Numbered from the stretch's first letter, positions 1 to 64,000 are shown. The stretch: 64,000 bases of DNA from a bacterium (GCA_963663405.2 CAXXSM010000150.1:1-64000), one strand, 5' to 3'. Numbers and translations are program-made. Notes: a model not told the origin generated them from the letters alone.

Positions 1-93
1 CTCTCCTATATGGTCAAAAAGAGCAGCCTTTCCGCCAAAGATGTCGAAGAACTGCGTTCTATTCTCGACAATTATGAAGAGGAGCCGGAATGA
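1..93 (+). CDS. BlaI/MecI/CopY family repressor, C-terminal end (partial)
   Basis: Frame 1 reads LSYMVKKSSLSAKDVEELRSILDNYEEEPE*, like the BlaI dimerisation tail; its stop overlaps the ATG of the M56 gene (ATGA). Confidence 0.8.
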   Translation, partial: LSYMVKKSSLSAKDVEELRSILDNYEEEPE

Positions 94-2154
94 TGTTTTC
101 ACTCGATTTCATCAATCAATTGGGAGAATCATGGGCGTCCTTCATGTGGTACCAGACGTTGGATTCAACGCTGGTTCTGACGGTGATCGGCGGCTTGTGG
201 TTGATGATCCGCAAACGTTCATCGGCGCAGCTGGGGTATTGCCTGTTCCTGCTGGTTCTGCTTAAACTAACCGTTCCCGGCCAGTTTTCACTGCTTGGTG
301 TGATGGAATATCTTTTCCCGGATCATGCCGTGACACGCGGCGCTGGTGGCTTCGAACTCGTTATCGATGAGAGGGAGAATGCAACATCCGCCGGAGACCA
401 ACAATCTGCGGAGGAACAGATTAATACAGCCGTCACGTCCAATTCATCGTCATTCTTCTGGTCGAAGATATCCATCATGACCGTTTTTTATGACCGTGTG
501 GAGTGTAATGGTGGCGCTGCTGCTTGGGCGGTTTATTTGGATGCAGTGGCGGATGTTTCGCCATACACGGAAGGCCAAGTCCGTCCGGGATCGCGAGTTG
601 CTGCGGCATTTCGAGCAGCTAAAGAAGATTGCGGGAATAAAAAAGCCGATCCGTCTGTTGACCGGTTCCTGGGTGACGTCGCCGGTTGTATGGGGATTGT
701 TCCGGCCTGTTTTATTGGTACCCCATAATATGTCTCTACGATTCACCGCCAATCAGATTCGATGGATCTTGTTGCATGAATTGGCTCACATCCGGCGCCA
801 TGACAATATCGTTGTGATTGCGCAACGAATTATACAGATAATTTTCTTCTTCCATCCAGGAGTCTGGTTCGTGAATTGGATCATCGACCAGCAGCGGGAA
901 TACGCGTGTGACGACGTGGCTCTGCAGGGCTCGAATTCGTCACGCAAGGATTGCGGCGAAGGTTTTTTAGGCGTGGTGTTGCAGGCGAACGGGCTGCCGA
1001 CATTCGTAGCGGCCTCAGTCGGTATGATCAACACAAAAACCTTAATAAGGAGAAGACTGATGAGAATTCTAGATAAACACCGAAAATTGAAGGCGCAGCT
1101 GTCATACACCGCCATGTCGCTATTGATGGTTCTGACTGTCATTGTGATTCCATACGGCGGCCGGCTCGCTATCGCGCAAACAATGGAATGGACGGAAATT
1201 TTAATCGACGAAAGCATGCGACCACCAGCAAGGCTTGAACATCAAATGTGTTACGATTCCGCCCGTGATGTTATGGTCATGCATGGAGGAAAAGGAGAAT
1301 ACTCTGTTAAATTACATGACACATGGGAATTTGACGGAGAAGAATGGAAACTCGTTTCCATGGATGGACCTGCCCGGTATAAGCATCGAATGGTATACGA
1401 CGCCGCCCGTGGAGTGTGCGTGTTATTCGGGGGATATGGAACCAGCTTGACCGATCCTCACGCCGATACGTGGGAATGGGACGGTCAACATTGGAAACAG
1501 GCCGCTCCAAACACCGAAGAATTGGGAGGATTTCCCGGTATGGCCTATGACCCAAGCCGCCAAAAAGTGATCCGTCATGGAGGTGGATTGGACAAAGAAG
1601 GCGGTGGAGAAATTATCAAAAAATATAACAGCACATTCGAATGGGATGGAAGCGCATGGAACAAAATCGCGGAAGGACCGGCTGGACCCGCTATTATGGT
1701 CTATGATACAAATAAGAATAGATTGATACTCTTTCATTATGAACGTATTGAATCCCCACCTCGTATAAACAATGTTTTATGGGAGTTCAACGGAACCGAA
1801 TGGGAAAAAATCGATTTCGACGACTCGGTTGAAGCATATTACACTCCCGCATACGCATTTGATGAATCTCGCGGACTCACCGTTACATTCGGTGGAGTGA
1901 GAAATAGGAATTGGGGATTCTCTGAGTATTATGTGAGCGATCAAACGTATGAATGGGATGGATGGGACGTTTTTCTTATTTATACAGCACATAGGCCACT
2001 GGCGCGAAGCGGCGTGGAAATTGCGTATGACTCCAAACAGAACAGAATGATTTTGTTTGGAGGAGGCCAAGGCACATCCATTTATTATAATGACACATGG
2101 GCATACAGCGCGGAACAGAGCGGCATCTCCAAGAGTGTGTGGCAGTTGTATTGA
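90..2154 (+). CDS. BlaR1/MecR1-like M56 metallopeptidase fused to a C-terminal Kelch-type beta-propeller (frameshifted at T6, 484-489)
   Basis: ORFs 90..728 and 490..2154 join if one T is removed (MTVF-MTVWSV). HELAH zinc motif, QREYACD, repeated YD..R...FGG....DTWEWDG..W Kelch units; ends SKSVWQLY. Confidence 0.85.
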
Positions 2155-2170
2155 TTGGTTAGGTAATTAG

Positions 2171-2218
2171 ACTGAAGGCTGAAGACTGAAGGAAAATCCT
2201 TTGGCCTTCGGCCTTTGG
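2171..2218 (+). repeat. Heptamer-repeat hairpin, RCTGAAG x3 / CCTTYGG x3
   Basis: actgaag gctgaag actgaag gaaaat cctttgg ccttcgg cctttgg; the arms pair using G-U wobble; lies just after the M56 stop. Confidence 0.6.
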
Positions 2219-2257
2219 ATCGCATATTTACGCTTCACACTCATCTCCTATGAACGA

Positions 2258-2566
2258 TCAATTCCAGTCTAGGTAATAGAAATTCCAAACTGGACTGGAA
2301 CTCGCCGGATTCCCTAACAACAGATATACAGCGCCCGCGTCTTCTCGATCTGGATAGTCATATCCAGGATCGCCGAGGATAAGATCGTCCGCCTCATCAT
2401 TGTTGAGTTTCATGAAGTAGGCGCCGGTTCCTAATAATTGGTTGTTTACGCCGCCTTTGATGAAGTAGTTATATCCACCATTTTCTAAATCGATTTTACG
2501 CAGCCATTCTTCGCGGCCACGGAAAAGATAGACTTAACCATTCCCATCCTTTCGAAATTGAAGATA
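2258..2566 (-). pseudogene. 3' relic of an FG-GAP/integrin-alpha repeat protein
   Basis: Manual translation: ...KDGNG*VYLFRG...KLNNDEADDLILGDPGYDYPDREDAGAVYLLLGNPASSSPVWNFYYLDWN*; in-frame TAA at 2534-2536; no signal peptide or proper start. Confidence 0.7.
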
Positions 2567-2730
2567 AGAGAGATTCTTCCCAATATCATGCAGAAATATA
2601 CAAATTAATTGAACTAACGAATGATTATTAAGGCTGGCTTAGATATGATTGTTCGGATAAGCGAAGTGGAGAGCTGAGTGTGAAGCATCGAAAGCGGAAT
2701 TTGAAAGTGAACTGTTCTATGGTTCTCTTA

Positions 2731-4596
2731 TCATAACAATTCCCAGACTGCGCTGGCGGACGATGTTGACGGAACGATTTTCAATACTTTCCCATTGTTT
2801 CCAAATGGGCCGAGGGCGCTTGACGCGCAAACATAAATGGCGCCGTTGCGGTCTTGCCCAAATCCTTTCAAATACAAACCAAGGGAATCATCATTCGCTC
2901 CGAGATGGAATTCATAGATCTGATTCGATGAATCGAGATAGAAGAGGCGTCCATTGGGATTGCTAAATCCAGTGGAAAAATCTCCAAAAACATAGAACCC
3001 GTTCAACTCGGGAATGGCTGTGTCATGGTACACAAATCCACCGACGATCGCGGTTCCATCATCATGATCGTATTGCGCGATGGGATCAATCAACGGCTCT
3101 GGCGGCAAAGGGGCGGCGGGTTCCGTTGCGATGAATCCACTGCTCGATCCATTCGCGTCAAAGAAAAATGATCCTTCCTTGTGACGCCAACCATGATTTT
3201 CACCATTCGATACGACAGTGATTTCCTCGACCAGGTTTTGACCGACATCAGCTACATATAAAATTCCGTTGGGATCGAAACTGAAACGGTAGGGATTACG
3301 GAATCCATAAGCGTATATCTCATCCACTCCCTCTGTCCCAACAAACGGATTATCCGGTGGAACGCCATACTGCCCATTGGCGGAGTTATCACCATTCACA
3401 TCGATCCGAATAATCGAACCAAGGATCGTATTGATGTTTTGCCCATTGCCTTCCTCACCATGTCCCTCTCCTTGGTCGTCCGCCGCGCCTCCATCACCCA
3501 ATGCGATATAGAGAAAGCCATCCGGTCCGAACTGCAGGCCACCGCCATCATGGTTGAATTGCGGTTCATCGATCCGTACTAATTCACGACGGGAACTGAC
3601 TAATACTTGATTGGGATTGGCTGAATCCGTAGTCCATTCGGCAATGACGCTTTGATGATTATGCGCGCCGGATGTCAACGGGACCGTAAAATCGGCGATG
3701 GATTCAACGGGTTCCGATGTGAAAGTATAGAGTTTTTGATTGACGCTGAATTCAGGATGGAAAGCCAACCCGAGCAGTCCGCGTTCATCGTAATCGTTTT
3801 CATCAAACGAACCACTGATTCCAAGGGGAACCAATCGATCAGACACATCAAGGAAGGGAACCGCCAGCGGCGCGCCATTTACCAAAACCGTAACAATACC
3901 GGTTTGATCGTACACAAACAATCGCCCCGTTCCATCATCCGGTTCTACAACGCCCAAAGGCGAAGTCAAGCCGTCAATCAGCGTTTCCAACTCGATTGTG
4001 ATGGTTCCTTTTGGGATATCCGGTAGAGGATCGCCAATGGGAATTCCTTCACCGAAAACGTTGAAATCGCCCCGCATTGTGCTTGCGTGATTTCGGCAGC
4101 GATATCCCGGCGTATTGCCCTGTTCTCTCATTGCGGCGATCAGATTGGATGTCAGCGTGAATTCCACATACCCATCACCAAAGTCCTGCCAACTGACATC
4201 CGCGTCGGTCTCGAAGGATCCTTCAAAAGAGCCTTGTGAAAGGAGAACAATATCGCTTCCAGTCACCGCTCCCTTGGCCAGGATATCAAGCGGATGAGGG
4301 CCTGGATTTACAATAAAAATACGGTACCGCTTATTCATGATTAAGTTGATTGCTGGATCATTCGCGGGTAGCGCATCCGTATAGAGATCAGAGGAGGATA
4401 CACTTGTCAAAGTGTAGTCAATGAAACTGTTGTTGTCGAAGGTCCACTCGTAATCATACGCCAATGAAGTGGACGTTAAAAGACTTAAATAAAAGACGGC
4501 GCCGAATAGACGCAGGATCGATCTACACATTTTTCCTTGTCTATAAGGACGCTGTTTAGATAAAAGAATGGGAATCATTATGTTTTTTCCTTTCAT
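2731..4596 (-). CDS. Secreted PQQ-dependent glucose/sorbosone dehydrogenase (GSDH) family protein with N-terminal cupredoxin-like domain
   Basis: Signal peptide (TSLA-Y); HPL...YRCRNHASTMRG copper-site motif; ERGLLGLAFHP, NHDGGGLQFGPDGFLYIALGDGG, AYGFRNPYRFSFD, VADVGQ; ends SASAVWELL. True start may be downstream. Confidence 0.85.
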   Translation of the reverse strand: MKGKNIMIPILLSKQRPYRQGKMCRSILRLFGAVFYLSLLTSTSLAYDYEWTFDNNSFIDYTLTSVSSSDLYTDALPANDPAINLIMNKRYRIFIVNPGPHPLDILAKGAVTGSDIVLLSQGSFEGSFETDADVSWQDFGDGYVEFTLTSNLIAAMREQGNTPGYRCRNHASTMRGDFNVFGEGIPIGDPLPDIPKGTITIELETLIDGLTSPLGVVEPDDGTGRLFVYDQTGIVTVLVNGAPLAVPFLDVSDRLVPLGISGSFDENDYDERGLLGLAFHPEFSVNQKLYTFTSEPVESIADFTVPLTSGAHNHQSVIAEWTTDSANPNQVLVSSRRELVRIDEPQFNHDGGGLQFGPDGFLYIALGDGGAADDQGEGHGEEGNGQNINTILGSIIRIDVNGDNSANGQYGVPPDNPFVGTEGVDEIYAYGFRNPYRFSFDPNGILYVADVGQNLVEEITVVSNGENHGWRHKEGSFFFDANGSSSGFIATEPAAPLPPEPLIDPIAQYDHDDGTAIVGGFVYHDTAIPELNGFYVFGDFSTGFSNPNGRLFYLDSSNQIYEFHLGANDDSLGLYLKGFGQDRNGAIYVCASSALGPFGNNGKVLKIVPSTSSASAVWELL

Positions 4597-4944
4597 TCAT
4601 TAAACCGGTGTAATTTGTCGTATGTTCTATTGATTCAATAAAAAATCATGAGGCAATGTTGCTTCACGACCTCTCATGGGGCGTTTTACTCCTTTCCAAG
4701 AGCCAAATACTCAGAAGAAAACTGCCTAAATCTATGATCTACAAGGCCCATATATTTGCGCCCAAATTCAAAAGGCTTATACACTAAATTTATATCTTCT
4801 CATTTTTCAAAAGCAACAAAAAAATAGGTTTGCGCAATTGTACGCATAGAAAGAAGGTGTTATTTTCAGCTGAAGAAAAGAGTTTTGTTGGTTATCTAAA
4901 TAGGGAATACAATTGAAGTTGTGTTTTTCTTCCGGAGCGTAAAA

Positions 4945-5571
4945 TCAGTAGGAATAAACTTTCGACGACCAGCGGTAAATATCGCCCTGGCTGACAATTC
5001 CATTGCTTGGATTGTATGGAGTCACCGCGAGTAAATTAGCGAGAGCAGGTTCGCAAACGGGGCAATCGGAGCCACCGGTATGAACGTCAGCCGGTGGAAA
5101 ATAGTGAATCTGCGCCAATTCTCCATCGGGTCCGGAACTGGCGATCATGGCGAATTTATCTCCTAAATCGATCGTGCCTCGAATCCCGGCGCGGTCCGCC
5201 CGTCCATAACAATACGCTTTGGAACCTGGGATTTCCTCCATATCGATCCACGCCGCGCCGTTGTTGTAGGAATGAGGAAATGGATCGTTAGGGATACTTC
5301 CGATATACGCTACGGGCGTTGTCAGACGGTAAAAGCGACTGGCAAAATTCATTTCTTCAGTAGTATTGGAATATGGATTGGGAAATACGTTTCGATCGAT
5401 CCGGTAAGTTTCCAGCGCGGAAAACAGCGCGCGTGATTCTTCCACTACGCGAGCGACTTTGGCCCGTGTCAAAGCCGAGAGAAAATTGGGAACGGCGATC
5501 GCCGCTAAAATGCCAATAATGGCGACTACGATCAGTAACTCGATCAAGGTAAATGCAGTATTTTTTCCCAT
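4945..5571 (-). CDS. Prepilin-type N-terminal cleavage/methylation protein (GspG-like pseudopilin)
   Basis: A-FTLIELLIVVAIIGILAAIAVPNF class III signal; LTTPVAY..P.DPF, SGPDG and YNPSNG..S.GDI blocks. Confidence 0.9.
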   Translation of the reverse strand: MGKNTAFTLIELLIVVAIIGILAAIAVPNFLSALTRAKVARVVEESRALFSALETYRIDRNVFPNPYSNTTEEMNFASRFYRLTTPVAYIGSIPNDPFPHSYNNGAAWIDMEEIPGSKAYCYGRADRAGIRGTIDLGDKFAMIASSGPDGELAQIHYFPPADVHTGGSDCPVCEPALANLLAVTPYNPSNGIVSQGDIYRWSSKVYSY

Positions 5572-5603
5572 CGTAAAACCTCTTTTCCATTATGGGAATC
5601 CAA

Positions 5604-5638
5604 CCGCCGTCCCCGGAGAGCCGCTCCAGAGACGGCGG
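5604..5638 (-). other. Strong GC-rich intercistronic hairpin without U-tract
   Basis: Minus strand CCGCCGTCTCTGGAG-CGGCT-CTCCGGGGACGGCGG between the propeller and prepilin genes. Confidence 0.6.
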
Positions 5639-5648
5639 ATTGAATAGT

Positions 5649-6914
5649 CTATTTCACCAGTGACCAATAAGGGATGTGAGAGGTCACTTCCAAGGGCAGT
5701 GTGGATAAGAAATATGGCGCCGGTTCACATGGAAACGTCTCCATTGTTAACATGGTAACATCCACCACGGCGATTAAATCGGTTTGAGTGAGCCCCAGAT
5801 AGGCTTTTTGGCTATCCGGGGAGAAATCCTGCGCGAAGAATCCCACTTGGCTTGGAGTGGAAAGAGGAAATTCTTTCACGATCGTCATATAATCCGGTGA
5901 AGATGGATCGCAATTAATAACGTGGATTAATTGCGTTTCTTGATCCCCGGGCATATTGAAATCCCCCGCGACAATCCACTTACCGTCGGGGCTATACGCA
6001 AATCCCTTGCAACTGACGCTTTCAACCGTTTTCATCTCTTCCGTTTCCAAGTTGATGGAATAGAAATAACTCCCTGGTTCACCATCCCAGTGACAGTTGC
6101 CAACGATATACCGGCCGTCTGGAGAAAGTTTCAACGAGGGGGTCATATGCCCTTCGGTCGTAGAAATCGTTTTGAGATGAACGTCTTTTTCAGCGCCTTC
6201 CGTTCCAAAAACTTCTACACCGCCCGCGCAGGCGATATAAACCTTTTTCATCATGGGTGAATAGACAACAGAATGAGGCAAAGGGAGAATATCCGAATGT
6301 GTTATCCGGATGGTTTTCGTGAGTCCATCAATAATATCCACACCGCCGGGACTATCCGTTCCATTAAAGCGTGTAGCGTAAATATCGTATCCCGATTCGG
6401 TCGTTGGAAAACCAACTGTGGCGTGATGATGCCCCCCCTCGAATGTCTCGATTTCCATTGTCTCTGGATCGATCAGACTTACCGTGTCTTCCCCATCATT
6501 TGCTACGCAGAACCGGTTATCCGGCGTCACGTAAGAATGAAACGGATGCGCGCCGGTTTCCAGCGTACGCGTACAAAGAATAGAACCAGGATACGCGCTG
6601 TAATCAAACGCTTCGACGGTTCCTCCTTCTTCAGAATCACCATCTGGACAGGAGACAAAAAATTTCTTTACGGATGGAATGGCTCTGATAAAACGAGGCG
6701 TATTCTCCAGAACCGAGCCAGAGGGTTCATATGAAAACACTATTGTTCCATCCGGTTCGTATACGGTGATCATTTTGTTGATATCGTTCCGGTGACTAAC
6801 GGCGATGAGGTGATCCGCCGCGAAAACTTCAATACAACAAAATAATCCAGCGATTGCAAGCGAAAAAAATGTAAGGCTTCGATAGGTCAATATCAATTCA
6901 ATTATTCTTTTCAT
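5649..6914 (-). CDS. Secreted His-rich YVTN/YncE-type beta-propeller (AztD-like metal-binding candidate)
   Basis: Signal peptide (VFA-AD); TPD, SPDG and FSPD blade motifs; VANDGEDTVSLID; His clusters HPFH, GHHH, PH; ends TSHIPYWSLVK. Confidence 0.7.
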   Translation of the reverse strand: MKRIIELILTYRSLTFFSLAIAGLFCCIEVFAADHLIAVSHRNDINKMITVYEPDGTIVFSYEPSGSVLENTPRFIRAIPSVKKFFVSCPDGDSEEGGTVEAFDYSAYPGSILCTRTLETGAHPFHSYVTPDNRFCVANDGEDTVSLIDPETMEIETFEGGHHHATVGFPTTESGYDIYATRFNGTDSPGGVDIIDGLTKTIRITHSDILPLPHSVVYSPMMKKVYIACAGGVEVFGTEGAEKDVHLKTISTTEGHMTPSLKLSPDGRYIVGNCHWDGEPGSYFYSINLETEEMKTVESVSCKGFAYSPDGKWIVAGDFNMPGDQETQLIHVINCDPSSPDYMTIVKEFPLSTPSQVGFFAQDFSPDSQKAYLGLTQTDLIAVVDVTMLTMETFPCEPAPYFLSTLPLEVTSHIPYWSLVK

Positions 6915-6948
6915 TATCGTTTTGCTCCTAATAAATAGATAACACCCA

Positions 6949-7003
6949 TGTCATGATAGAAATCATGACAAAGCGAAAACCAGTCATTCAAATAGCATGA
7001 CTG
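6949..7003 (-). promoter_or_regulatory. Two inverted repeats with a shared GTCAT/ATGAC core (possible attenuator)
   Basis: TGTCATGAT-agaa-ATCATGACA (6949-6970) and CAGTCAT-N9-ATGACTG (6981-7003), between the RGPP leader ORF and the next gene. Confidence 0.5.
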
Positions 7004-7034
7004 TTCATGTAAAAGAAACTGGAAAAAAGCAAGA

Positions 7035-7391
7035 TTACAGAATGATAGGAGGTCCCCTAGGGAAACAGGGACGAACACGGCGGACTATAGGCGTTTCAAT
7101 GGGAATCTTAGCAAAGCATTGATCGTTCTCAGCAAAACAGAACGTTTTACCCTTAATAATGAAATTTCGCGCAATTTGAAGGACTCTACAGATCTCACAT
7201 TCATGATCGCCACATACGGCATGTTCAAGATGATCGATCGCGGAGTCTTCTAGATGAATTAAATCTGATTGATGGGAGGGAGTGATATGCGGGTGATGGT
7301 GTATGGACGCAAGGAGAATGACTCCGCAATGAGCTAGCAAAGCGGCCCAAGCGCTGAATCGCTGAAAACGTTTTGAGAGCCATGTATCCAT
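7035..7391 (-). CDS. DUF2946/CruR-like small protein: hydrophobic N-terminus, His-rich, CxxC, C-terminal RGPP (putative arrest-peptide leader)
   Basis: MDTWLSKRFQRFSAWAALLAHCGVILLASIHHHPH...HECEIC...PRGPPIIL*; ATG at 7391 chosen over the longer ORF-track start. Confidence 0.75.
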   Translation of the reverse strand: MDTWLSKRFQRFSAWAALLAHCGVILLASIHHHPHITPSHQSDLIHLEDSAIDHLEHAVCGDHECEICRVLQIARNFIIKGKTFCFAENDQCFAKIPIETPIVRRVRPCFPRGPPIIL

Positions 7392-7541
7392 AGGTGATTT
7401 TTTACCCACTACGATCATAGTAGAAGATGCGGATAGAAATGTCAAGCGAGTAAAAATGTCAATGTAGTGGACACTGTGGACTTACGAAATCGTTTTTGAT
7501 GATCCATTCAATTCGCACAGCAGGATTGTTTCAAAAACAGT

Positions 7542-9476
7542 TTATTCTCCAATCGTAATCATTCCCTCGATCCAATCGCGCAGGTCCCACTCTCCCATCG
7601 ACACATCCGCTGTCAGGATATACTGCCCCGGCTTTGCGTTTTGAGGAGCGGTGACGGTCATTTTTGCAATCCCTTCCGCAAGAGGAGCGAGGGTGAGTGA
7701 TAGTTTTTTGGTTTCAGCTTGCCAGCCTTTTGGAATATGAGGACAGATGGAAAAAGTCCCTTCTTGATTGGAGTGGTTCATGATACGAATCCCTATTTCC
7801 GCTTGGGCGCCGGCTTTAATCGCTGTTCCATAAGGATAAAATCGCGCCCAGCCTTCATCGATTCCATAGTTTGGATCGTCCCACGGGAACAATTCGCGCA
7901 AGAGTTCCACTCGTTCATTGAGTGTGGCGATCATACGATCGATCTGCTTTTGGGAAAACCGGAACGTGGGAACAACGTGTTCGTTAATCAATAAATAATC
8001 CGGTTTCATCTTTTTTAAAACGTCCAGACAATAAAAATATCCCATATCCGGATGCAGGAGATTTCGATTCAATAAACAGTAATCATCAATGCCGGAGGGG
8101 GTAAACGAATCACCGATAAAGAAGATCGTCTCCCCGCCGTCTTTTTTCACAACTAGACCGCCGTGATAAATCGTTTGTCCAGGATGATAGGAAAACGTAA
8201 ACGTGAATTCGTTCCAGCGTAGAATACTTCCTTCCGGCATCACTCTCAGATTGTGAATAGGATTCGCCGTCATCGCAGGCAGGCGGTACGCGGATGGACA
8301 TTCCAGAATATCGCGCTGCTCGGAACAGGCGTAAACCGGGCAACCAAAAATTTCAGAGCCAGCCATCGCTTGATCGGTATGATCATCGTGGTAATGCGTA
8401 ATATAAATCCCTTCGATTGACCGGACGCTTCCTTCCTTGATTAACTCTTGTACTTTTTTGATAATGTTCTGGCTTCCACAGTCGATCAGAAATCCGGATT
8501 TGTCTTCGGATACGATCAGGCGTGTGTTACTGATGGGAATGATCCATTCCGGAGGGCGTTCGTTCAGCGTCTCTGCGAAAGGCATCCAATCGATTTCCGC
8601 GTCCGGCCCCATCACGCGCCGGGCGCACGTGAGGATGTGATCGTCGCCAAAATACCAGCGCAACGCGTTAATGCTCAGATAATTTTCGTAGGCTTTTTCA
8701 AGCCGCTTGATAAGCCGTTCAATCGCCGCTTGCGGGTTTTTAATGATAGGACCGCGCGCGGGTATAATCAGATCCGGTTTGCAATCCGCCACCTTGCGCA
8801 GGCTTTCCACCAGTTGGCCGATTCGTCCCGCGTAGCCATGGTAGCCGCGTATTTTCGCTTCGGGGATGGCGTCTTGCAAGCTATACCAATCGAGAATCTT
8901 GCCATCGCCATAGATCAAGTCTCCCGTAAACGCGATGGTTTTTCCATCGATCTTCATCAAATAACTCACCGCCCCGCGTGTGTATCCGGGCGTATCCAAC
9001 ACACGAATGGGAATTCCCTCCCATTCAAGGTTTGAATCTTCATTTACGGTTCTTGCGATAGGGAGCGGCGCCGTGAGGATTTTCGTGGTCTGCTGGGCGT
9101 AATCGTGAAACCGCTTTGTGGCGAACGCATTCCAAAAATCATGAACGCTGGTGAAGAGAGAAATTTCCTTTGCTGGGACAACCGCCTTCGCGCCGTTTTC
9201 AACAAGAGCGCGTCCAGCCCAAACAACATCGCGCCGGTGGTGTGTGAACAAAACCATATCCACCGGAATTGGCTCCATCGCAGGATACCCATAAACAGCG
9301 AGTGTTTTTCCATTGCGTTCTAATACAGCGCCGTTTATTGGGCCATGATATACACGTAGACTTTCGCTGATGGTCTCCATTTCTCCTGAGAACGCAGAGA
9401 TTGAATTGGAATAGAGAATTACAGCGGAATAAATGAAAATCCAAAACCGGTTATTCATAACTTTCACCTTATACAC
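7542..9476 (-). CDS. Secreted tandem metallo-beta-lactamase-fold hydrolase with C-terminal Ig-like domain
   Basis: Two MBL modules (FTHHRRD...TPG...FTGD; IDCG...ITHYHDDH...HPGQT...FIGD); C-terminal P.GW / V.AP..A.PG.Y Ig-like pattern. Confidence 0.8.
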   Translation of the reverse strand: MYKVKVMNNRFWIFIYSAVILYSNSISAFSGEMETISESLRVYHGPINGAVLERNGKTLAVYGYPAMEPIPVDMVLFTHHRRDVVWAGRALVENGAKAVVPAKEISLFTSVHDFWNAFATKRFHDYAQQTTKILTAPLPIARTVNEDSNLEWEGIPIRVLDTPGYTRGAVSYLMKIDGKTIAFTGDLIYGDGKILDWYSLQDAIPEAKIRGYHGYAGRIGQLVESLRKVADCKPDLIIPARGPIIKNPQAAIERLIKRLEKAYENYLSINALRWYFGDDHILTCARRVMGPDAEIDWMPFAETLNERPPEWIIPISNTRLIVSEDKSGFLIDCGSQNIIKKVQELIKEGSVRSIEGIYITHYHDDHTDQAMAGSEIFGCPVYACSEQRDILECPSAYRLPAMTANPIHNLRVMPEGSILRWNEFTFTFSYHPGQTIYHGGLVVKKDGGETIFFIGDSFTPSGIDDYCLLNRNLLHPDMGYFYCLDVLKKMKPDYLLINEHVVPTFRFSQKQIDRMIATLNERVELLRELFPWDDPNYGIDEGWARFYPYGTAIKAGAQAEIGIRIMNHSNQEGTFSICPHIPKGWQAETKKLSLTLAPLAEGIAKMTVTAPQNAKPGQYILTADVSMGEWDLRDWIEGMITIGE

Positions 9477-9502
9477 ATTACATTAGGGGGGTATTGATCA
9501 CC

Positions 9503-10016
<514 letters not shown>

Positions 10017-10040
10017 TTAAAAAACAATAGACTAAATGAA

Positions 10041-11045
10041 TCATCCCGCTTCGAGATCAATCACAGCCGCGCCGTTGATTTTTCCTTGTTTTAAGCGAAG
10101 CAGAACTTCGTTCGCTTCATCCAGGTGGAAGATTTCTGTGTGCGTTGTTACGGGGATCTCGGCCGCTGCTTGGAGAAGATCTCGTCCATCTTCGCGGGTA
10201 TTGTTCGCGACGCTTTGTACGCAGCGTTCGTAATAGAGATGCTCGCGGTAATCCAGTTCGGGTGTGGGTGACATATGAATCCCGGCCAGCGCCAGTTTTC
10301 CTCCATGTTCTAAGACGCGCAGCGCTTCCCGCACTAAATACCCAGCGGGAGCGAAAATGATCGAGGCGTCCATTTTTTTTGGTGGATCGTCCTCCGCTCT
10401 CCCCGTCCAAACGGCGCCCAACTGTTTCGCCAAATCGCGATGTTCCTGGCTGCGGGTAAATACGTAAACTTTACATCCCAGACTCCGGGCGATCTGAATT
10501 GTGATATGCGCCGAGGCCCCGAAACCATACAATCCCAGGCGTTTTCCCTTTCGCGCGCCGCTTAGACGGAACGCTCGATAACCGATAATTCCCGCGCACA
10601 ACAACGGCGCGCCATTCGCGTTCGCGATTCGCTCAGGAAATGGATAGACAAAAGATTCGGGAGCGAGAAGGTATTCGGCGAATCCCCCGTTCACATCATA
10701 TCCCGTAAAGTGGGCGTTCTCACAAAGATTCTCCGCGCCGTCTTGGCAGAAGCGGCACTTCCCACAGGTCTCATGCAGCCACGCCACTCCCACAGTGTCT
10801 CCGATTGTATGAAGCGTCACATCCGGTCCTAAAGCATCGATGGTTCCTATCGCCTGGTGACCGGGAATCACAGCGCCACGGAATGGGAGATCACCTTCCA
10901 CGACGTGCAGATCCGTCAGACACACTCCACATACCTTAATCCGCAGCCGGACTTGCTTGCCAGCAGGTTCCGGCATTGGAAGATCGACGAGTCTGAGGGG
11001 GTTGGATTCAATCGGCGCTGGCCGTTCTACACGCATGGCCCGCAT
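10041..11045 (-). CDS. Zinc-dependent alcohol dehydrogenase family protein
   Basis: CGVCLTDLH, PGHQ, CGKCRFC..G.ENLC structural zinc site, APLLCAGIIGYR, GLYGFGASAH. Confidence 0.93.
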   Translation of the reverse strand: MRAMRVERPAPIESNPLRLVDLPMPEPAGKQVRLRIKVCGVCLTDLHVVEGDLPFRGAVIPGHQAIGTIDALGPDVTLHTIGDTVGVAWLHETCGKCRFCQDGAENLCENAHFTGYDVNGGFAEYLLAPESFVYPFPERIANANGAPLLCAGIIGYRAFRLSGARKGKRLGLYGFGASAHITIQIARSLGCKVYVFTRSQEHRDLAKQLGAVWTGRAEDDPPKKMDASIIFAPAGYLVREALRVLEHGGKLALAGIHMSPTPELDYREHLYYERCVQSVANNTREDGRDLLQAAAEIPVTTHTEIFHLDEANEVLLRLKQGKINGAAVIDLEAG

Positions 11046-11076
11046 GGTTTGTTCTCCTTCAATTCACTATGCAATG

Positions 11077-11107
11077 AAAAAGGGGAGCGGTTATTCACTC
11101 CCCTTTT
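11077..11107 (-). terminator. Intrinsic terminator
   Basis: AAAAGGGGAG-N10-CTCCCCTTTT stem with a T-tract on the minus strand, downstream of the small membrane gene. Confidence 0.7.
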
Positions 11108-11157
11108 GCGCGATATTCAGTTCGTATGGAAACTCAATCATGAATGAAAGAGGAGAT

Positions 11158-11379
11158 TTATTCCTCATCCTCTTTCTGCTTTTGAAAGAATTCCGGAATC
11201 ATCCAAAAGGGTGCGCTGATGAACCATAACAGAGTCGCCCAATTGAACCAGACTTTATATCCCGCAAAGTTCGCTTCGTAATTCTCCATTCCCATAAGAA
11301 AAACATACAAAGGCGCCGCGACGCAGATCAATAAGGCCACGATCGCCAATAGAGCCGCAATTAAACGAGTTTGATTCAT
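11158..11379 (-). CDS. Small two-TM membrane protein, co-transcribed with the permease
   Basis: RBS AAGGAG; two hydrophobic segments; starts 14 bp after the permease stop. Confidence 0.7.
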   Translation of the reverse strand: MNQTRLIAALLAIVALLICVAAPLYVFLMGMENYEANFAGYKVWFNWATLLWFISAPFWMIPEFFQKQKEDEE

Positions 11380-11393
11380 GATTCACTCCTTCC

Positions 11394-12797
11394 TTACGCC
11401 TGCGCGGCGCCAGTATTCTTCGCGCCCCAGAGCATCGATAACAGGATGTAAAAGATCAACGAGAGGAAATATCCCGGCAGCCAGCGGAAGAATAAATGAA
11501 TATTCATTGCGTTCATCGGCAGCCAGCAGATGAACAAGACGCCAAACCATGTAATTAACGCCGGCCAGTTGAATAGCATCGCCCGTTCATCAGCCCAGTA
11601 TTGCTTAAGTCCCAACCGGGGGAACAACCAATGCTCAGCGACAACAATCGCGCCAATGGGCATCAGGATTAAGCCATAAATCGCGACGAAGTTGAGCAGA
11701 TTCATGACAAACGCCGGAAAACAAGCCATGATTGTCGCGACGACAAACGCGACGATCGTCGTCACCCACCGAGGCCAGTTCGGCGTTACGATCTGCAACG
11801 CCAAGCCGGAACGGTAAATCGTCGGATTGGCCGTGGTCCATCCCGCGATCACGACGGCGATCGCGCCCGCTAACCCACAGGCGTTGTACGCCATTGGACC
11901 AGGTTCGATCTTCGCGCCGTACGCCGCCACCATAATTCCTGAGCAAATCCACGCGAGGAAATGTCCTAGATACATCCCCAGCGCCGAATAGAGACCGTAG
12001 CGCCAGGTTCTCGCGTACCGGAAAAGCGCCATGTCGGATAAACCGACATGCATGGCGAGATTACAGAACCAGGAGAAGAATATGACGTGCCAGAGACCGA
12101 GTTTCTCCGCCCCTTCCGCCGGAATCCCGTTCCATATTTTCGTCTGGGCGATCTCCCAAAATTCTCCGATAGTTTTAAAGTCTCCCAATTGGGGGAGAAC
12201 CGCCAGCGCGCCTGCAACAAAGACTAAAAACATCCACGGCACGCACACGCTGGAGAATTGACTCACCCGTTTAAAACCAAGAACCGCCACGGTTCCTACA
12301 ACCGCGCCGACCAGAAACACGACCAATACCCATCCCACACTATTGGGGTAAATATCACCGAGACTCGGCATTTCAATATTAAACGGGATTCCTACGGCTG
12401 TGGCCGCCACAGAGATCATCGCCCCGGCAAGAATACAAAACAGAAACGCGTTCGCGAGGCTATAGATAACCATGACGCCAGGACCGGCGATCTTTCGCAG
12501 GTACCAGTAAAGCGTTAAGCGCGTCTGGACGGCGATGGGCGCGCAGAGAAACGTCCACGATAAAACCGCCAGCAGGTTTCCTATTAGCAATCCGATTATT
12601 AGATCTTTCGCCCCCACCCCATTAATGACGAAAAACGCGCCGATTACAAACTCCGTTCCCGCCACATGTTCTCCGGCAAAGATCGAGGCGAATCGGCCTC
12701 CACTGTGCAGTTGATTTTCCTTAACCGGTTCCCGATCGAATTCATACAATTTGTCTAGCCGGTTCACAATCCCCGGCGCTGAATCTTTACCAGACAC
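11394..12797 (-). CDS. Purine-cytosine permease-like (NCS1) transporter
   Basis: About 12 TM segments; GEHVAGTEFVIG; WTTANPTIY motif. Confidence 0.8.
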   Translation of the reverse strand: MSGKDSAPGIVNRLDKLYEFDREPVKENQLHSGGRFASIFAGEHVAGTEFVIGAFFVINGVGAKDLIIGLLIGNLLAVLSWTFLCAPIAVQTRLTLYWYLRKIAGPGVMVIYSLANAFLFCILAGAMISVAATAVGIPFNIEMPSLGDIYPNSVGWVLVVFLVGAVVGTVAVLGFKRVSQFSSVCVPWMFLVFVAGALAVLPQLGDFKTIGEFWEIAQTKIWNGIPAEGAEKLGLWHVIFFSWFCNLAMHVGLSDMALFRYARTWRYGLYSALGMYLGHFLAWICSGIMVAAYGAKIEPGPMAYNACGLAGAIAVVIAGWTTANPTIYRSGLALQIVTPNWPRWVTTIVAFVVATIMACFPAFVMNLLNFVAIYGLILMPIGAIVVAEHWLFPRLGLKQYWADERAMLFNWPALITWFGVLFICWLPMNAMNIHLFFRWLPGYFLSLIFYILLSMLWGAKNTGAAQA

Positions 12798-13080
12798 GCT
12801 CTTCTCTCCTATTCGTATTAAGATTCAATTAAAAAAAGTAACAGGTCATTCACATGAAGTGATAGAGTAACAATCATCACCAAGCAAGGCACCATTGAGT
12901 GAATTCTCCCCCCAAGCTTGGGGGAGGACTCTATAACTCCAAATGTCTAACCAATTACGAATAAATAAACAAAAGCTTTGATGGCGATTATACGGTGAAG
13001 GCGTCAGATGATTCAAGGAGAGGAACACAACAGAAAATAAAGGAAAGCGGAATCCAACCGATGTGGAATAAAAAAGGGAT

Positions 13081-14127
13081 TTAAGATTGGCCTTCAAAAA
13101 ACCAAAGCCGCCCATAGATTCGCTTGTCACCATTTTGGATAGGGATGGTGCGGCATTCGATTGTTTTCGTTTTCGCCTGACTGACAGTCAGTTGGAAGGT
13201 GTATTCTTTTTGAGGCTCCTCATCCATGGAAACAAATATTTTCGTCCATTCGGCTTCCGAAAGAACGCTGCATTGGCCTAGAAAAGAGAGAAATTCCGAT
13301 CTTGTTTTCCCAGTAAACTCCTCTTCATTGGTCTGAAACAGAGTATAAAAATTCTCATTCGCCAAGGAGACGAGTCCCGACCGGTCCGTAATGACCACGC
13401 CAAAGGGAATATGGCGCAAGAGTGAGAAGAACCGCCGGTTTTGCGCTGCGAATTCCGTAGTGCGGTCACCGAGAGAGAGGAGCGCCTCTTGCAGTTCCGC
13501 CGTGCGGTTGTGCAGCTCGGCGTTCGATTCTTCGAGTTGATGTTTCAGATCGAGAAGTTCCTTATTCGTTGTTTCCAATTCCTGGTTTTTCTCTTCATAG
13601 AGAGAAAGGGTTTGGACCAGGTTGAGGTTTTGCATCCGCAATTCTTCAGAGAGGGTAGGATTCTGACGGGAGGAAAATTTCTTCTGCAAGAAATCGACTA
13701 CATTTCGGGCAAGGTTTTTTGACGCGACGGGTTTTCTTTTCTGGAGGCGGATTGTGGTTCCCTGCCCTGGTTCGGACTCGATCGCGATCGAATCCATCAA
13801 CCGCTTCATGGCGGCGATACCACGGAGAGCGGTTTGGGAACTTCCTTTGGATTGGAGCAGTTCCTCCTGTTTTTCCTCTGTTAGACCTGGTCCCTGATCG
13901 TTCCCCTCCACCTCAAGCAGGAATGTGTCATCATCCGTTATGAGGGAGAACGAAATGGAACCTCCTCCTCCATGCTCCAGGATGTTTTTTCCCAATTCAA
14001 AAACCGATGTAGTCACTTGTAACTGCTGCGTGACATCAAAGCCGAGCTCTTCACAAATTAATCGAACCCGATCCCGGGCGGAAAGAATATCTTTCTCATC
14101 CTGGATCTCGTGCGAATAGATTTTCAT
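13081..14127 (-). CDS. RsbT-like anti-sigma/Ser-Thr kinase domain, coiled coil and C-terminal PAS domain
   Basis: DILSAR...ELGKNILEHGGGG, DQGPG, KRLMD, GQGTTI; heptad region; IPFGVVITDRSG.V..AN..F PAS start. Confidence 0.8.
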   Translation of the reverse strand: MKIYSHEIQDEKDILSARDRVRLICEELGFDVTQQLQVTTSVFELGKNILEHGGGGSISFSLITDDDTFLLEVEGNDQGPGLTEEKQEELLQSKGSSQTALRGIAAMKRLMDSIAIESEPGQGTTIRLQKRKPVASKNLARNVVDFLQKKFSSRQNPTLSEELRMQNLNLVQTLSLYEEKNQELETTNKELLDLKHQLEESNAELHNRTAELQEALLSLGDRTTEFAAQNRRFFSLLRHIPFGVVITDRSGLVSLANENFYTLFQTNEEEFTGKTRSEFLSFLGQCSVLSEAEWTKIFVSMDEEPQKEYTFQLTVSQAKTKTIECRTIPIQNGDKRIYGRLWFFEGQS

Positions 14128-14165
14128 TAAAATTCACCGCTGCTAACCGAGAAAACAAGGGAGAA

Positions 14166-14825
14166 TCAGGAATCGGGGAGAAGTGTATCATCCCCCCCCA
14201 AAGGGATATCTAATTCCTCTGTTACTTCGTGAATATAATTCCCAAGCCGTTCCATTTTACTCAGAGATTCGATTTCGTCTCCCTTGTCTGTGGCTGTGGC
14301 GTCTTCCTCGACGACGAAGTAACGGCCCGCGCCTTCTTCTTGCTCCTCGGTTTTCTCTCCTACGTAAAAGATTGATTCTCCAATGGGAATGCCATCCGCA
14401 TAGACGGTGGCTCTCCATTCTCCTTCTCCACCCACCTGCAGCATACGGTCCATTTCAAAATAAACGCCTAGAGGGTTTTCTCTAGGGTAACGAACGGTTT
14501 CCGTCAGCACGACCGAATCGAGCGGATTGGTGAGTTCGTAGTAGATAATATGCTGTTTGTCCTCCTTGGCCAACTGCGCCACGACGACAACTCGTGGATC
14601 AGTTTCCGGGAGAAATTGATCCGTCACGCCCACCCACCGTTTGTCTTCCGTCAAACCTTTGCAGGTGAAGACGTCGTGATAGACGGCGGTTGCCGGTTTC
14701 ATCACAATTGTACTTGGCGCTGAGCACCCTCCAATCAACAATCCCAGGCCAAAGATATACAGAGGCGCGAATCGAAATGGCATTGGACTCAAGTTCCTTT
14801 CGTTATAGACATTTATTCTACCCAT
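14166..14825 (-). CDS. Putative lipoprotein of unknown function
   Basis: Lipobox LLIGG-C after a hydrophobic stretch; likely start at MPFRF (14783). Confidence 0.65.
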   Translation of the reverse strand: MGRINVYNERNLSPMPFRFAPLYIFGLGLLIGGCSAPSTIVMKPATAVYHDVFTCKGLTEDKRWVGVTDQFLPETDPRVVVVAQLAKEDKQHIIYYELTNPLDSVVLTETVRYPRENPLGVYFEMDRMLQVGGEGEWRATVYADGIPIGESIFYVGEKTEEQEEGAGRYFVVEEDATATDKGDEIESLSKMERLGNYIHEVTEELDIPLGGDDTLLPDS

Positions 14826-15067
14826 GTGGAGCGTCTCAGGTCAAGCGGCGGCGCTACTTTCTTCTCCGGCATGGTTGTTGCTTCAAGATAATAAATTGAA
14901 ACGGTCTTACCGCTCTCTCGTCCTAACGTTTCATTAAGACATGTGGTTACAAACCCAGTGCGGATTCAATCAGGGAAGATAGAATTTAGTATATAGCCAC
15001 TTGATTTTGAATACACCAATCGAATCATCAACCACTGAAGAGACATTTTACCTCCCCAGGAGGAAGA

Positions 15068-15109
15068 AAATGGGATAAAAACAGAAGAAATAGACGAAAT
15101 GGGATAAAA
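15068..15109 (+). repeat. 13-bp direct repeat AAATGGGATAAAA x2 upstream of the fliL promoter
   Basis: Exact copies at 15068-15080 and 15097-15109. Confidence 0.7.
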
Positions 15110-15123
15110 CCGGAAAAATTTGC

Positions 15124-15169
15124 TTGACAAGGAATTTTTTGACTACCTATAATATAGAATCTATTATAG
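15124..15169 (+). promoter_or_regulatory. Sigma70-type promoter of the flagellar operon with an overlapping inverted repeat
   Basis: TTGACA (15124) -N18- TATAAT (15148); CTATAATA-N7-TATTATAG palindrome over the -10; RBS AAGGAGG before fliL. Confidence 0.75.
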
Positions 15170-15199
15170 TTGCGAGCCATGAATTAAGGAGGTTTATCA

Positions 15200-15733
15200 A
15201 TGGGCGACGTACCGGAACAACCCACTGGTGAACAGCAGGAAGAGAAGCCTAAAAGTAAGATGCCGATCATAATCGCCGCGATTGTGATCCTTCTCGGCGT
15301 GGTCTCGATTATCGCCATGACTCTTCTTGGAGGCGAACAGAATCCCGATGTATCGATCGAAAGCACGCCGAAACCCGTGTATTACAAGTTCATGTTTGAA
15401 AAACCATTTACCTGCAATTTGGCTCCACCGGATTCAGAATATATTTTTACTGTAAATATCGCGCTTGAAATCAAAGGTAAAGGCGATTCTTCCGAGACGG
15501 ATGCTTTGAACGAGATCGGAATCGAAGGTGGAAAAGACAAGCAGGATCCCAAAAGCCAAATGACACTGGTTCGGGCGATTATTCATGATAAGCTTTCAAG
15601 CAAAACCCGTCTCGATGTGCAAAGTCCAATCGGCCGGGAGCAGCTTAAAGGAGAGATCAAGCGTCTACTTAACGATCTACTGGAAAAAGCCGAAATCGTC
15701 AGCGTAATTTTTGTGTCAAACGTGGTCACATAA
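15200..15733 (+). CDS. fliL: Flagellar basal body-associated protein FliL
   Basis: Single N-terminal TM; F..NL, LSSKT..D..S..GRE.LK.EI...LN, V.F motifs; precedes fliM. Confidence 0.85.
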   Translation: MGDVPEQPTGEQQEEKPKSKMPIIIAAIVILLGVVSIIAMTLLGGEQNPDVSIESTPKPVYYKFMFEKPFTCNLAPPDSEYIFTVNIALEIKGKGDSSETDALNEIGIEGGKDKQDPKSQMTLVRAIIHDKLSSKTRLDVQSPIGREQLKGEIKRLLNDLLEKAEIVSVIFVSNVVT

Positions 15734-15778
15734 GGGCGCTAAGAGTCAACCCATTCTCCGGCGGAAAGAAAATCAATT

Positions 15779-16774
15779 ATGGCGGATATCCTCTCTCAAG
15801 GTGAAATCGACGCGTTGTTATCCGCGTTCGCTACCGGCGAAGGCCCCGCTGATATCGATACGGAGGACGATGAACATATTCGGGAGGTGAAAGTTTACGA
15901 CTTTAATCACCCGGACCGGTTCTCCAAAGATCAAATTCGCACCATGCACAACCTGCACGATCATTTCGCGCGGGTTTTTTCCATTTCCCTCTCAGCCTTT
16001 TTACGGACAATCGTCGAGGTCAAGCTGGTCTCCGTCGACCAGATCTCGTATGAAGAATTTATCCGCTCCATTCCCAATCCGACCTATCTTTGCATTCTAA
16101 ATATGGCCCCATTGGAAGGGAAAGCCTTGATGGAACTGTCCCCCACTCTCTCCTTTCCTGTCATGGACCGCCTCATGGGGGGACGGGGCAATGTTTTCAA
16201 GAAAAATCGTGAATTGACGGAGATCGAGCAGACGATCATCGAAAAAGTGCTCTACCGGGCCTTTGACTGCCTGCATGAAGCCTGGGCGAACGTAATTCCA
16301 CTCAATATTTCACTTGAACAATCTGAAACCAATCCCCAGCTGTTGATGCAGCTCTATTTTCCCTCTGAAATGGTCATTCTGATGACCTTTGAGGTCACAT
16401 TGCAGGAAATCTCCGGCACGCTGTCCTTTTGCATTCCCTATCCAACATTGGAACCGATCGCGAGTGAACTATCCACCACATCATGGTACGCGGCCACGCG
16501 GAAGGAACTTTCAGAAGAGCACGCGGAAATACTCTACGACCGGCTGCGCCGCGTGTCCATTCCCATTACCGCGTACGTGGGATCGTGCAAGATGTCTCTG
16601 AAAGAACTACTCGAATTACATAGTGGCGACGTTTTTCAGTTGAACTCACGCGCCGACGAGGATCTGGTGCTTCAAGTTGGGAATGAATACAGGTACTATG
16701 CGAAACCCGGCGTTTACAAACAACATAACGCTGTCAAAATTACCAAGGTCATTTCAGGCCCGGATGATGTGTAA
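15779..16774 (+). CDS. fliM: Flagellar motor switch protein FliM
   Basis: ILSQGEIDALL CheY-binding peptide; VKVYDF.HPDRFSKDQIR; ELTEIE; C-terminal SpoA domain. Confidence 0.96.
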   Translation: MADILSQGEIDALLSAFATGEGPADIDTEDDEHIREVKVYDFNHPDRFSKDQIRTMHNLHDHFARVFSISLSAFLRTIVEVKLVSVDQISYEEFIRSIPNPTYLCILNMAPLEGKALMELSPTLSFPVMDRLMGGRGNVFKKNRELTEIEQTIIEKVLYRAFDCLHEAWANVIPLNISLEQSETNPQLLMQLYFPSEMVILMTFEVTLQEISGTLSFCIPYPTLEPIASELSTTSWYAATRKELSEEHAEILYDRLRRVSIPITAYVGSCKMSLKELLELHSGDVFQLNSRADEDLVLQVGNEYRYYAKPGVYKQHNAVKITKVISGPDDV

Positions 16775-16804
16775 TATGAGCATATTGAATAAAGGAGAAC
16801 GATC

Positions 16805-17866
16805 GTGTGCGCCGAAGCGCTCACCCAGGACGAAATAGACGCTCTCTTACGAGGTGAAACTCTCCCGGACGCGTCATCCAAAGATTCCGGTGGCGCCGCG
16901 CTCGCGGCGGAGGAAGAAGAGACCGTTAAATCTTTCTCCAGCATCGTCTCGAATTCGGGGATGGATGTACTGGGCGCCCTCATGGGTGGCGACGTTTCCT
17001 TTGAAGTAGAGGAATACAAGGAGATTGAAGCGTCCGCAATCGCAGAAGAGATCGAAGGAGACTTAGTAACCGCCGCTCTCAACTACAAAGGGATGGTTGA
17101 GGGACAAAGTCTGATCGTAATCTCTGTCGAAAACGCGCTGAAAATCGCCTCGGAAATGACGGGCGGCGGCGCGGAGAGCGAATTCGGTGATCTGGAGGAA
17201 AGCGCTTACAGTGAGGCTATTCAGAACATATTCAGTTCCACCAATACGCAATTAGCCCAGCAAGTCGGTGGTGAAATCTCTCTCGATCCACCTGAGATCG
17301 TCTGCAAACCACCGGATCTGACAGTGTTGGTCCCCGAATCATCGGAACCGGCTGTTCTTGTGAAATACAGCCTCGAATCGGCGTCGATGAGCGGGCCTCT
17401 GTATCAAATAATTCCGCGAAACCTGCTCAAATCAATTTCCCACGCATCCATCCCAGCCCCCGAATCCGCGGGTGAAGTGATGTCAGATTTAGGGGGATTA
17501 GAAGATTTCGATATGGGGGGTGGACCGCCGATTATGTCGCAACCCGCGCAGTTCGCTCCCGCTGGGGGAGAACAGCAATACACGGGCGCTGCGCCTTCGG
17601 TTGATATCACGAATCTCGATCTGATTCTAGATATCTCCGTTGAAGTCAAAGTCGAATTGGGCAAAACCGCTCGCAAGATTAAAGAAGTGCTCGAAATGGG
17701 CCCCGGCTCCGTGGTTGAATTGGACCGATTGGCTGGGGAACCTGTGGACATTCTTGTGAATGATAAACTCTTCGCCAAAGGCGAAGTGGTTGTAATCGAC
17801 GAAAATTTTGGTGTGCGGATAACCGATATTCTCAGCATTCAGGAACGGATTGAAGCTCTGAAATAA
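16805..17866 (+). CDS. fliY: FliY-type switch protein (CheC-like domain plus FliN domain)
   Basis: LTQDEIDALL, CheC-like middle, NLDLILDISVEVKVELG...GEVVVIDENFGVRIT. Confidence 0.88.
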   Translation: MCAEALTQDEIDALLRGETLPDASSKDSGGAALAAEEEETVKSFSSIVSNSGMDVLGALMGGDVSFEVEEYKEIEASAIAEEIEGDLVTAALNYKGMVEGQSLIVISVENALKIASEMTGGGAESEFGDLEESAYSEAIQNIFSSTNTQLAQQVGGEISLDPPEIVCKPPDLTVLVPESSEPAVLVKYSLESASMSGPLYQIIPRNLLKSISHASIPAPESAGEVMSDLGGLEDFDMGGGPPIMSQPAQFAPAGGEQQYTGAAPSVDITNLDLILDISVEVKVELGKTARKIKEVLEMGPGSVVELDRLAGEPVDILVNDKLFAKGEVVVIDENFGVRITDILSIQERIEALK

Positions 17867-17897
17867 GGATCAATCCGGCTATTGGGTTGAGGAACTA

Positions 17898-18323
17898 TTG
17901 AAAATGGATCGCTGTTCGGATCTCAAATTAATCGATCTCTTATCGATGCGTCCCGGTTCACTTCTCCGGCCACATGCGGTGAAGGGTGATTTTGGATGCA
18001 TGGAAAGTGAGACGCTATCACAAAACCGGGGATGGCGTGAAGAAATCTCCCATGCGATCTTTCCCCAGGGAGATTCGATTAAAATCCATAATTTCTCGAA
18101 ACTCCTCGATATACCTCTATCCACCCAAATTCTGATCCGCCACCCGGATGGAAAAGTCGTTGAAATTCTCCGGCTCAAGGAACGGGCCTGGGAAACCGTT
18201 TTGGAACGGGCCGGGAACCGGGCGGATGTTTTGGTCAACGGCCGTGTCATTGCACGAGGAGAAATCGTCAATACCGCTGCTCAGAGTGGAATCTTAATCA
18301 CAACGGTCGCAGCGTTGTCATAA
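17898..18323 (+). CDS. Divergent FliN/SpoA-domain protein
   Basis: LLDIPL...VLVNGRVIARGEIV...GILIT; alternative start at ATG 18000. Confidence 0.7.
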   Translation: MKMDRCSDLKLIDLLSMRPGSLLRPHAVKGDFGCMESETLSQNRGWREEISHAIFPQGDSIKIHNFSKLLDIPLSTQILIRHPDGKVVEILRLKERAWETVLERAGNRADVLVNGRVIARGEIVNTAAQSGILITTVAALS

Positions 18324-18522
18324 TTTTTTTGTGAGCCGCCAACTCCGGCGCGGGATAATTCTCAGCGTCCTTGATGGAATCCCGCCGGATGGCTGGTCTC
18401 TTATTTTTTAACAAACGCCGTTCGCGCTGAAACGGCGTTCGAATTTGGGTTTGAGGGCCGCAAGACCCAGCGTTTTCTTGCGGAGGGCTGGATCTGTGTG
18501 AATCCAGCGGAATCGGACTGTC

Positions 18523-19305
18523 ATGGATAGCCGCCGTCTGTTTATTGTTCGCAGCGCAATAGGCGTATTGATTCTATTTGTCTCCGCAATGGAATCCATC
18601 ACAGCGGAAAACAACCACAGGATTCAATCAGGAACCACCCATTCGTACGCCGCCGAAGCGCTCGCTCTTTCCACCACACCCACGGTCGAATCCGCATCAA
18701 ATACACTTTTGGACCATAATAATAAAATCCTCAGCGGGATTTATTCGGCTTACGGTGATTCTCCGGAAACCAGCGATATTCGCGCCCAAAATCAAACCGA
18801 TACACAACCTAACAATGAAAACATGCTTGGTTATATGGGCAAAATGTTAATCAGCCTTGCGTTTGTCATTCTGCTCGTGCTGGGTTTCGCATGGTTCGCC
18901 AAACGATACATTGTCAAAGACCGTACATTGGGCGGCAGTCATATTCATCTGCTCGCTTCCTATGCCCTTTCTCAGAAATCGCAGGTCCATCTTCTCCGTG
19001 TCGGGCAGGAGTGTTTTCTCGTTGGGGAAGGGGGCAGTTCTCTCACGATGCTTTCGAAAGTTGAACTACCGAGTGGTTCGCGCTCCAGTATGTCCGCGTT
19101 AAACGCGCAAGACGAGGACTATAACGAAGGAAACACACTGTCCAGAGAAACCGGAGAACAGACGGAATCTTTTGGAGAGCGTCTCTCGCAATGGCAATCC
19201 GCGCTGCAGGATAAAGATATGAGTCAGGAAGTGCGGAACAGCCTGCTCCTTTTAGGCAATTTGACACAACGTTTACGGAAGAAAGGGGGGCCTATGAATG
19301 AATGA
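18523..19305 (+). CDS. fliO: Flagellar biosynthesis protein FliO (extended)
   Basis: TM MLISLAFVILLVLGFAWFAKR followed by I.LL....L..K..V.L.RVG...FLVG; precedes fliP. Confidence 0.8.
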   Translation: MDSRRLFIVRSAIGVLILFVSAMESITAENNHRIQSGTTHSYAAEALALSTTPTVESASNTLLDHNNKILSGIYSAYGDSPETSDIRAQNQTDTQPNNENMLGYMGKMLISLAFVILLVLGFAWFAKRYIVKDRTLGGSHIHLLASYALSQKSQVHLLRVGQECFLVGEGGSSLTMLSKVELPSGSRSSMSALNAQDEDYNEGNTLSRETGEQTESFGERLSQWQSALQDKDMSQEVRNSLLLLGNLTQRLRKKGGPMNE

Positions 19306-20239
19306 AATCCAAACGCCCCTATGCGTAGTTTCCCCCCACATGGTTTCACACCAACCAACCTGTGAGACACAAGGGCGCTGGCAATGGATGAAACATCGCT
19401 GTTTCATTTGGATTTGGCTGGTCACGCTTATAGTGAGCCTCTTTTTCGCTGCAACAAGCGCAAACGCTCAGTCCGTAACTTCCATGCTGCCCAATATTGG
19501 GATTGATGGGGAACCTGCGCCTCAAGACGTTTCGATCACCCTGCAGATCCTGTTTTTATTAACGATTCTCTCACTACTGCCCAGCATTGCGGTGATGACG
19601 ACATCGTTTATTCGCATCTCTATCGTTCTGGGATTGGTGCGCCGGGCGATTGGAACACAACAAACGCCCTCCAACGAAGTGATTGTTGGGCTCTCGTTGT
19701 TCATGACCTTCTTCATCATGTCGCCGGTGTTTCAGGAAATTTATGACGGAGCGCTGGGCCCCTATCTCGCGGAAGAGATTAAACCTCTCGAAGTGGGCGA
19801 CACAGACGCATTTGGAAAAACCGTGACGGAACGGCAGCTGCCATTCTTTGTCATGCTTCAACGGGCGATCATGCCCATCCGCACATTTATGTGGCAGCAG
19901 ATCGGTTTGGAGAATTCGATGGATGTGGGAACATTTATGGTGATGGCGAATATTGAAAAACCGAACGATCTAAATGATGTCCCCACGCATGTGCTCATAC
20001 CGGCGTTTATGATCAGCGAGTTGAAGAAAGCGTTCATGATGGGATTTATGATTTTTATTCCCTTTCTCATTCTGGACATCGTGACTTCATCCGTCTTGAT
20101 TTCGATGGGTATGTTCCAATTGCCACCCGCGTTTATCTCGCTTCCCTTCAAGATTCTGCTCTTCGTCTTAGTGGATGGATGGAGTGTTCTCGTCAAAGCG
20201 CTGGGTTTATCGTTCTTCCAAAACATGACTCCGATTTAG
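19298..20239 (+). CDS. fliP: Flagellar export apparatus protein FliP
   Basis: LTILSLLPS...MTTSFIRI; PAFMISELKKAF; ISLPFKILLFVLVDGW. True start probably later (MKHR). Confidence 0.96.
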   Translation: MNEIQTPLCVVSPHMVSHQPTCETQGRWQWMKHRCFIWIWLVTLIVSLFFAATSANAQSVTSMLPNIGIDGEPAPQDVSITLQILFLLTILSLLPSIAVMTTSFIRISIVLGLVRRAIGTQQTPSNEVIVGLSLFMTFFIMSPVFQEIYDGALGPYLAEEIKPLEVGDTDAFGKTVTERQLPFFVMLQRAIMPIRTFMWQQIGLENSMDVGTFMVMANIEKPNDLNDVPTHVLIPAFMISELKKAFMMGFMIFIPFLILDIVTSSVLISMGMFQLPPAFISLPFKILLFVLVDGWSVLVKALGLSFFQNMTPI

Positions 20240-20313
20240 GCGCCGTCATTGAGTGGAAGGGAATTTTCTTATTCGGCACAGAGCAAAGAGGTGACACGTA
20301 AAGGAAAAATCGA

Positions 20314-20589
20314 ATGAACGAAATGAAAGTAATTGAACTGGGACAATTAATGATGTTCAACGCGCTCATCATCAGCCTTCCCCTTTTAGGAATCGGGTTG
20401 ATTGTCGGTGTATTGATCAGCATCGTGCAGTCCGCCACGCAGATTAATGAGCAAACCTTAACCATTGTGCCCAAACTGCTGGTGGTCGGATTGACGATTA
20501 TGTTCCTTATGCCGTGGTTGATGGAGCGGATTTTGGATTTAGCGACAATGCTGTTCAATCAAATCCCCGATGTCGCGAGAAACCGGTAA
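20314..20589 (+). CDS. fliQ: Flagellar export protein FliQ
   Basis: GLIVGVLISIVQSATQINEQTL..VPKL. Confidence 0.95.
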   Translation: MNEMKVIELGQLMMFNALIISLPLLGIGLIVGVLISIVQSATQINEQTLTIVPKLLVVGLTIMFLMPWLMERILDLATMLFNQIPDVARNR

Positions 20590-20595
20590 AAACCA

Positions 20596-21447
20596 ATGAC
20601 GATTCTACCGGCGCCATATGACACAACCTTTTTGACGTTTTTCTTTGTTTACGTCCGGGTTAGTGTCGTCGTCTTTACAATGCCGGTTTTAGGGAACACC
20701 ACCGTCTCACGGCCAATCCGCGCCGGCATCGCATTCTGGGTGACGATGGTTCTTATCGGCCACCTGATGGGACTGAGTGAAACAAGGGAAGGTCTTGTCT
20801 CCGAAGTCGAACGCGGATATGACGGCTTGGTTGATTTCGCGATCGCCGTGGCGGGGGAAGTTGTCATTGGCCTTGTTCTAGGATTCATCGGCCAGATTCT
20901 CTTGCACACCATAGGCATCGCGGGTGAGATTATCGGTCAGCAGGCCGGTTTTTCCGCCGCGTCCGTCTTCGATCCGATCACAGGTCAGGATATTTTTCTT
21001 ATGGCTCAGATCAATACATGGGTCGGGACTCTTGTATTTCTTATTATAGGTGGGCCGGAGATCGTCATTTCTGTACTGGCTGACAGTTTCAAGATTCTAA
21101 AACCGGGGGAAGGATTCCCCGTCGATGGATTGGCCGAAGGCGCATGGGAGGTAATGTTGTTCAGTGAAGGGCGGCGCTACGCGATGGGAACGATTATGTA
21201 TAAAGTCGGTGTACAGATCGCCGCGCCGCTTGCGGGTTCAATGATTCTGATCAGCGTCGCCGAGGCGTTTATGGCGCGCACCGTTCCTCAGTTGAACATC
21301 ATGGCGGTCGGATTCGCGATCCGGATTTCCATGAGTTTGCTGATTTTACTTAGTATGTTTCAGTATAGCACATTGACGTTTAAGAGCCACTTGCTTCGCT
21401 ATCAAGATTACGCGTACGCGTTTTTACAAAGAATGGCGCCATTCTGA
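20596..21447 (+). CDS. fliR: Flagellar export protein FliR
   Basis: EVVIGLVLG, AGEIIG.Q.GF...FDP, RTVPQLN...GF. Confidence 0.93.
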   Translation: MTILPAPYDTTFLTFFFVYVRVSVVVFTMPVLGNTTVSRPIRAGIAFWVTMVLIGHLMGLSETREGLVSEVERGYDGLVDFAIAVAGEVVIGLVLGFIGQILLHTIGIAGEIIGQQAGFSAASVFDPITGQDIFLMAQINTWVGTLVFLIIGGPEIVISVLADSFKILKPGEGFPVDGLAEGAWEVMLFSEGRRYAMGTIMYKVGVQIAAPLAGSMILISVAEAFMARTVPQLNIMAVGFAIRISMSLLILLSMFQYSTLTFKSHLLRYQDYAYAFLQRMAPF

Positions 21448-21501
21448 ATTGCGGTTCATTCATTCTGAACGATGACTTGAACATCGTCGGTGTAGGTATC
21501 T

Positions 21502-22585
21502 ATGGCGGAAAACGAGTCCGGACAGGACAAAACTGAGGCGGCGACTCCTCGAAAGCGCCAACAAGCGAGAGAAAAGGGCAATGTCCCGAAAAGCCAGGAG
21601 ATCAACACGACTCTCATTTTGATCGCGGGAGTCGTGGCGTTTTTCCTTTTTCGCCGAACGATTCTATGGAAAAATCGCGCTGGCGATCCAGATTTACCTG
21701 GGGCAATGTCATATACGCGAAGTAAATCCAGAGAGCGCGCATGCGATTATTTTGGAATTGGGATTTCGCGTTCTTGAAATCCTGATGCCCTTTTTCATCA
21801 TCTTTGTCATCGTGGCGCTCGCGATCAACTTCGCCCAAGTGGGATTACTCTTTTCCGCCCAGGCGCTGCGGCCTAAATTCGAACGGTTGAATCCGATCAG
21901 TGGATTCAAACGGCTCTTCTCCATCCGGGGCCGGATCGAATTGGTTAAGGCCATTGCAAAGATGATGGTGATCGCGCCGGTTATGATCTACACCGTTTAT
22001 TACGCGCTTCCGGGAATGCGGGATCTGATGGGTTATGAGGCGAAACAAATTCTAATCCACATCGGATGGAAGGCGCTTGAAGTCGCCGTCTACGCATTGC
22101 TGGTCATGCTGATTCTTTCACTATTGGATTTCGTGTATCAGCGCTGGCAATTCGAACAAGACCTTAAGATGACCAAGCAGGAAGTCAAGCAGGAAATGAA
22201 AGACATTCAGGGTGATCCGCAGATTAAAGGCCGTATCCGCTCTTTACAAATGGAAATGGCCCGTCGCCGCATGATGCAGGAAGTGCCGGAAGCGGAAGTG
22301 GTCGTCACAAATCCAACGGAATACGCGATCGCCCTGAAATACGGCCCAAACACCGGCTTGGCGGCCCCAATGGTCGTCGCCAAAGGACGCGGAGCGCTCG
22401 CGCGGAGAATCAAGGAGATCGCGCTTGAACATGATGTGCCGATTGTTGAAAACCGGCCGCTGGCGCAGTCACTCTATAAATTAGTGGAAGTGGGGGATTT
22501 GATTCCTCCTGACTTATACCAGGCGGTGGCGGAAGTTCTCGCGTATGTCTATCGCTTAAAGGAACGAGCTCATCAATGGGCGTAG
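21502..22585 (+). CDS. flhB: Flagellar export protein FlhB (frameshifted at T5 runs, 21640-21651)
   Basis: KTEAATPRKR..AREKGNVPKSQE joins LNPISGFKR...KMTKQEVKQE.K...GDPQIK...NPTE when one T is removed. Confidence 0.93.
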
Positions 22586-22599
22586 GGATCTAAGAAATC

Positions 22600-24728
22600 A
22601 TGGCGGACGTGAACGCAAAAGCCCGTGGAATCAACGCGCAAAGTATCACGAATATTGTGGTGGCGTTTGGATTCGTGGGCATTATTGGAATTATGCTGGG
22701 TTCGATCCCTCCCAGCATGTTATCCTTTTTACTCGCCACGAATATATCCCTTGCGCTGATGGTTCTGATGCTCTCGCTGTATATGAAGAATCCGCTGGAA
22801 TTTACGACGTTTCCATCGGTGCTGTTAATCCTGACATTCTTCCGGCTCTCGCTGAACGTCGCGTCGACCAAACTGATTTTAACGCCAGGCGCGGGGGCGC
22901 GAAAGCCGGCGCCGTTATTCAATTCTTCGGCGAGGTCGTCGCCGGGAACAATCCCATTATCGGATTCGTCGTTTTCCTGATTCTGATCATCATTCAGTTT
23001 GTGGTCATCACCAAAGGTTCGGGGCGGATCGCGGAAGTCGCCGCCCGCTTCACCTTGGACGCCATGCCGGGCAAGCAGATGGCGATCGACGCGGACCTGA
23101 ACGCCGGTCTGATTACCGAAGCGGAAGCCCGACAGCGCCGCGCGGAAATCGCGCGGGAAGCGGATTTTTACGGCGCAATGGACGGCGCCAGCAAATTTGT
23201 CCGGGGCGACGCCATCGCCGGGATTATCATAACCGTGATCAATATCATCGGGGGCATCGCGGTCGGTTTCATTGATGGTTTGGATTTCATGACCGTGCTA
23301 GAGACGTACACGATCCTCACCATCGGTGACGGCCTGGTCAGTCAGATCCCCGCGCTTCTCATTGCGACCGCCGCCGGTGTTGTCGTCACACGCGCTTCGG
23401 AAGAACGGGCGTTGGGAGAGAGTTTGACCGAACAATTCTTCGGCAAACCGGAGGCGATGTTCGCAGCGTCGGCGGCGATTTTTCTTGTCGCTACACTGGG
23501 AATGATTGTCAGCCCTGGCATCGTATTGCCGTTCGCGTCGATGGCGTTCCTTGTGGGCGGCGGTGCGTGGTGGATGCGGCAGATCCAGGAAACGAGAATC
23601 GAGGAGGAAGAGGAAGCCAAACGGGCGGAAGTGGAAGAAGCGCCGCCCGAACCGGAACGGGTCGAATCCCTGCTCGAAGTGGATCCCATGGAAATCGAGA
23701 TCGGCTTCGGATTGATTTCCATCGTAGATAGCGAACAAGGAGGCGATCTGTTGGACCGGGTCGCGGTCATCCGGCGGCAGACCGCCGTCGAACTGGGGAT
23801 CGTCGTTCCGCCCATCCGCATCCGCGACAACATGCAGTTGGGTCCACGGCAGTACAACATCTTAATCCGGGGGATCAAAGTGGCGGAAGGGGAAATTCGT
23901 CCCGACCGGTTGTTGGCGATGAATCCATCAGCGGCGGAGGATGACGACGTACCGGGAATCAAAGGCGTTGAACCGGCGTTCGGCACACCGGCGAAATGGA
24001 TCGAACCCAATGAACGCTCCCGCGCCGAAATGGCGGGTTACAGCGTCGTAGAACCCGCCGCCGTGTTGGCGACTCACCTTACGGAAATTATCCGCAGCCA
24101 CGCCTATGAACTGCTCGGACGGCAGGAAGTCCAGGAACTGATCGATAATCTTAAGGAACGTAACGCCGTTCTTGTTAAAGAATTGATTGAAGTGACCAGC
24201 GTCAAGATCGGTATCATCCAAAAAGTCCTGCAGAACCTATTGCGCGAGCGTGTGCCGATTCGAAATCTGGAACTGATTTTCGAAGCGATCGCGGATTACG
24301 CCGAACCCTCGCAGATGAATCCAGACACAATCACGGAATACTGCCGCATGAATCTGGCCCGGATCATTACTCAGCTCTACCTCGATCAAAACGGGCAGCT
24401 GCCGGTCATTACTATCGATCCCAATATCGAAGCCCGCATTCTGGAAGGTATGCAGCGGGGCGGTATGGCGGGCGTCATGGCGACTGATCCGGCCTACGCG
24501 GAGCGTATCATCACCAGCATCCAGTCGGCGGCGAACGACGCTATCGCGTCCGGCTATCATCCATTGGTTTTAACAACACCTCAAATTCGTTCGCATTTGC
24601 GCCGTCTCTGTGAGCGGCGAGTGGGTCAATTAATTGTTCTGTCATATAACGAAGTGGCGCCGGATGTTCAGGTGACCCGGATTGTAACAGTGAGGTTGCA
24701 AAGTGAGAGTGAAAAAGTTTCAAGCTAA
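22600..24728 (+). CDS. flhA: Flagellar export protein FlhA (frameshifted at G5, 22893-22897)
   Basis: FPSVLL..T.FRLSLNVAST; one extra G gives AGAVIQFFG.VV.GN...QFVVITKGSGRIAEVAARFTLDAMPGKQMAIDADL. Confidence 0.95.
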
Positions 24729-26199
24729 ATCCATGCCCGAAGCCATGAAAATGGTCAAGGCGGAACTCGGTCCTGACGCGATTATCCTGCATTCACGCGA
24801 TACGGGCCGCGGCTTCTTTGGCCTCTTGATGGGCCGGGGAGTTGAAATCACCGCCGCTGTCGATACGGCAGAGAACAAAAAACCGGCGGCGCCCAAACGT
24901 TCTAACGGCGCCAATGGAAACAAATCCAAACTAAAAACAGGTGGGAATATCAATATTCAGATTTCCGATCCCCCGTCACTCTCGGACCCACCTCCTCTCC
25001 TTGATCCGGCGCCAAAACCAAAGCCCGTGGATGAAGATCTCCTTCGGCGCCTGACGGAGCAATTGGCAAACGATCCGCGTCCGCAGAAACCGAATGGAGA
25101 TATCGCCTTCGATCAACCAAAACCATCGCCTTCGGAACAAAGGAAGGAAAAACGGTTGGAAGAACGAATTGCGCGGCTGGAGAGTCATATCCACAAACTA
25201 ACCGGCATGATCGAACACCTCGTGCCCTCTCTCACATCCGGAGACGTTCCCGCTGTCCCTCAACACACGCGGGAACTATATAACCATCTTCTCGAACAGG
25301 ATGTTGATGAACGATTGGCGCTTTCCATCGCCGCGCGGATCGCGGAGACCATAGACGAAAAAGACGATGCTTGGACCGCGTTGAAAACGCATCTGATCTC
25401 CCGCATTCCCGTCGCGCCTCCAATTGAAATTGATTTTGATGTAAAGAAACCCAAAGTCCTGATGCTCGTTGGTCCGACCGGCGTTGGGAAAACGACGACC
25501 TTGGCGAAGATTTCGGCGCAATACCGGAGCGTGGAGAAAAACCGGCGTCCTAAGATTGTCTTCATCACCGCCGATCTCTATCGATTGGCGGCGGTGGAAC
25601 AGTTGCAGAAGTACACGGAAATCCTCGGCTCCCATCTCGAAGTCACCTACTCGCCGGATGAAGTCACACAGGCGTTGAACAAACACAAAGACGCGCATCT
25701 GATCTTATTCGACACAGCGGGAACCAGCCAGCGCAACATGCCTCAGATGACCACGCTCGCGGGGATCGTGGAAGCGGCGCAGCCTACCGAAGTCCATCTG
25801 GTGCTTTCCGCTACGACGAAATTCAGTGACGCGGTGGATATCATCGAACATTTCCAAGCAGTCAAACCAACGCGCCTGATTTTCTCCAAAATTGACGAAG
25901 CCACAACCTATGGCACGATATTGAATAGCGTTTCGAAATTCAACATCCCCATCTCCTATCTCACCGTCGGTCAGAATGTGCCGGAAGATATTGAATTCGC
26001 GCGCCAGGATCGGATCGCCAAACTCCTAATGACCAAACCAGCCGTCAATCGTTCTATTATCAGTCTGAAGGACGGCCTGGACGATCCAGCCGGAAAAACG
26101 CCCTCCAATAAAAAAAAGCCGGAGGAGAAGCGCCAAACCGATCCAAGCGTAAAGGATACCAATAAGCGGGAACGAACCGATGAAGAAACGAATTCCTGA
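24703..26199 (+). CDS. flhF: Flagellar SRP-family GTPase FlhF
   Basis: MRVKKF.A..M.EA..VK.ELG.DAIIL; GPTGVGKTTT; DTAG; SKIDE; GQNVPEDI. Confidence 0.95.
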   Translation: MRVKKFQAKSMPEAMKMVKAELGPDAIILHSRDTGRGFFGLLMGRGVEITAAVDTAENKKPAAPKRSNGANGNKSKLKTGGNINIQISDPPSLSDPPPLLDPAPKPKPVDEDLLRRLTEQLANDPRPQKPNGDIAFDQPKPSPSEQRKEKRLEERIARLESHIHKLTGMIEHLVPSLTSGDVPAVPQHTRELYNHLLEQDVDERLALSIAARIAETIDEKDDAWTALKTHLISRIPVAPPIEIDFDVKKPKVLMLVGPTGVGKTTTLAKISAQYRSVEKNRRPKIVFITADLYRLAAVEQLQKYTEILGSHLEVTYSPDEVTQALNKHKDAHLILFDTAGTSQRNMPQMTTLAGIVEAAQPTEVHLVLSATTKFSDAVDIIEHFQAVKPTRLIFSKIDEATTYGTILNSVSKFNIPISYLTVGQNVPEDIEFARQDRIAKLLMTKPAVNRSIISLKDGLDDPAGKTPSNKKKPEEKRQTDPSVKDTNKRERTDEETNS

Positions 26200-27454
26200 T
26201 CAGGCGGAACAACTCCGCCGTCTGGTCGAAAACGAACAGAACGATATCAACGAGAACGCCCCTGTTAAGGACGCTTCATCGGGCGCCGTTACCGCCGTTG
26301 AACCGAAGAGTCAAACCAGCGGCGCGGAGAAACTTATCCCACAGGCGTCTAAAAAAAAGAAATTAAAGAAGAATAAACAGGCCAAATTTCAGATTGAAAA
26401 CGACCTAGTCAATATAGAACTGCCCATTAAAAACGCACAGGCGCCGGCGGAAATACTCACAAATCCACTTTCGAAATCAACCAATTCACAGGAGAATACA
26501 AAGCCCTCTTCGCAACCAATCACGAAAAAGGAGACGTCCCAAGCCCCACCAAAAGAGAAGAAACCACAGATCACATCCGCGCCAATGATTGGCAAGATCA
26601 AACGTCTGGCCGTGGAAAAAGAAACCCGCGTCATCGCGATTACGGGCGGTAAAGGCGGAGTCGGAAAAACGAACGTTGCCTGTAACCTCTCACTCGCTTT
26701 TACGCGCATGAATAAAAAGGTCCTCCTTCTCGACGCGGATCTATCGCTGGCGAACGTCGATGTGCTGCTTGGAATGACGCCCCGGTTAAATCTGTCCCAC
26801 GTCATCAACCGGGAGAAAAAACTCCACGAGATTCTCGTTCAAGGAGCCGAAGGGCTTACAATTGTTCCCGGCGGCTCTGGTGTGGAGGAATTAAGCAACC
26901 TGCCCCCAAACCAATTGGAGGAACTCTTTGACTCATTCGCCCGCATCACACCGGTTCCTGACATTCTCCTAATCGACACGGCGGCGGGCATCCATCCTAA
27001 TGTGATTCAATTTCTCTTAGCCGCCGATCAGGTCATCGTGGTCACCTCACCCGAACCGCCATCGTATACCGACGCCTACGCCCTTATCAAAACGCTGGTA
27101 AAACACGACGCGAACAAAGATATTGGGATTCTCGTGAATATGGCCCAATCCCCCCGCCAAGCGCTGGACGTCGTCAGGCTCTTACTCCAAATGTGTCAAC
27201 AGATGCTGCACATTCAATTGCGCAATATGGGTTTCATCCCCCGTGATCCCGCCGTATTGAAAGCGGTCATGCGCCAAAAACCATTCCTCCTGCAGGCCCC
27301 AAACTGCCCCGCCTCCAAATCGGTCCACAACATCGCGGCCACAGTCCTCCAAGTCAAATCCAACCAAGACCACCCCGGCGGCATCAAAAACTTCTTACGC
27401 CGCCTTTTCGGCTCTAATAAACAACCGGAATTGAAAGCGGCGTCGTCGACGTGA
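26180..27454 (+). CDS. flhG: FlhG/FleN MinD-like ATPase with a long N-terminal linker
   Basis: DQAEQLR N-terminal motif; GKGGVGKT; DADLSLANVD; DTAAG; DAYALIK; follows flhF. Confidence 0.92.
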   Translation: MKKRIPDQAEQLRRLVENEQNDINENAPVKDASSGAVTAVEPKSQTSGAEKLIPQASKKKKLKKNKQAKFQIENDLVNIELPIKNAQAPAEILTNPLSKSTNSQENTKPSSQPITKKETSQAPPKEKKPQITSAPMIGKIKRLAVEKETRVIAITGGKGGVGKTNVACNLSLAFTRMNKKVLLLDADLSLANVDVLLGMTPRLNLSHVINREKKLHEILVQGAEGLTIVPGGSGVEELSNLPPNQLEELFDSFARITPVPDILLIDTAAGIHPNVIQFLLAADQVIVVTSPEPPSYTDAYALIKTLVKHDANKDIGILVNMAQSPRQALDVVRLLLQMCQQMLHIQLRNMGFIPRDPAVLKAVMRQKPFLLQAPNCPASKSVHNIAATVLQVKSNQDHPGGIKNFLRRLFGSNKQPELKAASST

Positions 27455-27496
27455 TAACCCTTCACGTCACTCGAATGAGCGTCCATTGGATTTTCT

Positions 27497-28396
27497 TTAA
27501 AATCCTCTATTCTTTTTTAACTCGTCACTATAAAGCAATTCATGAAGTTTATAAGCAGGGACTACTGCTGCAATACCTAAGTTAGATGAATAAGTTGGAT
27601 TTTTTTTTGTTTCTATATTTTCAATCTCTTTATCTTCACCGAAGTGGCCAATCAATACACCTGCTAGTTTATATTTTAGGTAAACTGCATTCACAGTTAC
27701 AATCTTATTATCACTTCCAAAATAAAAAAACACCGGAGATCCGCTATTTCCCCCGTAGGAACCTGCTTCAATAAGGTACAAGTCCCTTTTTTTGTCTTGC
27801 CATTCTATTTTTTCTTCTGTGATAAGCGCGACACGTCCAAACCTTACAATAGGATAATTCTTTTCAGCTCCTGGATATGGTGTAAAAAGACCTGTAAAAA
27901 ATACATCAGAACCTTCATGAATTTCCATATTTTTAAAATCTTCTTCCGTTGTAATCATTCCTTCTGAAATTAATTTTAAATCAATTATATTCAGATTAGG
28001 ATGAAAATGGATTATTGCTAGATCAACGTCGGAATCATCGTGTGTGGAAACTGTTCTTAGTAAACCTTCAGCAATTATCGGTATATTTATATATTCAACC
28101 ATGCCGTCCTTCTTGTTAAGGCGAAGGTAAACATTTGATAACCAGTTTTTACCATCAGGTGTTTTCAGAACATGCTTTGCGGTGACAAAATAGATAGCAT
28201 GACGTGTCTTTTCTGAATTTCGAACTCCCACAAAAAAGCCCGTTCCGTAGGGTACTTTCTTATTATCCTGATTGAGGACATAGACATATCCTACAGCAGA
28301 TTTTATTTCCGGTGGGAAAAGTACAGCATCAGCATTCAAATTGGAAATGGATATTAGTATAAATATTACCATAAGAAAAATACAAATGGCTCTCAT
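27497..28396 (-). CDS. Secreted trypsin-like serine protease
   Basis: Signal peptide; GTGF, VTAKHV (His), DVDLA (Asp), GGNSGSPV (Ser). Confidence 0.85.
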   Translation of the reverse strand: MRAICIFLMVIFILISISNLNADAVLFPPEIKSAVGYVYVLNQDNKKVPYGTGFFVGVRNSEKTRHAIYFVTAKHVLKTPDGKNWLSNVYLRLNKKDGMVEYINIPIIAEGLLRTVSTHDDSDVDLAIIHFHPNLNIIDLKLISEGMITTEEDFKNMEIHEGSDVFFTGLFTPYPGAEKNYPIVRFGRVALITEEKIEWQDKKRDLYLIEAGSYGGNSGSPVFFYFGSDNKIVTVNAVYLKYKLAGVLIGHFGEDKEIENIETKKNPTYSSNLGIAAVVPAYKLHELLYSDELKKNRGF

Positions 28397-28633
28397 ACTT
28401 ATTCTCCTTTTAAAATTAAACCTAAACTTATAATGCGTCTAATTTTCTTTTTTCTATTTAAGGCCTAAATCATCATTCATAAAGCGAATATGCATTGATA
28501 TTAAAAAAATCTTTCATTTATCACGCGACTCCATAGAATCCAATCAGCGATATGCTATATTATTTACCATAATGCGTCAAGCTTTCCATATTGATTTGAA
28601 TAATTATAATTAGAACATGAATTGGAGAGAATC

Positions 28634-29740
28634 ATGAATTTCAGAAGTGTTTCCAGTTCTCTATTTTTATCACTCCTTTTCGTTGGCTTTCCCATAAGGG
28701 CATTCTCGCAGAACATTAATACGCCGGAGAATTTTCCCGATCCGAATTTTAGGGTGGCAGTTGAGGAATTTATGGGTATCCCGCCGGGCGGTGAATTTTC
28801 CGCTTTAGAAGCTGCAGTGAAGACAGATAGGTTTAACTGCTCCTACAAAGAAATTAGTGATATGACCGGGATAGAGTATTTTATCAGTATAAAAGAACTC
28901 GACTGTAGTGATTGTGGATTAATCAGCCTGGACGTTTCACGCAACACCGCATTAACTTTTCTTTCATGTGGTGGGAGCAAAATAACCAGACTGAATAAAT
29001 TAACTATCCTGGACGTCTCCAATAATACTGCTTTAGAATATCTCTGGTGTAATGGCAATCAATTAACGAGCCTGGATGTCTCCAATAATATCGCTTTAAT
29101 AGACCTCGAATGTGATGAAAATCAATTAACCAGCCTGGATATCTCCAACAATACTAATTTGAAATATCTCGGCTGTGGTAACAATCAATTAACCAACTTG
29201 GATATCTCTACTAACATTGATTTGAATGTTTTAGGCTGTGGTTATAATCCATTAACCAATTTGGATGTATCTAACAATACTGAACTGACTATGCTCTGGT
29301 GCCCTCACAATCAATTAACCAGCCTTGACGTATCCAACAACACTGCTTTGAATCATCTCCTTTGCTGGGGCAATAAATTAACTGGCCTTGATGTTTCTAA
29401 AAATACCGTTTTAAAAGACCTTCAGTGCTACAACAATCAATTAATCAACTTGGATATCTCTAACAACAATTCTCTTGATTATCTCTACTGTCAGAACAAC
29501 CAATTAAGAGATATTTCGAGCATTGTAGCAAACAAAGGACTTGGTAAAGGAGATTCCGTAGATATCCGATATAACTATATTGCTTGTGACAATTTCAATG
29601 ATGATGTAAATAATCTTGTCATTCTCGTTGAACGCATAGGAAATCCAAATATCACTGAAGATGGGTGGCTACAAACAGGTTTCGCCTTTTCACCCCAAAA
29701 AGAATGTGAAACTCCAGTACTTTCTTGGTTTTTATATTGA
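28634..29740 (+). CDS. Secreted internalin-like leucine-rich repeat protein
   Basis: Signal peptide (AFS-Q); FPDPNFR cap; about ten 21-aa repeats LTSLDVSNNTALxxLxCxxNQ; ends ETPVLSWFLY. Confidence 0.9.
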   Translation: MNFRSVSSSLFLSLLFVGFPIRAFSQNINTPENFPDPNFRVAVEEFMGIPPGGEFSALEAAVKTDRFNCSYKEISDMTGIEYFISIKELDCSDCGLISLDVSRNTALTFLSCGGSKITRLNKLTILDVSNNTALEYLWCNGNQLTSLDVSNNIALIDLECDENQLTSLDISNNTNLKYLGCGNNQLTNLDISTNIDLNVLGCGYNPLTNLDVSNNTELTMLWCPHNQLTSLDVSNNTALNHLLCWGNKLTGLDVSKNTVLKDLQCYNNQLINLDISNNNSLDYLYCQNNQLRDISSIVANKGLGKGDSVDIRYNYIACDNFNDDVNNLVILVERIGNPNITEDGWLQTGFAFSPQKECETPVLSWFLY

Positions 29741-30045
29741 AAAAAGGGAATAAAATAGATTGTTTGAAGGATGGAAAAATGAAACTTATAATCAATCAAA
29801 ATGTTGAGTACGCCAATCACACAAACTCAAGCGCTCCCATTTTTTCACAATCTAGCGCATCCGGTTTAAGTCTCTCAAATTTGATACGCAATACGACAAT
29901 TATCATCGATGATGGGATTAAAGAAAAACCTATTATTAAAAATGAAATTACAGAAATACCAAAGCGTTCCGATTAATCCGCCTCATTAAAAATCCCCCAA
30001 AAAACGTTATAGGGAAGAAATTATTATTGGCTATTATGGAATCAG

Positions 30046-30594
30046 TTATTCCGCCGCTTGATGGTGGGTTCTTGTTCTTGGTTTGTGTTTTCTTCCGGTC
30101 CAGCCGAAAGAATCGGCGATTAGGAAGGCGCCGATGACGACGAAAACCAGCGGCCATGATTTGAAAATCATGTGAAGGAACCGGGCGCTTAAAAAGGTCA
30201 ACCCATTAGCAATTAGGATCGAGCCTGGTATAAAAGGCCACCAATGGGTATTGCCTTCATACGCGAGGGCGATGAAATAGATCGCTATAAAGCCTCCACC
30301 GAGACCGATCAGGCCATAGGCCTCAAACCGACCCCCCATGAAGAATCCCATTCCCAATCCCAACAAGACGCAGGCAGGAATTAAAAAACCGTATACTTTG
30401 TGATAGAAATACGCGAACAGAAACGCGCCTCCTACGATGAAAAAAATAATCTCCGGCATAAGTCCATGCATCTCCTCCACAGCGGTCAGTATCGCTCCCG
30501 CGATGATTAAGATGATACCGATGAATCCTTTTCCGCCACTATATGGCGGAGGTTTTCTTTCCTTGTTCATTTGACGCTCCTTGGATGGTTTCAT
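30046..30594 (-). CDS. Multi-pass membrane protein (LiaF/LiaI-like TM repeats)
   Basis: GIILIIAG, GFLIPA, WWPFIPG, WPLVFVVIG hydrophobic repeats. Confidence 0.65.
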   Translation of the reverse strand: MKPSKERQMNKERKPPPYSGGKGFIGIILIIAGAILTAVEEMHGLMPEIIFFIVGGAFLFAYFYHKVYGFLIPACVLLGLGMGFFMGGRFEAYGLIGLGGGFIAIYFIALAYEGNTHWWPFIPGSILIANGLTFLSARFLHMIFKSWPLVFVVIGAFLIADSFGWTGRKHKPRTRTHHQAAE

Positions 30595-30648
30595 CTAATA
30601 GAATCTTGTTGCGCTCCATACAGGGACATGAAAAAGATCGATGCAGGA

Positions 30649-30840
30649 TTATCTCGGGCGTTTAAAAACCGCAATCACGTCACGGGTTTGTCCATGGCCC
30701 ATATTCGTATCAAATATATTCACCAATTCCCAATCCTGCTTCCCTAAATCGTTGAGAGACGAATCCAGCTGATTCATATCCACTTTCCCGCCCATGAAGC
30801 CCTTGGCGGCAAGCGCGATCGATTTATATTCCCATTTCAT
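30649..30840 (-). CDS. DUF4177 domain protein
   Basis: MKWEYKS...LNDLGKQDWELV...FKRP. Confidence 0.85.
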   Translation of the reverse strand: MKWEYKSIALAAKGFMGGKVDMNQLDSSLNDLGKQDWELVNIFDTNMGHGQTRDVIAVFKRPR

Positions 30841-30925
30841 TAGACAATTATACCCTTTCAAACGTATTTTTTGTCCATTATCCATATCACAAAAGTTTAC
30901 GAACAATCCGGCGAATCTATTTCAC

Positions 30926-32146
30926 CTATTTTGAATATCGAAGCAGCAACGCCAGATCGAGGGGGCCGGGTTTGGGTTGATATTGGACGTAGAAATCAGC
31001 GATCCGGTCATAGACCTCCTTTGAATGGGGTGTCAGGCGCAACCACCGGGCGGGGAGCTGCACGTAGATAGGATTCGATTTAGGATTGCCGCAGACATCG
31101 CCGAACAACATTCCATTATTAAGCCGCGCGAATCCCTGTGTCACGGTTTTTACCAACGATTCCATCTGTTGGGCATTGAAAACTTCGCCCTGACTCTCCA
31201 AGAGAATCGGAAGCGCCATCGTGAGTGAGCCATGAGAGACATCTTCCCCGCCTAGTTTATCTTTGGGGATAGGATCCGTCACAGGTTGGAGAGGCAGCCA
31301 ATAAGGCCAATAATATGCGCCATCCGAATCTTGGGAGAGACGCCGTTGCATGTAATGGCCGATCGCGATTGCCCTGGCGCGGCTTTGAGCGTCATTCGTC
31401 AGCGTGGATAAAAGCCAGAGCGCCCGTCCCATTGAACTAAGCCGGTTGCCGGGAAGTGGCTTTTCTTCCATTGTATTTTCTTGGTTCAGACCGATGTAAT
31501 GCCCTTCTCCTTCTTCCGGTCCATCTCTCCATTGAGGATCATGAAAGGCAAGGCTTTCCTGTACTTGTTTCAAAATCGGCTGCGATTGTTTCCCCAGCCA
31601 TTTCGCTAGAGCCGGCTTTTCCTTCACAATCGAGAGAAAATCGAGCATGGGATATACGATGATTCCCGTATGCACGGCAAAAATGGCGCGGCCCCGTTCG
31701 GCGTATTTCTCCGATCCCCACGCGGGCGCGATTTTCCCGGTCCAGAGTTTTTTACCAAGTTTATCATCACGGACGGATAGGATGGTTTGAATCGCTTTTA
31801 AATTGGCCTTGAGATACTTGTCATTCTCTGTCGCGCGATACATTTCATTCAGCGACATCATACGATACGACCATCCCCAGGCGATCCCCCCTTGATCGTT
31901 ATTAACTAAGTTTAAAGCGGCGTCAAATTTTCTGCCCATATATAAATCGTCATATTGTTTAGGGGAGACGTATTCTTCAATTGTTGGGACCGGCTCCACT
32001 TTGCGGAAATGATCGTGGAACCGATTCATGTAAGCTGCGTCTTGTTCTTCAGTCCATTGCGTCCATCCTGCGCTGCACAGGCACACGAGCAACCCCACCG
32101 CGATGATTGATCTGCGCTGAATTGAATAATCGTTTTCATTTCTCAT
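30926..32146 (-). CDS. Secreted hypothetical protein, probable (alpha/alpha) toroid fold
   Basis: Signal peptide; MYRAT...KYL, YYWPYW, EDVSHG motifs reminiscent of six-hairpin enzymes. Confidence 0.55.
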   Translation of the reverse strand: MRNENDYSIQRRSIIAVGLLVCLCSAGWTQWTEEQDAAYMNRFHDHFRKVEPVPTIEEYVSPKQYDDLYMGRKFDAALNLVNNDQGGIAWGWSYRMMSLNEMYRATENDKYLKANLKAIQTILSVRDDKLGKKLWTGKIAPAWGSEKYAERGRAIFAVHTGIIVYPMLDFLSIVKEKPALAKWLGKQSQPILKQVQESLAFHDPQWRDGPEEGEGHYIGLNQENTMEEKPLPGNRLSSMGRALWLLSTLTNDAQSRARAIAIGHYMQRRLSQDSDGAYYWPYWLPLQPVTDPIPKDKLGGEDVSHGSLTMALPILLESQGEVFNAQQMESLVKTVTQGFARLNNGMLFGDVCGNPKSNPIYVQLPARWLRLTPHSKEVYDRIADFYVQYQPKPGPLDLALLLRYSK

Positions 32147-32188
32147 TAGTATTTTCCTTTTCCTATACGTAATCCTTGCTTGATTCTT

Positions 32189-33997
32189 TCAAAACGAATT
32201 GATAAGCGTTCGGATGGCTTGAACTTGTTCGATCGCCTCCGCAAAATCACCGTTTGCATAGGCCGTGTCAAATTTGGAGATCAATACGGATAAATTCCAT
32301 ACTTTTGTGGAATTTTCCATGATACCGGGAGTGGAGCGAGGTTCTTTATCAGGAATCGCGTCCATCAGTTCTCTTTCCAAGACTCGAATCTCTTTCCGGA
32401 AGCCCTGATATTGAATCTCGCGAACAATGTCGAGTAGATAGCGCCGTTCGTCTGGGCTTATATCATCCTTAAACGCTTGCTTAATACGATCCGGAACCGG
32501 CGCGGCGCAGATTGATTTCATTTCCTCAATCAGCTTTTTGTTTAAGCGGATCGATTCAGGCAGGGCTTCATAAGTATAGAACGCCTGCATGGCTTTCCAA
32601 TCATCGCCGAAATCCCGGTTTTTCACATCGCTGACGTTCGCCGTTCGATAGGGTAAAGGAGAATCAGTAGAAAAATATTCCCAACGGTCAAAATAGCCGT
32701 CATCGGTGGTATCGAACATCCGCACTTCCGCTAATGGTTCAAGATTTCCAATTCGGCCCACAAGCAGCCAGCCTTCCGAAGCGCCTTTGAGATGCAGCCG
32801 GTGATCGACTGGACTGTAATAGATCTCACGCCGATCAGATGGAGAACCGAGAAACTCACGGCGGACATTCCAATCCTGCACGGGCCCGCCGGTATTATGA
32901 AGGATACGCCGTTTCCAAGTCCAGAAGACACCCTCCCAGCGGCGGTCGTATTCAGGACGCGCGGGATGGCCGATTCGAAGCCCATAATCTTCAAATTCCC
33001 GCCACGTAAATCCTGTTTGTTCGGCGTGATAGGTGTCTGACACCTGGCGGGCTAAATCGTAAGGAATACAGACAGTCTTTTTCGGGGAGCGGCGGAGCGG
33101 CTGCTCGCGGATCATGCCGGGGAATTCATAGGGGCTAGCGCCGGTCATGGTGAATCCCATCTCATAGTGAAGAGGATTCTCTTTCGAACTCAGCCCATCG
33201 ATATCGAAACTATACCGGACATTCACCACACCCATGCGTTCCATCCCAGCGTCGTATTCTCCCTGATAGCGCCGTTGACTGTTGGCGTAATCGGGATCGG
33301 TCTCAGAGGAAAACGTGAGAGGCGCGGCGCTGAAACGGACAACGGCTTCCGATTCCCCATCGTTGTCAATGTCATAAAAAGAGAAAGGGCATTCTGAAAT
33401 AGGCAGCCATGTATTGTTGTGAGGATTGTATTTATTCATATAGATTTCGTTGGCGCCGTAGGGATCGCTGCGGAAAAAATTCGCGGTGTATTCATAGTCG
33501 GCGGTGTCCCACATCAATCCATCTCCATCAAGATCGTTTCCGAACCAGGACCGGCGCAATTCCCCATTAACGAAATAGCGGATATCCATCTCATCGGGAA
33601 CATTATCACCATCCGAATCGATATAATCAACCATCCGGTCAACAATTCCGTCGCATCCATAATCAGCGATGTAACAATCACTATCTCCATCACCTTGTGG
33701 ATGGTCGGCGTCCATATCTCCATCATCATCAAGAATCCAAACAATCATCTCTCCCTCTCCGCGCGTACGTTTTTCTTTGCGCACGATCATCATCCCGCCA
33801 CCGGCTAGTTTGGAGAGTCGCATCAATTGGGAACCGGTTTCCAGCTGGAGCGCCGTTTCCCACCAGTCTTTCTCATGTAGAACCAGGATTCCTCCCGGTT
33901 TCATACAAGTTTCTTCTTCCCACCACATCACCGCCGAATCGGTTGTTGGAGTCAATACACATAAAAGAGCAAAGATTAAAACTAGATTCCGAACCAT
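32189..33997 (-). CDS. Secreted hypothetical protein with repeated DxDxDG calcium-binding-like loops
   Basis: Signal peptide; DDDGD, DSDGDNVPDE, DLDGDG, DIDNDGESE, DTTDDGYFD. Confidence 0.6.
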   Translation of the reverse strand: MVRNLVLIFALLCVLTPTTDSAVMWWEEETCMKPGGILVLHEKDWWETALQLETGSQLMRLSKLAGGGMMIVRKEKRTRGEGEMIVWILDDDGDMDADHPQGDGDSDCYIADYGCDGIVDRMVDYIDSDGDNVPDEMDIRYFVNGELRRSWFGNDLDGDGLMWDTADYEYTANFFRSDPYGANEIYMNKYNPHNNTWLPISECPFSFYDIDNDGESEAVVRFSAAPLTFSSETDPDYANSQRRYQGEYDAGMERMGVVNVRYSFDIDGLSSKENPLHYEMGFTMTGASPYEFPGMIREQPLRRSPKKTVCIPYDLARQVSDTYHAEQTGFTWREFEDYGLRIGHPARPEYDRRWEGVFWTWKRRILHNTGGPVQDWNVRREFLGSPSDRREIYYSPVDHRLHLKGASEGWLLVGRIGNLEPLAEVRMFDTTDDGYFDRWEYFSTDSPLPYRTANVSDVKNRDFGDDWKAMQAFYTYEALPESIRLNKKLIEEMKSICAAPVPDRIKQAFKDDISPDERRYLLDIVREIQYQGFRKEIRVLERELMDAIPDKEPRSTPGIMENSTKVWNLSVLISKFDTAYANGDFAEAIEQVQAIRTLINSF

Positions 33998-34235
33998 TTT
34001 CTTTCCTCATCGATGAAAGTTGGATTTATCCATTTCAGTTATATAGGTAAATCCAACGAAATGGAGAAAGGTTGAAAATGAATTATATACGTCAAGCTAG
34101 AGGGGTTGATAGAGGAGTCCAGAAAAAAAAAGAGGGAATACCCAAGAACATTCGAATTAGTGGATCGATTTAAATTCTTATCATGCGTTGAAGAATAAGA
34201 ATATTGTTTACAGGGGAAGATGTTATTTGAAATAG

Positions 34236-34264
34236 TTGACATCGTACAACAAATGGCGTACATT
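34236..34264 (+). promoter_or_regulatory. Sigma70-type promoter of dinJ-yafQ with paired CGTACA boxes
   Basis: TTGACA-N17-TACATT; CGTACA occurs twice within the spacer and -10 (candidate autorepression site). Confidence 0.6.
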
Positions 34265-34287
34265 AAAAATTAAAGGAGATTAAACTG

Positions 34288-34551
34288 ATGAGTATGGATG
34301 ATCGTATAAGTACACGAATTGATAGTAATTTGAAAGAAGCCGCAATAAAAATATTCCATCAACTTGGAATAACAGAAGGGGAGGCAATTCGTATGTTTTA
34401 TGCGCAAGTCAATCTTCATCAAGGTTTACCTTTTGATTTAAAAATCCCAAATAAAGAAACTATCGAAGCAATGAAAGAAGGCGAAAACGATTCAGGAAAT
34501 CTTCAGACATACGAGCGTTTTTCAGACGTGCGAAAAAAGTTGGGGATTTAA
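34288..34551 (+). CDS. dinJ: RelB/DinJ family antitoxin
   Basis: RIDSNLK..A..IF..LGIT...AIRMF........GLPF.L.IPN.ET..AM.E. Confidence 0.88.
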   Translation: MSMDDRISTRIDSNLKEAAIKIFHQLGITEGEAIRMFYAQVNLHQGLPFDLKIPNKETIEAMKEGENDSGNLQTYERFSDVRKKLGI

Positions 34552-34821
34552 TTGCTCACTATTAAAACCACAAATATTTTTCTGAAGGATTTAAAACGTG
34601 TTTCAAAGCGTGGAAAGACTATCGATAAATTAGAGAAAATCGTCGATCTGCTACAAACCGAAGAATCCTTACCCCTGAATAATAAAGATCATACATTGAT
34701 AGGCGCCTGGTCTGGACATCGCGAATGTCACATTGATCCGGATTGGCTTTTAATTTACCGAATTGATGATAAAAACCTTATTCTTGAAAGAACAGGTTCG
34801 CATGCTGATTTATTTGGATAA
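34552..34821 (+). CDS. yafQ: YafQ family mRNA interferase toxin
   Basis: F.KDLKR..KRG; DH.L.G.W...RECHI.PDWLLIY; L.RTGSHADLF. Confidence 0.92.
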   Translation: MLTIKTTNIFLKDLKRVSKRGKTIDKLEKIVDLLQTEESLPLNNKDHTLIGAWSGHRECHIDPDWLLIYRIDDKNLILERTGSHADLFG

Positions 34822-34982
34822 AACATAATGATGGCGGATTTGTTTTTTTCAAAGTTTTTATACAGTCTCACGATCGTATATATAAGACCATACTTTTTTA
34901 GACAGTACTCGACGCTCAAATAGTCTTTTAAAAAATGATTTTTCTGCCTCTTTTTGATACGTTTTACTTTTAGCAAAAGGCT

Positions 34983-35246
34983 CTACCGTAAAAGCGAACG
35001 GAGTTTAAATTTTCCCGTCCGGTCGCGGCGGATCTCGTCGATTTTCTCATCGATCTCATTCTCAACAGGATCTTTTTTTTCAGTCGTTACCGCCTCTTGT
35101 TTTTCTTCTTTTGTAGACGGCGCTGGAACCGGCGCTTTAGTTGAATAGGAGGGAGCCAGAGACGGAGCCTCCCGGCGATCGGCGCTCCCGCAGCCGATCA
35201 TTCCTATGATTGCGATGGTAAAAAATAGTAGGTGGTGTCGTTTCAT
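34983..35246 (-). CDS. Small putative lipoprotein
   Basis: MKRHHLLFFTIAIIGMIG-C lipobox, then a low-complexity body. Confidence 0.6.
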   Translation of the reverse strand: MKRHHLLFFTIAIIGMIGCGSADRREAPSLAPSYSTKAPVPAPSTKEEKQEAVTTEKKDPVENEIDEKIDEIRRDRTGKFKLRSLLR

Positions 35247-35407
35247 GATGATTTATTATAGAAAGAGCGTGAGAACTTGTATAGCCTTCATTCCACATGA
35301 TCGATGCAAAGAATGATGTGTTGAGGATTTATTGAACCTGCCACAGACGTTCCTGATTGAGTGACGATCCAATACACTTCCTATTCTAGAGTATAGAAAG
35401 GAAGGAA

Positions 35408-35788
35408 TTGATGATTCAAAAATTTGTATTGCTCGCAGCCGCGGGTGGATTGGGATCGTTGGCCCGGTATGGTCTATCCGGCGCGGTTCAGAAGATCGCA
35501 GGCGCGGAATTTCCGTGGGGAACCGCCGCCGTGAATGTAATCGGCTGTTTGGGATTTGGATTGATCTGGTCGCTGACGGAAGAGCGGTTTCTGATTAGTG
35601 GCGAGACACGCGCGATTGTGCTGACCGGCTTTATGGGAGCGTTTACAACGTTCTCCACCTACATTTTCGAAACAGGTCAGCTGATGCGGGATTCAGAATG
35701 GCTTCTCGCGGGCGTGAATGTGACGGGACAGATCGCGGCAGGTGTGTTCTTTTTGTTTCTGGGGATATTTATTGGCCGTATCTTATAA
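35408..35788 (+). CDS. crcB: Fluoride channel Fluc/CrcB
   Basis: GGLGSLARY, FPWGT..VN..G, GFMGAFTTFSTY. Confidence 0.95.
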   Translation: MMIQKFVLLAAAGGLGSLARYGLSGAVQKIAGAEFPWGTAAVNVIGCLGFGLIWSLTEERFLISGETRAIVLTGFMGAFTTFSTYIFETGQLMRDSEWLLAGVNVTGQIAAGVFFLFLGIFIGRIL

Positions 35789-35803
35789 ATCTGGAGGCGG
35801 ATT

Positions 35804-36166
35804 ATGGGTTTGCGAAGCGAAGCGGAATTATTAAGAATCTTCATCGGGGAGAGCGACAAATTCGGCGGGCGGCCACTATATGAAGCGATCGTGCGGGAAG
35901 CGCGTGACCGAGGGCTCGCTGGCGCGACGGTCCTGCGGGGGCGGTTGGGCTATGGCGCGCATACGGTTTTGCATACCGCGAAGATCCTGCGCATCTCCGA
36001 AGACCTTCCGTTTATTGTTGAGATCGTAGACACACCACAAAAAATCGCCGATTTTCTGCCCCGTTTGGATGAAATGATGGAAGAAGGTCTAGTCACTCTC
36101 GAAAAAATCCGCGTAATCACTTACCGCCCCAAGAAAGTTGACGCCGATTCTTCATCGAAACAGTGA
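35804..36166 (+). CDS. DUF190 (PII-like) protein
   Basis: LLRIFIGESD...PLYEAIV..AR..GLAGATVLRG..GYG...SEDLP..VEIVD; usual crcB neighbour. Confidence 0.9.
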   Translation: MGLRSEAELLRIFIGESDKFGGRPLYEAIVREARDRGLAGATVLRGRLGYGAHTVLHTAKILRISEDLPFIVEIVDTPQKIADFLPRLDEMMEEGLVTLEKIRVITYRPKKVDADSSSKQ

Positions 36167-36170
36167 TTTG

Positions 36171-37289
36171 TCACACAAGTAAATCACGAATCACACGCTC
36201 CGCTCGGGCTTTCCATGTATAGTTCGCCAGAAATGCGGCATGAGCGGCGTTCCCTAATTGAAGGCGAAGAGTTATATCCTCTTTCAATGTAAGCAAGTTT
36301 TGTATCCAACTATCCGGATCTTCTGGATCGCATAAAATCGCCGTTTCCCGATCGGTCAATACTTCCTTTAAAACGGCAATGCGCGAACAGAGAATCGCTT
36401 TTCCCGCCGCCATGTATTCAAACAATTTCAACGGTGACATCCATTGACTCGTATCCCCTCCCCCTGACACGCTGACCGATCGCTGATAGGGCGCGAGCAA
36501 CACATCAAAGGCGTTTCGATAATCGGCGGCTTTGGAGGGAGGCAGGAAACCATGGAAAACCATGTTCTCAAATGATTGACATTTCTCTTTACAGCGTTGA
36601 ATATCCGTTTCATTTCCACCGATAAAATGAAAATCCGCCCAGGGACAACGCGCCGCCATCTCTGCGATGATATGTATTCCTCTCCCTTCATATAAGTGGC
36701 CGATATAACCAACTTGGAGGCGGGATCGATCGAGTAGGAGAGAAGATTTAGCGGTTGCGCATGGATCGGCGGCGTCGTGAGATACGAGAATATCCGTTGT
36801 GTTTTGAAACGTATAATTCGTTTCGAAATAATCGCGCAGTGCGCTGGAGATGACAACGAACCGCTTGAACGAAGGTTTTCGGATCATGTTCCGAAACATC
36901 CATTCACAAATCCGCCCATGATTGGAGACAGGAAAATGCGCCTCGTAAACAACGGGAATCGTTCCCCTCGCGCAGAAAAAACATCCAGGCAGATACCGTC
37001 CATATATCAGATCCGGTTTTTGCTTACGCGCAGCTATCGCGGTTCGATACGCGTAATAATATCCACGTCCCGTCCATCGAATCCAGGGAAATTTTTGAAT
37101 GGCAAAGCGATTCTTTACTCCATAATAATCAAAGACATCATTCACACCCCGTTCTATAGCTGGATCATCCGGAGCGAAGAGAGTCACATCATGTCCCAAT
37201 GCAGCGAACGCGTTGCACATTTTCATGACATGAATGCTATTCGCCTCGCGGGAAGGGATGACTGAACTAGATAGATAGATAATACGCAT
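36171..37289 (-). CDS. Glycosyltransferase family 4
   Basis: PSREANSIHVMKMC.AFA.LGHDV; YIGHLY.GRG; SPLKLFEYMAAGK. Confidence 0.9.
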   Translation of the reverse strand: MRIIYLSSSVIPSREANSIHVMKMCNAFAALGHDVTLFAPDDPAIERGVNDVFDYYGVKNRFAIQKFPWIRWTGRGYYYAYRTAIAARKQKPDLIYGRYLPGCFFCARGTIPVVYEAHFPVSNHGRICEWMFRNMIRKPSFKRFVVISSALRDYFETNYTFQNTTDILVSHDAADPCATAKSSLLLDRSRLQVGYIGHLYEGRGIHIIAEMAARCPWADFHFIGGNETDIQRCKEKCQSFENMVFHGFLPPSKAADYRNAFDVLLAPYQRSVSVSGGGDTSQWMSPLKLFEYMAAGKAILCSRIAVLKEVLTDRETAILCDPEDPDSWIQNLLTLKEDITLRLQLGNAAHAAFLANYTWKARAERVIRDLLV

Positions 37290-37422
37290 AAAAGGTCAAT
37301 GATTGTGAATGTTAGTCCGTATAGGATCTGAGCCGCAACTCAATTTAAATGGACTCGTATTTCTCTTTCCCTATTTATATCGTTTTAGGGTAGGCATCCA
37401 AAACTTATGAATTATATTGACG

Positions 37423-38193
37423 TTATTGACTTTCCCCTAGTTGTTGGGACATATCAAAATCGGAAAAATACTTTTTTGGAATAACATTAGACGCCAACAC
37501 GCCAATCGAGAAATAAATTTGCATAAATTTCTCTAATTCCATCTCAACCGTGGTAATGATCTTTTGTGGAACAAAAATAATTCCTCCAGACATCGGCACG
37601 GGAGACGTTGGCACATAGACGAGACAGCACTCTTTATCATTAAATTGATAAACCTGATCGGAAACCAGCAATCCTAAAAAGCCAACTCCATTTTCTTGGC
37701 CAAAATCACAGTAGACAACATTCATGCCTTTCATTTCTTTTTGGGTATCTTTATCAAACATTTCAACAACTTTGGAAACCGATCCATAAAGGTTATTGAT
37801 GAATGGAATACGTAATAATATTTGGTTGAAACTATTTTGTATTTTTTTCTTTCCTACGATTCTGACAAAGATACCAAATCCAAAAATACCTCCAAAAAGG
37901 ATAATCCAACCGAGCGCGGTTGTGATGATCTGATTGGCCGTCCCAGCGATACCGATTTTCTCGATGAATTCGCCAAGTAAACTCTCAGGTCCGACAATCG
38001 CATGGATATAACCGCCTATCCAATTCAATATGGCAATGGTTAACGCCAATGGAAGAAGAACAAAGAGTCCTGTCATGAATGTCGACGTAATCCCGCGGTA
38101 TAGTATAGTACCCGCTTTCTTTTCTTTGCGTTCCTCGCCCGTTTGGTTGTTTGACTTTGTTTTAGTCACAGTATAGCCTCTTACTATCGCCAA
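37423..38193 (-). CDS. DUF502 domain membrane protein
   Basis: F.TGL.VLLPL.LT; RIPFI..LY; VYVPTSP.P.SG. Confidence 0.85.
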   Translation of the reverse strand: MAIVRGYTVTKTKSNNQTGEERKEKKAGTILYRGITSTFMTGLFVLLPLALTIAILNWIGGYIHAIVGPESLLGEFIEKIGIAGTANQIITTALGWIILFGGIFGFGIFVRIVGKKKIQNSFNQILLRIPFINNLYGSVSKVVEMFDKDTQKEMKGMNVVYCDFGQENGVGFLGLLVSDQVYQFNDKECCLVYVPTSPVPMSGGIIFVPQKIITTVEMELEKFMQIYFSIGVLASNVIPKKYFSDFDMSQQLGESQ

Positions 38194-38238
38194 TCCGAAA
38201 TGGATTCTATTAAGAATACGGATTTTGTAACGATCATG

Positions 38239-38949
38239 TTACTTACCTTGAGTAATGATTCTCTTTACAGATCGCAGTTTCGATTTTCCCCAACCAAACA
38301 TTCGCATCCCCACGCTCATACGTCCTGGAGAATCAGGGAAACAAACAGTTTCCGGCCATCCTTCACCTTTCGACCAGGGAGGGGCAACGAAGGGATGAGG
38401 GCTATCTTCTATCCGAAGGATGGTTAAACCTTGGCAATAGGGTATATGTATATAAGAAACAGAAAATTGTTTGGCGGCCTCTTTTAACGCGGCGGTCATT
38501 TCCCGGCCGCAGTGTTCCCCATGCGTGTCATGGATACAAACAAGACTGAATTGCCGCATCATGGGGAAAATTTTTTCTAAATCCAGTTTCGTTTGTTCAT
38601 AATCATGAGCCGCGTCGTGTACGGCGAAATCAAAAGGCGCTTCCATCTGTTTGAGAAATTCATCCGAACCGGATAAATGCAGTTCCCAATCGACTTCCTT
38701 CAATGTCAATAAATCGGCGAATCGATCCCGGTCAATATCACAGGAATACACTTTCCCACCGGTTGTTTTCATCGCCGCCCGCAACGCGCGCGTCGTTGTC
38801 CCAATCCCAAGATCCAGGACACGTTGAGCGTTCAAACCAACCGCGAATGAATAGATCGTCAATAGATGCTTGTTGACAGATCCGTTTGATTTATGAAATT
38901 CGTTCCATAGTTCTTCTTGTGTATAGGGCGCAAGATTGATTTGAGTCAT
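38239..38949 (-). CDS. Class I SAM-dependent methyltransferase (Methyltransf_24-like)
   Basis: VLDLGIG, YSCDID, FDFAVHDAAH.YE...DL, HDT. Confidence 0.8.
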   Translation of the reverse strand: MTQINLAPYTQEELWNEFHKSNGSVNKHLLTIYSFAVGLNAQRVLDLGIGTTTRALRAAMKTTGGKVYSCDIDRDRFADLLTLKEVDWELHLSGSDEFLKQMEAPFDFAVHDAAHDYEQTKLDLEKIFPMMRQFSLVCIHDTHGEHCGREMTAALKEAAKQFSVSYIHIPYCQGLTILRIEDSPHPFVAPPWSKGEGWPETVCFPDSPGRMSVGMRMFGWGKSKLRSVKRIITQGK

Positions 38950-40115
38950 TATTCTTTTGTCTCCGTGACATACGGGGTATTATAAGACGGCTTGTCTGGA
39001 TTCGTTATAGCATCATCCACAATCGAATAGAGACGCTTACAAAACTCTTCCCGGCCTTCGAGGGACCATATTTTCTTATAGAGAGATTGTCCATTTTCCG
39101 CTAGTTCCCGCCGTTTCTCTTCATCTCTCAACAAGGTATGAAAGGATTCAATTAAATCGGACACATCCCATTTCATCGGCCAATATGTAATGTATGGAAT
39201 ATGTAAGTCAGGCCATGTCCGCAAGTGAGTCACATCCGGAGCCAGAAGCGCGGCGCCGGCGAGAAACGTCTCAAAATCTCGATAACAGATCTCACCCCAG
39301 CCAAATAAACTGAGGACAATCTTCGAACGTCGCATGGCTTGCCGGTATTCGGTTGGAGATATCTTTTTCCCAAATAAAATACCTGTATCATCGAGTGAGG
39401 TTAGTATTTCTCTCGCTCGTTTACGCTGAAAGGATATGGTTTCCCTTTCATATTCATAATGAAAGAGCGCCAGCATGTTGATATCCCTTTTATTTTCAGG
39501 AAAGTGGCAGCGAAGTGAATGCTCTAGTGTAAAATTTCTTTTAATAGAATCTCTACATAGTTCAGCGATTCGATTCCATTTTCCACCCAGCCGATTGTCA
39601 TATAAACCAAGATTCCACGAGAGGCCGATTTTCGTTTTGTCCCTATCATCTAAGGGAATATAGTCTTCCTCATACGAATCTTGTACTGCATAATACTCAT
39701 GAAAATAATGGGTATACAACCGATTTCCATATAACTGTTTTTGATACAGAGTCCAATCATTTAAAATCTGCTTTTTCAAATAGCGTGAGACATAGGGCGT
39801 CACTTCAAATTGTGTGTTTCCGGAACTATCTCTTTGATCGAACCAAATGATACGCTCATTTTTTTCCCGCAGCCTTTCGATAATTTCTAATATAGGTTTT
39901 TTATTCTCCACACGATGTTTTTCAAGATGAAAAAACCGTGATGACAAAAAAAGCAGATCACATTCATACAGTGATGGTTTGATTTCTGAAAAATATCGAA
40001 ATCTCAACCCCATTTTATCCAAAATTGATTTGTTGATGTAGATTGGATACCAATGCGGGGGCACAGGGCTGATATAAAACCGTGTTGGAACATCTAATAT
40101 ATGAACGCGTATCAC
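38949..40115 (-). CDS. Putative GT-B glycosyltransferase
   Basis: Y...MRRSKIVLSLFGWGEICYRDFE..LAGA.L; ELAENG; glycan locus context. Confidence 0.7.
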   Translation of the reverse strand: MIRVHILDVPTRFYISPVPPHWYPIYINKSILDKMGLRFRYFSEIKPSLYECDLLFLSSRFFHLEKHRVENKKPILEIIERLREKNERIIWFDQRDSSGNTQFEVTPYVSRYLKKQILNDWTLYQKQLYGNRLYTHYFHEYYAVQDSYEEDYIPLDDRDKTKIGLSWNLGLYDNRLGGKWNRIAELCRDSIKRNFTLEHSLRCHFPENKRDINMLALFHYEYERETISFQRKRAREILTSLDDTGILFGKKISPTEYRQAMRRSKIVLSLFGWGEICYRDFETFLAGAALLAPDVTHLRTWPDLHIPYITYWPMKWDVSDLIESFHTLLRDEEKRRELAENGQSLYKKIWSLEGREEFCKRLYSIVDDAITNPDKPSYNTPYVTETKE

Positions 40116-40153
40116 AATATTTAAATAAAATAATTTCTGAATGTGGCAAACAA

Positions 40154-41437
40154 TTAGAGTAATTTCTGAATATCGATGATAACCATCGCTCGTTTATTAT
40201 TGCACGCTGTGTCGATACAAACAAAGCGTCCACTTGGACTCCACCGAGGATGCAAATCGCATTTAATCTCACCACGATATTCATCCGGATTGTAAAACGA
40301 ACCGATCTGCGTCATTGAGTCTTTTTTGATAGTATAAAGAAAAACATTTTGTTCACTGTACCTATCCGGGTATGTGTCCACCAATAAGAAGCGGCCATCA
40401 GGAGAAAACGTAGGATGTCCATCGGACGTCAAATGAGTTTCTCCCACAATCGATCGTTCATTTGTTTTATCCAGATATTGATAGTAGTGAGTTCCTGAAT
40501 TTTTATGTGTAGCGTATACAATTAATTCGTGGTCATTTTTCCATGTATAATGAGACGCGTGCCCCTCGTTCGCAATTGGAAACCAATCACTCCCATCGAG
40601 ACCGCAAGTAATCAACCTAGAATAACGCCGCTCATCCTTCATCCAAAAGTGCATAAATAAAAAACGTGACGCCGATGGATTGAAGAGAAGATGATTAAAA
40701 TAATGCGCCGCGCCTTTCATACTTTCATGTGGTTGAAAGGCGGCGGCGTCTGCAAGTGTAAAAAGCAATTCCCTTTTTTTTGAGTGAAGGTCAATCCGCC
40801 AAATTCCATTCCGATCCGGCGCCAATTGATCCTTTGTTTCATCAGGCGCGTTTACAAATCCATACCCTGGACGCAGCCTCTGCAACCTGGAAAAATTCAA
40901 CGAGAGAGCCCAGCGCCCATCATGGCTGACTGTAAAGACTGGAAACGAATACGCCTCTATGATTTTTTTAGTTCCGATATCCTGCGCTACACAACCATAT
41001 TGCTTGTCAACCATCTTGTTATACAAAACAGATGATTGTGAATCATAGGGATACCATTGCAACCGGCAGCCCAATTGCCATCCCCACGTTTCTGTGTGTC
41101 CGATTTCTGTAAAACCTTTACCTAGATCGAATCGATCGAAATAACCGATGCTTAATTGTGTATTGGGATCCGGCCGTTTATTCTCTTCCGGACCGAGATT
41201 CGCCAGCGCATACCGGTCATCTATACTGAAAGGAGAAACATCATAATACCCAAAAAAGAGATGCCTTTCCGGGTGCGAAAGAACTTGTGTTTTAACATCT
41301 GGAAAACGGGATCTTTGCGCTATTTTGTAAATCCAATTGCGGGATGGCCGGATGCAGCGCGCGCGGATATGAGATACGATTTTGATTAGCCGGGATACGG
41401 TTGAATCATCAAGTAAGGATATTAGTTTTTTTTTCAC
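40154..41437 (-). CDS. TolB-like / oligogalacturonate lyase-like beta-propeller
   Basis: FFGYYD.SPF, WQLG.RLQW, NH..FNP, DGHPTFSPDG, CDLHPRWS. Confidence 0.7.
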   Translation of the reverse strand: MKKKLISLLDDSTVSRLIKIVSHIRARCIRPSRNWIYKIAQRSRFPDVKTQVLSHPERHLFFGYYDVSPFSIDDRYALANLGPEENKRPDPNTQLSIGYFDRFDLGKGFTEIGHTETWGWQLGCRLQWYPYDSQSSVLYNKMVDKQYGCVAQDIGTKKIIEAYSFPVFTVSHDGRWALSLNFSRLQRLRPGYGFVNAPDETKDQLAPDRNGIWRIDLHSKKRELLFTLADAAAFQPHESMKGAAHYFNHLLFNPSASRFLFMHFWMKDERRYSRLITCGLDGSDWFPIANEGHASHYTWKNDHELIVYATHKNSGTHYYQYLDKTNERSIVGETHLTSDGHPTFSPDGRFLLVDTYPDRYSEQNVFLYTIKKDSMTQIGSFYNPDEYRGEIKCDLHPRWSPSGRFVCIDTACNNKRAMVIIDIQKLL

Positions 41438-41479
41438 AGCGGAATCAACACAATAGTACTACACTTCACAAAAACTTAT

Positions 41480-42628
41480 CTATTTCCAAGAGACGCGCGG
41501 AAGAATTTTTGATGGATCGATATTGTCTTTATAACGAATAACGGTCTCAAGCATCTGAGCGATCACGTCATCTGTCATATAATGGGGTTCCAAACCCAGA
41601 TCCAGTAAACCTTGATGAACCGGGTTGTAATAATGCTCTTCCGGTTCCTTCCGTGGATTTTCGATCGATTTTGCTGTTACATTCAAACCGAGTTGGTTGC
41701 CCACGCGCTGTACTTTTTCAGCAATTTCGTTGACAGACATTGTTTCGATAAATTGATTCAAAATGCGCAATTCGCCTTTTGGTACCGGATTATTAACCGC
41801 CAAGTCTACGCACTGCAATGTGTCATTAAGATTTAGATACCCTCGCGTTTGCCCGCCTTTTCCAAATATTGTAAGCGGGATACCAGCTACGGCTTGCACA
41901 ATAAAACGATTGACAACAGTGCCGAAGATATCATCATAATGAAAATTCGGAGCGAGCCGTTCATCCCGATCTACCTCCGGCGTAGAGATCCCATAGACAG
42001 GTCCCTGCATTAAGTCGGTGACTCGAATTCCATAGGTTCGTACGTAAAACCAAAGGAGGTCGGTATCAAGAACTTTTGTTGTATGGTAAAGACTTCCCGC
42101 TTGCCGGGGATATAAGAATTTATGGGAACGACCTTTATGATGAATATCAATCCATCCTTCTTCGATGTCAATATTCGGTGTTCCATACTCACCCATTGTT
42201 CCCAGTTTGACGATTTGACATTCCGGACAATTCTGCATAACCGCCCATATCACATTTAAAGTCGCCGTCAAGTTATTTGTCATCGTAAGCCGGGCTTCAT
42301 CATAATTCTTCATACCATACGGCGCCGCAGGCTGTTCGGCGTAATGAACGACGGCGTCAGGGATAAAATCAGAGAAGATACGATCCATAAATCGGAAATC
42401 ACAGCAATCTCCAATTTCCACTTGGATCGTTTTCCCAGAGGTGTCCTTATAGATACGCGCGCGTTGGATTAAGTTCGGATTCTCGATTAACGCCTCGGAA
42501 TCGGTTTGTTTGGCTATTGTCCTTCGTAAATAATTGTCGACAACCATTACATCATGTTCCCGTTCGGCAAAATACATGGCTGTCGGCCAACCCAGATACC
42601 CATCACCGCCTAAGACTAAAATACGCAT
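41480..42628 (-). CDS. sqdB: UDP-sulfoquinovose synthase (SqdB/SQD1/Agl3-like)
   Basis: GGDGYLGWPTA; EQP.APY; KLGTMGEYGTPNIDIEEG; YHTTK; YDDIFGTVVNRF..QA.AG.PLT. Confidence 0.85.
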   Translation of the reverse strand: MRILVLGGDGYLGWPTAMYFAEREHDVMVVDNYLRRTIAKQTDSEALIENPNLIQRARIYKDTSGKTIQVEIGDCCDFRFMDRIFSDFIPDAVVHYAEQPAAPYGMKNYDEARLTMTNNLTATLNVIWAVMQNCPECQIVKLGTMGEYGTPNIDIEEGWIDIHHKGRSHKFLYPRQAGSLYHTTKVLDTDLLWFYVRTYGIRVTDLMQGPVYGISTPEVDRDERLAPNFHYDDIFGTVVNRFIVQAVAGIPLTIFGKGGQTRGYLNLNDTLQCVDLAVNNPVPKGELRILNQFIETMSVNEIAEKVQRVGNQLGLNVTAKSIENPRKEPEEHYYNPVHQGLLDLGLEPHYMTDDVIAQMLETVIRYKDNIDPSKILPRVSWK

Positions 42629-42692
42629 GATCTACACTCCTTCTTGCCATGGATGATTCATCCTGTTCTCTCCAACGCAATGATTAAGGCAT

Positions 42693-43763
42693 TCAACGCG
42701 AGCTATCCATTTCTGAAGACAATAAATTATGTAAATGCAAATATTTTCTTAATTCCTCTTTTGGCATCGCCTGGCCGGCTTTTGAATTGTATGGATGCTT
42801 CACTTGACCGGTGATGAATCCGGGATAGTGGTAATCGATCGAATCATATATTGATTTAAACGCGGGAGTGACTACATAGTAATTCTTTAATTCAATCGTT
42901 CTTCGCGTTTCTTCTTCGTTGATTAATTCTTCATACATTTTTTCGCCGGATTTAACGCCGATGATTTCGATGGGCACATCGCTGGGATCCAAACCGTAAG
43001 CAGGGGCCAGTTCTTCAATCATCACTGCGGCCAGATCCTGTATTTTTACAATCGGCATTTTTGTAACAAAGACTTCTCCCCCACGCGCTAAAAATACACT
43101 TTCCATAACGAGCCGGACGGCTTCTTCTAATGTCATAATGAATCGCGTCATACCGGTGTCAGTCAGTGTAACCGGCCCTTTGGAGGCGATTTGACGCTTA
43201 AACAACGGTATAACCGATCCGCGCGAGCCTAATACATTGCCAAAACGTGTTGAGGAAAAGATCGGACGTTCTCCTCGGCGGAGTGAATGCGCCGCAGTAA
43301 AAAGCCGCTCACCCATCAGTTTGGATGTGCCCATGACATTCGTTGGATTGACAGCCTTGTCTGATGAAGTGAATACAACACGATGAACATGATTCACAAT
43401 AGCGGCGTCAATAATATTCTGGACACCTAGAATGTTAGTCTGCACGGCGTCACGAGGCGATTCCTCGCACAAGATGACATGCTTTAACGCGGCGGTATGC
43501 AGGACAATATCAATTCCATTCATCTTGTGGATTAATTTCCCCCGATCCCTGACATCGCCTAAATAAAAATGAACCGCTGGATTTGTCCGATAGGTCTCGT
43601 TTAGGAAAAATAAATCACTTTCATTATTGTCAATCCCGATAATCTCAGCCGGTTGATATGGTATCAATTGCCGAAGTAATTCATGGCCAACAGTGCCACA
43701 AACGCCTGTGATTAAAACATGTTGTTCTTGCCAAGGATTCATCGGTTTTCCACAATCTTTCAT
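42693..43763 (-). CDS. UDP-N-acetylhexosamine 4,6-dehydratase (Polysacc_synt_2; FnlA/PseB/CapD-like)
   Basis: AALKHV..CE..P..AV.TN..G; SSDKAVNPTNVMGTSK; RFGNVLGSRGSVIPLF; MTRF; GEKMYEEL. Confidence 0.9.
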   Translation of the reverse strand: MKDCGKPMNPWQEQHVLITGVCGTVGHELLRQLIPYQPAEIIGIDNNESDLFFLNETYRTNPAVHFYLGDVRDRGKLIHKMNGIDIVLHTAALKHVILCEESPRDAVQTNILGVQNIIDAAIVNHVHRVVFTSSDKAVNPTNVMGTSKLMGERLFTAAHSLRRGERPIFSSTRFGNVLGSRGSVIPLFKRQIASKGPVTLTDTGMTRFIMTLEEAVRLVMESVFLARGGEVFVTKMPIVKIQDLAAVMIEELAPAYGLDPSDVPIEIIGVKSGEKMYEELINEEETRRTIELKNYYVVTPAFKSIYDSIDYHYPGFITGQVKHPYNSKAGQAMPKEELRKYLHLHNLLSSEMDSSR

Positions 43764-43771
43764 GAGATACG

Positions 43772-46005
43772 TTAGCCGTCCGTTTCATCCACAATTCCCG
43801 ATGGCTCTTTTCGATCGCTGACTTTTTCATGCTCGCAGCTATGTTTATCAAGCATACTTTCTAATTTCCAAAAGAGACCTTCATTCTTTTTTAGATCCTT
43901 AAAACTGCCGGCTTCTACGATCTGGCCATTGTCCAGCACATAGATCCAATCCGCAATGTACAATGTTTTCAAATGGTGCGTCACCATTAATATAGTTGTA
44001 CAATCACGCAACGAATCGAGTAATGCTAAAATCTGTCTTTCACTCTCGCTATCCAGCGCGCTGGTCGCCTCATCGACAATCAGCAGTTCTGGATTACGCA
44101 CAATCGCGCGTGCAATGGCTAATCGCTGCCGCTGCCCAACCGAAAGAGAAACGCCGCTTTCTCCAACGAGTGTATCGTATTGGTCAGGCAATCGCATAAC
44201 AAACTCATGCGCGCCGGCCTGCTGAACTGCGTGTACAATATCCTCCATTGAAGCCGAAGGATTGGCGCATTGAATATTTTCACTTACGGAAAGGTTGAAT
44301 AAGAATGTGTCTTGTGAAACGTATCCAATACGTTTCCGCCATTCGCGTATGTTAAGATCGTTCATTGATTTGTTGTCGATGCGAATAGAACCTTCATTCG
44401 ATTTTTGCAGGCCAATTAACAAATCGCAAATGGTTGATTTGCCCGATCCCGAAGGCCCTGCGATGGCGGTAATCCCATGCCGTGGGATTTCTAGATTTAG
44501 ATTTGTGAATAAAGTAGATTGTTCATCAAACGAAAAACCAACATTTTGAAATGAGATATTTTTCTCAATCTTGTTAAACCCTATACCACTATCCAATGAT
44601 TCCCGCTCAATATTTTGATTCACGAGATCATTCGCCAAGTGAATGGAAGGTAAATACGATATCAGCGTAATCCTCTTTGATAACATCTCAGAGAGATTTA
44701 AAAACAATCGTTGAGACGCAATAACAAAGAAAGCGATTGTAGGAATAATCGTATCGATAGGGCCGATTTGCGCATAAATATAATAAAGAAGTGATCCGAG
44801 TAATATGGATACGATTAACAATTCAACGATGACTCGCGGTAATTCAGCAGCCACACCGATCCGTACAATCAAACGCATCAATCGATCGATCTTCTTTTTA
44901 AATAGCGATAATACTCGATTCTCCAGCGAAAAGGATTTCACTTGCCGGATCCCCGAAAGACTTTCCGCGCAGAGTCCGCTAACTTGCTGGTTTAAAAAAA
45001 TTTTTCCTGACCGATCCCATAGGAATAACGCTGACTGATCCCCCATTGGAGAAGGACAACAATGAAACCTGCGGCAAACGAGATCAGCGTAATAAACCAA
45101 TTTTCAATAAACAATGCGATCGTAATACATACAACAAAGGCAAAACGGCCTAAGAAATCGATCGCATCCGTCAAACCTTTGGACGCAAAGATAGGTTCTG
45201 TGATTACATTATTCAACAAGACGCCATGTTGTTGCCTGCTTAGAATTCGATAGGACGAAAAAATATAATTTTGTAAAACATTGCACGACCAATATCCACG
45301 TAAATTGGTTAGAAAAATCTTGGAAAGATACGTTCGAGTTAGGATCAAAAGATTTTTGATAAAGATCAGTAAAAACGCGATCACGCAGACAATCACCAAG
45401 TGATATTCTTTCTGAAAATAGTAAGACAAATAGGAAAGCAAGATCGAATGCCCGCGTTCATACATGATCAGATCAGGAAAAATGTCTCTAAAAAGATACC
45501 GATTGAATAGTTCGATTTGTTCTTGACTTAAATTTGAGAAATCTTTATCTATATAGTTCCTTGTTTCAGAAGATAGTTTTAGATTGCGGAATGAATCTTC
45601 TTGATAGAAATCGGGTTGTTTCAGTAGTAAATTTAATTCACTAATTATACGTTCCTGATCTTCTTCATTTAGAGGTTTTTGATTGGAGATATCCTCGACG
45701 GCCTTTTGAGACTCTTCTGTTAAGCGAATATAGATTTGTTTTCCTGGATTGGGTAGTTCCTGGCTTTTTGCGTTTAACAATTCTACACAAAACTCTTTCC
45801 AATCGTCAATCGATTCAACGGTTAATTGAAGATCGCTGTCATTCTCTCCAGGCGTTAATATCGCCTTAAGTAAAGGCAGGATCATCCCCAAACTTAACGT
45901 TTCCGCCACCGCCGTAAGCATGATGACCGCGAAAAGGATCATGGCGAAGTATTTATACGGACCGAAGATCGACAAAGAAAAAAGATATTTTGATTGTTTA
46001 GACAT
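43772..46005 (-). CDS. ABC half-transporter (PglK/MsbA-like glycan flippase), frameshifted at A7/T5, 44994-45005
   Basis: TMD ORF (ATG 46005 overlapping the upstream stop) joins the NBD ORF if one base is added; GPSGSGKST, LSVGQRQR, DEATSALD. Confidence 0.85.
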
Positions 46006-46976
46006 TATTTCTGAAATAGTTCGATTAGTTTTTTGATCGTGTATTGTTCCGTTTTCGCCCACGCGTCATAGGTGGAACCGCCAATGTGCGGTGTCAGCAG
46101 TAAGTTATCGTGTTCCCGCGCATAGCGCAGAAGTGGATGATCGGAAAATTCAGAGGAACCGGAAAAGCCTTTTTTAAATTCTCCTGGAAAAACATCCATC
46201 GCCGCCCCTGCGATCCGTCCGTTTCGCAATTGTTCGAGAAGCGCGGTTGGATCAATAATCTCCGCTCGCGCTGTGTTGATAAACACGGAGCCGGATTTAA
46301 ACGCTGCAAATACATCCGCGTTAAGTAAATTCTCTGTCTTTTCATTGTGCGGAACATGCAGGCTGATCACATCATTTTCTGAAACTAATTGCATCAAATC
46401 GCCCACGCGGTTGACGCCTTCGATCCCTGAATCGTCGACATATGGATCGTAATACTGCACACGCATTCCAAAACACAATCCATACCGCGCGACGATACTT
46501 CCTAAACGCCCTAAACCGATGATCCCCAAAGACATGGATGAAAGCATAGCCTGACCTGGAAACAAGCGCCGGTTCCAAATTCCATTCTTCACAGAATCAA
46601 AGGACCAGGGAGTACGCCGAATCAAAGCTAGAAGCAATCCCCATGTATGTTCAGCTGTGGGAGTAATTGTCTGCAGGAATTCCTGCTCATTCGCGAGAGA
46701 AATGACAGCGATCTTTTTTTCCTGCGCGTAGCGGACATCGATGTGAGGCACACCCGTCGTATTGGAAGCGATGGCTTTTAATCGCAGGCATTGATCGATT
46801 TTCTCATTTCCACAGAAAAAACCCAACGGCGCGAACGTGCAGTCAATTTCCTTTAACACTTCAGGTGTGTCTTCTTCAGGATCTTCCAATTCAATGACAT
46901 GAAAGCGATCGTGAAGTAAAGATAAAGAACCAGACTGAAACTGCAGCATGGAATAGTATAAAACGGTTGGCTTCAT
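46005..46976 (-). CDS. D-isomer-specific 2-hydroxyacid dehydrogenase
   Basis: TAEHT, GIIGLGRLG, SLHVP, INTARA, MDVF..E, LTPHIGGST. Confidence 0.9.
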   Translation of the reverse strand: MKPTVLYYSMLQFQSGSLSLLHDRFHVIELEDPEEDTPEVLKEIDCTFAPLGFFCGNEKIDQCLRLKAIASNTTGVPHIDVRYAQEKKIAVISLANEQEFLQTITPTAEHTWGLLLALIRRTPWSFDSVKNGIWNRRLFPGQAMLSSMSLGIIGLGRLGSIVARYGLCFGMRVQYYDPYVDDSGIEGVNRVGDLMQLVSENDVISLHVPHNEKTENLLNADVFAAFKSGSVFINTARAEIIDPTALLEQLRNGRIAGAAMDVFPGEFKKGFSGSSEFSDHPLLRYAREHDNLLLTPHIGGSTYDAWAKTEQYTIKKLIELFQK

Positions 46977-47013
46977 TATTGAAATAATCTTTATTGTAGT
47001 AACAAAATCATCA

Positions 47014-47109
47014 TCTGAATCAGGATAGACTGGATTATTATGATTAACAGGATATGTAGTAAAAAAATCTTCCTGAAAAATCCTTCCATTCTGGACATCC
47101 TGATTCAGA
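47014..47109. repeat. 96-bp palindromic intergenic element with 13-bp terminal inverted repeats
   Basis: TCTGAATCAGGAT (47014-47026) and ATCCTGATTCAGA (47097-47109), with internal GGAT/ATCC units. Confidence 0.75.
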
Positions 47110-47165
47110 CAAAGAAAAATATTCTATCTTTCTATACTCTGGTAATTTAGGAAATTCGAATTATC

Positions 47166-48323
47166 TTAATACGTCATCCGCTTATTAAACAACGAAGGGC
47201 CAATATCAACTGTCGACAATACATCCGCAATCTTGTAGCAGGAAGGTTTATCCCCATAAGGGGAAACACAATTCTGAATTTTCGCTTTAAAATTTTCATC
47301 ATAAAGGCATGTCTTCAAAGCTTGGAGTATCGCCTCTGTATCCGTTTCTACATGAATGCAGTTTTCCGCCCGCTGGCGGTCGGATTGCCGTGGCCCCACC
47401 GTGATGGATGGAAGTTTGAACGTTGGCGTTTCAATGATACCTGCGCTGGAATTGCCAACAAACACACTCGCCACGTTTTGCAATCCCCAAAAATCCTGAC
47501 ATTCAATATTGGGATAGATCTGCACTCCATCGCTTCCCCGCGTTTCTTCGATTGCCTCTACAATTCCAGCGTAATCCGAATCCGTGCAGGGATAGACAAA
47601 AATCTTTTGCGCATCGACTTGCATTACCGCATCGACAATGGATTTCATTTCTTTGTAAGAAGCGCCATCGGCGCAGGTATCGGAATGCTGCAAGATCAGC
47701 AGTAATGGCCGGTCTGGATCAAGGTTGAATTTTTTTTGGATCTCTTCCCGTGACGTGTATTCGCCCATATGAATCATATCGAGATGCGAATCCCCAACGA
47801 CATGCACGCGCCAAGGTTCTTCGCCCATTTGGATAATCCGTTGCGCGCTGGCTTCGGTCGATGGAAAATGGATATGAGACATTTTCGTAATCGCATGCCG
47901 GATAAATTCATCAATATTTCCTGAGATGTCACCGCCTTGGATATGAGCGATGGGGATACGAAAATGAATCGCGGTTACAACGGTCGACAGAATTTCACCT
48001 CGGTCACCTAACACTAATAAGATATCCGGATTCTCTTGATGAAACACCGACGACATCCAATCCATACATCGTGAAAGCGCTTTCGTACGATCGATTGAAC
48101 GGTCGCCCTCCTGATCCATAGGAACCAAGTGCCGTATATCAAACCACTGCTGCACTTCGTGATACGTATTACCGAAATCTTCATAGAGATGTTGATCGGT
48201 CGCAACAATGACAATTTCCACACCGGGGCGCCGGTGCAGTTCTTTCAATGTCGGGATGATCGCGCCGAAACCACCACGTTTTCCAGTGACGACTAATATT
48301 TTTCTCGATCGACTTGCTTTCAT
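47166..48323 (-). CDS. neuC: Hydrolysing UDP/GDP-N-acetylhexosamine 2-epimerase (NeuC/LegG family), copy 2
   Basis: LGDRGE, HIQGGD.SG.IDE.IRHAITK.SHIHF, GNSSAGIIE.P, GPRQ..R, PYG. Confidence 0.9.
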   Translation of the reverse strand: MKASRSRKILVVTGKRGGFGAIIPTLKELHRRPGVEIVIVATDQHLYEDFGNTYHEVQQWFDIRHLVPMDQEGDRSIDRTKALSRCMDWMSSVFHQENPDILLVLGDRGEILSTVVTAIHFRIPIAHIQGGDISGNIDEFIRHAITKMSHIHFPSTEASAQRIIQMGEEPWRVHVVGDSHLDMIHMGEYTSREEIQKKFNLDPDRPLLLILQHSDTCADGASYKEMKSIVDAVMQVDAQKIFVYPCTDSDYAGIVEAIEETRGSDGVQIYPNIECQDFWGLQNVASVFVGNSSAGIIETPTFKLPSITVGPRQSDRQRAENCIHVETDTEAILQALKTCLYDENFKAKIQNCVSPYGDKPSCYKIADVLSTVDIGPSLFNKRMTY

Positions 48324-48326
48324 TTA

Positions 48327-49382
48327 TTATTCCTGTGGAGTGACTGTATGACCTATCATTTCCAATGTAATCAATGTGTCTGCGCTTACATTTACATTCA
48401 GCGAAGCGCCTAGGATTTCGTTCAGTCGTTCAGGAGAAATCCCATTGCCTGGACGCTTAAACGTAAGATCTTCACGGCGCAGGATTGTCCCCGCTGAAAG
48501 ATCATGTTTTGCTACAATACTTTTTCTCGCCCACAACAGGCTTTTTTCCTCATTTAGAGTGCGGAGCATTTCCTTCGAACCGAGGGCCGCTTCCAAGCGG
48601 CGCACGCTACTGACAAATTCCACTAATTCTTCTGGATCACAAGCCACCTTCCAATCCTGCGCGTTGGGGATGTTTTTCTCAAGCGTAATATGTTTTTCAA
48701 TAATCGAAGCGCCTAACATGACCGAAGCGGCGGCGATATCGTGTGTCGCGCAGTGATCCGAATATCCAACAGGTCCTAGAAATAATTCTCTTAGTGTTGA
48801 AATAACTTTTAAATTAACATCTTCCGGGGGCGTGGGATAACTGGTCACGCAGTGCATCACCGCGACTTGACGGGCCCCTTCTTGCTGAAGCGCACTAAGA
48901 CTCTGTTCCAATTCTTTTTGTGTATACATTCCAGTCGAGAATACAATCGGTTTCCCCTTCTTTGCGACAGCGCGGAAAAACTCTGGATTACTGACTTCTC
49001 CAGAACCGATTTTGTACAACGGTGGATTCAGAGTCGAAAGAGCGTCTAGACTTTCCAGATCGTGCGCCGTAGCAAAAAAGAGAATCCCCGCGTCATTCGC
49101 GTATTCTTGAATGGATTGAAATTGGTCAATCGTCAGTTCTTTACATTGCATCCTCTCCGTCCATTCACTGTTCTGTGAACTGATTAGCGAAGAGGTGCGA
49201 AAGATTTGAAACTTAACCGCATCCGCTTTGGCTTGAACCGCCATGTCAACTAATTGATACGCTTTTTGGACATCACCGAAATGACTAACTCCCGCTTCCG
49301 CAATGATAAAGCATGGAGCGTTCCCACCGATTTTCCTCTCACCAGCGTAAAAGAAAGGAACAAAGAATTCTCGTTCAATCAT
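48327..49382 (-). CDS. neuB: Nonulosonic acid synthase (NeuB family), copy 2
   Basis: IIAEAGVSH.G, DAVKFQ, KIGSGE, STGM, HCVTSYP, GYSDH, IEKHIT; C-terminal SAF domain. Confidence 0.92.
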   Translation of the reverse strand: MIEREFFVPFFYAGERKIGGNAPCFIIAEAGVSHFGDVQKAYQLVDMAVQAKADAVKFQIFRTSSLISSQNSEWTERMQCKELTIDQFQSIQEYANDAGILFFATAHDLESLDALSTLNPPLYKIGSGEVSNPEFFRAVAKKGKPIVFSTGMYTQKELEQSLSALQQEGARQVAVMHCVTSYPTPPEDVNLKVISTLRELFLGPVGYSDHCATHDIAAASVMLGASIIEKHITLEKNIPNAQDWKVACDPEELVEFVSSVRRLEAALGSKEMLRTLNEEKSLLWARKSIVAKHDLSAGTILRREDLTFKRPGNGISPERLNEILGASLNVNVSADTLITLEMIGHTVTPQE

Positions 49383-49426
49383 ACGAAGATACCAAAAATA
49401 AGTTTTTAATTACATATGATGAATGG

Positions 49427-50539
49427 TTAAGGATGCTCGTGTCGGTTCCATAGCACATTTTGCTGAATAACTGATGTGTCAATTCGATCTTTGGCTTGCA
49501 GAATTTGGTGAAAGCAATCCCGCGTCAATGCGTCTTTAACAGTGATTCTATCCTTTGAAAGATTTCCGGAAGAATCTGTTGTCTGTGGAAACGTTCCATC
49601 CGCGGTTTCTTTCCTCGGATTCGAAACGGATTTAATTTCTACGGAATAACCTGCGTTTTTGGCTTGCTGTTGAACAATTTCCGCTAATTGATTGATGGTG
49701 AGTGTTTCTAAATATTGAATTGCAGTGCGAATGGAACCGGGGATTGGAGATTCCTGTATCGACCTCTCAACACAAGAAATAGCGTTATCGATATGCAATA
49801 ACGCGCAGGTTCGGTTCCCTTCCCCATAAACAGTCAAGGGATAGCCGATTGCTGCTTGCACAGTAAAGCGGTTTACAACCGATCCAAACACTTCATCGTA
49901 ATGAAAGGCGATATGTAAGTATGGATGCAGTTTTGATTCATCCGTTTCGAAACCGTAGACAATACCTTGCTGTAAGACAGTCGCCTTCATTCCCCAATTT
50001 TGACAGGCGAATTGTATATTCTGCACACACTGAACATCCGCCACATGATAGAAAGACGCAAAACTGGATGAAGACGTATTATCTTCACCTTCGCATTTGT
50101 GTAATCCCTGTATCGAGATTAGATGAATGTCCCGCTCCGCCCGTTGGACAGCGAAGAGAACGTTCAAGATTCCCGTGACGTTGTTTTGATGGGTCAACAC
50201 CGCGTTCGCGCGGTTTTTCATGGAGAAGGGAGCCGAGGGCTGACCAGCGCAGTGTATGACCACATCCGGCTGCGCTCTGTCAAAGACGTGATAGATAGCC
50301 CCTACATTTGTCATATCACTAATGTAGTACTGGATCTCTTTTCCTGTCATCTCACGGAATTTCGCGACACGCCGGTGAATGGGAAATACTTCAAACAGCG
50401 GTTCGGCCCCCATTTCCATTTCCCATTTCCGCTTGATCAGGTTATCCATAATAGTGACATCATAACCCAGCGACGCCAGGCGCATAGAAAGAGGCCATCC
50501 AATGTATCCATCCCCACCGATTACAAGTACTTTCGTCAT
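49427..50539 (-). CDS. Degenerate SqdB/SQD1 paralogue (SDR fold)
   Basis: Colinear with SqdB (GGDGYIGWP, QPSAPFSM, YDEVFGSVVNRF.VQA) but lacks KLGTMGEYG and has YHVAD in place of YxxxK. Confidence 0.75.
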   Translation of the reverse strand: MTKVLVIGGDGYIGWPLSMRLASLGYDVTIMDNLIKRKWEMEMGAEPLFEVFPIHRRVAKFREMTGKEIQYYISDMTNVGAIYHVFDRAQPDVVIHCAGQPSAPFSMKNRANAVLTHQNNVTGILNVLFAVQRAERDIHLISIQGLHKCEGEDNTSSSSFASFYHVADVQCVQNIQFACQNWGMKATVLQQGIVYGFETDESKLHPYLHIAFHYDEVFGSVVNRFTVQAAIGYPLTVYGEGNRTCALLHIDNAISCVERSIQESPIPGSIRTAIQYLETLTINQLAEIVQQQAKNAGYSVEIKSVSNPRKETADGTFPQTTDSSGNLSKDRITVKDALTRDCFHQILQAKDRIDTSVIQQNVLWNRHEHP

Positions 50540-50542
50540 GAA

Positions 50543-52084
50543 TCAATTCCTATTCGTTTTTTCTTCCAACACCCGGCGGATAGTATAGGTTGCGATATCA
50601 TCAAACTGCTCTTCTACCGTTCGATCGTGTTCAACGATGGTTCGCCCGCCTTTGGCTAACAACTGAGTGAACAAATTAGCGCGCACACTGCCTTTGATAT
50701 GCGCGGCGATATACGCGATAATACTGGATTCGTCAAATTGATAGTTCTCAAGCAAACAACGGATCGACGCGCTTAAATCATATATACTTCTCACATGATG
50801 TACCATGCTTTCCGGAAACACATAATAGGGGCTGATTCCCAACGTGATTAATGGGATCTTCCGCATCACCGCTTCCAAGCCGATCGTGCCATTGATGACA
50901 AGAACCATTTTGGCGTGTTCTAAAATATTCTGCGAACTGACTGACGATTCAATCAATAAAACATTGGGTATCGCGAGAATTTTCTTATAATAATCAACAG
51001 TGCGAAATCCCCATGCGTTGGGATGATCTTTCACGACAAGTTTCCACGTCACCGGCAGGTTCATGGCGATGTTGCGTATCGTTTCAATTTGATTCTGATA
51101 TGGCCGGCCAAACACCGACAACGCCACTTCGGGTTCGGTATGCATGGGATAAAACGCGTAGGTATGATTGGCTAATTCCTTTGGAGAAGTATATAAGGAA
51201 CGCAATCCCCGCTGAATCCGCCGCGCCCGTAAAGGCTTAATCAATCGATTGTGTATCTCCGAAGTTAACACACCTGGAAAATGATTGTCGTTGTATGCGG
51301 GTGAACGCCAATACTGAATACAATTTGTCAGAAAACCAAGCGCATTTTTAGCAGGGAGAACTTTTTCCTTTGTCTCTTTTTTTAACTTGATCGCGCCTTC
51401 GTAGGTCAGCAGTTTATTTCTCGTTCGTTGATAGAATTCAGCCGCTTCCTGGTAAGCGGCGTCATCGTTCACGCTCCCATTCCGGTAATCCTTGAAGGCG
51501 TTGTAAATATGAGGAGACAGTTCAAACGGATCAGTAAAGAGAGATATGTAGTTCTCAATCCGCGTCAGTTTCAATTGTAAATAGGGAACGCCGCGCCGCT
51601 TCGCGAAAAGGTAATAGAGATAATCGCAAAACGTTACCGCGTTCAGCGCCAAAACCGCGTCCGGTTGAATTTCATCAAACTGCTTTTCAATCGAGTGAAG
51701 CGCTTCCTGAAGAATTTGCAGCATCCGATCGTGGCGGAACCGGGGAACGTAATCCTGCTGAAACTTACATTTATTCCCATGATAGATTCTTCGGTCAGCA
51801 ATCAAGGCGTTCCATAGCGTCGCGTCGCCGATCTGCTTTTCATACCTAGACAGCAGATCGAGATCGAGATCGGTCTGCGGAGCCTTCTGCGTAATTTCCC
51901 ATTCTTTGACAAGAGAGAAATGGCCCGATTCAAATTCAGGGAATTCTTCTGCGATTTTTAAATATTGATAGTGATCGGCAACGGAAAAACCCGCGTGGTC
52001 CAATGCGCCTTGCCGCCGGATCGCCTCCATCATACGCCAAAAAATACGCAGCCCTGTGGATTGTGTGACAAAGATTAAATTCAC
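50543..52084 (-). CDS. Capsule_synth (KpsS/KpsC-like) GT-B protein, candidate ulosonic acid transferase
   Basis: FYPMH.EPE, VVKDHP, VINGTIGLEA motifs. Confidence 0.7.
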   Translation of the reverse strand: MNLIFVTQSTGLRIFWRMMEAIRRQGALDHAGFSVADHYQYLKIAEEFPEFESGHFSLVKEWEITQKAPQTDLDLDLLSRYEKQIGDATLWNALIADRRIYHGNKCKFQQDYVPRFRHDRMLQILQEALHSIEKQFDEIQPDAVLALNAVTFCDYLYYLFAKRRGVPYLQLKLTRIENYISLFTDPFELSPHIYNAFKDYRNGSVNDDAAYQEAAEFYQRTRNKLLTYEGAIKLKKETKEKVLPAKNALGFLTNCIQYWRSPAYNDNHFPGVLTSEIHNRLIKPLRARRIQRGLRSLYTSPKELANHTYAFYPMHTEPEVALSVFGRPYQNQIETIRNIAMNLPVTWKLVVKDHPNAWGFRTVDYYKKILAIPNVLLIESSVSSQNILEHAKMVLVINGTIGLEAVMRKIPLITLGISPYYVFPESMVHHVRSIYDLSASIRCLLENYQFDESSIIAYIAAHIKGSVRANLFTQLLAKGGRTIVEHDRTVEEQFDDIATYTIRRVLEEKTNRN

Positions 52085-52125
52085 GGATTTATTTTCAAAT
52101 TAGAGAACAAAAAAGGCAGAATGAA

Positions 52126-53172
52126 TTATGAATCGCTGATATCTTCAAGTTTAAGTAAAACATCGGCGGGCAGATCGCGCGCGGCTTTTTTCCCAACGAC
52201 CGTATTGAGTTTGTAACTCGGAATACCGGAACCAGGACGTTTCACCCATACATTCACACGCTCTTGAAACACTTCATTGGCTTTAACCGGCGCAATAGTG
52301 ACAACGCTTTCCGAAAAACCATGCCGCACTTTTTGCGCTTCATCGTTGAGAGATTTCTCACTCCCCAAGGCGGATGAAATCGCGCGGACGCCTTCCACCA
52401 GTTCCTTCAGTTCGTCCGGTTCAATGGAGGATTGTTGATCGATGCCAGGCAGCGCGCGGGAGAGTGTAAAATGTTTTTCTACTAGACATGCGCCTTTGGC
52501 CGCCGCGCCGAAACAGGCGTAATTACCTTGACAGTGATCCGATAGCCCCACCAGGACACTGCACTCGTCCCGCAGGCGGTCCATCACTCCCAAATTGACA
52601 TTCTCATAGGCTGTTGGATAGTTGGATGTGCATTGCATCACAATCAGATCCGGCGTTTTCCCGCGAATGACATTGACGGCGTTTTTCACTTCATCCCAAT
52701 CGGCGGTGCCAGTTGAGAGAATGACGGGCTTCCCTTTTTCGGCGATGTACGTCAGAAAAGGAATATTCGTCACTTCGCCCGATCCAATTTTGTACGCGGG
52801 GACCCCCACCTTTTCAAGCAGATCCACCGCTTCCACAGAAAACGGCGTGGACAAAAAAAGAATGCCCTGTTTTTCCGCCTCCTCTTTGAGCGCCATGTGA
52901 TCGTCAAAAGATAGTCCACAATCCGTCATGATATCAAATAACGATCGTGTAACGTGTGAACCGGCGTCGCTGCCGATCGACCGGTCAGGCAGCATTTCGG
53001 CTTCAGCGATATGGGTTTGAAATTTAATAATATCCGCGCCCGCCGCTTTCGCTGACCGCACCATCTCCAAGGCGATTTCACGGTCGCCGTTATGGTTGAT
53101 CCCCGCCTCGGCGATCACCAGCGTCCGGTTACCCGGTCCCACGTTATAAGGTCCAATGGTTATCGCATCCAC
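52126..53172 (-). CDS. neuB: Nonulosonic acid synthase (NeuB/SpsE family), copy 1
   Basis: IAEAGINHNG, KFQTH, LSTPF, KIGSGE, CTSNYP, GLSDH, EKHFTL, KRPG.GI. Confidence 0.93.
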   Translation of the reverse strand: MDAITIGPYNVGPGNRTLVIAEAGINHNGDREIALEMVRSAKAAGADIIKFQTHIAEAEMLPDRSIGSDAGSHVTRSLFDIMTDCGLSFDDHMALKEEAEKQGILFLSTPFSVEAVDLLEKVGVPAYKIGSGEVTNIPFLTYIAEKGKPVILSTGTADWDEVKNAVNVIRGKTPDLIVMQCTSNYPTAYENVNLGVMDRLRDECSVLVGLSDHCQGNYACFGAAAKGACLVEKHFTLSRALPGIDQQSSIEPDELKELVEGVRAISSALGSEKSLNDEAQKVRHGFSESVVTIAPVKANEVFQERVNVWVKRPGSGIPSYKLNTVVGKKAARDLPADVLLKLEDISDS

Positions 53173-53199
53173 AATTTCTCTCCTCCCATGACCCGGTAT

Positions 53200-54210
53200 T
53201 TATAGCCATTCGTCGATGGTATAGTCCACATCGGACGTAGCCCATTTCGGATAAATAATACCATGTTCGATGACGTGTTTCACGCCTTCTTCTGTGCTGA
53301 TCCTTGGCTCAAATCCCAATATCTCACGCGCTTTCGCCGTATCACAAAAGCGCTCAAATATTTCGCGTTCTTTCGTCCGGTCCGTATTGGCAAATTGATT
53401 CTGTATCTTCGGTTCGAGTTTATCTTCTTTACCACACAGCCGGATGATCATCTGGGCAAGTTCCAATAATGTAAGTGGATCACCGCTGTTCCCGATGTTA
53501 AACACTTCACCATCCGCCTTGGGATTAAAGAGCGCATCCAGCAGCCCGCGCGCCGAATCCTGCGAATAGCAGTAAGACCGGACCTGCTTTCCATCACCAT
53601 ACACGACAGGTGGCTTGCCTTCCAGGCAATTGCGAATGAACTTTGGAATGACAAACTGCGCGATCTGGAACGGGCCATACGTATTAAAGAAACGCATAAT
53701 CGTATAATTGAATTCCGGATAGCGCTGCGCGTACGCCTGACAAAGTTCCTCTCCGGTCATTTTCGTCACGGCGTAGACGGTCTTGCCATGTGTACGGGTT
53801 TTTTCCGTTACTGGATTCTCCAACGGTTCACCGTACACTTCAGACGAGGAAGCGAAAATAATTTTCTTTACACGGTGTTGAATGGCGATATCCAAGACAT
53901 TCTGCGTTCCATTGACGTTGATCTCCAGGCAACGGAGTTTGTTGGTTTCCGTGCGCCGTACCCCTAAATACGCGGCGAGATGAACGACGGCGTCGCAGCC
54001 GGCCAATGCGTCCCGCAGTGACGAACAGTCTAGAATCGAACCATAGTAAATATCAATCTTCGGATCGATCGACGACTCGACACGCGCGATCTGTCCACGC
54101 AAATCAAACAACACAACGGAAACGCCCCGCCGGACCAGTTCTTTGCAGACTTGCATTCCAATGCAGCCCGCCCCTCCTGTGACTAACACTTTTTTTAATT
54201 CGTACGGCAT
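53200..54210 (-). CDS. NAD-dependent nucleotide-sugar epimerase/dehydratase
   Basis: VTGGAGCIG, HLAA, ASSSEVYG, YAVTK, RFFNTYGP. Confidence 0.9.
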   Translation of the reverse strand: MPYELKKVLVTGGAGCIGMQVCKELVRRGVSVVLFDLRGQIARVESSIDPKIDIYYGSILDCSSLRDALAGCDAVVHLAAYLGVRRTETNKLRCLEINVNGTQNVLDIAIQHRVKKIIFASSSEVYGEPLENPVTEKTRTHGKTVYAVTKMTGEELCQAYAQRYPEFNYTIMRFFNTYGPFQIAQFVIPKFIRNCLEGKPPVVYGDGKQVRSYCYSQDSARGLLDALFNPKADGEVFNIGNSGDPLTLLELAQMIIRLCGKEDKLEPKIQNQFANTDRTKEREIFERFCDTAKAREILGFEPRISTEEGVKHVIEHGIIYPKWATSDVDYTIDEWL

Positions 54211-54266
54211 ATTCCATCCGTCCTTTACAAAGGAGATTCATTTCTATATTGTTGAGTTTACACAAT

Positions 54267-55521
54267 TCAACAATTTCCAGCGCACATACATTGACGTTTT
54301 AAAGGCTGAAACTTCAGATAGGTCAACGAACGCCAAAGCCACTCGAAGGGACCAAACTGAAAATAACACAGCCAGATCACAGAATACATTAATTGTATAA
54401 TCCAGATTGTGAAGACAAAAAGAAACTGTTGATAACGTTCCAAATAACCATACCACCCCAATCCATGCCCATAAAAGAATAATGTGCCCAGAATGGATTG
54501 CATCAGATAATTGGTCAACGCCAGCTGACCCGCCGCGGAAAATCCCCGCGTCAAACACCCTGCCTTTCCACTCTTAATCCACAGAACCATTATGCTGATC
54601 CACATTAATGCGATCAATGGAGCGGAAAATAAATAAAGAGGCCTGCAGAACATACTATACGCCTGGTAATCCCAGCTTGTTTGACACAAAATGATGATAT
54701 CCAACAAGGTTAATGGTATCCCCACGAACAGACCGATTCCGATTAGGTATCGATACAAGCGCTTGCTTCCTTCTCCGCTCAACACTCCCCATTTGAACAG
54801 CGCCATACCTAACAGCATCATTGCGCCAACCTGAAAGATACGCCCATGAAAGAAAAAACTTCTTACCTCAAGATGATACGCGATGAAAAAACGCAATGAC
54901 ATTTGGTCTTTATAACCACCGCGGAAAGTGTCGAGAAAATGCTGGATAGTACGATTTGACACTTCCCAGTTTCCATGAATCCGGCTTTCCAGCGCCGCGC
55001 CTTCCAACTGATAGATTTGCCAACCATGTTCTAACGTAATCCCTGCATAAATCAGATGAAAGACAATCGCCAGGAGAAGTAGCCATTTGGGTGAGAGTTT
55101 TCTGAACAAACAAAGAACGGCCGCGCACATCGTATACCGCGTTAAGACATCGCCGGACCAAATTAAATAGGCGTGCGCCAATCCCATAAGCCCCATCACA
55201 ATGATCCGCCGGTAATAGACAAAACAACGGATTGCGGCCCCGCGCTTCCACCCGTGACATCATTAGAACAATACCCGCGCCGAACAGCATCGAGAAGATG
55301 CTAATGAATTTCGAATCAAACAAGAGATGGCTAATGAACCAGACGCCGAAATTGATCCCGCTGAAATCTCCATACGTATTCGGATTGTCATACGCGAACG
55401 CGGGCATCGCCATCACTTGGATATTCATCATCAGAATCCCCAACACCGCCATACCACGCACAGCGTCCAATGTTTGGATACGATAAGGTTGGCTTATGGG
55501 GCCAATCTGGGAATTCTGCAT
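54267..55521 (-). CDS. DUF418 (YeiB-like) membrane protein, frameshifted at A4, 55221-55224
   Basis: RI.TLDAVRG.AVLGIL.MN, KF...FSMLFG; removing one base gives YYRR...G.AH..L.W.GD.L..Y; LALTNYLMQS; GPFEWLWRSLTY. Confidence 0.85.
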
Positions 55522-55539
55522 TGGCAAACAACCAAGTGA

Positions 55540-56715
55540 TCAGTATGCGATGATCTTTTGGATGAGGTTATTGTTGATTTCAACCGATTCGAGAACGTCT
55601 ACGATCTTCTGAGCGGCATCTCCATTTCCATATGGATTGACGACATTCTTCACTTTTTCTTTAAACGTCTCGTCATAAAGGGCGGTTTGAATCGCGTTGA
55701 TAATTTCATCGACATCATGGGATACATCGATCACATTCTCCGCCCGCAGACGGCCGTTCTGCCGCGTGCCGATATTCACTGTAGGCAGTTGAAAACTCGG
55801 CGCTTCGCGAATCCCCGCCGACGAATTGCCGACCATAACCGAAGCATGGCGCATCAAACTGAGAAAATCCTGGTTCTCAATATTCGGAAAAATATGAAAG
55901 CGCGAGAGTCCCTTCATCTCATCGATGATCTCCCGCCCCCCCGCGTCGGCGTTCGAGTAGATCGTGACAACCTCCGCTTCGGGGAAATTCATCAACGCTT
56001 GAATGGCGATCCGGGCCTGCGCGACTCCCTGCCCGTATTCCGTCGTTACGGGATGGTACGTAAAGAGAAAGAGCGGACGCTCCAGATCAAAGCCGAATTG
56101 AGCGGCCAGTTCTTCTTTCCCCTTCAATTCAACCGAGTTGATAATATCAAGATAAGGACAACCGGTTTGAAACACCATCTCCGGATTCTCGCCCATTTTG
56201 ATGATACGCTCAGCGGCGTCGGGCGTGGCGGGAAAATGGATGTGCGACAGTTTGGTGACGGCGTGGCGGATGCTTTCATCAATCGTGCCCGTCACCTCAC
56301 CGCCTTGGATGTGCGCAATGGGAAGATTTAACAACGCCGCCGACTGTGCGGCGGCCAAGGTTTCAACGCGGTCTACCGTCAATAGAAAAATATCAGGTTG
56401 AATCTCATGGAGCGCGTCCGCGATCCCATCCGAGCAGCGCGCGGCCGCTTTCGCCATCCCATAAGGACTGTCGTCGTCCGTATACATATTCACCCGCGCG
56501 GCGATATCAAAACCGTCCTGCTCAATCTGTTCAACGGTATATCCAAATTCTTTCAACAAATGAATACCCGTGACAATCAGTTTTAATTCCAGATTCGGGC
56601 GTCTCGCGATTTCATGCAAAACGGATTTCACACGAGGATAATCAGCCCGTGTCCCAGTCATGCACGCGATCCGTCGTTTGTTCTTTTTCATCGATTTTCT
56701 ATCCAGTACATTCAA
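55540..56715 (-). CDS. neuC: Hydrolysing UDP-N-acetylglucosamine 2-epimerase (NeuC family), copy 1
   Basis: TGTRADY, DRVE, HIQGGEVTGTIDESIRHA.TKLSH, YHPVT, GNSSAGIREAP. Confidence 0.92.
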   Translation of the reverse strand: MNVLDRKSMKKNKRRIACMTGTRADYPRVKSVLHEIARRPNLELKLIVTGIHLLKEFGYTVEQIEQDGFDIAARVNMYTDDDSPYGMAKAAARCSDGIADALHEIQPDIFLLTVDRVETLAAAQSAALLNLPIAHIQGGEVTGTIDESIRHAVTKLSHIHFPATPDAAERIIKMGENPEMVFQTGCPYLDIINSVELKGKEELAAQFGFDLERPLFLFTYHPVTTEYGQGVAQARIAIQALMNFPEAEVVTIYSNADAGGREIIDEMKGLSRFHIFPNIENQDFLSLMRHASVMVGNSSAGIREAPSFQLPTVNIGTRQNGRLRAENVIDVSHDVDEIINAIQTALYDETFKEKVKNVVNPYGNGDAAQKIVDVLESVEINNNLIQKIIAY

Positions 56716-56723
56716 TTATGGAA

Positions 56724-57434
56724 TTACTCTTCAAAAAAATAGCGGTACGTCTCTTTTCGCCGGTTCAAATAAAATTCCGCCAAAAGAAAATCATCTGGGT
56801 AGTCGATGTCAATGTCAACCCAGCCGTCATCCAATACAAAAGGTTTGATGTTCGAACCGAGAAAACAATCGTTCTTCAATGTCCGCGCCGTGCGGAACAT
56901 GAAGAGATGCCCAGTGAGCACATGCAGTATTTTTGAATTGGAGAGCCGGTGGGGAAGTTGTTTCTCGTAGGGCGTCCAAAATTCCTCCCCCAATTCGCCA
57001 AAAATCTCTCTGGATTTCCGAACCGACACCATCGAATCCGCTTCGGGCGATCCACGCATTTCCTCAATGGCCTTATTGATCATCTGGGGCGTACGGAACG
57101 GATTGGTCGGTTGCAGCAAGATCAGAATATCCACCGAATAGCCTTGTTGATCCTCAATCCATTCAACCGCATGCTGAATGACACGAAAATTGGGCACGCT
57201 GTCATCACACAATTCCTGCGGCCGCCGGATAATTTCCGCGCCGTAAGAGGCGCCTAAATTCGCGATCTCATCACTTTCCGTACTGACATATACGCCTGTC
57301 AACGAAGACGCCAGTTTGGCGGCTTTCACCGAGTAATAAAAAAGAGGATAACCGCAGAGTGGTTTAACGTTTTTATTTGGCAATCGGTTGGAATGGCCTT
57401 TCGCTGGAATAATGGCGGCAACGTTTTCTTTCAC
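56724..57434 (-). CDS. neuA: CMP-nonulosonate synthetase (acylneuraminate cytidylyltransferase)
   Basis: IIPAKGHS.RLPNKN, VSTES, RP.EL, LLQPTNPFR, DIDIDYPDDF. Confidence 0.9.
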   Translation of the reverse strand: MKENVAAIIPAKGHSNRLPNKNVKPLCGYPLFYYSVKAAKLASSLTGVYVSTESDEIANLGASYGAEIIRRPQELCDDSVPNFRVIQHAVEWIEDQQGYSVDILILLQPTNPFRTPQMINKAIEEMRGSPEADSMVSVRKSREIFGELGEEFWTPYEKQLPHRLSNSKILHVLTGHLFMFRTARTLKNDCFLGSNIKPFVLDDGWVDIDIDYPDDFLLAEFYLNRRKETYRYFFEE

Positions 57435-57449
57435 GAAATTACTCTCTCC

Positions 57450-58106
57450 CTATTTCTCCCGTGTTAGTTCCACGTCCATTGCCGCATCCCCCCAAATAGC
57501 GCGAAGCGAACGGCTGTCCTCCATCAGTGGGAATCCACAAAGGGCGCCCAACGCGTAGGTGTCTCCCGCATAAAGAGTCATAAAACGCGAGAGGAAAGCC
57601 ACAACGAGCGCCGGTGAATGCGCGTAATCATTCGGAGCCTGTTCATCCGATAACGCCGGCGAAGATTCCACTCGCAAAGGAGTGTCACGCTCCCGTTCAA
57701 TCCGCTCTAAGGGCATCAAATCCCCCAGCGTATGAAATCCCTCGATCCACTGCCCATAATAAACCGCGATTCCATGATCCCGAAGCCGAATCTGATGTTC
57801 CAGCCGCGTCAATTCATCAATCACGTAAGGGCTGTACAATCCGATCCACAACCGGCATCCAGCAATATATCGCCCCGCGTCTTCGATGGACACGCCTTGG
57901 CAATCTGCCTTGAGTTCAATCGCCAAACCGGCGAATCCCATCACTTTTCCCGCAAACTTGGGAATACAGATCGACCCGGCGTTGTACGACGCGACATGCG
58001 GAGGACATAAATACGCCAGAGGAAAGCGGCTTTTCTTAATATCCCACGTTCGTATGGAAAAATCCGAATTTCCGACGACAAACCAAAATTCACCATTCAG
58101 GGCCAT
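57450..58106 (-). CDS. Divergent fumarylacetoacetate hydrolase-fold protein
   Basis: VSIEDA..YIAG and VAFLSRFMTL.AGD resemble the FAH C-terminal domain; metal ligands absent. Confidence 0.55.
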   Translation of the reverse strand: MALNGEFWFVVGNSDFSIRTWDIKKSRFPLAYLCPPHVASYNAGSICIPKFAGKVMGFAGLAIELKADCQGVSIEDAGRYIAGCRLWIGLYSPYVIDELTRLEHQIRLRDHGIAVYYGQWIEGFHTLGDLMPLERIERERDTPLRVESSPALSDEQAPNDYAHSPALVVAFLSRFMTLYAGDTYALGALCGFPLMEDSRSLRAIWGDAAMDVELTREK

Positions 58107-59134
58107 ATCTCTTCCTCACTTTCCCGCAGGTCGTTTACTGGATTTCGGAGCACTCCGATCTTCTCGTATTCAATCTCGAAGTAATCCTCATCTGTCAGAC
58201 GCATATCCTGCTCAACCGTATACCCATCGATACTCATCGTTCCCATGTGGATTATCATCCCTGGCTTCAACGTGAACATGCGGGAAAGATATTCAATCGT
58301 ATGCTCAATGTCATTGACCAGGGCTTGGCTGTACGAACGCTCCCTCTGTATGCCAGATAGGCGGTTATAAATCATCAGGTTATATGGATCAGGAACCTCA
58401 TCTCTCGATACCAGATAAGGACCGACCGGCGCAAATGTGTCAATGCTGCGCGAATAGAACGAGGTAGTATGCCGCGCGGCGAACACACTACTGTCGGTTT
58501 CGACCAGCGCTTCATCAATCCCCCGTAGAGCGTACTGCTTCCAAGTGTCCGAACACATATCGTTGACCAGCGTATACCCAGCGACATACTCCATCGCCTC
58601 TTTCGCGGGTACGTACCTCCCGGTTTTTCCAATAATGACGCCCAACTCCGCCGCAGAACGAAAATTGCGTAAATAGGGTGGAATCGTTACGGTCTCTTTA
58701 TGACCGATCAAAGCCGTACGGGAACGGGGGCGCAGGAATCCCTGGGGATAGCCGGGAATCTGATAAGGCTTGTCCCGGAAAAAGAACGGTGAATTGCCGC
58801 CAATCCCAAACATCAACGGTGGATTGGGAATCGGGGGCAGCCAACGTATCGCTTCGCAATCAAACCGCGCGTTCCGTAAAAGAAAAGAATCCCCCTCTTC
58901 CATCACCCAAATAATAAAATCATTCATCCGTCGAAGACCGTCGGAGCCTTCCATTCCTAATTCCAGCAGGTCAATCAAACGAAAACCGGTGATATCGGTT
59001 TGGAAAAATCGGGGCTTGCTAAAGGTTTTCATATTGGGAACCGCCTTCACTACTTCATGAATATCAAAGACGGTGTCTCCAACCACCAAACCGGTCCGCT
59101 CTTTTTCATTGGCAATAAATGACGCGAGCTTCAT
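58097..59134 (-). CDS. Fumarylacetoacetate hydrolase family protein
   Basis: ELGVIIGK.G..V...EAM.YVAGYTLVND, DTFAPVGP.LV..DE..DP, LS..FTL.PG.I..GT, IGVLRNPV. Confidence 0.88.
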   Translation of the reverse strand: MKLASFIANEKERTGLVVGDTVFDIHEVVKAVPNMKTFSKPRFFQTDITGFRLIDLLELGMEGSDGLRRMNDFIIWVMEEGDSFLLRNARFDCEAIRWLPPIPNPPLMFGIGGNSPFFFRDKPYQIPGYPQGFLRPRSRTALIGHKETVTIPPYLRNFRSAAELGVIIGKTGRYVPAKEAMEYVAGYTLVNDMCSDTWKQYALRGIDEALVETDSSVFAARHTTSFYSRSIDTFAPVGPYLVSRDEVPDPYNLMIYNRLSGIQRERSYSQALVNDIEHTIEYLSRMFTLKPGMIIHMGTMSIDGYTVEQDMRLTDEDYFEIEYEKIGVLRNPVNDLRESEEEIWP

Positions 59135-59154
59135 TGTTTCGATTCCTTATATGT

Positions 59155-59208
59155 TTAGGCTGGTAAAATGGAAACGTTGTATTTTTGGATTTCTTGATCG
59201 CATGAGAT
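59155..59208 (-). pseudogene. Possible 3' remnant of a PIN/VapC toxin gene
   Basis: Directly after the antitoxin stop reads ISCDQEIQKYNVSILPA*, like the IS.D....Y.V..L tail of PIN toxins; very short. Confidence 0.4.
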
Positions 59209-59212
59209 ATAT

Positions 59213-59449
59213 TTACTGCATTATTCCAAATGGCTTAGAAATATCGGGGGGCAACGGATCATCAAAATTGTCCATCATCTTAATCTTTCCTTTCATCGCC
59301 CCTGGAACACGAGATTCTTTGGGAGTTCTGGCTATAGGAACGATTTTCGCAATAGGTTTTCCATTTTGTTCCAATATCACTTCGTGCCCCGCTTTTACAC
59401 GCTCGAGCAATTCCAACAAATTTGCTTTTTGAATATCGGTTGTAAGCAT
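59213..59449 (-). CDS. Phd/YefM family antitoxin (orphan)
   Basis: L.ELLERVKAGHEVIL...GKPIAKIVP...R.PG..KGKI...DNFDDPLP. Confidence 0.85.
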   Translation of the reverse strand: MLTTDIQKANLLELLERVKAGHEVILEQNGKPIAKIVPIARTPKESRVPGAMKGKIKMMDNFDDPLPPDISKPFGIMQ

Positions 59450-59499
59450 TGAATTGAGCAATTCCAAATCCATTCTTTTGAAGCGCACCTTATCAAGTA

Positions 59500-60129
59500 T
59501 CAAAAACAGGACACAAAGGATATCTGTTTCTCTTTCGCGATTTCTTCCACTTGCGCGAGTTCATCATTCTTGTCGGTATGAGAGGCTAACGAGAGGAGTA
59601 AATCCGCCGAACCGTTTTTCCGCAGCCAATCCAGATTGTAAATCGAATGATCCACACAGCGTTTTCCCTCATTTTTAGGATCGACAATGCCTACTAACTC
59701 CATCCGCAGTTCCCGCACGGCGAGATAGGCCAGTTCCGCGACTTCCCCGCTCCCATAAAAAATGACTCGCTTCTTGTTTTGCGCGGCGAAAGGACGCATG
59801 GCCTCATTGGCTTTCCGGCGCACTTCGCGGATGTATTGAAACGAATACTCTAAAAATTCATACGTCAGCCGGGCTTTTTCTTTAATTCCGCTTGGTGTCA
59901 ACAAATAGCGCAGCCGTCTTCTTTCCAGCTGTTTCGTCTTGACATATCCTTTATAAATTACCCGCTTCAGATATGAATTCACCAAACCCACCGCCACGCC
60001 AAGGCGGGTCGCCAAGTCTTTTTGGGTGGTGTCCGGCTCATCAGAGATCGCTTTGAGAAGATTGAGGATCATCTCCTCATCGCGGTCCATAACGCCGTTT
60101 TCGTCTCTGGTTTGGGAAGGATTTTTCAT
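59500..60129 (-). CDS. MarR-type (EPS-associated) winged-helix regulator with C-terminal Rossmann-like domain
   Basis: TQKDLA.RLGVAVGLVNSYLKR...KGY, YLLTPSG..EKARLT; YGSGEVAE. Confidence 0.88.
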   Translation of the reverse strand: MKNPSQTRDENGVMDRDEEMILNLLKAISDEPDTTQKDLATRLGVAVGLVNSYLKRVIYKGYVKTKQLERRRLRYLLTPSGIKEKARLTYEFLEYSFQYIREVRRKANEAMRPFAAQNKKRVIFYGSGEVAELAYLAVRELRMELVGIVDPKNEGKRCVDHSIYNLDWLRKNGSADLLLSLASHTDKNDELAQVEEIAKEKQISFVSCF

Positions 60130-60150
60130 AATAATGAAGTATTCAGGCAG

Positions 60151-60168
60151 GCTTCGCCCCCGTCAGCG
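60151..60168 (-). promoter_or_regulatory. ops-like element in the leader of the glycan operon
   Basis: Minus strand CGCTGACGGGGGCGAAGC about 20 nt before the start; resembles ops GGGCGGTAGC. Confidence 0.35.
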
Positions 60169-60315
60169 GTCCTTTTTCAAGGCGCGGAAAGGGAAAATTT
60201 AGATCTATTCGATCAGAATCAAGGATCTATATTGACTCCTAAATCCTTATATATCAAATCATTAAATCATGAAACTAGCATAATTTCAAAATTTAAAATT
60301 CAATATATGATTTTT

Positions 60316-60344
60316 ATCATATAAAGAATCCAATCCCCTGTCAA
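60316..60344 (-). promoter_or_regulatory. Sigma70-type promoter of the glycan operon
   Basis: Minus strand TTGACA-N17-TATGAT, giving a leader of about 180 nt. Confidence 0.7.
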
Positions 60345-60599
60345 GTAAAAAAAGAAAGAAAATTAAAATAAATTTTAAAAACGAAGCCGGATAAAAAACT
60401 GGAACTAGATTATCCCCAATGGAGGATAAAATATCGTCATTGGGAGATGATTCCACCTGTACGCTGGTATCGTTCAGTCCATTCTGGGGATAGAACACCG
60501 CTGAAATTCGTGTATATTTGGCCTTGCCTTCTCTCTTGAATCAAAAAGTAAATACGCTGAATAAAACGGTCTAAAATCGAATGTGTATTGGAGGTATGA

Positions 60600-60989
60600 A
60601 TGATGGAGAACCGGCTCCCGCCACCGGACGAGATCGACAAGGACGAACGGGTATGGGCGGCGTTTTGTCATCTATCCGCGTTTAGCGTTTTTCTCCTATT
60701 TGGCTTTGGTCATATTGTCGGACCGCTCGCATTTTGGCTTCTAAAACGGCAGGAATCGACGTTTCTTGATGAACAAGGGAAAGAGGCGGTCAATTTTCAA
60801 ATCAGTATATCCATCTATTTCCTCGTCAGCGCAATGGCCGCTTTTCTTATTTTCTCTTCCGGATTTGTGGTGATTTTATTGCTGGGAGTGATGTGGGCCT
60901 TATTCTGGTTTATTTCGGTTATTTTCGCCGCGGTTAAAGCCAACGATGGGGGGCTTTACCGCTATTATCTCTGCATTCGTTTTTTATAA
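60600..60989 (+). CDS. DUF4870 domain membrane protein
   Basis: ER.WAAFCHLS, GPL.FWL.K...S.FLD.QGKEAVNFQIS, AAVKANDG..YRY..IRF. Confidence 0.9.
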   Translation: MMENRLPPPDEIDKDERVWAAFCHLSAFSVFLLFGFGHIVGPLAFWLLKRQESTFLDEQGKEAVNFQISISIYFLVSAMAAFLIFSSGFVVILLLGVMWALFWFISVIFAAVKANDGGLYRYYLCIRFL

Positions 60990-61051
60990 CTTTTAATTCG
61001 CTAATATTACAATGGAGGGCGGGCGTCCCGCCCGCAAAAAATCCCCCCCTC

Positions 61052-62251
61052 TCACTCTTCCCCCCTTCGGTGACGAATCACTAAGTCTAACAAAAAATTG
61101 ATAGCGGCGACAGCCAAGGTTTGTAATCCCGCCAGAACAAGAAGCGCCCCCACAGCGATGTATGTCCAAGGATAACCCGTGATTTCTCCACTCGTTAGAT
61201 ATTCCCGAAGAGGATTGATATTGATAGCGATCCCAGCGAATAGACTCAGAAATCCAACAGGAGCCAGCCATTTTAAAAGACGCTGGTACAACGGTGTGCG
61301 GGTAGAAACACAATTATGGAAAATATACACGATTCGATGGGCCAACACACCAGCGCCGGTGAGCGTCAATCCTCCAATAAAGAACGCGGTGAGCGCCAAC
61401 ATGCGGTAGATACGATCATCGGGAACTTTCCCTGGCCGGAACGCGTCGGCGATTAAACCAGGCGCGTACACTGCGCAGGCTAAAAACAAGAGACACGACA
61501 CTGAACCGAAAAAGAGCAACGGACGGTAGATTAACGCCATTTCCAGAATAACCAGCAAAAACCGGATGCCATCCTGGAGAACGCTCAGCTTGGATTCTCC
61601 GATTCTCTCCGCATACGGCATGGGAGCTTCGCAAAGCGTCAATTCGGGATGAAACAACACGCGGGATGACATCGCCGGGGTGAAGTGAAGACCGTCGGGT
61701 AGAGGGTAGAGTTTCGGCAGCGATTCCGTTTTCATCACCCGCATACCACTGGCGGTATCGATAATTTTTTGCCCGGATAGAGTTCCAAGTAGAAACGCAT
61801 AAATGTTATTCCCCAACCGCCGCACAAAGGGTATTTCACTTTGTGGACCGAGCCGCGAACCGAGAACCACATCGGCGTCCGCCTCTTTCTGCTTGTTGCA
61901 AAGGGTAGAGAAAAAGAGGGGATCACACGTGCCATCCGCGTCAAGAAAACCAACAAGAGTTGTGTTGCTTACCCGGAATCCATACTTGATTGCGGCCCCG
62001 TAACCTTTGTTCTTTTCATGCTGAAGCAGTGTAATCTCTGGAACGTATTTCGAAGCGAGTTCATAGGTCCGGTCGCGGGAACCATCATCAACGACGATGA
62101 CACGAATCTGTTCCAGTTGTGTTTCTTGGGCGATCGTTTCCCGCGCGTCAAGACAACGCTGAATGATCGATTCAATCGCCTGCTCTTCGTTATAAGCGGG
62201 AATCACAATCGTGAGTCCGTTTTCCAATGAACTATGAGTTGTATTCTCCAT
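61052..62251 (-). CDS. GT2 polyprenol-phosphate glycosyltransferase-like protein with C-terminal TM helices
   Basis: VIPAYNEE, VDDGS.D, N.GYGAA, DADG, D.ASGMR, R.GESKL; start taken at MENTT (62251). Confidence 0.88.
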   Translation of the reverse strand: MENTTHSSLENGLTIVIPAYNEEQAIESIIQRCLDARETIAQETQLEQIRVIVVDDGSRDRTYELASKYVPEITLLQHEKNKGYGAAIKYGFRVSNTTLVGFLDADGTCDPLFFSTLCNKQKEADADVVLGSRLGPQSEIPFVRRLGNNIYAFLLGTLSGQKIIDTASGMRVMKTESLPKLYPLPDGLHFTPAMSSRVLFHPELTLCEAPMPYAERIGESKLSVLQDGIRFLLVILEMALIYRPLLFFGSVSCLLFLACAVYAPGLIADAFRPGKVPDDRIYRMLALTAFFIGGLTLTGAGVLAHRIVYIFHNCVSTRTPLYQRLLKWLAPVGFLSLFAGIAININPLREYLTSGEITGYPWTYIAVGALLVLAGLQTLAVAAINFLLDLVIRHRRGEE

Positions 62252-62441
62252 ACTCCATCCAAATCCAATCAACTTTTCATCCCATGGGGATTCTCTTGTT
62301 TGTATACAGAACGATACCCATACCAATAGGTTACGAATATATGGAGGGAGTATAGCTCGAATCGTGGTTTGGGGGAATGTGGAGTGGAACATGCGGTAGG
62401 ATGTTTTATAAAGAGCGCTGTTTGAATCGAGAAAGAAAACG

Positions 62442-62471
62442 TTTACAAAAAAACTCGAGATATGATAAAAT
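62442..62471 (+). promoter_or_regulatory. Putative sigma70 promoter of the prepilin pair
   Basis: TTTACA-N18-TAAAAT with a TG extension. Confidence 0.45.
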
Positions 62472-62521
62472 TGAACGTGTGAGGGGAAATCCAGAATAAA
62501 ATAATCAAAAGGAAATGTAAA

Positions 62522-63064
62522 ATGAAACAAAGCGCGTTCACTCTGATCGAGCTTCTCATCGTGGTAGCGATCATCGGAATCTTAGCGGCGATCGCCGTTC
62601 CGAATTTCCTTGGCGCCCGCCTCCGCGCGCAAGTCGCCAAAGCGCATGCGGAAATGAATACATTCGTCACAGCGACGGAGATGTATCGTATGGATAATGG
62701 GGAGTATTTTCCTCATAACCACACCCCTTGGCAGAATAAATATCTGACAACACCTATCGCCTACGTTACCTCGGTACCTACCGATCCCTTTCAGAAAGGC
62801 CCGGGCCGAACGGAAGAACAATACTCATTTAATGAATACCATAGAGATCCCATCTGGTATCCCGACGGTACTCTCTGGTTGAATTATCACGAAAGACACC
62901 GTCAAAGCGAAGAAAATATGTCCCGCGCAGAACGGGGACGGCCTTGGGCATACGAACTATGGAGCGTCGGTCCCAATGGAATTGTAGACCAACCGGCTTT
63001 TATCTATTATGAAATGACCAATGGACTTTCCAGCGATGGTATGATTGTCTGGGTTCGCCCCTGA
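62522..63064 (+). CDS. Prepilin-type N-terminal cleavage/methylation protein (GspG-like)
   Basis: A-FTLIELLIVVAIIGILAAIAVPNF; LTTPIAY..VP.DPF; WSVGPNG; Y..TNGL.S.G.I. Confidence 0.9.
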   Translation: MKQSAFTLIELLIVVAIIGILAAIAVPNFLGARLRAQVAKAHAEMNTFVTATEMYRMDNGEYFPHNHTPWQNKYLTTPIAYVTSVPTDPFQKGPGRTEEQYSFNEYHRDPIWYPDGTLWLNYHERHRQSEENMSRAERGRPWAYELWSVGPNGIVDQPAFIYYEMTNGLSSDGMIVWVRP

Positions 63065-63121
63065 TTTGTTAAGAGCAAGTATTTCACAGGATTACTGGGT
63101 AAGAAAAAGGAAAAGAAGTAG

Positions 63122-63766
63122 ATGAAACACCGTGGATTTACTCTAATTGAACTCCTGATTGTAGTGGCGATCATAGGCATCTTGGCGGCGATCGCTGTGC
63201 CCAATTTTTTAAACGCCCAAGTCCGAGCGAAAGTGGCGCGGGCGCGGAGCGATCTGCGCAATCTCTGCGTAGCGCTCGATAGTTATCAACTCGATCGAAA
63301 TCAATTCCCCTGGCCTCTCCTCGGCGGAAATACAATCAACGTAGTCTACGAACTCACTACGCCCGTATCCTATATCTCCAGCGTCGATTTGGAAGATCCT
63401 TTCGCCCCGAAAGAAATGATTGAATACATGCGGGATCAAGGCCAGAATGTCTTTGACAGCTATGTCTATGTGAATTATCGCGGGCGGTGGGGACAAAGCG
63501 AATGCGCTGGACGGTATGGCGTACCCCTCTCCGATTGCCCACGAGGCTATGGGATGAAATCACTCGGTCCCGACGGAGAAAACACGGGGGGCGTCCACTG
63601 GCCACTCGAGATGAAACTCAAAGGGGGAGAAGTCACCCCCGGCAACGCCTTCGTCACCCCCGGTATGCACGCCAATGACCGGCTTTACAATCCCTCCAAC
63701 GGCCTAAACAGCATCGGAGACATCATCCGCTTTGGTGGAGAATTGGCAGGATCACAGGGGGGGTGA
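63122..63766 (+). CDS. Prepilin-type N-terminal cleavage/methylation protein (GspG-like)
   Basis: G-FTLIELLIVVAIIGILAAIAVPNF; LTTPVSY...DPF; SLGPDG; YNPSNGL.S.GDI. Confidence 0.9.
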   Translation: MKHRGFTLIELLIVVAIIGILAAIAVPNFLNAQVRAKVARARSDLRNLCVALDSYQLDRNQFPWPLLGGNTINVVYELTTPVSYISSVDLEDPFAPKEMIEYMRDQGQNVFDSYVYVNYRGRWGQSECAGRYGVPLSDCPRGYGMKSLGPDGENTGGVHWPLEMKLKGGEVTPGNAFVTPGMHANDRLYNPSNGLNSIGDIIRFGGELAGSQGG

Positions 63767-63781
63767 AGTTGGAAATTCTTA

Positions 63782-64000
63782 TCAATTTTTTGAAAGCAAC
63801 AGTTTTAAAACATTATTACTCTCATTAATCTCTTTCACTTCATCACCCGGATCAACATCAATCCGAAAAAACTGCCCTAAAAGTTCTTCCGGGATTTCAA
63901 TCTCAGCAGCAATCGATTTTGGGATTAAATCAAGTGGCGCTTTTAAATCCTTCATCTCGATCGTTTTTTCCCAACCGTTTTGAGTCGCAATCCGGATTGA
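63782..64000 (-). CDS. C-terminal end of a CARDB-domain protein (partial)
   Basis: Manual translation ...RIDVDPGDEVKEINESNNVLKLLLSKN*; DP...V.E.NESNN is the CARDB signature. Confidence 0.65.
   Translation of the reverse strand, partial: SIRIATQNGWEKTIEMKDLKAPLDLIPKSIAAEIEIPEELLGQFFRIDVDPGDEVKEINESNNVLKLLLSKN

Follow-up and report, generated by a model that had tools for sequence, protein, structure and literature searches.

A ten-residue C-terminal tryptophan peptide on unrelated exported proteins of Hinthialibacterota, a candidate sorting or anchoring signal

Why should exported proteins of unrelated fold, encoded in a single stretch of bacterial DNA (the window, 64,000 nucleotides), end in nearly the same residues? 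A preliminary description of the window raised this question for four intact ORFs, and both these and their C-termini were recovered: 490..2154 (plus strand), 2731..4596 (minus), 5649..6914 (minus), and 28622..29740 (plus). That their folds differ was borne out by a domain search, which returned M56 plus Kelch, GSDH, a weak YNCE/lactonase-type propeller, and LRR. The claim that the ends are nearly identical held only in part. A canonical tag (ETPVLSWFLY, 29708..29737, plus strand; 20.2 bits, rank 80 of 6,780, null p < 0.001) ends the exported LRR protein (28622..29740; 372 aa, with a signal peptide followed by Gln), whose close homologues retain it. The other three copies are weak yet above chance (empirical null p = 0.0009 to 0.0034). 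TSHIPYWSLV (5655..5684, minus strand; 4.7 bits, p = 0.0009), followed by one Lys, ends the exported YVTN-type beta-propeller (5649..6914; 421 aa, weak YNCE and lactonase matches), while SSASAVWELL (2734..2763, minus strand; 4.1 bits, p = 0.0012) ends an exported GSDH-family propeller (2731..4596; 621 aa), the probable cupredoxin N-terminal domain of which, without a Pfam match, was assigned by eye on the basis of a Cys-x2-His-x3-Met motif. The last, divergent copy, GISKSVWQLY (2122..2151, plus strand; 0.1 bits, p = 0.0034), closes the Kelch domain. Positions 3389 to 7000 are identical in an independent contig. Additionally, a tag-like motif (2276..2305, minus strand; 4.5 bits in its best register) is present in a gene relic at 2261-2533, which we take to be an FG-GAP-like fragment; this motif had been placed at the stop, but the frame continues for five more residues (WNFY-YLDWN-stop, with the stop codon at 2258-2260).

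On a genome-wide scale, the tag is real: a ten-residue Trp peptide closes about 220 unrelated exported proteins. Its consensus, [TSV]-[SAP]-[VI]-x-[DN]-W-x-[LIV]-[YFH], was found at the C-terminus of 220 of 6,780 ORFs (predicted with a simple custom caller in a genome of 82% completeness), with 0 to 2 matches to the same pattern at each inner offset; 214 of the 220 copies lie at offset 0 or 1, and internal matches amounted to 27 per 2.18 million positions. Cross-validated matrices recognized 83 of 3,315 and 106 of 3,465 held-out ORFs; scored at an inner position, the counts fell to 0 and 2. Trp occupies position -4 in 252 of 5,555 ORFs, where 93 would be expected. The tag-bearing ORFs fall into 87 families, the largest of which has 45 members. 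Small residues are common at -9 (T/S/A, 158/216) and at -8 (G/S/A, 114/216), V or I is found at -7 in 187 of 216 copies, and Pro at -8 as well as one to four extra residues are tolerated. The shorter motif originally proposed, W-x-[LF]-hydrophobic, is enriched at exported C-termini, as claimed, but falls short of the true one. Comparison of exported and cytoplasm-like C-termini, suggested as a check at the time, gave a strong result, the loose form ending 109 of 1,312 signal-peptide-like but only 23 of 2,300 cytoplasm-like proteins (odds ratio 9.0, p = 1e-28; signal peptides called by hydropathy, not by SignalP). Since the four untagged signal-peptide proteins named in the preliminary description score from -15 to -32 bits, the assertion that the tag marks a subset of such proteins also holds.

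The cargo, by its sequence features, leaves the cytoplasm. An N-terminal hydrophobic stretch is present in 84% of tagged proteins (175/208), against 40% otherwise; a transmembrane segment after residue 70 is absent in 203 of 208, and a lipobox occurs in 5 of 208. Tagged proteins are acidic (median net 0.098 versus 0.026). Domain assignments, covering 51 of about 215 tagged proteins, included CotH-LTD, CBM9, LamG, beta-helix, WD40, LRR, and sulfatase, and no beta-barrels. Gln follows the signal peptide in 99 of 162 tagged proteins versus 310 of 1,230 others, a feature likewise frequent in Bacteroidota; no match to glutaminyl cyclase (PF05096) was found in this 82%-complete genome.

The strict pattern exceeds its control in 34 of 35 Hinthialibacterota genomes (865 DNA matches versus 63 controls). 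Genome G027 was considered as a tag-less control and rejected, because despite 0 strict matches, 6 of 355 ORFs in 438 kb of it carry variant tails of at least 6 bits. A comparison of 56 tails, each 30 aa long, with the models of NCBIfam release 20 (E ≤ 1) yielded no model for 55 and one unrelated, sub-threshold chance match for the other, and a 25-aa tail query of the ESM Atlas produced a single match at 0.78, below use. No description of the tag emerged from searches of the main text of mostly open-access papers; the term "C-terminal" is absent from the main text of two papers on these phyla. In homologues, other tails can stand in place of the tag. Among 120 GSDH homologues, inspected by eye, about 29 have a Trp tail of 11 to 17 aa at this position, about 47 have dockerin-like tails, and 2 have transmembrane-plus-basic tails, presumably of the IPTL type. 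Among 120 LRR homologues, the same place holds 18 T9SS CTDs, 6 SLH modules, 3 LPXTG signals, and 2 dockerins. Dockerin-like tails also occur in some relatives within Hinthialibacterota, and none of the 6 dockerin-like proteins of this genome (strict pattern) is tagged. Because the peptide is strictly terminal, is spread over 87 unrelated families, and swaps with known anchoring modules, a role as a sorting or anchoring signal is supported, and the tail very probably addresses proteins to the cell envelope after their translocation. The system that would read it, first suggested to be uncharacterised, may not be wholly so: the best candidates, a PorU-like sortase and the type II secretion apparatus, are both kin to machines already described.

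None of the described C-terminal signals matches the tag fully. The LPXTG/sortase, PEP-CTERM/exosortase, GlyGly-CTERM/rhombosortase, MYXO-CTERM, and IPTL-CTERM signals are also short, C-terminal, and present in many copies on signal-peptide proteins, but the tag has neither the transmembrane helix nor the basic cluster that Haft (bioRxiv 10.1101/2023.06.07.544157) gives as defining parts of tripartite signals. Dockerin type I (PF00404), the partner of cohesin, likewise serves as a terminal address and takes the tag's place in homologues; it is built, however, from a Ca-binding EF-hand in duplicate, spanning about 60 aa, whereas the tag is about a fifth that size and contains no EF-hand. The type A CTD of the T9SS (TIGR04183/PF18962) is also C-terminal, membrane-free, and borne by many unrelated Sec-exported proteins; it stands where the tag does in LRR homologues and is processed by the sortase PorU (NF033707, PDB 6za2), C25 enzymes of PorU architecture being present in every genome of the phylum analyzed here. 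Unlike this CTD, the tag lacks a beta-sandwich as well as motifs B, D, and E, and its 10 residues compare with 43 to 80 aa, the shortest described CTDs measuring 43 to 55 aa (PMC11969387). By eye, the first half of the tag resembles the PT/GI consensus for T9SS cleavage in Prevotella, with Ile at +2 and usually a small residue at +1 (PMC11969387). The idea that the tag is a truncated CTD linker was nevertheless rejected: in 17 of the 18 CTD-bearing LRR homologues (one without the anchor motif was left out), the linker fitted the first half of the tag no better than other stretches of these proteins did (p = 0.21).

Apart from the PorU-like enzymes, little of the T9SS was found in these cells. 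No CTD (TIGR04183/PF18962) was found in this genome, and 5 of 35 genomes contain 1 to 4 matches, mostly on short contigs. Neither this genome nor five near-complete relatives matched SprA/Sov, a search in which no control genome rang; GldM and GldN were each found in 0 of 5 genomes, with silent controls, and PorZ, which delivers LPS to PorU, in 0 of 35, with a control that rang. The PorV family matched weakly in 29 of 35 genomes, never above the cut-off and not at all in the tag-bearing families f2 and f3. PorV-like barrels were discarded as a receptor, having escaped detection in two tagged families and adjoining, in this genome, untagged stalk proteins of their own.

PorU-like C25 peptidases, on the other hand, match NF033707 in all 35 genomes, usually as two paralogues and always under the cut-off. 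Since such enzymes are common (11,461 representatives reach E ≤ 0.001, and Thermotoga and Haloferax also have matches), their presence is weak evidence. The closest solved structure, by sequence as well as by fold, is PorU (6za2), the catalytic His and Cys never vary across an alignment of 64 sequences that comprises paralogue B and its closest kin, and an ESM Atlas search with the peptidase returned C25 clusters only. Among the members of the closest outside clade is a protein that bears the name Ca. Sumerlaeota, and paralogue B groups with this clade in a quick tree (SH-aLRT 93), although four tag-carrying genomes of 93 to 99% completeness gave no match to paralogue B. On contigs carrying peptidases of the Sumerlaeota clade, 4 of 350 ORFs are tagged versus 1 control, and at two of these loci a Trp-tailed gene lies directly downstream of the peptidase gene; on contigs of distant C25 relatives, the count was 0 of 317. 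Sumerlaeota-named proteins additionally carry a sister tail, P-V-[EGT]-L-S-x-F-x-x-[EN], in the same register, the kinship of which with the Trp tag we infer, as its score is no higher than about -4 bits (null p near 0.02). The Sumerlaeota link is based on a few protein names and contigs; the co-occurrence of tag and PorU-like enzymes in two phyla may reflect one inherited event. The PorU-like peptidases are themselves untagged and have housekeeping neighborhoods. No dedicated sorting operon was seen, the conserved neighbors being ArgC, RlpA-like, TPR, glycosyltransferase-like, and O-antigen-ligase-like genes. Modeling of paralogue B (950 aa) in complex with a tagged tail of 30 aa scored 0.00, which counts neither way.

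Taken together, we tentatively favor, while granting it somewhat less than even chances, a route of T2SS export, cleavage by a PorU-like sortase, and surface attachment. Judged by its sequence features, cargo would cross the inner membrane by Sec and signal peptidase I, rarely by Tat, and the folded protein would then leave the periplasm through the T2SS, the sole outer-membrane exporter found among those sought. By homology, a PorU-like C25 transpeptidase would recognize the tail through its V/I and W-x-L-Y anchors and cut at or near T/S-[SAP]-V/I, then link the freshly exposed C-terminus to a surface glycan or glycolipid with an amine group, in the way that PorU attaches the cargo of the T9SS. 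In a cell that has neither translocon nor motor of the T9SS, the tail would thereby substitute for the 43- to 80-residue CTD. Protease cleavage at this site seems poorly suited to the tag, since the proposed P1' residue is Pro in 40 of 216 copies and Val occupies P1 in 51 of them.

A rather unlikely alternative keeps the exporter and dispenses with the sortase: the tag would be an uncleaved linear signal read by tip pilins, GspC/D, or pseudopilins of the T2SS, and the PorU-like enzymes would be unrelated to it. The genome does contain two T2SS operons (contigs C29 and C118) and a minor-pilin cassette, with GspD, E, F, G, minor pilins, and L/M complete and several subunits below equivalog cut-offs; GspD-like matches occur in 5 of 5 genomes, pilin-like ORFs number 131 here (116 of one family), five distant genomes encode 42 to 104 N-methyl proteins, and two tagged Tat-type sulfatases would suit an exporter of folded proteins. 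A short aromatic peptide could also bind a pilin, and in type IVb pili it is through a short peptide that TcpF and CofJ are carried; compared with these pairs (TcpF-TcpB and CofJ-CofB), the tag is C-terminal and sits on hundreds of cargoes without one-to-one pairing. In the window, a GspG-like pseudopilin gene of the expanded 116-copy family (4945..5571, minus strand) lies between two tagged genes, an association only. A pilin gene was found within 600 bp of 26 of 234 tagged but 37 of 881 untagged secreted genes (odds ratio 2.9, p = 2e-4), yet this adjacency was not significant against matched controls (acidic secreted, 9/149, p = 0.10; Tat, 11/180, p = 0.08), only 24 of the 116 expanded-family pilins have a tagged neighbor, and tag and pilin densities do not correlate across 26 genomes (Spearman -0.17, p = 0.40; within family, -0.01). 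With adjacency so modest and counts that do not co-vary, one-to-one pairing of cargo and pseudopilin was rejected. Family f5, where the pilin-family DNA pattern has 0 to 1 copies per genome, does not show decoupling of tag and pilins, as Pfam detects 59 to 104 N-methyl proteins in three f5 genomes. Against such a signal it also speaks that described T2SS cargo is not known to carry a linear signal and that, in homologues, the tag is exchanged for anchors as often as for export signals.

We consider it unlikely, too, that the tag is a noncovalent docking peptide, a mini-dockerin that is neither cut nor read by a channel and that binds a surface or periplasmic scaffold, perhaps by beta-sheet completion. 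Dockerin-like EF-hands as the commonest alternative GSDH tail, the near-fixed length of 13 to 14 residues after the GSDH domain, the epitope-like tolerance of extra residues and of Pro at -8, and the sister form in the same register, whose pattern is reminiscent of the opening strand in an Ig-like domain, would all fit; however, the kinship of that form is itself inferred, no receptor or repeat scaffold was found, and docking modules are usually also internal or N-terminal, whereas the tag is terminal only. Recognition by PDZ or TPR domains (as in a CtpA/Prc tail-specific protease) or as a BAM-type aromatic end signal, in periplasmic turnover or folding, is highly improbable. Most copies do end in an aromatic residue, and an S41 PDZ protease is encoded near the PorU-like gene at five related Sumerlaeota-clade loci, but 53 of 220 copies have one to three trailing residues, which strict carboxylate readers tolerate poorly, the cargo does not consist of beta-barrels, and swaps with anchors would be left unexplained. 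Chance, or a fold remnant of one protein family, would accord with three weak window copies and a family of 45, but is refuted by the cross-validated matrices, the 87 unrelated families, and the 865 versus 63 matches, and we assign it next to no weight.

To return to cleavage and attachment by a PorU-like sortase, we further speculate, although this is more doubtful, that Hinthialibacterota and Sumerlaeota share a hybrid system in which cargoes exit through the T2SS and are ligated by a stand-alone PorU-type sortase, with no T9SS translocon, motor, or CTD. If so, one signal would exist in two dialects, the Trp tail and the P-V-x-L-S-x-F tail; the attachment module of the T9SS could be detached from the rest of that system, and in other phyla orphan C25 enzymes might read orphan short tails of their own. 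Processing of the tag by a PorU-like enzyme would give the widespread orphan C25 peptidases a role, would bear on how type IX secretion was assembled in evolution, and would provide a compact protein-ligation tag. At ten residues, the tag would be the smallest C-terminal sorting signal found, those described for bacteria depending on a membrane helix or else on a folded domain no shorter than 43 residues. Its presence on about 3% of this genome's ORFs, and throughout an uncultured phylum, makes it immediately usable for predicting the surface proteome or the secretome of organisms known from metagenomes only.

Finally, the Kelch protein, thought to be intact, does have the C-terminus described for it, but its ORF is the 3' part of a frameshifted BlaR1/M56-Kelch fusion (90..2154, plus strand; ORFs 90..728 and 490..2154). 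The frameshift lies outside the cover of independent contigs; an intact paralogue is found on contig C115, and the divergent tag is a sub-type common to paralogous M56-Kelch fusions. Since the last hydrophobic segment of the fusion ends in a signal-peptidase-like site (AIA followed by Gln), the Kelch domain may be released.

The ten-residue tryptophan peptide found at the C termini of exported proteins (the tag) very probably represents a real, phylum-wide, and uncatalogued envelope signal. All four intact open reading frames (ORFs) that carry it in the window ended as the preliminary description had stated, and domain scans of these ORFs returned M56 plus Kelch, GSDH, a weak YNCE/lactonase propeller (YVTN), and LRR matches. 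The Kelch tail was as described, although its ORF proved to be the rear portion of a BlaR1-type fusion split by a frameshift, an intact paralogue of which was found elsewhere in the same genome. The motif ascribed to a gene relic (an FG-GAP-like fragment at 2261 to 2533, minus strand) was also present, but the frame runs five residues beyond it, so that it does not lie at the stop. One public contig was identical to positions 3389 to 7000, with zero differences, and a second, spanning the GSDH tail, differed at three sites, each of which we counted as a third codon position. On a ten-column matrix, the LRR tail was canonical (20.2 bits); YVTN, GSDH, and Kelch scored 4.7, 4.1, and 0.1 bits (null P, 0.001 to 0.003). 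The four exported proteins previously named as untagged scored -15 to -32, in line with the proposal that the tag marks a subset.

In the source genome of the window (8.44 Mb, 82% complete; ORFs called with a simple caller), tryptophan occupied position -4 in 252 of 5,555 ORFs, where 93 would be expected, and other positions in 52 to 125. The matrix, upon iteration, converged on x-[TSV]-[SAP]-[VI]-x-[DN]-W-x-[LIV]-[YFH] and at a threshold of at least 8 bits tagged 220 of 6,780 ORFs, the match being exactly terminal in 167, followed by one extra residue in 47, and followed by two or three in 6. At 13 inner offsets (5 to 50), it found 0 to 2 ORFs each. When trained on half of the contigs, it tagged 83 of 3,315 and 106 of 3,465 held-out ORFs, compared with 0 and 2 thirty residues inward, and internal copies were scarce (27 in 2.18 million positions). 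We consider it extremely improbable that the tag arose by chance. One false positive with five transmembrane (TM) segments was removed from the tagged proteins in the pilin analysis and in that of acidity, glutamine, and internal copies.

By a hydropathy test (rather than SignalP), an N-terminal hydrophobic stretch was present in 175 of 208 tagged proteins versus 2,115 of 5,263 others (P = 2e-37); 203 of the 208 had no later TM segment, and 5 had a lipobox. Single linkage grouped 213 tagged proteins into 87 families. Pfam matches among 51 scanned included CotH-LTD, WD40, beta-helix, CBM9, LamG, sulfatase, esterase, PepX, SnoaL, DUF4198, FlgD-Ig, and PPDK, with no match at 1e-8 for 31. Tagged proteins far exceeded untagged exported proteins in acidity and more often carried glutamine after the signal peptide (99/162, 61%, versus 310/1,230, 25%); the glutaminyl cyclase family PF05096 was not found in this 82%-complete genome. 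Two Tat-type sulfatases bore the tag, as did a 1,012-aa protein (locus L113, 2433 to 5468) combining a signal peptide with a PPDK nucleotide-binding domain, which is odd for an exported protein.

The claim that the tag fits no described sorting-signal model held up: NCBIfam release 20 gave a single chance match for 56 tails, and whole-protein domain scans of tagged proteins revealed no C-terminal model. A literature search covering main texts yielded no description of the tag, and in the main texts of PMC8092238 (on Sumerlaeota) and PMC9324843 (on Hinthialibacter), "C-terminal" did not occur. Tripartite signals are defined by a TM helix plus a basic cluster (bioRxiv 10.1101/2023.06.07.544157), whereas the tag has neither. 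Although it would work like a minimal version of the C-terminal domain (CTD) of type IX secretion (T9SS), for which the shortest signals described span 43 to 55 aa (PMC11969387), it stands outside that system. The tag belongs to neither class.

In homologues, other terminal modules stand where the tail does, and this is the chief reason for regarding it as an envelope address. After the last conserved propeller strand of 120 GSDH homologues, we found a short tryptophan tail, mostly of 13 to 14 aa, in 16 at a threshold of at least 6 bits and in about 29 when judged by eye; in about 47, again by eye, the tail was dockerin-like (those named being Planctomycetota), in 2 it was TM-plus-basic, and the remainder had PKD, other domains, or nothing. 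Among 120 LRR homologues, there were 18 T9SS CTDs, 6 SLH, 3 LPXTG, and 2 dockerin modules. Further short tails occupy the same position in the GSDH homologues P0187, P0177, and P0179, among them an F-L-P-L-I tail, typical of Chloroflexota, and TM-plus-basic tails. For sorting signals specific to a lineage, the GSDH family serves as a convenient reporter.

Across 35 genomes of the phylum ("Ca. Hinthialibacterota," where a homologue named "Ca. Hinthialibacter" helps to place the source genome, and which is equated with OLB16 in PMC11382960), strict stop-anchored DNA patterns matched 865 times, versus 63 for a reversed control. The count exceeded the control in 34 of the 35, and the 35th holds variant tails; since kin are not independent, these counts describe range and do not amount to a test. 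Tails of GSDH homologues bearing the name BRC1 or Sumerlaeota were either a divergent tryptophan form or P-V-G-L-S-S-F-I-M-E, the latter fitting the register of the tag, and two similar tails came from other records. In-between tails starting P-V-x-V were present in the window's genome, and we infer that the tryptophan and P-V-x-L-S-x-F-type tails are kin.

Because T9SS parts were not found (CTD cargo, SprA, GldM, and GldN, in searches whose controls were silent for most) and the genome contains two type II secretion (T2SS) operons, the T2SS is, judging from gene content, the likely exit for tagged cargo among the export systems looked for. This role is compatible with a PorU-like protein as the machinery recognizing the tail. 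The genome also has 131 pilin-like ORFs, one of which lies in the window with a tagged gene on either side, and pilin neighbors were 2.9 times commoner for tagged than for untagged secreted genes, as would suit a tail that is itself an uncleaved T2SS or pilin signal. However, the excess was only 1.9-fold, and not significant, against acidic or Tat controls, and tag and pilin counts do not co-vary across genomes, leaving this reading rather doubtful. A noncovalent docking peptide seems a shade less likely still, and a PDZ or BAM ligand very improbable.

The leading candidate mechanism, although still somewhat less likely than not, is T2SS export followed by PorU-like cleavage and attachment. 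The genome encodes one gingipain-like C25 peptidase and two long ones with a PorU N-terminal region and CARDB domains, on contigs C61 (1,293 aa) and C89 (frameshift-split; about 1,820 aa in relatives). The model for PorU, the T9SS sortase (NF033707), matched in 35 of 35 genomes, every time below its cutoff. Catalytic histidine and cysteine were invariant in 64 aligned sequences of one PorU-like paralogue (B) and its nearest relatives, and a pattern scan found the pair in most sequences of the other (A). The predicted structure (pLDDT 90) best matched PorU (6za2), over the full length but with a TM score of 0.33; by sequence, the E value was 5e-14. The closest outside relatives make up a clade of proteins of about 1,500 aa that joins paralogue B (SH-aLRT 93) in a quick tree built on all 79 rows; one cluster includes a protein named "Ca. 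Sumerlaeota," the only organism name on the 20 clusters examined. Metagenome contigs of this clade carry both genes with the tag and members of the GspG-like pilin family, and the tag was not found on contigs of distant C25 relatives. The first half of the tag resembles the PT/GI cleavage consensus, a likeness that was not significant in a formal test (P = 0.21), and the frequent proline at the supposed P1' and valine at P1 count against cleavage. PorU is reported to cut regardless of sequence (PMC4804311), which softens this objection and devalues the PT/GI likeness too. Also counting against a PorU-like reader of the tail are the wide distribution of C25 enzymes and the missing or weak state of the partners on which PorU depends in Bacteroidota, with PorZ found in 0 of 35 genomes and PorV matches below threshold; in addition, four tagged genomes with good assemblies yielded no paralogue B.

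Several minor observations concern pilins and secretins. GspG-like pseudopilins, in which the N-terminal helix is almost invariant and the heads vary, form a family of 116 copies in the genome (in the window, 4945 to 5571 and 62522 to 63766), with 51 to 173 pattern matches in each of the order's 26 genomes and members on Sumerlaeota-clade contigs. A four-gene minor-pilin cassette (L036, 3015 to 10258) includes a 1,114-aa acidic member and weakly matches Verru_Chthon cassette models. Genomes of family f5 encode huge GspD-like secretins (open frames of 1,600 to 3,500 aa, many repeated N-domains); large ones lie in G028 (contig C6, 182356 to 192423), G030 (C148), and G026 (C48).

The M56/BlaR1-Kelch fusions number three (window, 90 to 2154; same genome, C115, 15134 to 17194, and C25, 79910 to 82006), all ending in a divergent tag plus two extra residues. 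Since their last TM segment terminates in a signal-peptidase-like site followed by glutamine, this membrane sensor may shed its tagged domain. The short intergenic element at 2156 to 2200, with 22 blastn matches in the genome, often paired, and others on unrelated contigs in public sequencing runs, is probably a dispersed repeat. Frameshifts split the M56 fusion, an FlhA-like flagellar gene (window, 22600 to 24728), PorU-like paralogue A (L027, 2238 to 7690), and a PorV-like barrel gene (L030, 7993 to 9103); together with intact relatives of paralogue A, these splits suggest assembly indels. Finally, PorV-like barrel genes (L029, 3410 to 7659; L030, 4862 to 8916) are each preceded by genes that encode acidic stalk proteins with Pro/Thr repeats; one of these proteins has cohesin and dockerin domains. 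Such an arrangement resembles the pairing of type B CTD with PorP and may constitute a separate display system.
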